Shown here: positions 1 to 64,000 of the stretch, in pieces
Layout: each line of letters begins with the position of its first letter
How positions within the stretch are numbered: position 1 is the stretch's first letter
Source of the DNA: Chiloscyllium plagiosum
Taxonomy: Eukaryota
DNA length: 64,000 bases
Assembly (NCBI RefSeq): GCF_004010195.1
Contig: NC_057756.1
Coordinates: 653,805 to 717,804, forward strand
Reading direction: 5' to 3'
The notes under the pieces: model-generated
What the model was told of the DNA's origin: nothing
The model's database searches: none
The model's input: the letters and a program-made list of their open reading frames with translations, nothing else
Made by a program: the position numbers and the translations under genes

Positions 1-794
1 TTCAGCTACAGCTTTCACAGCCTAATTTTGTTGACAATTACGACTGTATTATTATCCGAGATCTCTTACTTAATAGCTCTGCTAATTAAATCACGTGTAC
101 ACACAAATGCATTCTTGACCACCTTAACTGTCCACACAGCGACTGTCAGAGATTTCTAGATATTGACAGCTATAGTGCCCTTCTTCCTTCACACTTCTTA
201 ATGCCCTCCTTTTAACCTATATTAAATGTGTTGCCAGGCTTCCCCAAGTTCATTATCTCACAGATCTGGTTTCTTCAGATTGACCCTTAGCTAGTTCTAT
301 TCTGCCCAGGTAATGCATTCAAAGATACCTTCAAATTCAATTCAATTGCTTCTGTTGTCCAAACAAACACTTGAAATATTAACCTGCTCTGATTTTTTCT
401 AACCACACTATATTCACGTAACAATGGTTTTAGCATCATATGCAACAATATGTCCTAAATAGTACACTTCAAAACTGTTGTCTTTGTTTCAAACTAAACA
501 CCTACCAATACTTGTTGGATTCGGCCACTTCAAAAAAGTTTAACACAAATAATAATTTTTTAAAAAGCTAACAAATGTCCCTACATCTGTTCAAGTATGG
601 TAATAATATATACTCTCATGCGAACTGCTCGAACACATTAATTAATCTGTTCATAAACGCATGCAATGGTTATCTTTAATTTATTTTTCTACAAACATTT
701 TCAGTCTTGCACGGTAAATTTCACCATTCAATATCTATCCATTGGGAAAAAAATTTATCAGGCAGCATCTATACTGAAAGAAGCAAACGTTGAG

Positions 795-1058
795 GAGAAG
801 CGATGCCCTCATGGTATTATTGCTGACCGTTTATGGGAGATCCAGGTCAAAGCTCGCCATATTAAATGGTGCAGTTTGAGTTCATTGGATATTTGGAATT
901 AAGAGTATGGTGATGATCATGAATCCATTGCAGATTGTAAGGGGGAAAGGTCTGGTTCACTAATGTCCTTCAAGGAAGGAAGGAGTCTGTCATCCTAGCC
1001 AGGTCTGGTCTACCTATTACTCCAGACTCACATCAATGTGGTTGACTCTTAACTCGTC
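795..1058 (+). mobile_element. Old tRNA-derived SINE (second family, not HE1)
   Basis: Core TCTGGTTCACTAATGTCCTT...GGTCTGGTCTAC...CTCCAGAC...ATGTGGTTGACTCTTAAC; related copies at 1075, 17413 and 17920. Confidence 0.7.
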
Positions 1059-1074
1059 AAAGAATAAAAAAAAA

Positions 1075-1370
1075 GTGTCATTGGCTCGGCTAGCATTTAT
1101 TGCTCATCCCGAATTGCCTGGAGGACATTTGAGAATCAATCACATTTCTGTGGATCTGGATTCACATGTAGGCCAGACCATGCCTGGATGGACGTTTCCT
1201 CCCTTAAATGACATAAGTGCATTTTTCCAGATATTCGACAATGAATTCATGTTCAGCGTTAGACTCTTACCTCAAGGTATTTATTGAATTCAAATTCCGT
1301 TATCTGCCACGACGGAATTCGAACCTGGGTCCCCAGGATCTTGCCTGTTTCTCTGGATTAACAGTGCAGC
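1075..1370 (-). mobile_element. Old tRNA-derived SINE, same family, tail-to-tail with the previous copy
   Basis: Minus strand has a B box (CCCAGGTTCGAATTCC), the GAATTTGAATTCAATAAA core and the tail GCAATAAATGCTAGCCGAGCC. Confidence 0.75.
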
Positions 1371-1651
1371 AATTAAAAAAACCTGAAACCTTTCCCTTTC
1401 AAATTGTAAGAAATTAAAAAAAAAAGGTTTGCGCAATTGCAAAAGCCGAGATGGAATAATTACAGAGATTCTCATCTGCAAAATTTGGCTGCTGAATCTG
1501 CAACAAACATAACCTTCAATTCAAAAACAAATGGTTGCTTAATATGTAATAAGTTTAAATTTGCTACGTGGTGTATTTGAAGATTTTAATGGTTTGGCAT
1601 TCACAATTGAAATTTTCAAAACATTTTTGATTTGTTGTTCTTTCTTGACAG

Positions 1652-1687
1652 AGCTGAATGATTGCAAAAAATTATTGAATGGTTTAG
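1652..1687 (+). CDS. 36-nt microexon, type A: (E)LNDCKKLLNGL
   Basis: ttctttcttgacag|AGCTG...TTTAG|gtgaga; phase 1-1; Cys at position 5. Confidence 0.85.
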
Positions 1688-2529
1688 GTGAGAAGGAATT
1701 GTTCTGCTTCTTCAACCTATCGCACTTTTAAAGAGTGATGTGTATTTCAAAGGGCAGGACCATACAATGGCGAAGGTTCATTCGCCCTCACATGATTCAC
1801 ACTGCACGTGCAATACATTTTTTAAAATTGTATCTACATGATTCGACTGCACCATGTGTTACTGGTATAAAAACCCTTAAATTCTTGAAGTATGTCTTAA
1901 AATAAGAGAGGAATGTGGGATGGCATGATACAATTTTTTAAATTTACGACACGTTTGTATCAATGGAACACAGAGATAATGATTCCAATTGTTGTTAGGG
2001 CATAACTAGTGGATGTCAATATGTTGGAAGTTCGTAATTAGATATTATGCAGAGATATATGAGGACATTGTCCTCACTCCAACATATTTAACTAAGTAAC
2101 ACAAATGCATCTAGTGGGAGATTAGGAAAGCTTTATGGAAGAATAAAATGAACAGTTGCAATAATAATATTTGATGTGAGAAGTCTGAAAATGTCTCCAG
2201 GCCATCATAAACACCAGCTCAATATTTGTTTTGTTTTGACACTTTTCCTTTCATCTGTTTCTCAACGCTATAAACTGTATGCCTACTTTGTTACATTCAT
2301 TATCCTGTGAATTACTACCCTCTTAAAATTGAGAAATATCATAACAAGCAAGAAGCATTTTGAAGCAAAGCCATATTAGATTTAGCATCTAATGTATGTG
2401 TAACCAACAGAAACAACATTGTGTGCAATTATTGAGCCATTAGGCATTAGTTTTTTTGGCTGTTGTGATACAGAAAACAGAAAACAACGAGTTTGAATGT
2501 ACATTTACGTTTCAGTTTGCAACATTCTG

Positions 2530-2985
2530 ACTAGGGTCGAACAGCAAGCATCACATCTTGGTGCAGATGCATTCACAACCTATGTCAATGCTTTGGGCGT
2601 GAGAATTGATAGTAATATATTCAATTTTCTGATGTTAGTCCACAGGTGAAAATATGTGTTTTGACATATTTGAAATCGGTGATTTCAAACCGATTCAATG
2701 AATTTGTGTAGTTTCTGAAATAAACAAACATTTGGCGGAGAGAATATAGTGTAGATAATAGTGAGGATCATATATGATTATATGATGTAGGAACACTGAA
2801 TCACTGTCAGGAGGTAATTGTCACTGAAACTTAGAAGTGTTAAGTTTCAAAGTGCCTCAGGTATCCTTATTAATGAGTCATTGCACACTGAAGCTCTGCC
2901 AAAATGAACACGAAGAATGCATATTATATGCTGTAAAGAGAGGTATTATGTGCCGTTTTGGACACGTTATCTTAGGAAATATACC
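2530..2985 (+). mobile_element. Ancient CR1 RT fragment
   Basis: Degenerate LG..AFTTYVNAL / KF.D motifs with many stops. Confidence 0.45.
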
Positions 2986-3335
2986 TGTGACTTTTGTCAT
3001 GACGGTATAAGGGGTACTATAAGAGAGTTAAAAGCTAGCAATGACTTAGACAGGTGCAGAGTTAGGAACAGGGTAACAATGTAACATTGGTCACAACAGC
3101 AAGCACTTTCTGGGTTGCTATGAGACAAAAAATAATTCAAATTCGACCAATCAAGTTTAAATTATATCCCAAGATACCAAAATTCAATCAAGTTTGAATT
3201 TGATATTATGACAATATTAAGACCAATGAAACGATCCGATACTTTGGGGTGTAAGACCAGGCAAAATTGAACAGTTTGGGGAGAACTGCCAAAGACCAAC
3301 AAATGTAGGCTGCTAGTAAAACAACTCTGAGTTTG

Positions 3336-3458
3336 ATTAGATTAGATTAGATTAGATTACTTACAATGTGGAAACAGACCCTTCGGCCCAATAAGTCCAC
3401 ACCGCCCCGCCAAAGCGCAACCCACCCATACCCTACATGTACCCCTTACCTAACACTA
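3336..3458 (-). mobile_element. HE1 SINE 3' tail
   Basis: (GATTA)n tail followed by GTGGAAACAGACCCTTCGGCCC...AAGTCCACACC. Confidence 0.8.
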
Positions 3459-5600
3459 CCTGTTTGGAGAAGGAGTTGAACTGAACACAATATTCCGAGT
3501 GTAGTCTAACCAGGGTTTTATAGAGTTGCAGCTTAACCTCGCGGCTCTTACACTCAGTCCCCCATTAATAAATGTCAAAACACCACATGCCTTCTGAACA
3601 ACCCTATGATCTTGGCTGGCAACTTTGAGGGATCTATTTAGGTGGACCACGATATCCCGCTTTTACTCCACACTGCCAGGAATCCTGTGTTAACTCTGTA
3701 ATGAGCCTTCAAGTTCGACCTTCCAAAATGAATCACTTCCAATTTATCCAGGTTTAAATCTTATGTCTCTTCTCAGTCCAGCTCTCCATCTTGCCAATGT
3801 CTTGTTGTAGCCTGCAACAGCCCTCGACACTATCTACAACTGACCTTTGTATCATCGGCAAACTTATTCTTCTACTTCCTAATCCGAGTCACTTATAATC
3901 ATTTGTAAGAACTACAAAGAGCATAGGATCAAGAATACATACCTACTGGACACCATTAGTCACTGAACTCCAGGTGGAATACTTTCCATATACTATCACT
4001 CACTGTCTTCTTTCAGCCAGCTAATTCTGTATTTAGACAGTCAAATTTCCCTGTATCCCATTCCTCCTAACATGCTGAATGAGCCGACTATGGGGAACGG
4101 TATCAAATGCCTTACTGAAATCTATATACACCACATTCACTGCTCGACCTTCATCACCTTGTCTCGTCACATCCTAAAAGAACTCTATAAGACTTGTGAG
4201 GCATGAACTGCCCTCACAAAGCCACACTGACTATCTTTAATCAAATGATGTTTTTCCAAATAGTCATAAACCCTATCTCTCTGAATCCTTTCCAATACCT
4301 TGCTTGCAACAGACATAAGACTGACTGGTCTGGAATATCCACGGATTTCTCTACACACTTTCTGAACAGAGAAACCAACATTTGACTCCCTCCAATCATC
4401 CGGTACCATTCCCATGCAGAGTGAGGATGCAAAGTTCATCACCCGAGGCAAAGCAATCTAATTTCTTGCTTTTCGTAGTAACCTTGAATATATCTCGTCT
4501 GGTCCTGGGGATTTATCTTTCTTGATGCTTCCTAGAATTTCCACCACATCCACTTCCTTAATATCAATCTGTTCACGCGTTATATCCTTTTCCATGGTGT
4601 TCTCAATATCAACAAGGTCCCATTCTTTAGTGAATAGTGAAGACAAAAAAAAAACTCATTTGCGGCCTGTGCTACCTCTTCAGACTATAGTCACAAATTC
4701 CCTCTACTACGCCTGATCGATCCTACCTTCTCTCTGATCATTCTCTTACGCCTCACTTAAATGTAGAACGCCTTTGGGTTTTCCCTAATCCTTCACACCA
4801 AGGCTTGTTCGTGCCCCTTCCTAGCTCGCTTCAGTCCATTTTTGAGTTATTCCTAGCTACCGTGTAATCCTCCAAAGCTGTACCAGATCCTTGCCTCCTC
4901 AATTTTAAGTAAGTTTCCTTTTTTGTTTTGACGATAAACTCGTCTTCTCTTGTCATCCAAGGCTTCTTCACCTTAACATTTTTTTGCCTGTCTCAGTGGG
5001 ACAAAGTTATCCAACACTCACAACAAGTGCTCCTTAAACAACCTCCAGATTTCCGTTGTGCATTGTCCGTAGAAATATTGTCCCCAATTTACACTCCACA
5101 ACTCCTGTCTAATAGCAGTTTCATGTGCCCTCCCACAAATACTTTCCCGTACTGTCTGGTCCTATCCCTCTCCATGGCTATGATAAAAGTGAGGCAGTTA
5201 TGGACCCTGTCACTAGAATGCTCTCCCACTAAGAAATCTGACACCTGACCTGGCTGGTTGCCTCGCATCAAATTTAATATGTCCTCCCCCCAAGTCGGCC
5301 TATCTACAAGTTGAATTAGGAATCCTTCCTGAACACATCTGACAAAATCGGCTTCATCCAGACCATCTGGACGAAGCAAGTTCCAATCAATATTGGGGAA
5401 GTTGAAGTTACCTATAACAACAATTCTGCTACATCTGCACCTTTCCAAGATCTGTTCTCCAATCTGTTCTTCCATCTCTCTGCTGCTATTGGAGGGTATT
5501 TAGAAAACAATCAATAAACTGATTGCTGCATTCCTGTCACTGACTTCCACCCATACTCTCTCAGTAGACAAACTGTCTTCGACAGCCTCCCTTTCTGCAG
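3459..5600 (-). mobile_element. CR1-clade LINE ORF2 remnant (endonuclease C-terminal part plus RT)
   Basis: Peptides GNFNFPNIDW, DKSPGPDEIYSRLL, VPDDWRESNV, RPVSLMSVASKVLE, QCGFV; frameshifted. Confidence 0.9.
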
Positions 5601-7389
5601 CTGTGTCGCATTCTCTAAACTATTAACATTCAGGGAAAATCGTAAACTTATGCTGAGATTGTTCCTACATTACACGCCCATACACACCTCTCCCCCTAAC
5701 CCCCGGAATAAGAGTGATGAACTTAGAGCATGGATAAGTATTTGGAACTGCGATGTTGAAGTCATAAGGAAGATATGGATTTCAAAGGACCATTACTCAG
5801 AACTGGAATGTCCTTTAGAAGTGGAGGCCTCCAACGTCTCTCTTTCGTTATCTTGTGACCTCTCCAACTTGATAAGTTCTCAGATCTTACTGCTATTGGC
5901 TCTGGTTTGGGCTCACTGAAGTGTAACTACACAGTACATATGGATAACCTCCCATATAGTTGTCATTCAGACTCATACTTCAACCTGATTTTTCATGCTT
6001 CTTCGTTCTTCTCTACCACTGTATGAGTATAGGAATAGCCAGGTGTTCATTTTATTCTCGAGTAAGGCTTTTCTGAAATCCCTGGTATCGTTGAATTGCA
6101 ATCACTGAATAGACACAAATGTTCTCTTTTCTTGGTCACTGAATTAGCTGCTTGCTGATATCATCTTTCTGTTCTTTGAAAAGTATTTGTTACTGTTTGC
6201 GACACTAATGTGATGGGTGATCACTTTAGATGCAGTTCAAAATGAAAAATATAATTTAAAGATTTCGTTATACTGTCAACAACCTATCATTTTGAAATGG
6301 TAAACAATCAGTGTTCGGCTTGGCTATTAATGGGTATTGTATTCTTAAGTCCCAATAAAAAGAAGAACACGAAAACGTGCTTACTTCAAATGTGAAACGA
6401 AAGTGAGACGAGACTAAAACTGCAATCAGCACGAGCAGGCTCCGGCTCTCGCATGTTGCAACGTTGGTATCATATACAAAACATTTAATATTGAACTGCA
6501 ATAAATAACATTCTGCCTGTCTTGTGCTCTCGGCACAATGTATGTGATAATAAGCAATATTGATACTGCCCAGGCACATTATTTGATGTGCATTTAATCA
6601 GCGAATCGCAATTATGAACGATATATTGGTCTAAAAAATTAACTTTCTTTACAAAATTCAACAAAGGTTCAAACCTATTTCAGAGTCCATCGGCAAAAAG
6701 TGTTTTGTTTATGCATTGGTATTTTGACTGGTAAAGCGCTAAAAAGAGAGCTCAGTTAAATGAACATAGAATTTTGTCTAGACATATTTGGATTAATGCA
6801 CGCAGTCCTGTTTTCATGCTATGTACAAAGAGGAATCATTGGAAAATCCAGAGACTGCTGACATGGATGATGGAACGAATAGAACATCGGAAATACCAGC
6901 GGGAAAGTGAGCAGGATTAATCTCATACCTGTATAAAATGGTAATGTGGGAAATAACTTAGTGTTGCAAACTAAGAAAGCGAGTACATGGTTGGAATAAA
7001 GTACTTCGATGTTTCAGTCAGGCATAGGTATAAGGTGATCGTCAAAGGAGCACTGTATATCTACTTCTTCCAAAGAAAAATAGTGGGTGTAATAAGAAAG
7101 AGAGCAGTATGTGTGACATGGATTTAGTTAAGACGAAGTTATGTAAATATCTGGTTCTAAGCAACAATTAGCTGTTCGAAATTGAAGACAAAATGTGAGG
7201 GAAAGAAGTACTGATGAGAGCATTTCCCGAACGATTTTAAACTGATGCTTTACTAACAAATTTTGCAATGTCTTGTGCACAATAAAAAAAAACCAAGTAG
7301 CCGAAACCTAGCTACCTTTTTACTTTAGAGACCCTCTAGATACTACTTCTGATGAATTTCAAAGGAAAATGATCTGTTTTATTTTACAG

Positions 7390-7410
7390 AAGATATCACT
7401 AAAAATGATG
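7390..7410 (+). CDS. 21-nt microexon, short type B: EDITKND
   Basis: tgttttattttacag|AAGAT...TGATG|gtatgt; phase 1-1; sits in the B slot between two type A exons. Confidence 0.7.
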
Positions 7411-7544
7411 GTATGTCAATTGAAATTATCTGAAGAATGTCTTTGAATGTGATATGCTTTTGCTTCCATGTTGGAAGACTCAACCTAAAACAAATACAGA
7501 AACCAAAGTACTATTTAGCCGAGTACGTTGCAGTAAACATTAAG

Positions 7545-7750
7545 TTGAGACATGTTTCACACTTCATGCATATGTAAAGAATAACAGGCCATTATGTTTC
7601 GAAGGACAGGGAGTTTTCTCCATTTCAGTTTGGCCAATAATTCATCCTTCATCAGCGAAAAAAATCTCATTTGCTTTATTTAGCTCCAAAACATATTAAT
7701 GCCCATGTTTCAGGCTCAGTAGAGTGACAAAGACACAAAAGTACTTAACT
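7545..7750 (+). mobile_element. Degenerate Deu-domain SINE (SacSINE1-like)
   Basis: TTTCGAAGGACAGGGAGTTTTCTCC...TGGCCAATAATTCATCCTTCA...AGTGAC...CAAAAGTACTT resembles the DeuSINE consensus as I recall it; not aligned. Confidence 0.55.
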
Positions 7751-8361
7751 TTATTTAATAATACTATTTGACAGCAGCCTATTGATTCGAAATTATGAAT
7801 ATTGTTTAAAATGAAGCCCATTTTTTGTTTTCCGATGATAATTCTTAAAAGGCCACTTATTTCTGCCGCTCATCATTAATTCTCAGAACACTGAAGCCAC
7901 TGAATGTAAATATAAATCGGACTGTTTATTCTATGGCTTTCCATAACAGAGTGCATGCGGTTTAGATGTCCTTTTCCAAAATATAAGCTCCACACCGGCT
8001 ATCACATTTATGACTTCATTCATGCTACCAGTGTCAGGTTTACTGGATTCCCCGTATCAGTTCTATGCAACTCATTTTCAGAGCATTGACTTCAGGCACT
8101 TCAAATGTAAAATGAACTGGCGGAACCCACCTTCCGAGTAATGTGTGGAACTTTCATCAAGTGTAATGGGAAATCTATTATGTTTCCTATGTTTTTGTAC
8201 TGTTTACACCACTGTGAAACTCCATCTCTTTTCAACGAATAATTTGTAAGCCTTATTTTCCTTTTCCCCAAGTGCCTTCTATCCACGTGATATATTGATT
8301 GTTGCAGGAGAGACATCCTTCAATTGACTTTGTGCAACATAATGTCTTGAATAGTCACTCT

Positions 8362-8669
8362 ATAGAGTCATAGCATCATGGAATCCTTACAGTGTGGAAA
8401 GAGTTCATTTGGCCTAACAAGTCCACACTGACCCACCGAAATGTGACCCACCCAGAGCGATTCTCCTAACATATACTCGATACTTACCCCTGACTAATCC
8501 ACCTAACCTACACATCCATGAACACTGTGGGCAATTTAACATGGCCAACCCCCCCTCGCCTGCACATCTATTGACTGTGGGAGGAAACCGGAGCACCCTG
8601 GAGGAAACCCACGCAGACACGGGGGGAATGTGCAAATTCCACACAGACAGTCGCCCTAGGCTGGAATCG
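8362..8669 (-). mobile_element. HE1 SINE, 5'-truncated
   Basis: V-domain reverse complement GGAGGAAACCGGAGCACCCTGGAGGAAACCCACGCAGACAC. Confidence 0.9.
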
Positions 8670-10941
8670 TAAGGTCAATCTTTTGCACACTGATGTAAAA
8701 ATTCATGGTAAAAACAATGCAAAGTGTTTAAAATTGTCTTGGACAGAGTGTATTTGGACAATATCGAAAGCAGTTTCAGGCTGTGTTCTGAGGTATCACT
8801 ATTTTGTTGTCTGAAGGCTACATGAAGTTAAATGCTTTTGTGTATATTATTTTTTTCTTGACAGCATTATTCTGATATATTTTCAAAGTAAACAATTTGC
8901 TGTTCTAACAAGGAAGGGACATAAAACAAAATAACCAAAAAAAAAGAGCAATTCACCTTTAAAGTTTTCAGGAACAAATACATTGCAGTGCAATAAATTT
9001 CTTTCTCTACTTTTCAGTACCACATTTCAAATCGAGAATATTAATACGATGAAGAGATTTGCTGCATAAACGATTTTTATGTTGCAAACCGCAGCTTAGT
9101 TAATGACATTAAAGCGATCATCCGAAATTCAGCAGATTCATACATATTATGTACTGGAAAAATGTAATCTCTTCTATATTATCTTGCAAACCTTTTTTGT
9201 TCTATTTAGAAACATGTTGATCGCTTGAGATGTTTTCTATAATGGTAGCTCTGAAATTAGCAAGAAATCTCCGAAGTTATCTGAAAGTCAAGCTCAACTG
9301 AACTATTTAAATCATTTTACCTCCTGGAATATTATCCTGTCCCTTCTAGAACTTATAAGCTACCTGGAGAGAACCGACCTATCATAGTGATGACGGCATA
9401 CAAAAGATTTAAAAACAATTACTGTTTTATATCAAGTTGAAAATGGTTAACCAGTTAGTCACTAAAATGGTCAGTCGCACATCGTGTGACTGCAATGGGC
9501 ATTTCCATAACGGGAAACAAGTTATCCGGTTTTTCTTTCACTCTCTGAGTCAATTAGCAGAAATGAAATTGCCACATAATTAACACTGCGTCAGTTGAAT
9601 CCAATTTGAATTAACAGTTACGTCTTTTCACTTCAGTTGCTGTTTCAGCACGGAATCAATTAAACCTCTAGAAAGTAGCAGTTGCACGGTTTGCTCTCTA
9701 TCTATCTCCATCTCACATGACAAAATGGTGAATTTTCAAGAAATCTGTTCCATTAGATAATAACACTTGAAGTACTCTGACAAAACAGTACTCTGTAAGC
9801 TCATTGAACCACGAAGATATGAAGTATTCCTCTCATACTTAATTGGGATGGTCGAATCCATTCGGCTAAGATGATTCAGACAATCTACCTTGAACAAAAA
9901 TGGTTGAAAACTGACATCTGAAATGAATGTGTTTAAGGAAAGTAGATTTCTAAAGAGAAGAAAATAGCGAATCAGAAGTGAGATTGAATGACCTGAGGTC
10001 CAAAGGACCGTGTAGTAGAATCTTCACTATATTGCAGTCGTCAGGACATGGGACCAAATAAGAACTCGTCCATCAGTAAGATAAGAAAGTAGGAGAAATA
10101 AATGCAGAGTAAGCAAGTTCCGAAGTGTCATAACTGAATTTTATAGATAAAAAATGATAGAACGTAATCTATTAGGAAGAGAAGGAGAAACATAAATTGT
10201 GGGATGGAAGTATTGCTGATTGATGGAGATGCAGGCCAAATGGAGAGGAAGAAACCTTCTCTCATGGGTAATTACAGGCACAGGGATGTGTAAATGTCCC
10301 GAGCCAAACAGAACAATTGGACAAACACACCAGGTCTGGCAACATTTATGAGGAGAAAACATAATTAATGTTTGAGTCTGAAGATTCTTCATCCGAACTG
10401 CCAGGCAAAGTCAATGGACTTGAAATGGTTTATCTCCACAGATGCTTCAGGCCTCTGCTCATTGATTTCTTGAAAAGAGAGGAGCCTAATTTCCTGCTGG
10501 TGTAACACTGGCATTTATTCTGACCTCAGGTTCAGAGCAATGAACTCCCCACATATGTCACATAAATATTACACGCTGTCTTACTTATTTCATAAGCACT
10601 AAAGGAATGCAGCAGAAAAGGGGCACATACCTGAGGGCAGTGCATTATTAGAAAATGTGAGAGAGTAGGCTTAACGCTGTCTAAAAGTAACAGAGCAGCT
10701 TAAATCATTAAATCCAAAGTCACATAACTCTTATGCAAAGTAAAGGAGATTGTATGTTATTGTGCTGAAGTTTGCCTGCAAGAGAAACACTAGAAATTCA
10801 TTCTGTTATAGTTGAAACACATTTAAATTGAGACGAATAGAAAGCCAAAGCTGAAAAAACAGAGAAACCTTGAACATAAATATGTACCACTCAACATACC
10901 AACATTCTTTTCATACAATAATTTCAACGTTGTTGCATCGT

Positions 10942-11200
10942 GGACGGCACGGTGTCACAGTGGTTAACACTGTTGCCTCGCAGCGCTCAATTCCCGCCTC
11001 AGGCGACTGACTGTGTGGAGTTTGCACGTTCTCCCCGCGTCTGCGTGGGTTTCCTCCCACAGTCCAAAGATGTGCCGGATCAGGTGAATTGGCCATACTA
11101 ATTTGCCCGTAGTGTTGGGTAAATGTCGGGGTATGGGTGGGTTCGCGTCGGTTTGGACTTGTTGGGCCGAAGGGCCTGCTTCCACACTGTAATCTAATCA
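10942..11200 (+). mobile_element. HE1 SINE with internal deletions
   Basis: GGACGGCACGGTG head, GTGTGGAGTTTGCAC V-domain, GGGCCGAAGGGCCTG...CTAATC tail. Confidence 0.9.
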
Positions 11201-11291
11201 TAACTTTTGCTGCCCCTAAGGGTGCGATAAACATTGTTTTGGCAACAACTTTTGCACTTAGGATGTCAGGATTAGAGCATTCAAACCTCGC

Positions 11292-11850
11292 TTTTTTTTC
11301 ATTCAAGCATGGGAGGTGGACATCTCTGGCTGAGCCAGGATTTGTTCCCCATCCCTAGTTACCTTTAGTAAATGTTGTTGTGCGCTGTAGTGTTGAACCA
11401 CCGCAATCCATGTGCTGTGGACATAACCAAAATAACATTAGAGTGGGACTTCCAGCTTTCGACTCGGTGGTACAGAAGGAATTGTACTTTACTTTCAATT
11501 CTTGATGGTGAGTGGCTTGGGGGGGGGGGGGGGGGGGGCGGAGGGAATGTACAGATGGTGGTCGTCCAGACAAGGGTATCTGCTGACCTTTTCCTCCCAG
11601 ATGGAATTAGTCGTAGGTTTGGAATGGTATGACTCGGAAACTTTGATAAATTTCTCCATTTAATCTTGTGGATAGTAGATGCTACTGCTCTGGCATATCA
11701 GTGTTGGAATGACTGAATTGTTGTGGATATAGTGCCAATCAATCTGGGCACTTTACACCTGAATAGCGTAAGGCTTCTTGACCTCTGTTTTAGCTGCATT
11801 CATCCAGGCCAGTGAGAGGATTTCCAAAACATTCCTGCCTTGCATGTTTT
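11292..11850 (-). mobile_element. 3' end of an old CR1/L2-like LINE; tail shared with the second SINE family
   Basis: Minus strand GGGATGGGGAACAAATCCTGGCTCAGCCAG...CCACCTCCCATG; contains a poly-G run at 11519-11538. Confidence 0.65.
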
Positions 11851-12608
11851 GGGGAGTTTGGAGACTGTGAGGATTCAGAACGTTCAATAAAGGTACAGCT
11901 AATATGTGATCGAATTTTATATTTTCCTATGAAAGTAGACATCTAATGGCTTTGATTAGCAACTTGCTATCGATCCTATATTTATGGTAAACAGTTCATC
12001 CAACTTCACTCGTTATTTGCGAAGATGTTCTCAATTGTTTAACACTCTTTGCATATATAAAAGCTCCCAGATGACCTGTCTGCAGTTATCATCCTATTTG
12101 TATTGGATTCCGCAGATGACAGAAATATAGTTACGATGTTTGTCCAACTATATCTTGCATTTTTTTTCAATGAATAACCTGAACACAGTCTAAACATTGA
12201 AATTGCAAGGAAGTAGCCATTCTCTGCCAAATCACTCATTGTCGTTCAAAAGTTTGATTGCTGTTTTCAAAATTTCATTCTCCTCAGCTCGTGTTAGTTC
12301 TGAAGTTCGTCATGTCTTTTCAGAAATAGCGTTTACGGAGCCGAACCCTGTCATTGTTTATTTTGCAAATTTCTAGCATATTATACCATTAGATATTGTG
12401 CTGTGATGCATTCTTTTTAGAGTACTTTGGAATCAGGAATGTTATTGGAATAAGTATTCTGTTGGAAAGTCTTTACAACGCATTTTTTCCAGCAGACTGA
12501 AAAATAGTGTCTATTCACTCTGCAAACCTTTGAAAATGGAGTCGGGTTAAAATATCAAGAATGGAATTTCTAACGAATACATGTAAATGTTTTCTCACCA
12601 TATTACAG

Positions 12609-12644
12609 AACTGGCGAAATGCAAAGAATCATTGAAAAAATTAC
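12609..12644 (+). CDS. 36-nt microexon, type A: ELAKCKESLKKL
   Basis: ttttctcaccatattacag|AACTG...ATTAC|gtaagg. Confidence 0.88.
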
Positions 12645-12945
12645 GTAAGGAGACAAATCCAAAATATTTTGAATTAAATGATGTTTAATTTAAAAAAGAA
12701 CTACAATAAGCACATAATGGCTCTTTTGAACCATATATATGTAGTACATTTCATTGAATCACAATGTTTTAATAAGCTCGACATTCTATTAAAATGATTT
12801 TGAAATATTCAAATATTGCAAAAAATGTAGCTGAAAAAATACCATAAGACAACCAAATGATATATGCATGGAATTGTTATCACTTTTTGGAGGAGGTATT
12901 ATTCAGTACATATTCTGTTTGCCAGACCCGGGTAAGATAATTATT

Positions 12946-13137
12946 AAACACAGTCGTTCAGGCAACATCCGAGGAGCAGGAGAATTGATGTTTTGGGCAT
13001 AAGCCTTTCATCAGGATGAAGGTCTCCTGCCCGAAATGTCGATTCCCCTGCTCCACTGATGCTGTCTGAATAGCTATGTTTTCCAGCACCAAACTCTCGA
13101 CTCTGATCTCTAGCATCTGCAGTCCTCACTTTCTCCT
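12946..13137. mobile_element. Older Penelope-derived hairpin element
   Basis: Imperfect inverted arms around TTTCATCAGGATGAAGG; ends CATCTGCAGTCCTCACTTTCTCC. Confidence 0.8.
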
Positions 13138-15410
13138 CCTCTGTAAAGTTATAAATATTCTAAACTGAAAGAAATCTCAGCACTTCACAACTTTCAAAGT
13201 TCGATGTAGAGTTCTTAACCTGGCTTGGTTACATGCGACGTTATGAAGCCATTTGGTACATTTTGTTGCAAGTATGTGACAGTACATCAAATCCATGGCG
13301 GATCATTTTATATAACTATTCTATTGGAATAAAGGTTGGCACATTTAATTTACTGTCAACACAATCACAACGAACATATGTTCCGAATCTATCTTAGTTC
13401 TTTAACATTTATTCTATATACTCTGTATGCTCTCCTCCAGTCTTCTCTCCTGAAAGGAGTGATATTATATTTTCTCTAATGCAATTTAAATAAGGGGAAT
13501 CATAATTCGATTGTGCACTCTGTGCGTCCTGGTCAATGATAAAATATATTTATCTAATTTCTAAAGATTGCTCATCAGAATTTCATGTAAGGTTTCAGAT
13601 GCTATCTACAGAAAATGCGTCTGTGTTCAACCTAACTTTGGGGAACATGACCACCAGCGCAAAAATAAAACAGATATTTATCACAACCAACTTACTTAGC
13701 TGAAATTAAAACTGAAGCAGACACAGACTCTTCACCTCGATGAACACTAATTTGCCAAATGATCTTGTTTCTCACCTTTTTTCCGGGACTTTCCTAAAGT
13801 CCAGAACACAAACATTATTCCTTCTTATTAATAACCTTGCCCTTTAGATTTTCAGAAATTTCTTTAATCAATTAAGCACTGTCAGCATTTTACAATTTTG
13901 TCCCTTTGGTATCTAATTTAAGCCTCTCTGATATATATTACACTCCCTAATTGTTCTTTTCCTTAGCCATAACGCATCAGCCAGCACATTATGCGTGCTT
14001 GTCTAGAGACGGAGAGCGACGGAGATGGCACATTACAAACTGAGTTTTGTTCCTTGTGTTCTTTACATCCCTTTTTGTAATGTTCTTCTGGCTTGATCAA
14101 TGTCATGCCATTGAAATGGACCATATTACACTGCAATCATTCCAACTTAATTTGGTATCCAAATTAATTTATACTGATTGACACAAACGCCTGTCACATT
14201 AGCATGTAACGTTTCATAACTACTTAACTTCCATTCCATGTTGCTGACGTCTTCAACAGACAGTTTGTCAACTGCTATCACCATATGAATTCTGCCCCGT
14301 CAATGTGTGTTCATTGGCAGAATGCACTCCTAGTTGGACAATAAGGCTTATGCTGGAAATATGTGCATTTTACGTCTTTTCCATGCCCCCCAGATGAACG
14401 TCTACTAATTCCGGCTCTTCCTGCCGATGTCATATTCAGTTTTATAAAAATATATGCAGTGAAAAACATAAACATATTTCGTCTAAGTGTCTCTGTAATG
14501 ATTCTAACTGTCATTCTAATTTGGTAATTCTGAACTGGAGCAGAAAACTTCGAGGCACTTACTATATGCCTAGAGACTAAACACATATAACATGTCACTT
14601 CAAGAATTTTAAATAGCAGGTCAGAAAATAAAAACCTATTATTGAAATTAGTCTGCATATTCTTTAAAGAAATATTTTATTTAAAGTATCTATCCTTGTC
14701 TGTATCCTCGTCACTTACAGCAAACTGTAACAATGTACAGGCAATGTGATGTGAATGGCGGTGATTTCAAACTAAAAACAGGAGAGAAACGTAACAGGAC
14801 TGACAGTCTATGTGTATAAAGAAAAATAATAACAACTCAACACAATATGATGCTTCTTTGGAAAATCGCAATTAAGAGTCTCATTGCAATCAAATAATTA
14901 ACACTGCTTCTCGTTCCCTCAATGCTGCCTAACGTGCTGGAATTCTCCATCATTTTGTGTTTCAAAATACTGATATATTATCTTAATTCTGTTTTCACTG
15001 ATATCAGGACTTGCTCGGATTATCATTTTTTAAAAGTTGCCATTGAATAATTTTAATATTTGTCTTGTGCTGTACAAAAAAACAAAAGATATGGTCAATA
15101 ATAAATGATTATTTATACTCTTTGGCTATGACCTACATTTTTGAAATGGTTTCATCTACTTGGATCCGTTTGAATCTTTTTTATTCTTCCTTAGATATTA
15201 GTACTGTTTCTGTTGTGTCTACTCTTTCCCTTATTGCCTACCTGCCACCAATATATTTGCTCTCTTCTGGAATAATCTTTTTATTTATTTTTACCTAAAA
15301 ACTCATGATAGTGTTTCCATGTTGCATCTAAACTTGAATCGTTGCTAAATTTAAAATTCTTGGAAAGGTTTTGGTGTATCTTCAGCATAAATACATTTAT
15401 GTTTTCACAG

Positions 15411-15437
15411 AAGAGGAACTTATTGAAAAAGGCAATG
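15411..15437 (+). CDS. 27-nt microexon, type B: QEELIEKGN
   Basis: ttatgttttcacag|AAGAG...CAATG|gtaaac. Confidence 0.82.
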
Positions 15438-17412
15438 GTAAACATATTTGCACTTTCATTGAATAGCAAGATGAAAATTGTATTCATATTAATTTTCAAT
15501 TTCAATTTGTATCGATGTCACTGTTGCTGGTGAAGGGATATTTTATTATAATTTATGCATCAGCTATGCCTCAACAGTCGCTTGCACCATCCTCCAACAG
15601 ACCCTAAATGCAGATTTAGGTAATTTCTATTATCATGTTGCATCAGATCATTGATGGCTCACTTCACAGAAATTGCTATAATTCTTCTACCGTGTTAAAA
15701 GAAGATCAGGTAAGAGAAAAAAAACCCAAAAATATAAGTAAACAAGAGATATAGTGCTATTGTACGTGTGAAGTGGAATCGACATAAACTCATGTTATAA
15801 ATGCAACAGTGGAAGATCCACAAATCTCCCTTGTTCATGGGTTGCATATTGCAAGATCCAATCAGTCAATCCAATTCATCTTCTTCACGTTGTTTTTCTC
15901 TTCAGGTAGTTTCTCAACCTTTTTGAAAAAGTCATTATTTGACCCACTTATATATGATTTTCAGGCATCTTTGCAGATTGTAAGTACTAGGTTAGAAATA
16001 TGTTGACTAGTATATTCTGATTTTCAGAATTTCATTTCTGCAGTTTAGATTGAGGTTGAGCAATCCGACTATGGGATTGTGAACAGTTAAAGCTAATACT
16101 AGTACACAAAATTTTAGAGATAAGCTATCGCTTATATGCATACACGGGACTTGTTGGGTTCTTCTGGATGTTTCCTGATGTGATGATATCTTCAGTCAGA
16201 AAATTCAAATTCCAAAGCAAATCTGAATCAATTACTCCAGGTATTCTGTGCACAATCGAAACCTCAATCCGTTTGTCCCAATGAATAAATATTAGCTTTC
16301 ACTTGAAGTTATATTTTTGTGAATTGTCCTGCTGTGCGCAAAATATAAAGCTTGGAGAAACAGTTTCTTTTTACCTCAGCAACTTCTAGCTAATACCAAA
16401 AACTGCAATTCAGATAATGGAAAAAGACATCTGAACGCTTTAAAAATAGCACCAAATTAATCCCAAGTTAACACAAGTAAGGAGCATATTTCCTGCCACC
16501 CGAGCCTTCAGCCCGACACCTCAAAGCCCTGATATCCAGCGCCAACCAGGACTGACTGACTAAACTAGATTTTAGCCATCATGAATCGACTTCGACATGC
16601 CTTTCCCCATTGGCCTGGTCACCTCTTATTCCCTGAACCAGCCCACTCTCCAGTTATTCGCACTCAGCAGTGTATACCACACAGTAGACCCGAGCCTGCC
16701 AATTATCCTCAGGCCGGACTCCACAACTGTCTAATACAAACCAGGCGTTTACTTTCAATGAGTGCTTGTAATTATTTTCTTGAAAGTATTGAGCTTATGA
16801 ATCCACCACCCTGCCATTGGAATCTCTTCCTCAAATTGAAGTTTGTTGATTTGCTTCCATCGATTTGTAATTCAAATTATTTCTGCCTCATAGCCTTTTT
16901 TAAAATAAGAAACAGAATTAAATTTAGGATTGTCAAGCGTAATTTTTAACTGCAGAATCCATGAACAGTATCCCATCCAAATAAATTATGTGATCTTTAA
17001 TTAACCCTGAGACATTGAATGTCATAAAACCTAATATTCTTTGCATACTGGTAGATTCCTACACTCAATTATGTAAGAGACTTTCCAACATATAGTGTAT
17101 AAAATGGCTCTCAGGCTGCATTTTTGCTTGGAATCTAATTTTAAAACAATACAGAAAGGATGACTTTCAGGACACAAAATTATGTACATGTCACTTGGTG
17201 ATAGAAGTCAAAAAAGTCAGAGCCAACTCTGCATATAAACTATTCGTCAAGCAATATTGTACTGTTATGTGTATTTGTGAGAAAGGAGAAGTCAAAAGCT
17301 TTATAACATTCGAGAATTACCTTGGAAACTTGGCTGGTATCAAGAATACCTGTTGGTGAGGGCAAACTTCAAGTTTATATGGAAAATGTTGGTGATATGC
17401 TCTTTTTTAAAA

Positions 17413-17748
17413 TCATTCATAGGTTGACTACGTCGCTGGTTGGGCTAGCATTTATTGCTTATCTCTAATGGCAATTAAGAGTCAAACACATGTAGGTCTG
17501 CAGTCAAATGGAGGCTAGATCAGGTGAAGATTTTAGTTTTCTCCCTCAAAGGTATTAATGAACCGAGATGGATTTCCCCGACAATTGACAATAGGTTTGT
17601 AGTCAACAATAGATTCCTAATTTCAGATTGTCTTTTTGTTCAATTCAAATTTCGCCATCTACCATGATAGGACTAGAACACGATTCCCCAGGATATGACT
17701 TAGGTTTCTAGATTGACAGCAAAAGTACTACTGTGCCATTGCCTCTCC
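17413..17748 (-). mobile_element. Old tRNA-derived SINE (second family), near full length
   Basis: Similar to 1075-1370. Confidence 0.75.
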
Positions 17749-17919
17749 ATTTTGCACAGATCTTCCAGAGGTAAACCCGGGTATCTGCAAAATAACAAAT
17801 CACAACATTCTTAATGTGGTTTATTAAAAAGAACAACAAAATTCGTCCATAAATCGTGGTCTTTGCTGTCTCGAACTGAATTTATCACCCACCTCTTACT
17901 GGTAAGAGAACAGTGAATA

Positions 17920-18400
17920 GTCATACCCAGTGCTGTGGGTCTGGCATCCCAGAATTACCTTTCCTGAAAGACATAAGTGAATTCGAAGCGTTTTTGTACT
18001 TCCAGCCTTTTAATGTTCATCATTTGGGCCTTAAATCAGGTTATGACAATTAAGTTCCATCATCTTACAAAACGGACTTGACTCCATGCCCCCAGAACGT
18101 GACTGTGTGGGATTACTCCAGTAGATCCGCTTTTATTCCACAGGTCAAAGATATGCAGATTAGGCAGCTTGCTTATACTAAATGCCTCATGGTACCTCGG
18201 AATGTGCAACATAGGTGGATTAACCATTGGAAATTCAAAGCACTGGGACTGGGTAATGGATAGGTCAGGGTGGGACGCTTTTGGAGGTTGGTGTGGACTC
18301 CATAGCCCAAATGACCCACTTCTACACTGCAGAGGTCCTGCCATTCTAACATTACTTGGATTGTTGGATCAATAATCTAGCTATAATACCTGTAGGCCAC
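17920..18400. mobile_element. Old SINE (minus) interrupted by an HE1-like SINE (plus, about 18100-18348)
   Basis: Second-family SINE sequence resumes after the HE1-like block. Confidence 0.55.
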
Positions 18401-18689
18401 CACAAGTGGCAGGGGAAACGAGTCAGAGTGATATGAGATTTACAAGTTGGTGGTTAATGATCATATCCATGGGAAAAAAAGTACTTGGCAACATTAGCTA
18501 GATTAGCTAGATCATTCAGATGGGAAAATGCAGAAAAAGAGTGGCCCTTGTCAATAACGAAGGAAAATGGCATTATGTAAATTCATAAAATAAAGAATTC
18601 TGGCATAGTGTCAGGGGATGACGAACTGACTCGCAAAAATATTATAAACAGGAGGTACTTGCAAAATAACAACTAAAAGTGTGAAAAAT

Positions 18690-19025
18690 GGGGCGGCACG
18701 GTGGCTCAGTGTTTAGTATTGCTGCCTCGCAGTGCCATGGAACCAGGTTTGATTCCCACCTCAGGCGACTGTCTGTGTGGAGTTTGCATATTCTCCCGTG
18801 TCTGTGTGGGTTTCCTCTGGGTGCTCCAGTTGAGTCCCACAATCCAAAGATGTGCAGGTTAGGTGAATTGGCTATGCTAAATTGCCCATAGTGTTCGGTG
18901 CATTAGACAGGGGTAAATATAAGGTAGGGGAATGGGTCTGAGTGGGTTACGCTTCTGAAGATCAGTGTGGACTTAATGAGCCAAAGGGCCTGTTTCCGTA
19001 CTGTAGGGAATCTAATCTAATCTAA
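18690..19025 (+). mobile_element. Full-length HE1 SINE
   Basis: A box GGTGGCTCAGTG, B box GGTTTGATTCC, V-domain, (AATCT)n tail. Confidence 0.95.
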
Positions 19026-20093
19026 CATTTTTAGCTAAATATTTTTATTTTCTGAGGAATCAGCTGATGGTGATGATACTGTCTCTGCACATTTCTGAAC
19101 AAATTAATGTGCCTTTAATCTTAACAAGAAATCTATAATGCTCTAAAATTGGAAATTTTCTTGGAAGAAATTTCAGCATTTTCAGTACAGCTCAATGAAG
19201 CTGAGTTCTGTATCATTTCTAATAGAATTAAGAATTGTGCATGGAACTGAGGAATGAGCTGTCATTACCACTGAAAGTGAGACAAGTGATTTTAAATGAC
19301 AAGCATGTATCGTGGAGATACTAGGGTGACACCAAGAACGCTGTTGGCAGGTGCATTAACTTCTCTGTGGACGAAACATTGAATATTGTTCTATTGGGTC
19401 AAAATATTGGTGGATTGAGCTTAGCGAGTGGTCACTGGTTCCTTCTCTGCTGTTGAGCTTTAACATATAGAATGAAAACCTCTCAGTGTCATGGACGGTG
19501 CAAAATGATCTGTGCCACTTGGTCGGCTCCAAAACTTGGGATTCCAGGAACTGCAGCTGGAGACCCATGAATATGTTCGCCTCTACCAGTTAAACTGCCC
19601 AGATGCCCAGTTAAGCCAATAAAAGTAAAACATGGCCTTCGTTCTCCTTCCACAAGACGCCTAAAGTACACTTAGTATACCCTTAAATCCAAATAATTCC
19701 CATTCTATTGATAAATTACCTAGTTATCTATTACGAAGGCGTTTAAATTCTGACAGTTTGGACAAGATTCTGAATTTTGATATGATAATCAAGTGGCCTG
19801 CATTAAAAACGTTCATTTGATGCGATCCTGTGCATATATTCAATTGTTTTCAATTTATTTAGCTCAATCCTGGATGGTGAACATCGATGAGAAAGAAAGC
19901 ATTACATTCTGATCATTATTTGTCCTTGTTAATGCATTTTCTGCAAGTAAACCTACGTTATTTAATCAGTGGCTGTCGATTTTTGATGTTGCTGTTGAAA
20001 AATATAAAAGGCAAGTGTGCTGAAAACTTTATTTTCTGCAACTCAATTGAAATAGAGTTGACCTAGTTAATATACCTTTCTTATATTCATTAG

Positions 20094-20129
20094 AACTGTC
20101 CAGGTGCAACAACTCCTTAGAAGATTTCG
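20094..20129 (+). CDS. 36-nt microexon, type A: ELSRCNNSLEDF
   Basis: tttcttatattcattag|AACTG...TTTCG|gtgaga; contains an N-N-S sequon. Confidence 0.88.
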
Positions 20130-21197
20130 GTGAGAATTTAGCCCGTCTTTAAAAGTTGTGCACAGATGTTGTCTGGACATGGCGATTCGTGATGCTTTGA
20201 TCAAACGTTGGATTTTGAACTGATTTAGAATTATTATTCACAGAGCACATTTGTTTGCAAGCTAAATTCTACGTAAATGAATATTTAAAAATGTGGATTT
20301 GTTAAGAATTCGGAAAAAAAGATGCATTTTGTGAAGTAAATTTTTACGTCAATCACATCTTGTCAGTATACATCATGCTAACATATTGAAAACCTGAAAT
20401 TCCTGGGTTCACTCATCAAGACTTATAGCCTGAACGTAGCAGAACGCGACATATGAATTTGGAGGGATATGGTATCTACCACTAATATTCCCACTGGTAA
20501 AATAATAATAAAACTTCCGTTATTTTTCTGCAAGTCACTCAGGTGAGCAAATGTTTTGACAGAATCCCATTAAATTTGTGATCACTGCAAAGAGAGGCAA
20601 TTTCGGTCAGATTTGAGCTCTTTGGTGGTAATAAGAGACATATCATTCGGAGGGAAGTGTCATGTATCAAGATTTACTGCACCGTTTATTTATACTCCCC
20701 AAAATGCATTGTTCTGTTCGAAACTAAGAGTTGCTAACAAAAACAAAGCAGTTTGCTCTCGTGCAACATATTCTAAATTCATGTAGTCTCAGCTGTTCAA
20801 TGTGGAATAGTATAGCAGGAACTGCACTGTCAATTAATTTATTTACGTAACAATTCTCCAAGATATCAGATTTCTCTCTAACTCAAAATAAACAGCTCCA
20901 GGAGACTGTGGCGATGTGAGTAACTAAGGATATTTAAAACAGAAATAAAATTAAAGGAGCCACATACAACTTTCCCGTGGCCACACCAGCGCACATTGCA
21001 TTGCAGTTGAAAAATTGAAGACAAATTCACGTCTTTATGAAAGTGAAGAGTATCACAAATTATTATCAGCGTCGTAAACTTTGCCAAAATCCAATGGAGA
21101 GATAACATTCCTCATTTATTTTTATTTTTCTGGAAATACACTCCTGCGTATTGTAATAATAATAACAATAATGAAATTAATAAATGGCCGTCCACAG

Positions 21198-21224
21198 AGA
21201 AAAAGCTGAATGCAAAAGAGAGTG
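21198..21224 (+). CDS. 27-nt microexon, type B: EKKLNAKES
   Basis: ccgtccacag|AGAAA...GAGTG|gtaagg. Confidence 0.85.
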
Positions 21225-23614
21225 GTAAGGATTCGAAAAAACAATCATGTATTTCCATTTCTTTTTTGTGATACATGCATGACTTTGGCAAGGTCACAGC
21301 TTTTAGCCAAACCTAAACTGCCCTTAACAAGATTTTGCATAGTGACAACCCTGAACACCTTTTGTACAGGTCCACTAAGATTGTAGTGATAAATGGAGTG
21401 TAGATTTTTAACTGCATGTTACCGAGGAGCACCAATAAGTTGCAGCTCCTTACAAGGATGGATTGTCGTTTGGAGGAACAATTCATATTAGTCATGTTCA
21501 CATTTATAACCTTCTGTATACCTTCAATTTCAGAAATATCATGTTTCGGGAAAGATTTTTAAGCAGCCCTGGACATTTGCTGGAGGGCATTCTTCATGGT
21601 GTTGCACACAACCCTGCTTGAGTAATTATGCTTTACTGCTGAAAAGATTGTTTATATCAATTATTCGGTATATGAATATATGTATGTTAGAACAGATTAT
21701 TCTGATGGCATTAATGGATGAGTAATGCGTGGCAGATTGAGTCTATCAGTGTCAGATAGATTTACAAGTACATAACAGCAACAATCTGGGGGATATGATT
21801 TGTAAATAGCTGATATGGATAACTTAACAAAAGTTTCCATGAGCAGTACACACAGTTCAATGAAATAAGGAATGCCACATCAAATGTACAGTGCTGGATA
21901 AGTAGCATAAAATGCAGTTAAAATGCTATGCTTTCAAGGATAATTAGATCTGGACAACTGATTATGGCTTAGGATATTATTTAATGTCGTTTGACGATTA
22001 TTGGCACCGTTAACATTGAAAATTTTCTCTGAACAATCAATATAATGAAGTTATGACATTCCAGAAAATTACTTACTGTGTTTCTACGAGTTTAAAGTTT
22101 TCATTATGCCAATTCTGTAAGCAAAAGAAGTATTTATTATGGCATGCTAAAGGGCTAATCATGTTCCATTCATCAGGTTTTAACATTCTAGTGAGTTTAG
22201 TAATGTTATGCCCCTTACGTGAAATAAGAATGGAACCGCTAATCTCAAGAACATGCTCAGATAATTGGGTATGGATAATTCATCTGGACAGTCAGTAAAT
22301 ATTCTGGTCATTTCGTTTCCAAAGAACCAACTGCAAATTTAAAATGGCACAATTCTTTCAGAAGAATCTGTCGGATTATTGTTCCTATTAGTTTACCTTT
22401 GTAAAAGAAAGACATAATCACTCCAGCGATACATAATCATGCTGTGAGACTTATGAAGGAAGAATGATAAATATATTAACGTAACTTTCAGCAGTTCCCT
22501 CTTTTATGGCCTTCCACAAACCAACTACTCACTTAAAGATCAGGATATCCAATCTAAAAATACAGAAGGAGTGTGTGACATTTCTAATCTGATACCAATT
22601 AGCATCAGTAGTCGTCTTTCCATGGCGATGATGAGCCAAATCTGTGTATGCACTTTACACTGGCCGCAAGTTTCTGACTGGCAGTAGTCAAAGACGCAAC
22701 ACGTGTAACTGTTGATATTGATACACAGTAAGTAAAGTGCGAATTTCATAATGCATTTATATCAAAACGCACTTTTCGTCCTGTTTTTTGCCGATCTGTG
22801 TACTAGAATGACAACCCTTCGAAAAGTGACTTGACAATGTTGTATAAATTCTAGTTTGTTTCTACTTGCCATCAATCCACTCATGATTCCACTCGATATG
22901 CATTTTCTTGGCGCCAACTTCTTACTTATTTACATTTCACCATCCATGTTTCTCCATATTCTGCCTCCCAGACTCCTTAGTCGTACTATATGTTTCCCTT
23001 TCATTTATTCACTTTGTTGTGTCGGTTTAATTTACTGTGGTAGACGTTTTAAGCATTGTTTCTATAATTTTCGTCAACACTGACCCAATTCCTGGCAGGT
23101 TCCTTTCGGAAAAAAGCCTTGGTTTCTGAAGAAATCAGAACAAATTCCTTTGTTTTTCCTGGATGGAGCATGTTAAAGTCAAAGAAAGAAATGAGAATTC
23201 AACACTGGAAATGACACAGGAAGCTTTTTAAAGAAAGTACAATAGAACAATATCATAAGTAAAGAAGTGTCAGAAGAGTTTTCACATGTGAGTTTTAATA
23301 CACTTTAGAAACACGATTCTCAGATGCATGCATTTAAAAGACATAATAAATTGAAAGTAATACATAAGGGTTGATGACATTTGTGGGTAAGTTGTAAAGC
23401 CAAGCTCATAAAATTAAGTAAGTCCCGAGAGAAGAATTAAGAGAATCGTATTTATTCATAGAATGCACATAATTTGGGCCACTTTATCCCATTAACCACG
23501 TGAACAGAACAGCACAAGCTTATTCGAGGAAACCCTCAAAAAGTGTGAGAGAAACAAAAAGAAAATCAATTTTATGAAGTAAAAGATGGAGTAAAAGACC
23601 ATTTTATGCCGATC

Positions 23615-23930
23615 ACAGAATCATATAATCCCCGCAGCTTGGAAGCGGGCCTTTCGGCCCATCAAGTCCAACTCCAATCCTCTGATCAGATGCTCACCCA
23701 GACAGCTCCCCCGCTTCATATCCATGCAACCCTGTTTTTTGAAGCCTAAAGCAGCTTGCCTGTACATCACTGAATACTACGGGCAATTTAGTCTGCGCAG
23801 TGAAACTGGAGTAGCCAGAGGAAATCTACGAATACACGGGGAAAATGTGCAAAATCCATGCAGAGAATTATCCAAGAGTGGAAGTAGACCCATGCCCTTG
23901 GCACTGTGAAGCTGCAGTGCTAACCACCGG
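23615..23930 (-). mobile_element. Old HE1-like SINE
   Basis: GGGCCTTTCGGCCC...ACACGGGGAAAATGTGCAAA...CAGTGCTAACCAC. Confidence 0.75.
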
Positions 23931-24193
23931 GGAGCTGAGTCTTAGTCAAACGAAGTGCTGTAGAAAATTGCAGTACAGAATGATTTGTGGGTCATGGTGC
24001 AGAAGTCATAAAATTTAGCATACATGCTCGATTTGTCAGTCTTGTTAATATTATGGAAAACGGCACTAACTACAGTATATCAATATTAATCAGTGAGCCA
24101 TCGTGCTATTTTCCGGCTCTCCATGATCAAGTAATAACACATTGAAGTGGAATGAGGCAAAAACATTTTTTTATTCCCACTATTTTATGCCAG

Positions 24194-24229
24194 AGCTAAA
24201 TAAATGCAACGAGTCTTTGAAAGAATGTG
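24194..24229 (+). CDS. 36-nt microexon, type A: ELNKCNESLKEC
   Basis: ctattttatgccag|AGCTA...ATGTG|gtaaga; contains an N-E-S sequon. Confidence 0.88.
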
Positions 24230-24964
24230 GTAAGAAATGTTTCCTTACTTACTTTCTTTTTACTTTAAAAGTATAGACACGTGTCACTGTAAGCAAGTGA
24301 CTGTTCTATGTACATTTTGAGTTAAGAAATAAGTCTCTGCTCATGTAACTAGCCCTTCATATTGCTGTATAACCAATGTAGTAAACAAATTGCAGGTATT
24401 AAGAGTGATTAATTGTTATATATCTTAATATACGATGCAATTTAATACAAGTCATAGTTTCATGTCTGGAAAGTTGACACCTTCAAAGATGAAATGCTTA
24501 ACAATTTCAGGTTAGGAACTCAAAGTACAACTGACATCCACGTGCAGAAAAAAATACAATCACTTCACTACACCAATGTAACAGCAACAGCATACCAAGG
24601 AGTGATACCATTCGGCAGTGTTTGCTGCTATAAACAAAACAAGAGACTTCAGTCCCACTTTTCAACACCTGTTCCATGACCATTTAAGCGATGGTAGTTC
24701 ATGACACTCTAATACATTTTCTAAGAGGTTCCTGATTCTAACACCATTTCAAACTGAGTGTTCAGAACCCAGTCAACCTCTGGATTTAAAAATAAAACAA
24801 TTTCATTCTAATCCAGTTTCTTCAACTTTAGAAATCAGTTCTTGCTTTGAACACATATTGTGTATCTGAAAGAAAAGCAAAAAGGACAAGAGGTTTCATC
24901 GCCAAGCAAGCAAGTTCTGTCCTTATTGTCTGCAGTTCATTTAGGCCAACATCCTACTTCGTTT

Positions 24965-25960
24965 GCATGGCAATTAATGTATGGGAATGTCGACATCTGC
25001 AAGTTGCCCTCGAAGACACAAAGGATTCTGACATGGAGTTTTGTCGACGTTTCTCCATTGTTCTGAGCTAAAACATAGGAACTTCCTTCTATATAGTATG
25101 TGGTTGCAGCATGCCACACGGACTGCAGCTTCTCAACCACTGAATCCACGTCTATAATTGCATCTTCCCGAAAATGTGGAATAATTGCTGGAGTAATAAT
25201 GTGCAAGTATGTTTGGCATACAAAACCAAAGACACATGCAAATATTTCAATTAGCACTCCATAGTTCCACTGTCGATTATCAGTAAAATGATGGAATATG
25301 TCATTACCAGTATGATCAAGCAGCCCCTGTTTCGTAATAACTTGCTTTCTAATCAACAGATTAGTTTCTGCTGGTGTCACATAACTGCTGACCTCAATCG
25401 GACCTTGGTTCGTATGTGAAAAAGTGAGAAACTCCTAGAAATGATGTCAGGTCTAAGGCCCTACATACCAAGCCCTCACTGGGCAAATTGTGTCACTGAG
25501 AAGACCCAGCATAACTACAATGGGGAATGCTCATTGCTGTTTGGTCTCATGTCTAGCTCAAAGGAAGTTGGCCGTGATCACTGGAGATCAGCCATGTCAC
25601 TTCCAGGACATATCTGCAGGAGTTCTTCAGGGTCCTGTCCTAGGCCCAGACATTTTCAGCGTATTCATCAATGACTTTTAAATTATCAGAAGAATAGTGT
25701 TGATGGTCCTTGTCATTGCACAATGATTAGCACAATTCGAAGTCTCAAAATGCTGAAGCAGACTATGAAAAATACAACAATATGGAACAATATCTAGCAT
25801 CACATTCGTGTTTCAGAATTCCCTGGCAATAACCACCTTCAATGATAGAACTTGACCCTCATCCTTTGGCATTTGTTGAGTTTGCTGTTACGGAATTCCA
25901 CTGTATCAGCGACCTATATGGGCTGCCATTGACCAGAAACGTTTCGGGACTCGCCATATT
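24965..25960 (+). mobile_element. Old CR1/L2-like LINE fragments (3' piece followed by an RT piece)
   Basis: RT peptides LSIISKMMEYVI and AGVLQGPVLGPDIFSVFIND. Confidence 0.7.
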
Positions 25961-26107
25961 CTGCCTGGAGGGCACATGATTGAGTCATATAAGACATAAT
26001 CAGGCCCTTCAGTCCAATTCGCATGGACCAACCAGACATACCAACTGATCTAATCCCATCTGTTGGTATTTGGCTCATGTCGCTCTAATCCCTTGTATTT
26101 CATCTGA

Positions 26108-26427
26108 GATTAGATTGGATTACTTACAGTATGGAAACAGGCCCTTCAGCCCAACAAGTCCACACCAAGCCTCTGACGAGTAACCCACCCAGAACCATTC
26201 CCCTACATTTACCCCTGACTAATGCAACTAACAGTACGGGCAATTTAGCATGGCCAATTCGCCTGACCCGCACATCTTTGAACTGTGGGAGGAAACCAGA
26301 GCATTCAGAGGAACATACACCGACACGGGGAGAATGTGCAAACCCGACACAGGCAGTCACCCAAGGCTGGAATCGAACCCAAGTTCCTGGCGCTGTGAGG
26401 CAGCAGTGCTTACTACTGAGCTACTGT
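26108..26427 (-). mobile_element. HE1 SINE, preceded by a CR1 3' tail at about 25985-26105
   Basis: GATTAGATT tail, V-domain, GGAATCGAACCC (B-box complement). Confidence 0.92.
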
Positions 26428-26639
26428 GTTTCATTTTCAGGTCTTCAGCCTGAAAATGAAGTTCACTTCTCGTGTCCCAAGTCTCCGCCATCAGATCAAC
26501 ATTTATTCTGTTTCATTATTCTTTTCGACTATACAAAGAATTGGCTGCTATTTTTCCCACTTTGATTGTTTCTACTAGCAAATATTGATCTGTTTAGTTT
26601 CATCTCCCCGTTCAATGAACTCATAAATTGAGTTCCAAA

Positions 26640-26783
26640 CACAAAACCAGAAATTTCTGGGAAAGCTCGACAGAACTGGCAGCATCTGACGTTTCTCTAT
26701 ACCGATGCTGCCAGATCTGTTGAGTTTTCCGAGCAATTTATCCTTTTATTTATTTCCAGCATTCATAGTTCTTTTTAGTTTTT
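26640..26783. mobile_element. Small degenerate hairpin element, third family; related copy at about 10315-10460
   Basis: Inverted arms CTGGCAGCATC...GATGCTGCCAG. Confidence 0.6.
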
Positions 26784-27812
26784 AACTTGCTTTTCAATGA
26801 CGTCCTCGAATGATTCGTTTTGTTTCTGTTATGACTCAGTAATCCATGGCATCTTGTGGCCTATCGATTTGTTAGTCACAATAATTTGCATGAAGGGAAT
26901 AAAATTGCTCTGAAAGTTGGCTCTGGCCTCCTCTGCAGAGATCGGAAATTAATTTCCCTTTGAGTAGAGTTTGCAGTTTACTTGACCGAGGTTATATCTC
27001 TCATTAAGGGAGATTTTGTTCAAGTCATAATTTTATTTAAATGCAACTTTATTATATATTTTTTATATACTGTAGGACTTGAAAGCCATCAGTAATTTGA
27101 GTATGGCATACGTAGACTTTGGGATGCTTCCAATTAAAGTGAAAACTTTGTAAGAGAACAGGATGCATTCATAACAGTGCACTGTAGGATTGTGTTAATT
27201 CATATTTTTCCCACTTTTCTGCCAACAACTTTGTATTAAGAGGCTCTCCTAAGCTGCAGTCCTGTTCCTCATCCCTTCTTGGGACTGAAGACTAACTCAA
27301 ATACACAAGTAAACCTTCGATAACTAGTCTGAGAGCGCCATTAATTTGTCAATTGGCGATCGTGGTTAGAGGTGTCAAACGTTACTGAATTCCTTTGTCA
27401 CCTCCGCCACGTAGACCAGGCTTAGTAAGGATCAGGAACCATCCACTGGACTCGATAAATGCAGTTTGATGAAAAGAAAGCACATCAGGAAAGGTAAGCA
27501 ACCCATTTTATTTTCACTCCATGTAACACATTCGACATTCATTTGCTCAGTCACACAGAAGACAGGAACGGCAAGGTAGTCTGCCCAAAAATGCTCTATA
27601 ATAACTCACCGAGGGCCCGAAACCAACGTTTCACAAACTGTGACATCCACACTAAGACATAGAAGTGTATTCATTTCTAAGAATTTCATCATTTCTTGTC
27701 GAAGAAATGTCACATTTCAGTTTTAATTATATAGCTGTGTACTCAGTGTGGCTTTGCCAACATTCCCCTGCTTCTTCTCGAACAACACTGTGGGTGCACA
27801 TACACCTCATGA

Positions 27813-30041
27813 ATTGCATTATGTCCAGTGAAATGTTTGTAAGAGAAATTAGAGCCTGCGATGTCTGGGGTCTCTTTAAGCACTGAATACATGTAGACTC
27901 TCGCCATTTGAGCGTTGTTTGTTCAAGCACTTGCATTTATCAATAGTAATCTTATAGGAGTTAAATAGACGATTGAAAAGTTAAATGTTATAAACAGAAT
28001 TCACAAAGAACCAAAAAAGTTCTATGTAAAGTAATAGAAGTTGCCCTTGATTTATTTGATGTTGTCAATATTCTGATAAATACTCCAGTTCGGTTTTTAC
28101 ATTTCCTATTGGCATTTGCTGATTGAATGCTACTGTCCAAACTTCTTTCAAAAGTTCACACAGTCGTCCAAGTTTATCTGATAAAGTCGACACTAATTAC
28201 AAAATATTTCCTCCCGTACAGCTCAGAAACTGAAAGAAGCAGGTAAAGCAGATGTGGACAAAAAGAAGCCACATTCCTAAAAAATTCCTATGATATGCTG
28301 ACTTTAGCGAAATTTTCTAAGATTGTCTGATACTTTCCAGAGCTAAACTAATATTGGCCTCTCCTGTGTTTTATGTTGTCATGGAAATCTCTGTATTATT
28401 CGTTATTTGAACTGAGTTCCCCGGGAAATGCATGGGAGAAGAAAAACATAACATGACTTTTACCACCTTCACCTGAAATATTTGAATCTCCACTAGAATG
28501 ATGCATTGTACCTCAGGTGACAAAAAAGTCGTTTTGATTATGACTCTTCATAATAAAGTAACACTCCATTTTCTATTTACACAGACACGTTTGCTTCTAT
28601 TTTCTCATCATCATCCTCCTACATCAACTGCTTCTCTCATAAATGTCTTCCTTGTCAATTACTTATTTTCTTTTTAAGTCGTTCTACCGACTATGGGTGT
28701 ATCTTGAAACTCTTTGTCAACAATGTTTTATCACGCATTCCTTTTATTGTGACCATCTTGGTGCTCCGCCGTTACCATAATCATCTTGACTTTCAAGCTC
28801 AAAAAATTCAATTACTTGTCTTCTGCCGTCGTTTCTCGTTAGAACTCGATTTTCTGCTTCCCTTCTTTCAGGTGATGATTTGTCCTTTACTCCTGGAACT
28901 CAGTTTCTTATTTCTCTTGTTCCTCCAGAACTTGCTCTGCCATTTATCCTTCCTCATCTCATTTTTCCATTTTTTGCATATTGGATAGATATGTTGCGGC
29001 ATTTAAATTGTGCATTTAAATGCTGAAGCCCTATTCTGACAGTTTCCATGCCAAAACGTTTACTGCTTCGATGTGCTACGGTGCCAATCCTCAAGCAATT
29101 TTCTGAAAACGTTGCGAAGTTGTAACGGAGAAATATCCTTCCTTGTGACTTCATTTTTTATTTATCAAGCTCGAGGATTCAAAGCAACATTATTTTTCGG
29201 ACTTAAAATAGCATGGTCAAATAGGTAAGCCGCCACTGATCATAGTGGATTATTTCACCACAAAGTCAACTCATGGAGTATTGTGAGTGAGCATGCTTAT
29301 GTCATGGTAGGAAGTATTTATTGGTTACTCAGCTCCTGTATAAAACAACCTGCTAATTTTTCAAAGTGAACAGCATGATATTTTGTGAAGTTGTGTGTTG
29401 AGATGATTTGCTTTAAATAACAACATCGCTATTTATGATTTCGGTAAGGAATAAAACCTAAGCATATTTTTCCTCATTGGTTGCACGACAAAACATTACC
29501 TTAAGGGACAGAACAACTGAACAATATTCAGCCACACAAGCACGATCTGTCCATCTATTATAGAAGGATGATCGGCTTTTGGTTTTAACATTTTTTTTCT
29601 CTTCACCTTCTTAACAGGTTGCATGCTTCTCAATGAAAAACTCAGCCAACTCAGCCTTGATTGCTTTTATTGTTCAAGCCTCCATTATCTTAATTCTGGA
29701 AAGCATCCAGCGTATTTGAAAGCTCCCAATGTAATACTTTTACTTAAATAGGGAAAGAGACAAAATAAAAATGACAAATGTAGACGTCTGTTATTAGGAA
29801 GATATCAAATTCGATTTTAAACGTCATACTAGCAGAACACTCATGCATACATAGTTTGATCAGACAGAATCGGAATGTTTTCATAAAGGGAAAAAAATAA
29901 AACAAGCATTAATGATCTATTAGAATTATTTGATGAAGTGATATACATAGTAGATAAAGGACCTTTGGATATAGAAGGCGTCTGATAAGATGCCACAGTT
30001 TAACTACTTGATGTGGTAAAAGCCAATCGTGCAGCATGGAA
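27813..30041 (+). repeat. Local segmental duplication, copy A
   Basis: Colinear with 35296-37296 plus 38871-39430 (roughly 80% identity by eye); lacks about 325 bp found in copy B (about 36449-36773). Confidence 0.9.
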
Positions 30042-32617
30042 CAAATTAGCGTAGATGAAGTATTGACTAGATAATGGAGGAGAGGGAGCTTGGAAATTGG
30101 GGGAGGGCCTTTTGAGTTTGGTAATCTGTAATAAGTGGAGAGCCACAAGAATCAGGTAGGTAAAAACAAGGACTGCAGATGTTGGAAAGCAGAATCTCGA
30201 TTAGAGTGGTGCTGGAAAAGCACAACAGGTCGGACAGCATCCGAGGAGCAGGTAAATCGAAGTTTTGGGCAAAAGCTCTTCATCAGCAACAAATGCCAAG
30301 ATTCAGTCAAGTATCATAACTATTTATATTACATATTAATAACTTGGATAGGGAAAACGACAGTGCTTGACATAAACTAGATTGTACTTGACATAAAATA
30401 GACAAAATGGCAAATGGTGATAAAAATTGGAAGTGCTTGAAAACAGAAAGAGACAAGATATGAAAATGGATAAGCAAATGCCAGATAGAATATGAAGTAA
30501 GGAAATATGAGTCTTCACAATTTGGCAAGAAGGAAACGAAAGGTCTTGCATTTTATTAAAGTGATGAGAGCGAGCAGAGGAAGATACAGAACAGGTGAAT
30601 TTTGGATTACGAGTGCATGAATTTCAATAAAAATCACTTCACTGGGTATTGGATAAGTTAAACGGACTTTTGACTTCATTTCAAGGAAATAGTATATAAA
30701 AATAGGAAGATTAGCTAAATTTGTGCAGGACGCTAATCGTATTATTAATGGTGTATGAGGGTCCTTTCCATTGAAAAAAACAAAGAACATAGACAATTAC
30801 AGCATAGGAACAGGCCCTTCGGCCCTCCAAGCTTGTACCTATCCAGATGCCATATCTAATCCTGTTGCCTATTTTCCAAGAGCTGAATCCCTCTGTTCCC
30901 TGCGCAGATATATCTTAAATGATGCGAAAGTGCCCGCCTCTACCACCTCCACTGGCAACGCATTCCAGACACCCACCATCCTCTGCATAAAGAACTTTCT
31001 GTGCAAATTTCCCTGAACCTTTTCCCCATCACCTTGAACTTGTGATCGCTCGTAATTGAATAACCATTTTTAAATTGGCTCCTAACTCATCAATTCTGGT
31101 TGTGGGACCACTTACCTTTTATTACTTATATTATTGATGACTGTATGCACCACAATAGCTGACTGTTCACCCTCCACTTTCAGAACATCCTGCAGTCGGT
31201 CTGAAATATCCCTGACCCGTGCACCTGTCAGGCAACATACCATTTGGTTGCCTTGTTTTACACCAAAGAACTGCCTATCTACTCCCCTTACAACTGAATC
31301 TCCGATTACTATAACACTTCCACTCTTTTTCCCTCCCTTCTGTACAATGAAGACAGCCACGATGTCATGAAGTTGGCTACTGTGCTCTCCTAGTGAACCA
31401 TCTCCCTCAGCAGTATCCAAAATGGTGCACCTGTTTTGGAGGGAGATGACTACAGTGGACACATACACTGACTTCTTGCTCTTTCTCTGCCTCTTGGTCA
31501 CCCATTCACTTTCTCCATCAGCAAGCCTAATTTGCTGTGTGACCAATTCATGAAACGTGCTATCATCTACCTTCTCAGCATCGTAGATGCTCCAAAGTGA
31601 CTCCATCTGCAGCTCCAAGCCATTATATGGTCTAACAATAGCTTCAGCTGGACACACGTATTGCACATGAAGGAGACAGGGACATCAGCCACGTCTCTGA
31701 TCTCCCACATTGAGCAAGACGAGCATAACACGGAATTGGGATCTCCTGCCATTTTTACTCTTAAGCTTAACTTAGACAACTATAATATCAAATAATAAGT
31801 TTTTTAAACGGATCACATTACTTATCGGCACGTGATTTAAAAAAAAAGGGAAAGAGGAACTTTACCTTATCAACACATCAGAGTCTTTACTTTTATTAGA
31901 GAATGAGGGCGGTTAGGAGACACTACCCGTGTAGTATTCTGTGTTTAGCCAAATGTAGCAGGTCCCTCATCTTCCCAGAGCGCAATTCGACCGCTCCCAC
32001 TCAGCTCCTAGCTCTGGCCACTCCCACTGCTGCTGCAAAATGGCAGCTGCTGATTCCATGAGACAAGTATTTAAATGGTAAACTGACCTTCCCAGCAGCC
32101 CTCTGGTCATAGCCCTCACAGCTCCCGCTGGCGTTGAGAAATGGAGGCTACTGGTGTTGGAGGCAATCCAGAAAATGTTCATTAGTCTGACACTAGATAC
32201 GAAGGTTATATAAGTTGCTTATGTATTCTTGACGTTTAGCAGAATGAGAGCAAATTTTATTAAGGCATGCCTGACTCTTAAGGGCAGGGCAGGGCAGATG
32301 TTTCCTTGTATGGAAAATTCGAGCGGCAAAGCACACAATCTTAGAATAAAATGTCACATTTAGAAGAGCAGAGGAGGTTATTTTCTCAGCAGCTTGTAAA
32401 CCTCTGGAATTTCTTATTGCAAAAGACTACTGACGCTGTGTAACCAATTATGTTCAGCATTGATTAGAAGTTTTTGAAAATGAATGAGTATTTATTGTGA
32501 GAAAAAACAGGCAAGTGGACTTGGCCATTATTAAAAAAAAAAGCACACTGTGCCTGAATGGTGGAGCAGCGTTTGTGGACAGAAAGGTCGACTTCAGCTC
32601 CTATATATGATGGCCTC
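29690..32617 (+). mobile_element. Ancient CR1 RT and 3' end, interrupted by a Penelope arm (about 30160-30286) and a younger CR1
   Basis: Degenerate RT motifs; 3' UTR GAATGGTGGAGCAG...CAGCTCCTAT. Confidence 0.65.
30779..32133 (-). mobile_element. Internally deleted CR1: 5' UTR plus ORF1 (zinc finger and SGNH esterase) joined to the ORF2 end and 3' tail
   Basis: CSSCSMWE...CNTC, VIVIGDSVVRG, CCLTGARVRD, VVHTVINNI; junction near 31065 to DHKFKVMGKRF and a CTATGTTCT tail; flanks TTGAAAAA / TTGAGAAA. Confidence 0.85.
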
Positions 32618-33199
32618 ATTTTCTCACCAGTGTGAGAACTTCAAATCCTTAAGACGCTTTGAGATGACTTATAACTCCTCAACTGCACATTGGCTGGAGA
32701 CCCCTTTCTTTAACTATGCCAGGGATTCATTATCTCTCCGACTCTAATATCCAAAACAAGTCAGCGGGAAACACAACCTAAGCATTTATCTTTGGTACAC
32801 CCCTAATATTTGAGGAAAAGGTGACGTCACCCTTTTAAACTTGAAAAGTACAAGCACAATTTTAATGAGAAGACAAGCATTGAATATCTTGTAACACCAC
32901 AGATAACTGTTATGAAGATATGGCATGCAAACGTCTTGTTAGTGACGTATATTGACTCAGAATGCATGGGATTCTGGAGGAGTCAATGCACAAAGTGTCT
33001 GTTAAATGCTTGCAGGCAATGGGCTCAGCTGGGCCTCCTGTTGCAGTCAACATGTTCAGTAACTGTAGGTGATAAAACATACTGATATTTTCGCAAAAGG
33101 AATTGTTCGTTTCCAGTTTGTGATGAGTAATTTGCTCATATTTAGGTGTCTTATATCCCTCGTTCTAACAATGGACTTATTTAGAAAAGTGAAATGATT

Positions 33200-35295
33200 C
33201 GGGCAGTAGACAGGAGTTTCAGGGCAAAAGAATCTCTATACTTATTTAAATAAAATAGGTCATTTTCATACAAGAAATAAAGACAAATGTAATAAACAGT
33301 GAAATTGACACTAGCAAGTATACAGAGGACAGTAATTAGATACACTTTTGAATTACAGACAAGCTAAACACAGTTTCAATCACATAAACTTCAATCAGGC
33401 TTCCGATCGTTGGGGTCCCTGCATTGTTATCACACATTTTCTCCTCCCCACCTAACCAGGCTGAAGACTTTGGGGTCATGGGAAGAACACCATTTTGAAA
33501 TACAGCTGACTGTTCCAACTTGCCATACCTGGTACCTCAACGAAGACTTCGGATGGTGTAGGACATCATTGTGAGTTGAGTTCACTGATGCAATAGGACG
33601 CATTTGGATTTGTTGAGTGAATACTTAGGTTTCCTAACTTTCAGGTGGTGTATGCAGTTTATCTCCTGGAGATAGCACTTTGGAACCTCTCTTCTGGAGA
33701 TGGATGTAAGGATGGCTCTCAGGGTGGTAGCTCTGTCTGGTGAGGTCGGGGCCTGCTATTCTACTAATTGTGGATCTTTTAACGTCATGCCACTTTAGTG
33801 CTTGGTATTATGTTATTGGTATTCCCCTTGAGGTCTGTTGGCTTCCTGACAGTTAAGCACATGTCTGAATGTACTTTGATTAAAGGTGACTGTCCTGGTA
33901 TCTCCAAAGGCTCTATGATATCTCAGTTGGGGTAGCCGATGAGCAAAAGTTAGTTTCAGTCTACAGCATTAGTTCTGGTTGATTGTTCATTTCAAGTCGA
34001 GGTGTGAATTGGATTTTTGGGCAGAACAATGGTTCCGAGCAGTTATCTCTGCTCCGGTGTTTCTTTTCAGCACTTAGTCCTGCTGCCTTTTTAATTTTCA
34101 AAGTTTTTAAGAAGTTCAGAGTTTTGAGACAGCATTTTAAATGTTAAGGATGTTGACTCAATCCTACATATCCTCCCTTTGATAATCTAGATCCCCGCAT
34201 ATCATTGTGGGTATCGCCGAGCCCCAAAAACGAACAACCCGAATTATCTAACCCCAACATACACATTTCCTAGCTTGAAAGGCAGAACATTATCCCCTGA
34301 AAAGAAAACATACGGCTGGATTAGGAGAAATCAAACATATAAGTTAGCTGTACATGGTGTACAACTTTAAATACATTTTTCAGTTTGTCCTCATACAGGA
34401 AAACAATGTATATTTCCAAAGGTTCCCCCCAAGATATCAATTTCCACACGGCACCTCTAGCCCATTGTTTCCTCTCTGGGGTTTTGGGATTTTTGGGCTC
34501 GATACCATGCCCTCCAACTGATCCGCCCTTGGTTTAGTGTTGGCTAATGTGTTTGTTATTTATGTTTGTTTGGTTTAGGTCTCCCAAATTCCATCTGTGG
34601 AACATTCGAAGCATCTCCCGGCTTAAGGTTTTGTGCAGTTGCTCTGTCTTCCTTGGGCATCACTGGGGTGAATGACTCTTCATTTTAAACTTTAGTGCAT
34701 GGGAGATCACGGCCTATTGACCCGATTCCCCCACATAAAAATTACACCCTGGTCTCCTGCATGTGACATGGCATCCATCTAGTGAAATGTCCCTCTTACC
34801 ATTTCCCCTACTGTCCCCTACTGTATGGGCTTTCCCATTTCCCCTACTGTTAGCGCAACACAGCAGCAAAAACCTTGACCATCTGACCATGCTTCCCTGG
34901 CGAAACACATTTACATAATCGCCCTTAAGCGATACTCAGGCTTAAATCCAGATTAAAACAATCAAATATCCGACAAAATACATAACCTTTATTCCAAAAA
35001 TCTACAAAAATCATAATGCACTCAAACTATTAAAACGCCATGTGTCTGTGGGTTTCCAGACTATTACCTGGCAGTTCTATGTTTCTTGTGGTGTCTGGTT
35101 TGGATACCGGGTAGTTCTCTTCAGTCCTCCCCGCTTTCTAACTGGTGATACTCCTGTATCTCAAACCATGTGCATCGTCTGGGGCTGCTGTCTTATCTGC
35201 GACCTGTGAAAGTATAGTCATGCCTGGGGTCTCTGGAGAACTTCCTGAGTCACAAACTCCCAAAATAAAGGAGGGCCAACCTGCCCGATGAGGCA
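33200..35295 (-). mobile_element. Decayed LTR element (ERV-like): short internal region, PPT and 3' LTR
   Basis: Minus strand PPT AAAGGGAGGA (34171-34180) followed by TGTAGG from 34168; possible degenerate tRNA-Ser PBS at 35278-35295; left end uncertain. Confidence 0.4.
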
Positions 35296-38200
35296 GTGCA
35301 CAATATGTCTAGTGACACATTCTTAAGTGAAATTAGAGACTGTGTTGTCTGGGTCTCTTTAAGTATCAGGATTTCAGCGTTGTTTTTTTAAGCAATTGTA
35401 TCACTTGATTTGGTTGTCAATAGTAATCTTGTAGTAATTAAATAGTCGACTGAAAAGTTAAGTGTTATAATCGAAATTCACAAAGATCCAAAATAGTTCT
35501 ATGCAAAGTAACAAAAGTTAACATTCATTGTTTTAATGGTTTCTATATTCTGATAAATGCGCCACTTTGGTTTTTACATTTCCCGTTGGTATTTGCTGAT
35601 TGATTGCAACTCTCCAAAATTATTTCAAATGTTCCTCTGATGAAGTCGACGTTCATTAGAAAATATTTCCTCCTCTACAGCTCAGAAACTGAAAGGAGCA
35701 AGTAAAGCAGTTGTGGACAAAATAGAAGCCACATTACTAAAATGCTGGTTTTTTTTCCTTTCTTTGGTATGCTGACTTGAGTGAAATTCCCAGAAACTGT
35801 CTGGAACTTTCCAGACCCAAACTCATATTGGCATCTCATCTGTTTTATGTCGACATAGAAATCTCTGTGATGTTTAGTGTTTGAACTGAGCTCCCTGGGA
35901 GAAGTAACAGAAAACACGATTTTCTACCACCCTCACCCAAAGTAGTTGAAGCTCCACTAGAATGATGCATTGTACCTCAGGACATTGAAGGTGACAAAAA
36001 AGTCGTTTTTATTATGACTCTTCATAATAAAGCAGCGCTTCATTTCCTTTTTTACACACAAACGTTTGCTCTGCTTTCTCATCATCACCTTCCTACGTCA
36101 ATTGCTTCTGTCATAAATGTGTTCCCTGCCATTTCTTTTTCTTTTTAAGTCTTTCTTCCTTCTATGGGTTCATCTTGAAACTCCTTCTCAGCAAAGTTCT
36201 ATCATGCTTTCCATTTATTGTGACTATCTTGGTACTCTACCTTTACCACTATCACCTTGTTTTTAAAGATCAATAATTTCAATGACTTGCCTTATGGCGT
36301 TGTTTCTCATTAGAACTCGATCTCCTGCTTACGTTCGTCCAGTTGGTGATTTGTATTTTTCCTCCTGGATCTCAGATTTTTTCCCTTGTTCCTCCGCAAT
36401 TTGCTCTGCCATTTATCCTTCCTCTTCACATTTTATCATTTCTTGCATTATCAGCAACTGTCCCTCAACTTGTTTCTTGAAAAACATTGCAAATTGTTCA
36501 AAGCTTAATTTCCATAATCCTAGCTCCAAGATTTCGTGAAGCACGTAAAATGAAGATTTGTGCATGCCCCATCAAGCAAATATTTCTCACTGATCTGTCC
36601 ATTATGTCTAGATTACCCGAATAAATGCACGGGACATCAGTTTGAAACTCATCTCAGGGCTTTCTTTTGATGCAATATTATTTTGTATTATTAATGCAAG
36701 AAGTAAAAAAAAAAGCCCCTAGATTCATGATGATTATCGTGTTTATTGAACCCACAAGTTTGCAGACATTGTGGATATTGAACAGATACATTGCAGAATT
36801 GAAAGTTGTGTATTTAAATGCTGAGGCCCTATTTTGAGAAAGTCCGTACCAAAGCTTTTGCTGCTTCGACGTGACAATTTCTGCTGCAGTGCAAATCTTC
36901 AAACAATTTTCGGGAGAAAAGGTTATTGCGAAGTTGTAATAGATAAATTTACTTCCATGTGACTTCATTTTTATTCATCAAGCCTGAGGATTTTTTAGAA
37001 ACAACATTTTTTCACATTTGACATAGCATGATCAAATAGGTAAGCAGCCAATGATCATCGTGGTTCATTTCGCCACTCAGTCAATTCATGGAATGTTGTG
37101 GGCGAACATGGTTATGTCATGGGAAGAAGTAGTTATTGGTCACTCAGCTTCTATATAATTTTTCAAAGTAAACAGCATGATATTTTATCAAGGTGTGCGT
37201 TGAGATGAGTTGATTCACATATCAACATTGTTATTTATGATTTAAGTAAGGAATATAATTTTAGCATATTTTCCAACGTTGGTTGCATGACAATACATGA
37301 CATAGAACATAGAACATAGACAACGGCAGCACAGAACAGGCCGTTTGGCCCACAAAGTTGTGCCAAGGACTATTCCTAATCGATAATAAAATAACCTAAC
37401 CAACACATCGCTCAATGCAATGCTGTCCATGTGCATGTCCAGCAGTCGCTTAAAGGTTCCGAATGCCTCTTTTTCCACCTCCACCGCTGACAATGCATTC
37501 CATGCATTCACAACCCTCTGCGTGAAGAATGTGCCTCTGATGTCTCCTCTATAACTTCCTCCTAATATACCTCTCGTGTCAGTCAATCCTGCCCTGGGGA
37601 AACGTCTCTGGCTATTGAATTTTATCCAAGCCTCTCATTACCTTTATTAACTCGATCAGGTCACCTCTCCTCCTCCTTCTCTCCAGAGAGAAAAGTCCGA
37701 GCTTAGTCAACTTCCCTTCGTAAGACAAGCCCTCCAATCCAGGCAGCATCTTGGTAAACCTTCTTTGCACCCTCTCCAAAGCCTCTGTATCTTTCATTTA
37801 ATAGGGTGACCAGAACTAGGCACAGTATTCCAAGTGTGGTCCGACCAGGGACTTGTAAAGCTGCAGCAAAACATCACGGCTCTTAAACTCGATCCCCCGT
37901 TAATGTAGGCCAAAACACCATATGCTTTCTTAACAACCCTATTCACTTGGGTGGCAACTTTGAGGGATGTATGCACTTGAACACCCAGATCCCTCTGTTC
38001 CTCCACACTGCCAAGATTCCTGTCCTTAATCCTATATTCAGAATTCATGTTCGACCTTGCAAAATGCATCACTTCACATTTATCCAGGTTGAACTCCATC
38101 TACCATTTCTCAGCCCAGCTCTGCATCCTGTCTATTTCGCACTGCAGCCTGCAATAGTCCTCGATACTATCAATGGCACCTCCAACCTTTGTGTCATCTG

Positions 38201-39430
38201 CAAATTTACCATGCCAATCTTCTCATCCAAGTTATTTATGAAAACTACAAAGAGCAGGGGCACAAGAACAGAGCCGTGTGGGACACCACTCAGCAAATAC
38301 CTCCAGGCAGAATACGTTCCATCTACAACGACTCTCTGCCTTCTGTCAGCCAACCAGTTCTGAATCCAGACAGCCAAATCTCTGTGTATCCTATACCTCC
38401 TGACTTTATGCGTGTGCGTACCATGGGGAACATTATCTGGGTTTATGCTGAAGCCCATATACACCACATGCACTGCTAGACCTTCATCGACCTGTCTTGT
38501 CACCTTCTCAAAGAGCTCAATAAGATTTATGAGACACGATCTGCCCCGCACAAAGCCATGCTGACTGCCTTTATAAACACTCTATGCTTTTCCAAATAGT
38601 CATAATCCCTATCCCTCAGAATTCTTTCCAAAACCTTGCTGACCACATACGTAAGACTGACTGGTTTGTAATTACCAGGGATTTTCCTATTCCCCTTCTT
38701 GAAAAGAGGAACAACATTTGCCTTCTTCTAATCCTCTGGTATGACTCCCTTGGAGAGTGAGGAAGCACAGATCTTTGCCAGTGGCTTAGCAACCTCCTTT
38801 CTCGCTTCCCAGACCAACCTAGGACACATCTGGTCTGGCTCTGGGGACGTATCAATCTTAGTATTTGCCAAACATTATGGCTTTAAGAGACAGAACAACT
38901 GAACAATGTTCAGTCACCCAAGTACAATCTGTCCATCAATAATATGATGATGATCAGCTTTCGGCCTTAACCCATTTTTTCTCTTCACCTTCTTAATAAA
39001 TAATATACCTCTCAATGGAAACCTCAGCCAACTCAGCCTTGAATGCTTTTATTGTCAAACCTACATCATCTGAGTTATGGAAAAGATTCAATGTACTTGA
39101 AAGCTTCTTTAACACTTTTATTTAAAAAGGGAAAGAGACAAAATAAAAATGACAAACGTAGATCAGTTCACTTAACCTCTGTTATTGGTGAGATATCAGA
39201 TTCGACTTTACACGTTATAATAGCGGAATACTCATGCATACATATTTTTGATCAGACAGAATCGGAATGTTTTCATGCAGGAAAAATCAAACGTTAATGA
39301 TTTATTAGAATGCTTTGCTGAAGTCATATATATATATAGTATATAAAGGACCTTTGGATATAGAAGACGTCTGATAAGGTTCTACATTGAATCTACTTGT
39401 TGTGGTAAAAGCCAGTTGTGCTGCATGGAA
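35296..39430 (+). repeat. Local segmental duplication, copy B, split by a CR1 insertion
   Basis: Copy A reads GACAAAACATTACCTTAAGGGACAG contiguously; in copy B it is split into GACAATACAT (about 37290) and AACATTATGGCTTTAAGAGACAG (about 38871). Confidence 0.9.
37297..38870 (-). mobile_element. 5'-truncated CR1 LINE (RT C-terminal half and 3' tail)
   Basis: RGRSCLINLIELFE, SGVPHGSVL, MEFNLDKCEVMHF, LERVQRRFTKMLPGL; (TTCTATG)n tail. Confidence 0.95.
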
Positions 39431-40571
39431 TATGAAGCACTCAGAGAATACATATTTGGACTTTTGTTAAATTTTAAGGAATGAATAAATAGAGCGGAAG
39501 CGTTGGCCATGCAGCGTTTAAAAGTATCACAGCATACAATGAAACAGGAAGGAGACAAGAAATCAAAAAGTCAAAAAGTTGCTATCGGAGATAAGGTAGT
39601 AATGTTGGTTCTCGTGATAGGTGAACCTTTAAAGCAAGGTTTAATGAGACTTATCTAGTCGAAACTGGATTGATTGAGTTGAACTATTTGACACAGACTC
39701 CAGAAACAAAGAAATCTCAGAGTGTCTCATGTGAATATGCTCAAAATGTATTGTGATAGGAAAGCAAAGCAAAAGAAAGATGTGTTATAATTTGTAGCAT
39801 GGCGTGAAGAACCAAATTCAGATGATTCTTAATTGGGCATTCCTCAAATTGTATTGAACAAAGAGGAAGTTGTCAAAAATTGGGAATGCTATTCAATTAC
39901 ATTCCAGAGGAAAGTCGAAATGACCTGAAAGTGTTATGACTATCGTATGTGGAGATAACTGTAAATAAGCTGGGAATTATTAACATAAAGAGACATGATG
40001 TACATATAGGAGATGCTGCTCCGAATAAGCCATACCCTTATAGGCGAAAGTTGGCACACGTTCAAAAGGATATTGAATACATGATTCAAGATGACATGAT
40101 TGAAATAATTTGCATGGACTGGAGCTCACCAATAGTAATGGTGCCAAAAACTGATGGTACTGAACGGTTATGTGTCGGCTCTTTACAAAGTCAATGAAAT
40201 TACAAAGACTGATGCGTCCTTAATTCCACGTTTGAAAAGGTTGGACACGCCACTTTTATTTCTAAGTTGGACTTGCTCAGATGATACTGGCGAGTACTTT
40301 TGTCAGAAAGTTCGAAGGTATTTTCAGCTTTTGCAACGCCAAATGCACTGTAACAATTTAAAGCCATGCCATTTGGCATGAAAAATGTGCCAGCCACATT
40401 TCAATGGCTAACCGATAAAGTCATTTCTGGATTATCAGTTGTGTGGTTTACTTTGATGAAATGGTGATTCTTAGTCACCTACGTAATGAATATTTGCAAC
40501 ATTTATTGGAATTGTTTGGTTGACTTTGGGAGGCAGGCTTGTTGGCAAACCTGGCTAACAGAGAATTTGCC

Positions 40572-40769
40572 ATGGAGGAGCCGATGTTGGATAGGGGTGG
40601 ACAAAGGTAAGAGTCACACAACACCAGGTTATAGTCAACAGGTTTATTTGGATGCATTAGCTTTTGTAGCACCGCTCCACAGCCACTTGAAGAAGGATCA
40701 GCACTCTGCAAGCTCGTGCTTCCAAATAAACCTTTTGGACTATAACCTGGTTTTGCGTGATTTTAACTT
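40572..40769. mobile_element. Penelope-derived hairpin element, family 2, inserted in the Gypsy RT
   Basis: Arms ACCAGGTTATAGTC-AACAGGTTTATTTGGA / TCCAAATAAACCTTTTGGACTATAACCTGGT. Confidence 0.8.
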
Positions 40770-40790
40770 GCTGGGCTATATTATTGGATA

Positions 40791-41014
40791 GGAGAAAGTG
40801 AGGTCTGCAGATGCTGGAGATCCGAGCTGAAAATGTGTTGCTGGAACAGCGCAGCAGGTCAGGCAGCATCCAGGGAACAGGAGAATCGACGTTTCGGGCA
40901 TAAGCCCTTCTTCAGGTTGATTCCTGAAGAAGGGCTTATGCCCGAAACATAGATTCTCCTGTTCCCTGGATGCTGCCTGACCTGCTGCGCTGTTCCAGCA
41001 ACACATTTTCAGCT
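40791..41014. mobile_element. Penelope-derived hairpin element, family 1, with 15-bp TSD
   Basis: 92-bp arms 40825-40916 and 40923-41014 with 2 mismatches; TSD CTATATTATTGGATA at 40776-40790 and 41015-41029. Confidence 0.95.
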
Positions 41015-41838
41015 CTATATTATTGGATATACACATATGTCCCCACTGATTGCAAAAATAAAGGTGTGATTGGAGAATTTCCCATGCCATCGACTAATAT
41101 AGCAGTACTACAACCCATAGGATTGACTGGATGTTATCGGAAATTCGGACCACATTTAGTAGTGTGTCTGCTCCACTCACTGAACTGCTAAAGACGTTTC
41201 AGTGGATGTCAAACTTTCAGAAGTCTTTTGACCGCCTGAAAGCTGTGTTTACCACCGTCCTAGTGTTAGCCACACTTAATTACGTGAAGCCATTCAAGGT
41301 ATCCATCGATGTGAATGGTGTGGGTATCGGTGATGTGCTGTTACAATAAAACAATGACAAGATAGAAAGACCTCGCAAGTATTTCTTCAGGAACTTGGAC
41401 ATTCATCAGCAGAACTATTCAATAGTTGGGAAGGAGACTTTGAGCTTGGTGTTAGCGTGACAATAGTTCAATGTTTATGTTACAAGTAATATATATATGA
41501 CACAATTATATATACTGATTATAACCCATTTAAATTTTAGGAGTAATTTAAGGACAAATAATCCAGACTGTTTAGATATAGCTTGTTATAGCAGCCATTC
41601 AATTTAAAAATTGTGCATGTGGCAGGATGAAAAAATGTGATTGCTAATCATTGTCTAGACTTGGATGAGAAAGAGAGGCGTTTGGTGATAGGAGTAAAAC
41701 AGACTGAAGTACTATTGCATGTTTGCATGTATATAGTCAATGTAATATATATGGGTATTGTAGTGTGTTATCAGTGTAAGATTAAGGGGTCTTAAAATGA
41801 AGGCATGTTTGGATGTTCATGTTTTTTAAGGTAGAAGG

Positions 41839-42473
41839 TGTGATAATGCTGCTCCTTTAACAAAGTTATTTTGTCCTTGGTTTGTTTCTAAAAAATGTTG
41901 TAAAAGGCAGAGGTCCTGATTTGTTGGGGAATGACCACTGTTATTATGGCCAATAGATACTGCCTAAGGTAACAATCAATTAAAAGATTTGATTCTTTTT
42001 CCAAAACACTTGGACAATGAAACGGGAGTAGCCAAATCTCCCAGTTCAGGGATTTTTTTCCAGTTTGGTTTAATGTTTTACCTGTGACCCTGCGAAGCTA
42101 CTGGGGGCAAAGTGGTTTCAAGTTTCAGCTAATGATCCCGAGTTGATCCTTTCTGGCATCTCTCTCTCCTGTACAAAAACCTATGTTTGAATTGACATTT
42201 TTGACAAAGAGCTGTAGAAATCGGAACAGCTGTTTGTTCAGTTTGAACGTGTCAACAAGGTTTTTGAAATCGTTGTTCTTCTAAATTCTGTTTTCTTTGT
42301 GTTTCATTCGGTGGTGTGTAAATGGATGCTGTTTTATTTGAAAACAAGTGGTTTGACCATTTCCATCACTCCTGGGATATCCATCTTAACATCTACCTGA
42401 AACAATTGGAAACGTTGGGGTCTGGGCTACCTTCTTAAAAATGTTTTGAGTGGGTCTGGCCTGGTCTATAACA
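41839..42473 (+). mobile_element. 3' LTR of the Gmr1-like element
   Basis: Starts TGTGAT after AAGGTAGAAGG and ends ATAACA. Confidence 0.75.
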
Positions 42474-42712
42474 TCTTGAGCAAGCATCTTGAATATGCAT
42501 TAATATAGATGACACCACGAAGGCAACCCTTCGCAGGCATTTGCTGGATGGCAAAGACCTCAAAACTACAATTGATTATCATCTTGTTGAACGTTTAAAT
42601 ATCTATGTTTGCGTTCTGATTGACATGCCTTCTTCTTCGCTTTGTTAAAAATCACTTGTTTATCCTTTGGAAAATTTCTGTTCATCTAACATATGATTTT
42701 CTTCCTCAAAAG

Positions 42713-42733
42713 ATGAGAAGGAGAAGGGCAAAG
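42713..42733 (+). CDS. 21-nt microexon, short type B: DEKEKGK
   Basis: attttcttcctcaaaag|ATGAG...CAAAG|gtgggt; phase 1-1; lies just before the type A exon at 43689. Confidence 0.65.
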
Positions 42734-43688
42734 GTGGGTTTGTTCTAGAATTGTGGCATTAATTGAAATGTCCACCATTGGGCAGCTGCCAAGAACAAGA
42801 CATTGTTATATTATAGAACATGCAGGGAATTTATTTCAGTTTGAACTGATTTAGGGTATCTAATAAAAACAAATACATTGTATTCATTATGCTGAATTGG
42901 GCGAGAGATTAAAGGTATGTCTTACAAAGTCAGGCATGGTCATGCATTATACATAACGAAAATGGCTATTAGAAATGTTGTGACTATTGCATAATGTGGT
43001 ATTCCCGTTGGAGTTTGAATTGACCTACACATATTTCTTCATGTCTATATCCCTCTATCGTTCACTATCTATTTCTTTCTCTCTGTGTAATCTGTAATCA
43101 AGGTGATATCTCTGTGTAGAGGCTTTAGAAATGTTGCCAAATATGTTAACATCAATGAAATACGACATAAATGATCGTTTTGAACGATCAAAGAACTCTT
43201 GAGCATCTTTTATACAATTAAATAATACGTAAGTAAATACAGACAAAGCTTCAATTGCAGGTATCCATTAAGAAAGTAGAGCTGACCATCATAAAGAGCA
43301 TTTCAGAAAGTGCAACATGAATGTGTTCAAGATGAGTATCCATAAAATAAATAAGGGATAAAAACATACATTAGCCTTCAGGATATTACGGGATATGGAG
43401 TTGAAAATTGACGGAAATGAATGGCAAAATCTGTGCAAATAAATATCTCTGCACTATGTAGTGCATGCAATTCCGAGGGCTACAATCAATGACTTCATGT
43501 AAATACTGGAAATTAAGTCGTGAAGACCAGATAACAACCAAAGACTACAGGTACATATTAGTGAAGTGAATATCTGTTCCAAGAGGAAACAAATGGTTCA
43601 GGAATGAGTTGACTTCTTACAAAAAACATTTCGACTATTTTGATTTTCAGTTGAAGGTTAGATGCTGACATTTTCTTATAAATTTCAG

Positions 43689-43724
43689 ACTTACTCGATT
43701 GTCAAAAATCCTTAAAAGATTTAG
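43689..43724 (+). CDS. 36-nt microexon, type A: DLLDCQKSLKDL
   Basis: ttttcttataaatttcag|ACTTA...TTTAG|gtaagt. Confidence 0.88.
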
Positions 43725-44408
43725 GTAAGTTAATTTTGCCAATGCCCCTTCCGACGCGCCCTCTAATTTATTCATTGATACAAACCTTGGCCATAATATC
43801 TCCAAGGGTGGAAATGGGTTTCTGGAGATAGGCCTAAACAAGCCATATTTGAAACCAGTGAATCAAGCAATTCTCCGTTCAGTTTTGGAGACTTGAAAGC
43901 ATTTTGCAGTCAATTTTCGATTTTAAATGAGTCATGTCAACATAAGGACTGTTTATTTAGGTCTCAAATTTATCATTCTTATAAAACTTATACAATGGAT
44001 TAAAGCTAAAAGCCACAAATCAGATTAAGTAGGTATATTCGAAATGAATGCAGCCTTGTTTGAAGGCATGAACATATTTTCCTCTTGCCAAACGGCTATT
44101 TGAATTGTAGTTAAATTGATCTTAGAATTACAAAGTATGTTATGCAGGGGATGTATTAAGAATGAATTGTAGAAAGAATAAGATAATGTTCAATCGCGAA
44201 CTAAGGAAAATCATAATCACATAGAATCGATTTAAATTTGAAACTAGTTTCCACAGGGAGTGGTTACTTGGTGAGAACAGCTCTCTTTTGGAAAATCTGT
44301 GCAAAGGCTTCAGGAAGAGATTAACGTGGGATGAGGTGTTCAATACATTTGGCAATTTTATTTTATCTTAATTTATCCTATCACGTAGAATTCTGTTCTC
44401 ATCTGCAG

Positions 44409-44435
44409 AAGATAAACTGAAAAAGAAAGAGGCGG
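44409..44435 (+). CDS. 27-nt microexon, type B: EDKLKKKEA
   Basis: ttctgttctcatctgcag|AAGAT...GGCGG|gtaatt. Confidence 0.85.
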
Positions 44436-45299
44436 GTAATTATGTTATTACTTTGTTGACTGTGCACTGTTGTAATGTTCGAATTGCTTTGCGTTGCCAT
44501 GCATAATGATAATCCATTTGCATTTTACCAGTGAGAAACATACAATATTTTATTTACAAACTGTAAGATTCCTAATTAAAGCTCAGATCCAAGATTATGC
44601 TTGCAATTGCCCTTCCAATTAAAACAAAACTGCATCTAAACTTGTTTTGATATCTTCAATGTGTGACATAAATACCATATTCAATTGAAGAAAGTTGCAT
44701 TAATCATCACCTCGTATGATTAGAGATTGAACTAGCTTTGCCTCAGCCACCTATACACAATACCAAGCTTTAGTAGTGAACATTATTTCAGCAGTGAAAA
44801 TTTGGCTGACAGATTCTGTTTCTTTTTTTCTCAGTTTTTCTTGTGCCGCTGCTCAGCTACAAAATTTTGTGGAAGGCAATTGTTATACACGATTACTTTT
44901 GTTTTCAAAACCAACTTTTATTCTTTGAGATTGATGGAGCAAGTAAAGCTTTCGAAAGTACTGAAATCAATCTGTTACTGATTGGTCATCACATGCAATG
45001 TGAATATATTGTCAATTTGTGCAGTTCTCCACTGAAGTAGGAACACATTTAAAAATGCATTTATTTTCACAAAAAATGAAACTGGTATATACGTATGCAG
45101 AAGAACCTTTATATGAATTCTAAAAAGTTAGCAGGTGGTCAGATTTATCAAATAGGAAATAAGCATGGATGTAATTTTGATCAAATTGTGTGAGATTCAA
45201 AAGACGGAGAAATGTAAACACATATAGATATGGAAATGCTCAAATCTTAGTTGGACAGCAGCATAGCGCTTTTGTTTGCTGCCTAAGTGAAGGTCATAC

Positions 45300-45790
45300 T
45301 TGTCCTGGAGTGAGTAAAGTGAACTTTATATAGGCAAGTTGAAGGGAAGTAATGTAGGGCAGATATTCAGTGATAAGGGCCTGCAACCTTAGGTATAATG
45401 TGAACAAAGACGATCAGATTGATAGAAATGAAAATGATAATGATCTTTAGAGGTTAAAATTTTCAGAAGGTACTTTCTGGATGGAGAACCCAGAGTATTG
45501 TGTTGTAGTCTCAAAAAGAGAGATCAAACTATGTTGAGTATACATGAACTCATTTTGTCATGAACATATTGTGAATCTGGAAATGCTCACACAAAAGTTG
45601 GTTGCAAATATTGCGTGTGCTCGCAAGATATTGATCCACAGAACTTGGCTTTCTAAAGGAGTCGTGGGCAGTAGACGGTTGGGCAAAATGATTGACCTGA
45701 GATATGGCATAAGCCACCATTTGATGGAATTTTGGAGGTATATCGGTGTTACAAATGGATTGGTCCAATCATAGTAATATTAATATGTTA
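45300..45790 (+). mobile_element. Ancient CR1 3' fragment
   Basis: Degenerate GTGAATCTGGAAATGCTCACACAAAAG... and 3' UTR-like sequence. Confidence 0.5.
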
Positions 45791-45864
45791 TGACATTCTA
45801 GAACTTCAAGGTTGAGGAAATTGTTAATTTGTCAATCTGAAAATATCTATTGTTTGTATTTCAG

Positions 45865-45900
45865 AATTGGAATCATGTCAAGAAAATGTAGAAGAACGTG
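45865..45900 (+). CDS. 36-nt microexon, type A: ELESCQENVEER
   Basis: ttgtttgtatttcag|AATTG...ACGTG|gtaagt. Confidence 0.88.
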
Positions 45901-45949
45901 GTAAGTGTATTGGAGAATGCTTCATATTATCTTCAGTTCATTATTATAT

Positions 45950-47265
45950 AAATCCAATTGGCTATTGATTTGTTAAGTGCATTCAGGAAAGTTTCCTCAA
46001 GCAGTATATGGAGGATCCAGAATGGAAAGGGGCAACATTCGAACTATTGGGAAATAAAGCAGAACAGTTGACGGATGTTATAGTGAGGGAGACATTTGAG
46101 ACCAGTGGCTATAGTTCTGTTAGTTTTAATATAATTGCGGAGAGGAACAAAACTTGTCTATGGGTTCAAGTTCAACATTGTCACAAGGCGAAGTTTGGTG
46201 GAATTAGACAGGAGCTTGCAGGGGTTGTTTGGAATAGTTTGTTTCCAGGCAAAGTGGACTCCAGAAAGTTGGAAGATCAGACTGAATCCGAAGGGGTCCT
46301 TTTATTATATTAAAAAATATAACAAGTGTATTAAACAAGAGTAATAATTGACCAGAGAATAGGACCAACTTGGACAAATATGTGTAGAACTGCAGGAGAG
46401 GAGTAAGGTTCTTGATCAGTATTTATCATCTTTTATTAGCGTGGAGGAAATCTTGGGAACATGGGAAAGTTAGTGGTGATATCTTGGGAACAGTTCATGT
46501 CATAGTAGGGAAGGAATTGGATGTGTTAGAATACGTGAAGTTCAATAAATCTGGTTGTGACTATATATAATCAAAAACACTTCAAAAGTCTAAAAAAGAA
46601 ATGACTGAGTTGCTGGCTGAAATTTTTGCATCATCGTTAGCTATGGGCGAGGTCCCAGATGACAAGAGGGAGGCGAATGCTCTGTCCTCATCCGAGGGTG
46701 GCACGGTGACTCAGTGGTTGGCACCACTACCTCAGAATGCCAGGGATGCGGATTCGATTCTAGCCTGGGGTGCAGAGTTCGCACATTCTCCCCGTATTTG
46801 TGTACTCTGGGTGCTTCGGTTTCCTCTCACAGTCCAAACATGTGTAGGTTAGGTGAATTGGCTATGTTAAATTGCTCATAACATTCATCGGATGTATTGG
46901 TAAGATGCATCATTTAGGGAAATGCAACATAACACATTAGTGGAATTGGTCTAGGTGGCATATTCTTCAGAGGATTGGTGTGGACTTGTTGGGCCAAATG
47001 GCCTCTTTTTACACTGTATGGATTCTCTGACTCTTTGAAGGGCTGCAAGCAACAACAGTGAGATATGGTCCAGTAAGCTTAGCATCTGTGGTAGGTACAT
47101 TAATTGAGAAGATTCTGAGAGAAAAAGTATACATACATTTAGAAAGACAAGTTTTGATTAGGAATAATCAGAATGGCTTTGCGTGTGTGAAATTATGCCA
47201 CACAATTGTGAGCGTTCTTTGATGAATTGGACAGGAAGGTTGATGAGGGCAGGGTAGTAGTGCTA
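45950..47265 (+). mobile_element. Old CR1 ORF2 fragment containing an HE1 SINE (about 46696-47032, plus)
   Basis: AEIFASSLAMGEVPDDKREAN, then the HE1 head GGGTGGCACGGTGACTCAGTGG, then RT resumes (VSLASVVG). Confidence 0.8.
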
Positions 47266-47271
47266 GTCTTC

Positions 47272-47766
47272 AGTCGAAAAGTGTGATGCTGGAAAAGCAC
47301 AAATTGTCAGACAGCATCCGAGGAGCACAAGAATCGATGTTTCGAGCATAAGCTTTTCATCAAGAATGAGAGGGTGGCCAAAGGGAGCTGAGAGATAAAT
47401 GGGCAGGGGTGGGTGGGGGCAGTGTGGGGCTTGGAGCAAGGTAACTGAGATTATGTTGAGTAGATGAAGTTGGAGTGAAGGTGAATGTTCGGAGAGGTGG
47501 TTGGGGCCGACAGGTGGGAAGGAACGTGGACAGGTAGGACAGGTCAGGATGGCTGTTCTGAGTGGGGAGGTTAGATCTGGGATAACGTGGGGGAAGGGGA
47601 CATTAGGAAGCTGGTGAATGCCACATTGATCGTGTATGGTTGGAGGGTCTGAAAGCAGAAGATGAGGCGTTCTTGCTCTGTGTTTTGTGTGGTCAGATTA
47701 TGGTGGTGGAAGCAGTCAAGTATCTGCATATTCTTTGTTAGAGTGGATGGGGGAGTTAAAGTATTG
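47272..47766 (-). mobile_element. Penelope-like element 3' end
   Basis: Terminal repeat GCTGGAAAAGCAC...GAATCGATGTTTCG, purine-rich UTR, end of the GIY-YIG region. Confidence 0.75.
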
Positions 47767-47989
47767 ATACGTTTGATTGGGCTGCCTTGTCTGGTATTGT
47801 TATTGTTATCTTAGTGTTAAATGAAAGTGGGACTTGAGATTTGTCCTCGTTTCCTTGTTAATGGATTGATAGGGTTTGGGATCTGGCCTTGCTGCGCTTT
47901 CCTCTGTGAATAGTAGTTTATTGTGAACTGCTGGTTTTTGTTTATTGTTAACTGTTTGCAGTTGTACTGTTTCATAAAATGAAAAATAA

Positions 47990-49302
47990 TATCAGCAGGA
48001 GGTTTAGAATTTCCTCAGTTCAGGTGACTGAGACTGAGCAAAGTGGCCACAGCAAGGGTACTGTGCATAAATAAATGAAGTGGGACTTGCAGACAGGATT
48101 CCTGACTGTGCTGTTATTCCAGTGGTGACGAGAGTGGGATGTGATTTTGGATGAAACCAGAATAAAATGCTTACAGACCATTTGGTATGTAGGATTAAAG
48201 AATCGACTCATAAGGAAGCCCAGCTGAACTTCCAACACACACTGCAACTGAATGTGTCATGAGAAAATGTGGCAAATGGAGCAACAGAACTACAGGTCGG
48301 ACAGAGCTTGGCAAACACCAGTTGAGCCTCTTGCAGATTATGTCCTGAGCGCAGGGTAACAAGGCCAGTCCACAGCCGATTGCCACAACAAAACCGAGCC
48401 TTGGTGAAGTGAATGAAGTATTATTTAGAATCTGGGCTGGCAAACTATTGTCGTTGCTGCCGGTGTGCATACTCACGACAGCAAAGAAGTCCTACATGGC
48501 CTGACTGGAGTTAAAAAACTTATCAGACGGTATCCCCAGGAGAGTGCACATCCTAGAAAATTCCTCTATGTGTAGTTTGCAAAACTTAAATTGCTTAGCA
48601 ACATCCAAATCAGAACTAATTAAAATTAATGTTTGGCTAAATGGACCCCAGTTCCTATGTAGGTCGTTGCAGGTGCAGCTCCATCTGTGAATGCAGAAGC
48701 TATCTTTAACAAGATTCGCCCGGGATGCAAACCCTTATAATTGTACAAGATTTCATTCATACTAAGAAGACGCTGGGGAACTGTTGTAGGTTAAGGTTAT
48801 GACTTCAGTTCCGATCTCTGAAGAAAAGCAGTTGATGCAGTTACCAATGAAGGTGGTGAAAGGGTCAGCTCAAACCATATCTGGACAAAATTGTTTGAGG
48901 AAGATTCACCGAGATTGGCTCACCATTTTTCCATTATGAAATTGCTGCCTCAGTGAAGCCCTACTGAAATACTCAAGAGTTTTTCAGGAAGGACTTAGGA
49001 TTATCAAAGTTCAATATTCATTTTGTATATGAACCAGAAAGCAACTCTGAGAGTTTGCAAAGCCTGCATGGTGGTATTTGCGTTGCGGGCAAATGTAGAT
49101 ATGGAAACCAGGAGGCTGAAAAATGAAAGAATCATCTAACTCCTGCAGTTTACAGAATAGGCAGTACCTGTCATCGATTGTGAAGCATAACGGTTCAGTT
49201 CGCCTTTGTGGTGATTTTAAGCAAATATTAACTCCTTCTCAAATACTAAAACCCTCACATAAGCAAAGTTGGCAAGCCTGCCGTCCTTTATGAAGCTCAA
49301 CG
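47990..49302 (+). mobile_element. Gypsy LTR retrotransposon remnant (LTR end, PBS, protease, start of RT)
   Basis: PBS TGGTGACGAG at 48123-48132 (tRNA-Ser-like); VWLNG..VAGAAPSV protease remnant; NGSVRLCGDFKQ. Confidence 0.8.
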
Positions 49303-50240
49303 TGAGTTGATAAAGTATGGCACTAGAAAAGGCATAGCAGATCAAACAGCATCTGAGGAAGAAAAAGCATAGACGTTTCAGCAGACCGTTCTTCATGACT
49401 GGGGAGGGTGAACAAGGCTGTGAAATATATGGGAGTGGGGCTAGGGGAACATAGGTGGGATGGCGATAGTTGGGTGAACATAGGAGGTGGTAGTGATATG
49501 TTGGTGGGAAGGAAAATAGACAGGTTGGTTGGGCTAAGAGGGCACAACGCATCATTCCAAATCCAGTAGAGATTTACTAGTACATCCTCCAACCATATTT
49601 ACTGTATCCAGTGCTCTCGATGTGGTCTCCTCTGCATTGGAGAGACCAAGTGAAAACTCATAAAACTCATAGAATGGTTCAAGGAACATCTCTGGTCTGT
49701 ACGCACCAATCAACCTCGTCTTCCTGTGGCCATTCACTTCAACTCCCCCTCTCACTCATCTGGGGACATGTTCATTCTGGGCCTCCTCCACTGCCAACAC
49801 AACACCATCTGTGACCTGAAGGAGGAACATCCCATCTTTTGCCTCAGAAGGCTACTACCAAACAGCATCAACATTAAATTCAACATTTCAAAATCTCCCC
49901 ACACCAACCCCATCACACATGCAACCCTCTGACTTAGCTCTGCCATCTTGATCTGAAATACTTCTCCATCTTCCTCCCCACCCATGTGCTCCACACTTGC
50001 CACCAACCTATTACCATCACCTTGCCCCATTCGCACCCTATTCCCATCCCGCCTATGTTTTCCCTGGCTCCATCCCATATCTAATTCCCAGTCCTCTTCC
50101 TCCTCCCAACTACTTAAGAAGGTCCATGCCCAAAACGTCGACTCTCTTGTTCATCAAATGGTGCCTGATCTCCTGTGCCTTTTCCAGCCCCAAGCTTTAT
50201 CAACTCTGACTCTCCAGCATCCGCTGTCCTCACCTTCTCC
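49303..50240 (+). mobile_element. Penelope-like element 3' part (GIY-YIG) with an inverted terminal repeat at its 5' end
   Basis: IYCIQCSRCGLLCIGETK, HFNSPSHS; 49303-49395 is an inverted copy of about 50115-50206. Confidence 0.85.
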
Positions 50241-50249
50241 TAGAATCTG

Positions 50250-51420
50250 GGCATGTAGAGGAGACCACTTCGGGAGCAACGGATACAATAAATGATATTG
50301 GTGGATGTCCAGCTAAATCTTTGATGGATTTGAAGGTTCCTTTGGGACCTTGGAAGGAGGTGAGGGAGCAGGTGTGGGCGCAGGTTTTGCAATTCCTGCG
50401 GTGGCAGGGGAAGGTGCCAGGACGGGAGGGTGGGTTGTGGGGGGGGCATGGACTTGACCATGTAGTCATGGAGGGAATGGACTTTGTGGAAGGCGGAAAG
50501 GGGTGGGGAGGGAAAATATTCCTGTTGGAGGGGTCCGTTTGGAGGTGGCAGAAATGTAATTGGATGATTTGGTTTATGAGAAGGTTGGTAGGGTGGAAGA
50601 TGAGCACCAGGAGGGTTCTGTCCTTGTTAAGGATGGAGGGTGGGGTCTGAGGGCGGAGGTGCGGGATGTGGACGAGATGCATTGGAGGGCATCTTTAACC
50701 TTGTGGAGAGGGAAATTGCGGTCTCTAGAGAAGGAGACCATCTGGTGTGTTCTGTGGTGGAACTGGTCCTCCTGGGAGCAGATATGGCAGAGGCGGAGGA
50801 ATTGGGAATTCGGAATGGCATTTTTGCAGGAAGTAGGGTGGGAAGAGGTGTAATGCAGGTAGCTGTGGGAGTTGGTGGGTTTGTAAAAAAATGTTGGTGT
50901 CAAGTTGGTCGTCATTAATGGAGATGGAGAGGTCCAGGAAGGGGAGGGAGGCGTCAGAGATGGTCCAGGTAATTTTAAGGTCAGGGTGGAATGTGTTGGT
51001 GATTTTGATGAATTGCCCGACCTCCTCATGGGAGCACGAGGCGGCACCAATGCAGTCTTCAATGTTGCAGTGGAAGAGGTGGGGAGTGGTGCCGGTGTAA
51101 CTACGGAAAATGGACTGTTCTACGTAGCCAACAAAGAGACAGGCATAGCTAGGCCCCATACAGGTGCCCATGGCTTCCCTTTTGGTCTGGAGGAAGTGGG
51201 AAGATTCGAAGGAGAAATTGTTGAGGGTGAGGACCAGTTCAGCCAAACAAATGAGAGTGTCAGTGGAAGGGTACTGTTGGGGACAATGGGAGAGAAGAAA
51301 CGGACGGCTTGAAGGCCCTGGTCATGGCTGATGTAGGTTTAGAGGGATTGGATATACTTGGTGAAAATGTGGAGTTAGGAGCTGGGGTAACAGAGGTATT
51401 GGAGGAGGTGGAGGGCATGG
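50250..51420 (-). mobile_element. Penelope-like element RT, linker and start of GIY-YIG
   Basis: LNNFSF..FLQTKREAMGTCMGPSYACLF, FYKPTNSHSYL, PGTFPCHRRNCKTC, IIYCIRCSRSGLLY. Confidence 0.92.
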
Positions 51421-51947
51421 GTTTGTGTACTTGTAGTAATTTTGCCACCATACCTATTGTGCCATTTGTTCAAGAATATACTAAATCTTCATCCATTAAA
51501 GAAGTAGATTCAGATTCTCTGAACAAGATTTGTGAATTTAGCTGTGATCACACTTAGCCTATGAGTGATGACTTAGTTGACACTACATAATGCGCTAAAA
51601 AAACGTCAATTTAAATGGAAAACCAATCTTTAAAATTGATCATGACATTTTGGAATAAACACGATATACTGAGTTTCTTTTATATGGCATAACCTGACTA
51701 GAATCACAACAATCTACATAATACCATAGGAGAATATTGCGTTGCTACTAAACCAATGCCATCCTCCCATACAGTTAATAACAAGTTAGTACTGGACTCA
51801 ACCTTATACATAAGGATTATGCTATCTTTAGTATTTCTGTTTTGCTGTTGCATTAAATCAACGTGAATATTACCCATTGTGTCGTCACCTCTTCGATTAT
51901 GCTGACAAGAACCAAAAGCATTGCTACATTTTCGTTCCAATTGATTG

Positions 51948-52299
51948 AAATAGAGACATATAAGATAATCAGAGGGTTAGATAGGGTAGACAGGGAGAGC
52001 CTTTTTCCAAGAATGGTGACGGTGAGCACGCGGGGGCATAGCTTTAAATTGAGGGGTGATAGATATGGAGCAGATGTCAGAGGTATTTCTTTACTCAGAG
52101 AGTAGTAAGGATATGGAATGCTTTGCCTGCAACGGTAGCAGATTCGCCAACTTTAAGTACATTTAAGTCGTCATTGGACAAGCATATGGACGTACATGGA
52201 ATAGTGTAGGTTAGATTGGCTTCAGATTGGTATGACAGGTCGGCGCAACACCGAGGGCCGAAGGGCCTGTACTGCACTGTAATGTTCTATGTTCTGTGT
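51948..52299 (+). mobile_element. CR1 3' fragment
   Basis: IETYKIIRGLDRVD..RGHSFKL; GGGCCGAAGGGCCTGT and (GTTCTAT)n tail. Confidence 0.92.
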
Positions 52300-52489
52300 T
52301 CTAGGAAAAGAATGGCATCCAGCGTTCACTGTGTGTTTTAGTTTTGAAAGTAAAGCAAACAGGACATGTGTAGATTTGTGCACATTCCTCAAGCCAATGT
52401 TGAAAAGCAAAGCTTACAATATATGTTCCAATATGATCTAAATGGAGCCAGAATTTGCCCGTTAACCCAAAGTATTTTAACTAACCAGA

Positions 52490-52977
52490 AGGATTCCCTC
52501 AAGGGCATACTATTCCTGGCCTCCCTGCAACATCAAATCCAAGCCACCAGCCAACTGAAGGAAGAACACCTCATTTTCCATCCGGTGGCCCTTCATCCAC
52601 ACATACTCAATACTGACCTCACCAGTTTCCAAATCTCCTCATTCCTCAACTAATCCCAGATACAACCCTCCAACTCTTCACTGCACTGTTGAACTGGCAT
52701 CCTGTCCATCTTCCTTCTCACCTAATCCGCTCGACCCTCTTCACCGACGTATCACAGTTACCTCCCAACTGCATCTACATATCAGCACCCCGTCAAACAT
52801 CGCCCTGCCCAGTCCAACTGCTAACCCCAATTTGTTTCTCAGACCCTTCTTCCTCCACATTGCTAATTAATGACATGTGCCTCAAACGTCAATTCTCCTG
52901 CTCCTTGGATGCTGTGTTTTCCAGCGCCATACTTTTCGACTCTGACTTTCCAGCATCTGCAGTCTTTACTTTCTCCT
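52490..52977 (+). mobile_element. Penelope-like element 3' end
   Basis: LKEEHLIF; terminal CAGCATCTGCAGTCTTTACTTTCTCC. Confidence 0.8.
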
Positions 52978-53295
52978 AACGAGAAGCAATCATCACTAAA
53001 GAATAATTGGGTTGGCTAAAAAAAATTCGACCAGGACTATTGGTACATGGAAAATGGAAAAAAATGTTGATATGTTCAACTGCAATCAATCCAAATTATA
53101 TGGTACACTACAAACATCGGCAAGTTCACGGAGGAGTGATGTAGATTCAATCCAGATGGTTGTGAAACTTTCTCAGTATTGTCAAACAAGTGTTCATGAA
53201 GTCAGAAACTAAACATGGTACTGTTACATTTGGAGAATAAATAATCTTATTACTTGTCATGAATATTCACAAATTAAATCTTTTGTTTCTTATAG

Positions 53296-53322
53296 AGGAT
53301 AAATTGAAAGCAAAAGAGAAAG
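53296..53322 (+). CDS. 27-nt microexon, type B: EDKLKAKEK
   Basis: ttttgtttcttatag|AGGAT...GAAAG|gtaaac. Confidence 0.88.
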
Positions 53323-53525
53323 GTAAACCGGAAATATGAATGAATATTATGCAGAGCTTACGTCATACCGTTATTTTGAACACGATGACATCAGTTACTA
53401 ATATCGAAGAATGCCTTCTGAAGAGTACTAATCATTTACTTTGTGTGACATTTCTGCTCCCATAGCTGATTGACGCTTACTTACAGGATAAAGAGCTGGG
53501 AGTGTCTTAATTTTTTTTCAAGCGA

Positions 53526-53573
53526 TCAGCAAACTTTGTTGCAGAAATCTCAGCAAACTTTGTTGCAGAAGTC
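53526..53573 (+). repeat. 24-bp tandem duplication
   Basis: TCAGCAAACTTTGTTGCAGAA(A/G)TC twice. Confidence 0.9.
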
Positions 53574-54735
53574 TGAAATGAAGACATTAATCCTTAGAAT
53601 TCAGCTGCTTTTACTGAGCAAAGGCATGCAGTTGTAAAATGTTGATAGACATTTAATTACACCTTGAATATTATGGCGGTATGTGAATGCTGCCTTGTTC
53701 GTGTGAAGATGATTGAAAATTAACGAGATTACTCTTTCTACAACTTTGATTTTTGGGCAGTATGTGTCAGGTTGCTTCGCAGTATTAATAGAAATTTACT
53801 TATTTTTCAGAGAGACAAAAAAAGAGAAGCATTAGGCTGCAACTGATTTAGAAGATTCAATATTGATTTTAACTTAGGAAAGTCAATTTAATGGAAGGCA
53901 TCTTCTTCCATTCAAAGGTGGCATGAACAAAATTGGATGTGAGTGTAGGCCAAAAGGGAATTTTATCAATGAAGTCAATGGTGTAGGATACCTCAGTGCA
54001 AGGATTTTAGGTTGTGAAATTCTAGACCAGGACTATTTGGTTTGAATTCTACCAATTATTTTAATTCTGAGAAAGTATAGGCACTTACATCAGTTAGTAA
54101 CCCATGGAAAATTCTTCACAATTTCTGGTACTAATACTAAAATGAAATATAAAGTAAATCTACAAATTTTATAGGGAATGCAATTTCTTTCGAATTGTAA
54201 TTAACTTTAAAGTAATTTTATTGGGGAGTAGACAGAACTTTGTTTTGTTGTATGTATTGAATTTTCTAAGCTAGCTTATATTTATGCAACTTCGTTTGGT
54301 TTGTTTCAGTTCTATTGATATTGCGTAGAAGAGATTCACTTTCTGTAAACAAAAACACCTGTCACCTTGTATGCTTCCACCTCAGTGAATGATGGCTACG
54401 TTTAAGGACAAAACAATATATTCTGTCACGTCAGCTCTCATTCTACAAGATTGATTTACCAATCATAATAACAGCTGGGATCATAATACGAGGAAGCATC
54501 TAATGTGAAAAAAATGCCAGTATTCGCTCGATAATGTATCATCAGATGACATAAAGTCAGTGGTGACTGGCTGAGCATTTCCTTTCTGTCCGATATATTG
54601 TGTCTCTGAAAAATCAACTGTTATCTTAAAAAATTAGCACACTAGCTTCGAAAATAATTATGAAATGTTCTTAAATTTGTTTTCAATCTAACTGCATATT
54701 TCAGTAGTAGTATAATATTCCATTCTTTTCTTTAG

Positions 54736-54771
54736 AAATTATTAAATGCATAGAATCTTTGAAAGCCACAG
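54736..54771 (+). CDS. 36-nt microexon, type A: EIIKCIESLKAT
   Basis: cattcttttctttag|AAATT...CACAG|gtaagg. Confidence 0.88.
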
Positions 54772-54896
54772 GTAAGGAAAGTAATTGATGATAAACTAAT
54801 TTTCCATTATCTGCATTCAGAAAATATTTAAGGGTGACAGAAACAATGAAAATATAGAATGTGATTGCAAGTGTATTCTATTTCTGTATTACATCT

Positions 54897-56551
54897 ACGG
54901 TGACATTTTGCAAAATGTCCAGATTACAAAGGATGAAGTGCTGGATGTCTTGAAACGGTTAAAAGTGGATAAATCCCCAGGACCTGATCAGGTGTACCCG
55001 AGAACTCTGTGGGAAGCTAGAGAAGTGATTGCTGTGCCTCTTGCTGAGATATTTGTATCATCAGTAGTTACAGTTGAGGTGCCGGAAGACTGGAGGTTGG
55101 CAAACGTGGTGCCACTGTTTAAGAAGGGCGGTAAAGACATGCCAGAGAACTATAGACCAGTGATCCTGAACTCACTGGTGGGCAAGTTGTTGGAGGGAAT
55201 CCTGAGGGACAGGATATACATATATTTGGAAAGGCAATGACTGATTAGGGATAGTCAACATGGCTTTGTGCTTGGGAAATCATGTCCCACAAACTTGATT
55301 GAGTTTTTTGAAGAAGTAACAAAGAAGATTGATGAGGGCAGAGCAGTAGATGTGATCTATATGGACTTCAGTAAGGCGTTTGACAAGGTTCCCCGTGAGA
55401 TACTGAGTAGCAAGATTAGATCTCATGGAATACAGGGAGAACTAGCCATTTGGATACAGAACTGGCTCAAAGGTAGAAGGTAGAGGGTGGTGGTGGAGGA
55501 TTGTTTTTCCGACTGGAGGCCTGTGACCAGTGGAGTGCCACAAGGATCGGTGCTGGGCCCTCTACTTTTTGTCATTTACATAAATGATTTGGATGCGAGC
55601 ATAAGAGGTACAGTTAGTAAATTTGCAAATGACACCAAAATTTGAGGTGTAGTGGACAGCGAAGAGGGTTACCTCATATTACAACAGGATCTGGACCAGA
55701 TGGGCCAATGGACTTAGAATTGACAGATGGAGTTTAATTCAGATAAATGCGAGGTGCTGCATTTTGGGAAAGCAAGTCTTAGCAGGACTTATACAATTAA
55801 TGTTAAGGTCCTAGGGAGTGTTGCTGAACAAAGAGACTTTGGAGTGCAGGTTCATAGCTCCTTGAAAGTGGAGTCGCACGGAGACAGGATAGTGAAGAAG
55901 GCGTTTGGTATGCTTTCCTTTATTGGTCAGAGTATTGAGTGCAGGAGTTGGGAGGTCATGTTGCGGCTGTACAGGACATTGGTTAGGCCACTGTTGGAAT
56001 ATTGCGTGCAGTTCTGGTCTCCTTCCCATCGGAAAGATGTTCTGAATGTTGAAAGGGTTCAGAATAGATTTACAAGGATGTTTCCATGGTTGGAGGATTT
56101 GAGCTACAGGGAGAGGCTGAACAGGCTGGGTCTGTTTTCCGTTGAGCGTCGGAGGCTGAGTGGTGACCTTATAGAGGTTACCAAAATTATGAGGGGCATG
56201 GATAGGATAAATCGACAAAGTCTTTTCCCTGGGATCGGAGAGTCCAGAACTAGAGGGCATAGGTTTAGAGTGAGAGGGGAAAGATATAAAAGAGACCTAA
56301 GGGGCAACTTTTTCACGCAGAGGGTGGCACGTGTATGGACTGAGCTGCCAGAGGATGGTGGTGGAGGCAGGTACAATTGCAACAATTAATAGGCATATGG
56401 ATGGGTATATGAATAGGAAGGGTTTGGACGCATATGGGCCGGGTGCTGGCAAGTGGGACTAGATTGGGTTGGGATATCTGGTCGGCCTGGACGGGTTGGA
56501 CCGAATGGTCTGTTTCCATGCTGTACATCTCTATGACTCGATGACTCTATG
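54897..56551 (+). mobile_element. Relatively young 5'-truncated CR1 LINE (RT and 3' tail)
   Basis: [48 protein letters not shown]; few stops; (GACTCTAT)-like tail. Confidence 0.97.
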
Positions 56552-56714
56552 TTTTAGTGTTATTTAATGCTATCAGTTTCTTATCGTAAGGCTTATAGCG
56601 AGTACATTTGATTTCCATTTTACTTGTTGCAGTTATTTTTCTGAAATGTAAAGAATCCTGCATTTGTTTAATCTACATTCGAGACAGCAGCTGCAATTAA
56701 GTGAAATGTGCCAC

Positions 56715-58170
56715 AGAATCACATAGGTGTATAGCTTGGAAACAGACCATACAGCCCAGCTTGACCATGCTGCCCAGTTTTCACAATTAAACTAGTTCAT
56801 TTTCGTGCATTAGGTCCATATTCCTCCATACCTATCCCACGCACGAACTTGTCAAAATCCTTTTTAAATGACAAAATTTTACTTGCTTCTACCGGTACCT
56901 CTGGTAGCCCAATCCTTTCATTTACGGTCCTCTCTGCGAAATATATGTCCCTGTCCGTGAAAGGATCCTTTTGCATCTCTCCCCTTTCACCTTAAAGCGA
57001 TGCCCTCTAGCTTTAGACTCCCCTGCCATGGGTAAAAGCTATTCGCTATCTAACCTATCTATGTCTCTGATGATTGTATGTACCTTTATAAGGTTACCTC
57101 AGTTTCCTACACTGCAGGGAAAAAAAGTCTCAAATGTTACAGCCCAGATAATAGCGTAATCAATCTTTTTGTACTCTTTTTAGTTTAATACCATCATTTC
57201 TATAGTAGAAGAAAGTGAAGACTGCAGATATTTGAGATCAAAGTCGATTAAGGGCTTGATGAAGGGCTTTTGCCGAAACGTCAATTCTCCTGTTTCTTGG
57301 ATTATTCTGCCTGACTTGCTGTGCTTTTCTGGCACTACACTCGTGACTCATTTCTATTGTAGCATGATCACATAATTGTCTAAATGGTCCTTACCAAGGT
57401 TTTGCACAGGTATGACAAGACTTCCCAAATCAATGTTCTGACCAAGGAAAAATTGCATGTTGAAAGCCTTCTTCACCAATCTGTTTACCGGTCCTTCCTG
57501 TTCAAGGTGCTAAGAAACTGTACCCTTCGATCTCTGTGTTAAATAAAACTCCCCAGAGCCCTGCGATTGACTGTGTACATCCTGCCGTGGTTTGACTGAC
57601 CAAAATGTAACGAATTTCATTGATATAAATTCAATTCCATTGGTCATTCCTCATCCCATTTCGTCCAGTTGATCAAGACGGCGATGCCTTTCCAGATAAC
57701 CTGCTTTATGTTTCACTATACCACCAAACTTCACCAAATTTAGTGAACATAACTCCTAAAGTTTCATCCATATTATTTAAATAAGTGCTGAATAATACTG
57801 AACACAGCACGGATCTGTGTGGCACACCACTGGTCACAGGTCTGTAGTCTGAAAACCAACCTTCTATCACCAACCTGCGTCTTCCATTGTCAGGCCAACT
57901 TTGTTTCCAGTTGCCTACGTCATACTGGATCCGTGAGATTTAAATTTACTCAAAAAGCGACCATGAGGAAACTTGCCAAAGGCTTTACTAAAAACCTTGT
58001 AGACAGCGTCTCCCGCATTGAACTTGCCTATTTTCTTGGTCAGCCATCAAAAATGTATTCTAAATTCATGAGACACGATATCCCACGCACAAAGCCAAAC
58101 AGACAACATCAAACGAGTCATTGCCTCTCCAAATGCTTGTAGATCCTGTCTGCCAGAACCCCTCTCACAA
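56715..58170 (-). mobile_element. Old CR1 LINE
   Basis: Reverse complement of an RT and 3' end (GGCACACCACTGGTCACAGG, CATGAGACACGATATCCCACGCACAAAGCCA). Confidence 0.85.
57209..57347. mobile_element. Penelope-derived hairpin element, family 1, most of one arm deleted, 15-bp TSD
   Basis: TSD TCATTTCTAT(A/T)GTAG at 57194-57208 and 57348-57362. Confidence 0.85.
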
Positions 58171-58683
58171 TATACCCACCATGGATGTTCCTCTTTGAAA
58201 AATACATTAACAAAGCTCCATGCATAGACAGGCAAAAAGTGTCACTCCCACGTCTTTTTAAACATATATAGGTTTGTCTAGAACATTGCATTTCAATTCT
58301 GATAGTGACATTTCATATGCAGAAGAAAATGATTATCCAGTATATAATGTGCACAATTACACATTCTTAGACACAAAATATGAAAACTTTAAAAACAGTG
58401 TTGTTTGATTAGTTACATTTTGTGTTATCAGAGTTTGAAAATTATTCTCAATGCCTAGTCAAAAACGAATGGTCTACTTTACAATTTCAACACTGATTCA
58501 CAATGTGTCATTTTTGTGAGGCACGACCTAGTATTCAGTTGCTGGGCAAGCTGACGAATTCATTGAGAAGAAAAATCTCAAAACGTTTGCCCCCAAGACA
58601 CATAATCACTCACTATTTAAAAACACACACACTTATTGGAAGGACTGATTCGTTTTTACTCATAATTATGTTTTGTTTTACAG

Positions 58684-58710
58684 AAGAAAAGCTGAAAGCA
58701 AAAATTAAAG
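58684..58710 (+). CDS. 27-nt microexon, type B: EEKLKAKIK
   Basis: tgttttgttttacag|AAGAA...TAAAG|gtaaat; also visible at the end of ORF 58503..58718. Confidence 0.88.
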
Positions 58711-60459
58711 GTAAATAATTTTACAATACATTACAGATGAATATAGATGCGGCTTAAATGAACTGGCTGCTGGATTGGCTTTTCTCTTTTCACATTTTCC
58801 ATTAACAATGGTAGGTTACTTTAAATATAATCGGGAAAAGTAAAAGTAATCCTCAAGAAAAGCACTTTGTTGGAAACCAGTTTCACCTTGTGATTTCTGG
58901 CCTAACATCCAGTGTGGATTCTTCAACAAGCGTTGCTAATAATAGCCAATATTATCATTGCTATTTGGCTAAACATCTGTTAGAGATCGAACGTAACCAT
59001 TCCCTTTAACTTAATGATGAGTGGAATTTAAAACTGTGTTTAACTTGTAATAGAATTTCTCATGTATATGCTGCACTCTGAAAGTTCATAAAGCATTTTA
59101 AGACAATTTTATGTAAACATGAATGAAGTTACGCATTAATCTTAGCAGAGTTAGACGAGAGAAGTTTGATATGTTCTGCCGTGTTTTATTTCTCTTGGTT
59201 TTGATGGTCAAATATTCCATTCAAAGCTGAATAAAGGTTGCCCTTTGTGGACACAATGAAAGAGAAAACCCTTCCTGATCAATCAGGATGAATCAACCAC
59301 AAATAAATGCTTTTGAAAAGTTTTAACCTATTGGCTTCACCACAAAAGAAGAGTGCAAACTCGTAGAGAGTGTTATTAAGCAATACTTGTTCGAATTTGT
59401 TGCATTTCCTGACGTACATTATGCTTATATGGCGGGTAGAGATTTTTAAAAAGCCCTCTGACAACTAGTCTACACTGTATTCTTGTGAGACATATGATAA
59501 AAACTAGCATCTAAAGTTGTCGTATTTCTATGTAATTCCTTTCATTCTCACAGAGCTGGTCATATGGCTATTTATGCTATCATCTGACTGATTTCATTTG
59601 ATATCAAGTCCAACTCAAACCAAATGCACACCAGAACTTTCAGTACTGGTTCGAATTAAAATGACTACCTCATAGTTCTGAATGCTGATTCCAGATTTTG
59701 GAAAATCAGCTTAAAACTTTCTTTGACATTTTAATGTATTTCATTCCTCATTTATCTAAATCCACACTCCTTTAATTAAAAATAACATATCATTTATCTA
59801 TGCCTTAAGTATTACTTCATATGATTATATTATAAATTACCTCGATTACGTTTTATTCTTGAACAAATATGTTTGTTGATTTTTTTGCTTTTCTTCGTGT
59901 TTTGATGGAATAATTAAAGGAAAGAAAGACTCACTACTGAAGGTCACAAAAGTAGCAGTTATTGCTGTAGAAAAGGGATTAATAAATCGAGTCAGAATTG
60001 TGTGAAAAACGGGTTTACCAAGAATGCAGAGAAATTTCAAAAACATTTCTAACAAAGAACTAATTCATGCTTATGATAGACTGTTTTTTTACAACATGTG
60101 ATGGTGTGCATATGGTAAAGGAAAAATTGGTAGGGAAAAACGAGAGGTATCCTCTTTGGTACTTCGCTTGAACAACTAAATGGAGCTTCACAACAGATTG
60201 AATACCTTTGCCTGGATGGTCTTCCTTTTCCGATTTGCATGTGCCATGCAATTCAACCAACTCGGTATTTGCATAAGAGAAAATGTATGAAGCCAATTTG
60301 AACTGAAACGATTTCCTAGATTTGCAATATCACATCTTACGTCTTTGATTGTACCATGAACACTGTAACCCTGAGTGAACAATCAGTATATCATTAAGGG
60401 GAAGATGGAAATGAAAAAAACCCGCAGCAACTTTAACACTGTGTTGTTCTCATTTATAG

Positions 60460-60495
60460 AGTTAAGCGGACATGAAGATAGTTTGGAAGAATTAG
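60460..60495 (+). CDS. 36-nt microexon, type A: ELSGHEDSLEEL (His in place of Cys)
   Basis: ttgttctcatttatag|AGTTA...ATTAG|gtttga (weaker donor); also visible in ORF 60375..60605. Confidence 0.8.
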
Positions 60496-60529
60496 GTTTG
60501 AAAAATATTTGCTTTCTATGCATACTTCA

Positions 60530-61410
60530 TGTCTACCTGCGACTCCACTTTCAAAGAGCTATGAACCTGCACTCCAAGGTCTCTTTGTTCAGCATCACTC
60601 CCTAGGACCTTACCATTAAGTGTATAAGTCCTGCTAAGATTTGCTTTTCCGAAATGCACCTCGCATATCTGAATTAAACTCTATGTGCCACTCCTCATCC
60701 CATTGGGCCATCTGATCAAGATCCCATTGTCATCTGAAGTAACCTTCTTCGCTGGCCACGACACTTCCAATTTTGGTGTCATCTGCAAACTTACTAACTA
60801 TATCTGTTATGCCGAAATCCAAATCATGTATGTAAATGATGAAAAGTAGTGGACCCATAATGGATCCTTTTGGGACACCACTGGTCACAGGCCTCCAGTC
60901 GGAAAAACAACCCTCCACCAGCACCCTCTGTCTTCTATCTTTGAGCCAGTTCTGTACCCAAATGGCTAGTTCTCCCGGTATTCCATGCGACCTAATCTTG
61001 CTAGCCATGGGGAACCTTGTTCAACGCCTTACTGATGTTCATATATATCACGTCCACCAGTCTTCCCTCATCAATCCTCTTTGTTACTTATTCAAAAAAC
61101 TCAATCAAGTTTGTGAGACATGATTTCCCACCCGCAAAGCCATGTTGACAATCCCTACGCAGTATTTGTCTTTCCAAACATATGTACATCCTGTCCCTCA
61201 GAATTCCCTCCAGCATCCTATCCACCACTGACGTCAGCTCACTGCTCTATAGTTCCCGGGCTTGTCCTTACCACCCTTCTTAAACAGTGGCACCACGTTA
61301 GACAACCTCCAGTCTTGCAGCACCACACATGAGTCTATCGATGATACAAATATCTCGGCAAACACCCCAACAATCACTTCCATGGCTTCCAACAGCGTTC
61401 TAGGTTGTGG
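60530..61410 (-). mobile_element. CR1 RT fragment, close relative of the 54897-56551 copy
   Basis: SGVPKGSIMGPLLF, KFADDTKIG; near-identical blocks in inverted orientation. Confidence 0.93.
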
Positions 61411-61721
61411 GGATTAATCGATTCTTTTTCACGTCGTGTAGTTTGGTCAGTCACAATGGGTCTGGAAGAATCACTTTCATTAGCCTTTAAAATAAGAAGC
61501 AGTTAGGGCGGAAGTTAATTTCTTAACATATTTTGAGAAGATCTTATCTGGTCCATAATGCAACTTATTTATTGATTAGAAGGGACTCATTCGTTTTTAA
61601 TGCTGAGCATGATAACACATGTTTTGTATTGCACTACTCGTCCTTTTTTCTCCAATGTTTCATACGTTCACTCATTCTGTCCCTTAATGTGTTGTTTACA
61701 TCAACAATGCAGGTGTGTACG

Positions 61722-61780
<59 letters not shown>

Positions 61781-61792
61781 CAACACACACAC
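61722..61792. repeat. Compound microsatellite (TA)n(CA)n
   Basis: Directly visible, about 130 nt upstream of the 61920 exon. Confidence 0.98.
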
Positions 61793-61919
61793 ATTCTGGC
61801 ATTCCAATTGCTTACCTCTAATGAATATTTTAAAACTAAACACATTTGTTTTACTTAAGTTTTTTGCTAATTTAATTAGTTTATTCTGATTTCATCATCA
61901 ATGATTTGAACTTTAACAG

Positions 61920-61946
61920 AGGAACAACTGAAAGGAAAAGATAAAG
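61920..61946 (+). CDS. 27-nt microexon, type B: EEQLKGKDK
   Basis: gaactttaacag|AGGAA...TAAAG|gtattt. Confidence 0.85.
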
Positions 61947-62065
61947 GTATTTTTTTAAAAAAAGAAGAATGAATCATGTGAAATTATATAAACATAAAGT
62001 TACAACTGCATTATGTGTGACTCGGGAAAGGTGGAACTGTATTGTTTTTGTATAAATGCAATTTT

Positions 62066-63860
62066 AGAGTCATGGAGTTGCACAGCATGGCAAGAGAAAC
62101 TTCAAAGATGGAAATGTGTTGCTGGAGAAGCGCAGCAGGTCAGGCAGCATCTAGGGAACAGGAGAATCGACGTTTCGGGCATTAGCCCTTCTTCAGGAAG
62201 TTTCCTGAAGAAGGGCTAATGCCCGAAACGTCGATTCTCCTGTTCCCTAGATGCTGCCTGACCTGCTGCGCTTCTCCAGCAACACATTTCCATCTCTGAT
62301 CTCCAGCATCTGCAGACCTCATTTTCTCTTCAAGAGAAACTTCAATCCTACTGACCAGATATCCTAAATTAATCCAGTCCTAGTTTTCTAGCATTTGGCC
62401 ATATCCCTCTAAAACCTTCTTATTTCATGTACCTACCAAGATGCCTTTTAAACGTTGTAATTGTGGCAGTTCTCACCACTTCCTCCGGTAGCTCATTACA
62501 CACACACGCGTGACTCTCCTCTTGGAAAATTTCACCTTTGTTCCCTTTTATGTTTTTCAGCTCTCAGTCTAAATTTATGCCTTCTGGTTTTGGTCTCCCC
62601 CACCTTGGAGACAAGACCTTGGATATTCAGCCAATCTATGCCCCACATGATTTTATTAATTTCTTTATGGCCACCGCTCAACATCTCACATGCTGGAGAA
62701 AATAGAACCACCTATTCAACGTCTCCCTCCAGCTCAAACTCGCCAGCCCTGCCAACATCTGTGTATATCTTTTCTGAACCAATTCAAGTTTGACAACATT
62801 CACCTACAGCAGGGATGTCAGAATGGAATGCAATATTCCAGAAGCAGCCTCACAAATGTCCCGCACAGCTGCAAAAACTCCTATATTCAATGCACTGACG
62901 AATAAAGGCATGCATACCAAGTGACTTCTTGGCAATCTTATCTACTTGTAACTCAATTTCAAAGAACTATGCAATTCAAGTTTCACCCCAATGTCTCTTT
63001 ATTCAAAAACACTCCACAGGACCTCAGCATTAAATGCACATGGCCTGCTCTGTTCTGCCTTTCCACCATGCAACACCTTACATCGACCCAAATTAGGCTC
63101 CACCTGCCACTCCTCGGCCCACCTGCCCATCTGAGCAATGTCCTATTGTACGCTGAGGTGACTTCTTGTCTCTCCACTAATGGTTTGTTCTGCAAACTTA
63201 TTCACCATACCACCTGGTGAATAACATACAAATCTTTTATAAAAATGACAAAAAGTGGATCCAGCACTGATCCTTGCAGCACATCGCTGGTCAGAGGCCT
63301 CCAGTCTGAAAAGCAACCATAGACCTCGACTTTCTGCCTCTTATTTTCGAGCCAGTTCTGTATCCAAATGTGTAGGACTCCCTCTTTTCTATGTGATTTA
63401 AACCTGCTAACCATTCTACGTGTGAAACAGGTAGAATGCCTGAAGCCCATATAGATTACATTTGCCTTCATCAATCCTCTGTGTTAATTCTTCAAAACCC
63501 CATTAAGTTAGTGAGACGCGATTTTGCACGTGTGAGTATCCCTAATTAGTCCTTACCTTCCCACATATAAAACCATGTTGAGTATCCCTAATCAATCCTT
63601 GCCTTTGCAAATACATGTAAATCCTGTCCCTACTGAACCCTTTCAACGACTCCCCATACTGACATCACGCTCACTGGTCTATCGTTCCCTGACTTTTCCT
63701 TACCATCTTTCTTGAATGGTGGCATCACATTAGCCAAATTCCAGTCTTCTGGCGCGTTACCAGTGGCTATTGATGACACAAACATCTAAAGAAATGGTTT
63801 CCCGAGCTTCCCACAAATTTCTCAGATACACCTGGTCAGGTCCTCGGGATTTATTCATTG
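62066..63860 (-). mobile_element. Old CR1 LINE (3' tail to RT), tail interrupted by a hairpin element
   Basis: SDVLQGSVLDPLF, WIQNWL; tail TAGAGTCATGGAG. Confidence 0.88.
62106..62330. mobile_element. Penelope-derived hairpin element, family 1, perfect 94-bp arms, 15-bp TSD
   Basis: 62106-62199 is the exact reverse complement of 62202-62295; TSD CAAGAGAAACTTCAA at 62091-62105 and 62331-62345. Confidence 0.97.
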
Positions 63861-64000
63861 TATCGCACAATGCAAGCAATTGGGCAATGGTATTGTGAAA
63901 AATAGCCTTTCTTTTTCCCTTCCATCATGGGTGACTGTAAAGTGAAATGAATTTCGGACCTCTTATCATGATTGTGTGCATGTTAGGTATGCACTAAATA

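Follow-up and report, generated by a model that had tools for sequence, protein, structure and literature searches.

A predicted giant microexon gene of Chiloscyllium plagiosum encoding a coiled-coil rod that leads to a B30.2 domain

Main finding

The 64,000-nucleotide stretch of the Chiloscyllium plagiosum genome analyzed here (contig NC_057756.1, hereafter C47, positions C47:653,805-717,804; "the window") is, on the evidence of its sequence, probably an internal slice of one giant plus-strand gene that is predicted to encode a microexon-built coiled coil and a B30.2 domain. The gene would span at least C47:505,137-995,039, about 490 kb. Its coding sequence in this region would consist only of phase 1-1 microexons, the majority 36 or 27 nt long and a minority 21 nt, and the chain would end in one B30.2 exon of the butyrophilin/TRIM/pyrin class followed by a stop. 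The first-pass annotation had placed the gene at positions 1652..61946 of the window; this extent proved far too small, as the ladder of microexons covers about 490 kb or more.

Microexons of the window

All 16 microexons listed by the first-pass annotation lie on the plus strand where it had placed them, with AG before and GT after each. Joined by script from their coordinates, these phase 1-1 exons give 492 nt with no stop in the phase-1 frame, compared with 20 and 16 stops in the other two. Eight exons are 36 nt long (type A), six are 27 nt long (type B), and two are 21 nt long, or four if two further candidates are counted. In the descriptions below, scores combine splice signals with composition (threshold 18, applied to 314 kb around the window), and E values are from profiles trained on exons outside the window.

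The type A exons begin with LNDCKKLLNGL (1652..1687; score 29.0, E 7.6e-4) and LAKCKESLKKL (12609..12644; scored, E 4.7e-6). LSRCNNSLEDF (20094..20129) has a weaker acceptor, TTAG, and a score below 18, with E 0.018. It is followed by LNKCNESLKEC (24194..24229; E 9.8e-7, and an exact match to the genome-wide pattern), LLDCQKSLKDL (43689..43724; E 1.2e-5, within a single-copy DNA contig), LESCQENVEER (45865..45900; E 1.5e-4) and IIKCIESLKAT (54736..54771; E 1.6e-3). The last type A exon, LSGHEDSLEEL (60460..60495), is single copy, with a weak donor (GTTTGA) and a score of 19.0; the out-of-window profile misses it, and its E of 3.9e-3 was obtained with a profile that includes this exon itself. 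It is also the one exon with His in place of the consensus Cys, which is present in the other seven of the eight.

The type B exons are EELIEKGN (15411..15437; scored, E 0.014), KKLNAKES (21198..21224; score 18.1, E 0.18), DKLKKKEA (44409..44435; a profile match within a single-copy DNA contig), DKLKAKEK (53296..53322; a profile match, and a genome pattern match with one mismatch), EKLKAKIK (58684..58710; score 34.6, a profile match and an exact pattern match) and EQLKGKDK (61920..61946; scored, a profile match). The 21-nt exons encode DITKND (7390..7410; score 24.1) and QKLKEA (28222..28242; score 26.0).

Two candidate 21-nt exons were absent from the first-pass annotation: QKLKGA (35681..35701; score 18.3) and EKEKGK (42713..42733; score 22.0, higher than every minus-strand candidate, the best of which reaches 18.9). 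The alternation of types, which had been described as free of exceptions, is exact for the original 16 exons and is broken if these two are counted. The former candidate is a duplicated copy of 28222..28242 that retains AG and GT (repeat family D7, 87% identity). It belongs to a segmental tandem duplication on the plus strand (27937..39430), in which about 27.9-30.0 kb was copied to 35.4-39.4 kb with 11 repeat families in register, 80-89% identity and a spacing of 7.46-9.39 kb, and in which one 21-nt exon was duplicated. Both recent duplications that were detected carry a single 21-nt exon, which does not bear out the proposal that the array grew by duplication of a two-exon unit; the older introns have diverged beyond tracing of the duplication history.

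Coding signal and controls for chance

It should be noted that open candidates of the form AG-N(21/27/36)-GT are abundant on both strands of the window (425 plus, 366 minus), and splice dinucleotides alone are therefore no proof. Of the tests of coding potential, only cross-validation with nhmmer is free of bias from the choice of exons. Its profiles were trained solely on 23 and 29 exons outside the window, and at E<=1 they recover seven of the eight 36-nt exons and all six 27-nt exons of the window (13 of 14), with no match on the minus strand. In 20 dinucleotide shuffles of the window, the 36-nt profile gives six matches at E<=1 and the 27-nt profile none, and neither gives a match at E<=0.01. 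The scores are also asymmetric: 64 plus-strand candidates reach 20 vs. none on the minus strand, and with a threshold of 18 and overlaps removed, the 314 kb contain 70 plus-strand vs. 2 minus-strand candidates. Genome-wide, the 27-nt exon pattern has 15 matches, 12 of which are on the plus strand of C47, vs. one with the reversed control. Together, the pattern control, the strand contrast and the cross-validation rule out a chance origin.

The exons also vary in the manner of coding sequence. Pairwise identity at codon positions 2, 1 and 3 is 0.65/0.48/0.38 in 36-nt exons and 0.56/0.51/0.40 in 27-nt exons, with pS of 0.71/0.69 and pN of 0.47/0.50, figures that are inflated because an open frame and the amino-acid composition were among the grounds on which the exons were chosen. 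Identity of the intron flanks is 0.28-0.31, against a random value of 0.26. The exon ends follow a simple rule, G being the last base in 67 of 71 exons and AA, AG or AT the first two in 60 of 71, so that any exon-exon join is in frame and places Glu or Asp at the joint.

The 71 exons (the 70 candidates above threshold in the 314 kb plus the exon at 20094) encode 720 residues, of which 20% are E, 20% K, 16% L and 0.1% P. One 36-nt and one 27-nt exon together give 21 residues, that is, three heptads, in which the a/d positions, numbers 2, 5, 9, 12 and 16 of the unit, are hydrophobic and number 5 is usually Cys; Cys occupies residue 5 in 19 of the 31 36-nt exons of the 314-kb set. The product, rich in E, K and L and almost without Pro and Gly, is for this reason read as a long alpha-helical coiled-coil rod. 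The open frame, codon constraint, composition and cross-validation support the view that the window holds true coding exons of one plus-strand gene encoding a heptad-periodic coiled coil, as had been claimed, and we agree that scanning for open reading frames is blind to such a ladder. Single-cell poly(A) RNA libraries bearing the species label of this shark gave reads placed on repeats only.

Extent of the ladder and the terminal exon

Similar microexons occur from C47:505 kb to 994 kb, and they occupy all of the 314 kb scored around the window, where the 70 candidates comprise 35 of 27 nt, 30 of 36 nt, 4 of 21 nt and 1 of 15 nt. The whole rod is probably longer than 1000 residues. Beyond the window, types A and B follow no regular order. 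The position of Cys also shifts at window coordinate -26,000: it is carried by 27-nt exons on the upstream side and by 36-nt exons on the downstream side. Ladder-type exons are again present at C47 962.9-971 kb and 980-994 kb, reaching the B30.2 acceptor. The intervening 142 kb (C47:817.8-960 kb) contain only two pattern matches, at 819,438 and 855,021, and the ladder is presumed to be continuous there and to belong to a single gene.

The search of neighboring DNA for a B30.2 exon that the first-pass annotation had suggested was productive. The ladder leads to a single terminal PRY/SPRY (B30.2) exon at C47:994,519-995,039, which has a phase-1 acceptor, encodes the C-terminal domain in one piece, and contains a stop codon after it. 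Its SPRY match reaches 60.9 bits (cut-off, 26.3), while the PRY model itself gives no match to this exon at E<=0.01. The top relatives of known structure are BTN3A1 (the closest, E 3e-22), TRIM58, pyrin and TRIM21. Downstream of the ladder this is the sole B30.2 of its subtype (match at C47:994,509). A paralogous B30.2 at 4.58 Mb, 60% identical to the copy at 994.5 kb and likewise with a phase-1 acceptor, is preceded by a second ladder. The expectation that annotation would have missed the gene is borne out in Chiloscyllium punctatum, in which model chiPu_0007878 (178 aa, 98% identical) contains the terminal B30.2 exon alone.

Other kinds of exons were sought in the same DNA. No globular-domain reading frame was seen among 330 plus-strand ORFs of at least 70 aa, the 314 kb contain no stop-bearing terminal exon, and the five raw matches to a membrane-span exon in the 314 kb, at three sites, are unconvincing by eye. 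The 36 kb upstream of the B30.2 exon (2.2 kb of which is N) yield no candidate for a first exon that is hydrophobic and has a phase-1 donor, and a script scan of 350 kb found no short N-terminal hydrophobic segment.

Relatives in cartilaginous fishes

The closest relatives are cartilaginous-fish gene models that combine a coiled coil with a B30.2 domain and whose sequences lack RING, B-box and Ig domains; precomputed Pfam assignments for the nearest B30.2 relatives list SPRY only. All of the best single-stretch B30.2 relatives whose source was looked up are chondrichthyan, with 36-51% identity and the same B30.2 subtype. A distant match is Callorhinchus BTN1A1 (37%).

The best match of the spliced 16-exon window product is Callorhinchus milii XP_042192744.1 (P0060; E 1e-6 and 3e-5), an automatic model of 1697 aa that owes its name, "nuclear-pore anchor-like", to coiled-coil resemblance; an older model (P0169; 1722 aa) is called "myosin-2 heavy chain-like", and we found no paper that mentions XP_042192744.1. 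The 71-exon product matches its coil with E 9.5e-12 (28% over 449 aa); among 200 composition-matched shuffles, the best reaches 0.74. The resemblance of the two coils is low, however (28-33%), and each has a biased composition. The model shares with the shark ladder a long coil, rich in E, K and L, with units of the E-L-x-x-C type ahead of the B30.2 domain; there are 11 [ED][LIVM]xxC motifs, some of them 21, 42 or 84 residues apart. The B30.2 domain at its C-terminus belongs to the same subtype, with 41% identity in the aligned part, and ISIV forms the end of both proteins. Its coil differs in being less regular, with fewer Cys units. XP_042192744.1 and P0168 have a short N-terminal hydrophobic segment; residues 1-397 of the former, which include this segment and RAKRRKK, have no match in this shark genome.

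The same B30.2 subtype, 36-51% identical, is present in short models with coils of only 50-200 residues: Leucoraja XP_055510696.1, Narcine XP_069775384-90, Scyliorhinus XP_038668997.1 and Callorhinchus XP_042191566-8. The Leucoraja linker ASDWDTIKNNK resembles a 36-nt exon, HSDWRDVKRNK, located 0.8 kb upstream of the B30.2 exon here, and the Narcine and Callorhinchus isoforms differ by cassettes of 6, 7 and 9 residues. The best explanation includes membership of the shark gene in a cartilaginous-fish coiled-coil-plus-B30.2 family, of which XP_042192744.1 would be the long form. The first-pass annotation had recognized no described gene with a paired 36+27 module; databases do contain a homolog, in the form of the automatic Callorhinchus milii model. 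The label "lineage-specific" holds only at the level of cartilaginous fishes, as far as the searches made extend.

Comparison with known systems

According to two papers on these genes (PMC5938342, PMC4046983), chicken BG genes and butyrophilins contain runs of tiny heptad exons with codons split 1+2 at the junctions, which presumably form a two-chain coiled coil and vary in number by gene and allele, and butyrophilins end in B30.2. As described there, BG genes are compact and have 27-37 exons, of which almost every one measures 21 nt (a few 18, 24 or 27; PMC5938342), placed after IgV and transmembrane exons and without B30.2. The shark ladder is alike in its many consecutive phase 1-1 tiny exons, split 1+2 within codons and encoding whole heptads. 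It is unlike BG in its unit, since 36 and 27 nt dominate over the one-heptad 21-nt exon in the window and in the 314 kb, and three heptads are spread over a two-exon module; in its scale, in the order of 100 exons over about 0.5 Mb; and in its B30.2 end, with no butyrophilin-like Ig exon found near the locus. We rate BG/butyrophilin-style heptad microexons as already known, and the far larger scale and the 36+27-nt module as new.

The order of a coiled coil followed by a one-exon B30.2 is that of TRIM (RBCC) proteins, and database names of the relatives include TRIM39-like, TRIM58, TRIM69-like and A33-like. TRIM coils, however, have about 100 residues and are encoded by a few ordinary exons, and unlike TRIMs the close relatives have sequences without RING or B-box. 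Scoring of 150 of the 312 B-box candidates revealed none on C47. Shuffling of B30.2 exons between families is documented (PMC2657112).

Alternative explanations

The B30.2 exon at 994.5 kb might belong to a short gene made of a first exon, several microexons and this B30.2 exon, with the window ladder representing one or more separate coiled-coil genes that lack B30.2. Short models of 218-378 aa from skate, ray and chimaera speak for such a division, as do the shift in exon types near -26,000 and the gap of 142 kb (C47:817.8-960 kb) between the stretches that were read. It is nevertheless unlikely in our opinion: ladder-type exons continue at 962.9-971 and 980-994 kb up to the B30.2 acceptor, no candidate hydrophobic first exon precedes the latter within 36 kb, the 314 kb offer no stop-bearing terminal exon, convincing membrane span or domain ORF, and the long Callorhinchus model unites such a coil with the same B30.2 subtype. 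We regard it as improbable that the ladder is a cytoplasmic tail of the butyrophilin/BG type, with IgV (and possibly IgC) and transmembrane exons upstream of 505 kb. The shared split-codon heptad microexons (PMC5938342 and PMC4046983), the proximity to BTN3A1 and the distant BTN1A1 match would fit this arrangement; against it, the nearest B30.2 relatives carry no Ig domain, and with all 120 candidates scored, the IgV-IgC portion of Callorhinchus BTN1A1 has 79 exon matches in this genome, on contigs that include C37. Those on C47 are confined to 8.59-8.97 Mb, and no match comes nearer to the locus than 7.5 Mb.

Slightly more improbable still is a relic, that is, a ladder of decaying exon copies spliced rarely or never, with a few 3' exons in use. 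The placement of RNA reads on repeats only, the weak TTAG acceptor at 20094 and GTTTGA donor at 60460, and the irregular order outside the window speak for a relic. However, the introns have diverged to near-random identity, and neutral decay over such a time should have broken many exons, yet 71 candidates retain both splice dinucleotides (AG and GT), remain open in frame, end in G and begin with A[AGT], with 0-2 comparable candidates on the minus strand. Repeats of 21 residues, one exon apiece, make up the stalk of CD23, which invites comparison with a type II C-type lectin neck. As far as the searches used extend, this we reject, as none of the 43 Lectin_C matches in the genome is on C47 and the 3' exon is a B30.2; like chance, which the three controls described above counter, it has a negligible probability.

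Implications

If the single giant gene is real, its rod may dimerize or oligomerize and would keep the ligand-binding B30.2 head at a great distance from a hydrophobic anchor at the N-terminus. Rod length would be set by exon number, through local tandem duplication and perhaps cassette skipping, and the family may have an innate-immune or tethering role, by analogy with other B30.2 proteins. A broader reading, which we put forward as a tentative and rather doubtful one, is that a separate class of B30.2 proteins, outside both the TRIM and the butyrophilin groups, exists in cartilaginous fishes, in which the head is carried on a membrane-anchored coiled-coil ruler or tether whose length is adjusted exon by exon. 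If so, a universally compatible system of phase 1-1 microexons with G|A junctions would set the length of the rod. In this shark the rod would have grown to some 100 exons over half a megabase, coding for upward of 1000 residues with a length of roughly 150 nm or greater, and there would be three or more paralogs. Such a rod would serve in innate sensing as a molecular ruler or tether of adjustable length, which cassette splicing may tune.

Microexons of the window

A mechanical AG-N-GT search requiring an open phase-1 frame recovers, on the plus strand, all 16 predicted microexons named in the first-pass annotation: eight of 36 nt (window positions 1652, 12609, 20094, 24194, 43689, 45865, 54736, and 60460), six of 27 nt (15411, 21198, 44409, 53296, 58684, and 61920), and two of 21 nt (7390 and 28222). 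Spliced, they give 492 nt whose phase-1 frame is, as had been claimed, free of stops; the other frames contain 20 and 16. Each 36+27 pair encodes 21 residues, with L2, C5, L9, L12, and L16 at the a/d positions of a single unbroken heptad register, and hydrophobic residues occupy five of the six core places in six of the eight units of this type. Most of the exons have a pyrimidine-rich tract ahead of the AG and a GTRAG-type donor. The weaker sites are those of exon 20094 (TTAG acceptor) and exon 60460 (GTTTGA donor).

The alternation of 36-nt (A) with shorter exons (27 nt, B; 21 nt, b), originally described as free of exceptions, holds for the exons listed at the time. The scan adds two 21-nt candidates, one at 42713–42733 and one at 35681–35701, the latter a copy of 28222–28242 made by a segmental duplication (~27.9–30.0 kb to 35.4–39.4 kb, 80–89% identity). 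With both included, the order becomes A b A B A B A b b b A B A B A B A B; perfect alternation is therefore partly a product of the choice of exons listed. It should be added that the introns of the window contain a run of ~20 G at 11,513–11,548 and an (AC)26 microsatellite at 61,743–61,793, and that Rfam at the gathering threshold gives no match within the window.

Chance, repeats, and coding constraint

Bare open AG-N-GT candidates are common on both strands of the window (425 plus versus 366 minus), and three controls were therefore applied: profiles, a score, and a genome-wide pattern. The nhmmer profiles, built from out-of-window exons only (23 for the 36-nt profile, 29 for the 27-nt profile), recover seven of the eight 36-nt and all six 27-nt window exons at E ≤ 1, with no match on the minus strand; a ladder equally frequent on the minus strand or in shuffled sequence had been named as grounds for rejection. 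Across 20 dinucleotide shuffles, the 36-nt profile gave six matches and the 27-nt profile none at E ≤ 1, and neither gave any at E ≤ 0.01. A splice-plus-composition score trained on 42 seed exons reached 20 or more in 64 plus-strand candidates, 27 of them non-seed, versus none on the minus strand; at 18 or more, with overlaps removed, the figures for 314 kb are 70 versus 2. Finally, a 32-base pattern comprising the 27-nt exon and its splice sites, with up to three mismatches, has 15 matches genome-wide versus one for its reversed control, and 12 of the 15 lie on the plus strand of C47, the contig carrying the window. Two other IUPAC exon patterns were lost in background (179 matches versus 152 for the control, and 171 versus 210, the latter because of a repeat family).

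High-copy repeat bins occur at 46,255–47,556, 50,161–53,415, 54,718–57,321, and 59,926–62,500, with summed contig depths of thousands to millions versus 8–19 in unique DNA, and fragments of reverse transcriptase and RNase H lie at 55,241–55,480 and 41,098–41,346. In the DNA run X15, exons 43689, 44409, and 60460 are found in single-copy contigs (depth 13–18), which shows that they do not belong to repeats. The RNA reads over window positions 43000–62500, from two single-cell poly(A) runs and one run of contigs presumed to derive from RNA, cover high-copy repeats only and include no exon–exon joints.

Another line of evidence is the pattern of divergence among the exons. Mean pairwise identity at codon positions 2, 1, and 3 falls in that order, 0.65/0.48/0.38 for 36-nt exons (n = 31) and 0.56/0.51/0.40 for 27-nt exons (n = 35), and intron flanks are 0.28–0.31 identical versus a random expectation of 0.26. 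pS is saturated (0.71, 0.69), and pN is 0.47–0.50 for the two classes. These codon-position and pS/pN figures are inflated because open frame and composition entered into the choice of exons; the strand-specific nhmmer comparison at the DNA level is free of this bias. The exon ends follow a simple rule, with a final G in 67 of 71 candidates over 314 kb and an initial AA, AG, or AT in 60 of 71. A junction between any two of them will therefore nearly always yield Glu or Asp at the split codon. The candidates together encode 720 residues, of which E and K make up 20% each, L 16%, and P 0.1%. Cysteine stands at residue 5 in 19 of 31 36-nt exons; in the far upstream ladder, six 27-nt exons have it at residue 7 instead. 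Both places are d positions.

Extent of the ladder and its probable B30.2 exon

The window occupies C47:653,805–717,804 (+). Ladder-type exons extend beyond it over 150 kb on the upstream side and 100 kb on the downstream side and are also present at C47:962.9–971 kb and 980–994 kb, with matches to the exon pattern in between (C47:819,438, 855,021, and 963,168). The predicted gene probably has roughly 100 exons in some 490 kb, an estimate that spans unread DNA at C47:817.8–960 kb and upstream of 503.8 kb. Among 330 plus-strand ORFs of at least 70 aa in 264 kb, only transposon domains (reverse transcriptase, RNase H, a SCAN fragment) exceed Pfam cut-offs. A scan of 314 kb for membrane-span exons gave five raw matches at three sites, none of them convincing by eye.

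Advice to look for a B30.2 exon in neighboring DNA proved well founded. The matches listed in a genome-wide SPRY search include one on C47, at 4.578 Mb on the plus strand; used as a query, this exon has as its closest paralogue C47:994,509–995,036 (+; 60% identity, E 8e-71), 23 kb past the last 27-nt ladder exon then seen and downstream of the ladder. A strong acceptor (TTTTGCAG) precedes both plus-strand B30.2 exons, in phase 1 as required by the ladder, and each exon reads through to a stop codon. Pfam SPRY scores are 60.9 bits for the exon at 994,509 and 65.9 bits for that at 4.578 Mb, and the nearest solved structures are the B30.2 domains of BTN3A1, TRIM58, pyrin, and TRIM21. The B30.2 exon is closely preceded by a 36-nt linker exon (C47:993,701) and a tandem array (C47:989,767–993,458; loci L031, L032, and L030) of at least four units of about 1.0–1.2 kb, 78–85% identical, three of which carry a 21-nt exon (C47:989,820, 990,819, and 991,984), the acceptor contexts being nearly the same. 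At about C47:968.0–970.3 kb (L027–L028), ~2.2 kb is given as N, a stretch in which exons would escape notice, and the flanking frames suggest a LINE-type element around it.

The arrangement recurs in the genome. A second ladder of 36/27-nt exons at C47:4,337,759–4,358,471 (+) is followed after ~220 kb by a phase-1 B30.2 exon of its own (L029, C47:4,577,499–4,578,019, +). A third B30.2 of the same subtype is located at C47:1,296,638–1,297,162 (−), and two further copies are on another contig, C37, at 22.23 and 20.72 Mb (−). Together these loci make up a small gene family.

A lectin neck was considered and rejected, none of the 43 Lectin_C matches in the genome being on C47. Neither a butyrophilin nor a TRIM identity is shown for the ladder gene: the IgV–IgC region of Callorhinchus BTN1A1 finds 79 exons in the genome, most of them within a part of C37 rich in butyrophilins and TRIMs and on C47 only at 8.6–9.0 Mb, and no B-box was found on C47 among the 150 of 312 candidates that were scored. 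That part of C37, ~9–34 Mb, is a very large expansion of B30.2/SPRY, B-box, and butyrophilin-like IgV/IgC exons. It holds most of the 150 SPRY matches listed, of the 150 B-box matches scored, and of the 79 Ig matches, and looks like a TRIM/butyrophilin super-cluster.

Relatives in cartilaginous fishes

At 98% identity, the B30.2 exon matches the Chiloscyllium punctatum "hypothetical protein chiPu_0007878" (178 aa), a model consisting of this exon alone; the prediction that annotation would miss or fragment the gene is borne out. In a search of 1.84 billion representatives, the best single-stretch relatives were chondrichthyan wherever the source was looked up. The short ones are a "TRIM69-like" model of Leucoraja (295 aa), a "TRIM39-like" model of Scyliorhinus, "TRIM58" isoforms of Callorhinchus (218–230 aa), and "zinc-binding protein A33-like" isoforms of Narcine (353–378 aa). 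In each of these sequences a coil precedes the B30.2 domain, and RING, B-box, and Ig are absent; the Leucoraja linker is similar to the exon at 993,701. Cassettes of 6, 7, and 9 residues set the isoforms apart, the outcome expected of microexon skipping; isoform models of the NCBI pipeline generally rest on transcript data. In Scyliorhinus canicula XP_038668997.1 (P0021), the first ~110 residues are retroelement-like by eye and are joined to a coil and B30.2; it is probably a mis-joined model of the same family.

The long relative is Callorhinchus XP_042192744.1, a 1697-aa "nuclear-pore anchor-like" protein whose older version was named "myosin-2 heavy chain-like". It begins with a 15-residue hydrophobic stretch and RAKRRKK, continues as a coil of ~1450 residues with 11 [ED][LIVM]xxC motifs, and ends in a B30.2 of the same subtype. 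Script-spliced exon products were compared with 169 proteins and 200 shuffles of its coil. The best matches of the 16-exon window product are the two Callorhinchus models (E 1e-6 and 3e-5), and the 71-exon product matches XP_042192744.1 at E 9.5e-12 (28% identity over 449 residues) versus 0.74 for the best shuffle. Among proteins of 933–2970 aa, no long model with this coil was found beyond the two Callorhinchus versions, and residues 1–397 of XP_042192744.1 have no match in the C. plagiosum genome.

With a homologue in Callorhinchus, the lineage specificity first proposed applies at the level of cartilaginous fishes, as far as the searches reach. No account of this family turned up in the open-access literature searched. 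The homologue already exists as an automatic gene model, and the gene is therefore not wholly unknown.

Proposed organization of the protein

The exons would encode an α-helical rod of two or more strands, with a B30.2 head. An α-helical coil rises by ~0.15 nm per residue; the 720 residues would thus make ~105 nm, and the entire rod might reach 150 nm or more. B30.2 domains bind specific ligands in TRIM5, TRIM21, pyrin, and BTN3A1. The phase 1-1, G|A rule may turn each exon into a neutral cassette, such that a duplication of a few kilobases would add heptads harmlessly and exon skipping would shorten the rod. Two exon-carrying duplications are visible, that from 27.9–30.0 kb to 35.4–39.4 kb of the window and the array upstream of the B30.2 exon. 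The 36+27 pairing would hold the register (21 = 3 × 7); a 21-nt exon would add one heptad, and a 36+21 pair (19 residues) would move the register.

The role of the d-position cysteines depends on how the Callorhinchus N-terminus is read. If it is a P450-like signal anchor, as it appears by eye, rod and head would be cytosolic and the cysteines would be small core residues. If it is instead a cleaved signal peptide, the cysteines could link the chains by a disulfide roughly every 3 nm.

Comparison and significance

The ladder shares its design principle with chicken BG genes and with the heptad exons of butyrophilins. As described in published accounts, BG genes have 27–37 exons of 21 nt, with a 1+2-type split codon as in the ladder, and the length of their coiled-coil tail varies (PMC5938342, PMC4046983); butyrophilins have few heptad exons (PMC12841164). 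The ladder differs from both in its two-exon module (36+27) and in its scale, on the order of 100 exons and about 490 kb. As far as searched, it also ends in a B30.2 domain with no Ig, RING, or B-box alongside, which sets it apart from these families and from TRIM proteins.

If its transcription matches this reading, the gene would be among the most extreme exon-tiled genes of vertebrates, with ~100 exons of 21–36 nt making up less than 1% of a locus of ~0.5 Mb. Its strict phase 1-1, G|A junctions mean that a coiled coil can grow by local duplication with frame and heptad register intact. The gene is also a warning for annotation: all that standard pipelines left of it is a "hypothetical protein" of 178 aa, and the family is masked by automatic names (nuclear-pore anchor-like, myosin-like, TRIM39-like, TRIM58). 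The gene also joins the "many heptad exons" design of BG to the B30.2 ending shared by butyrophilins and TRIMs, and it does so in the oldest living lineage of jawed vertebrates, a combination that bears on the origin of the B30.2 immune families.
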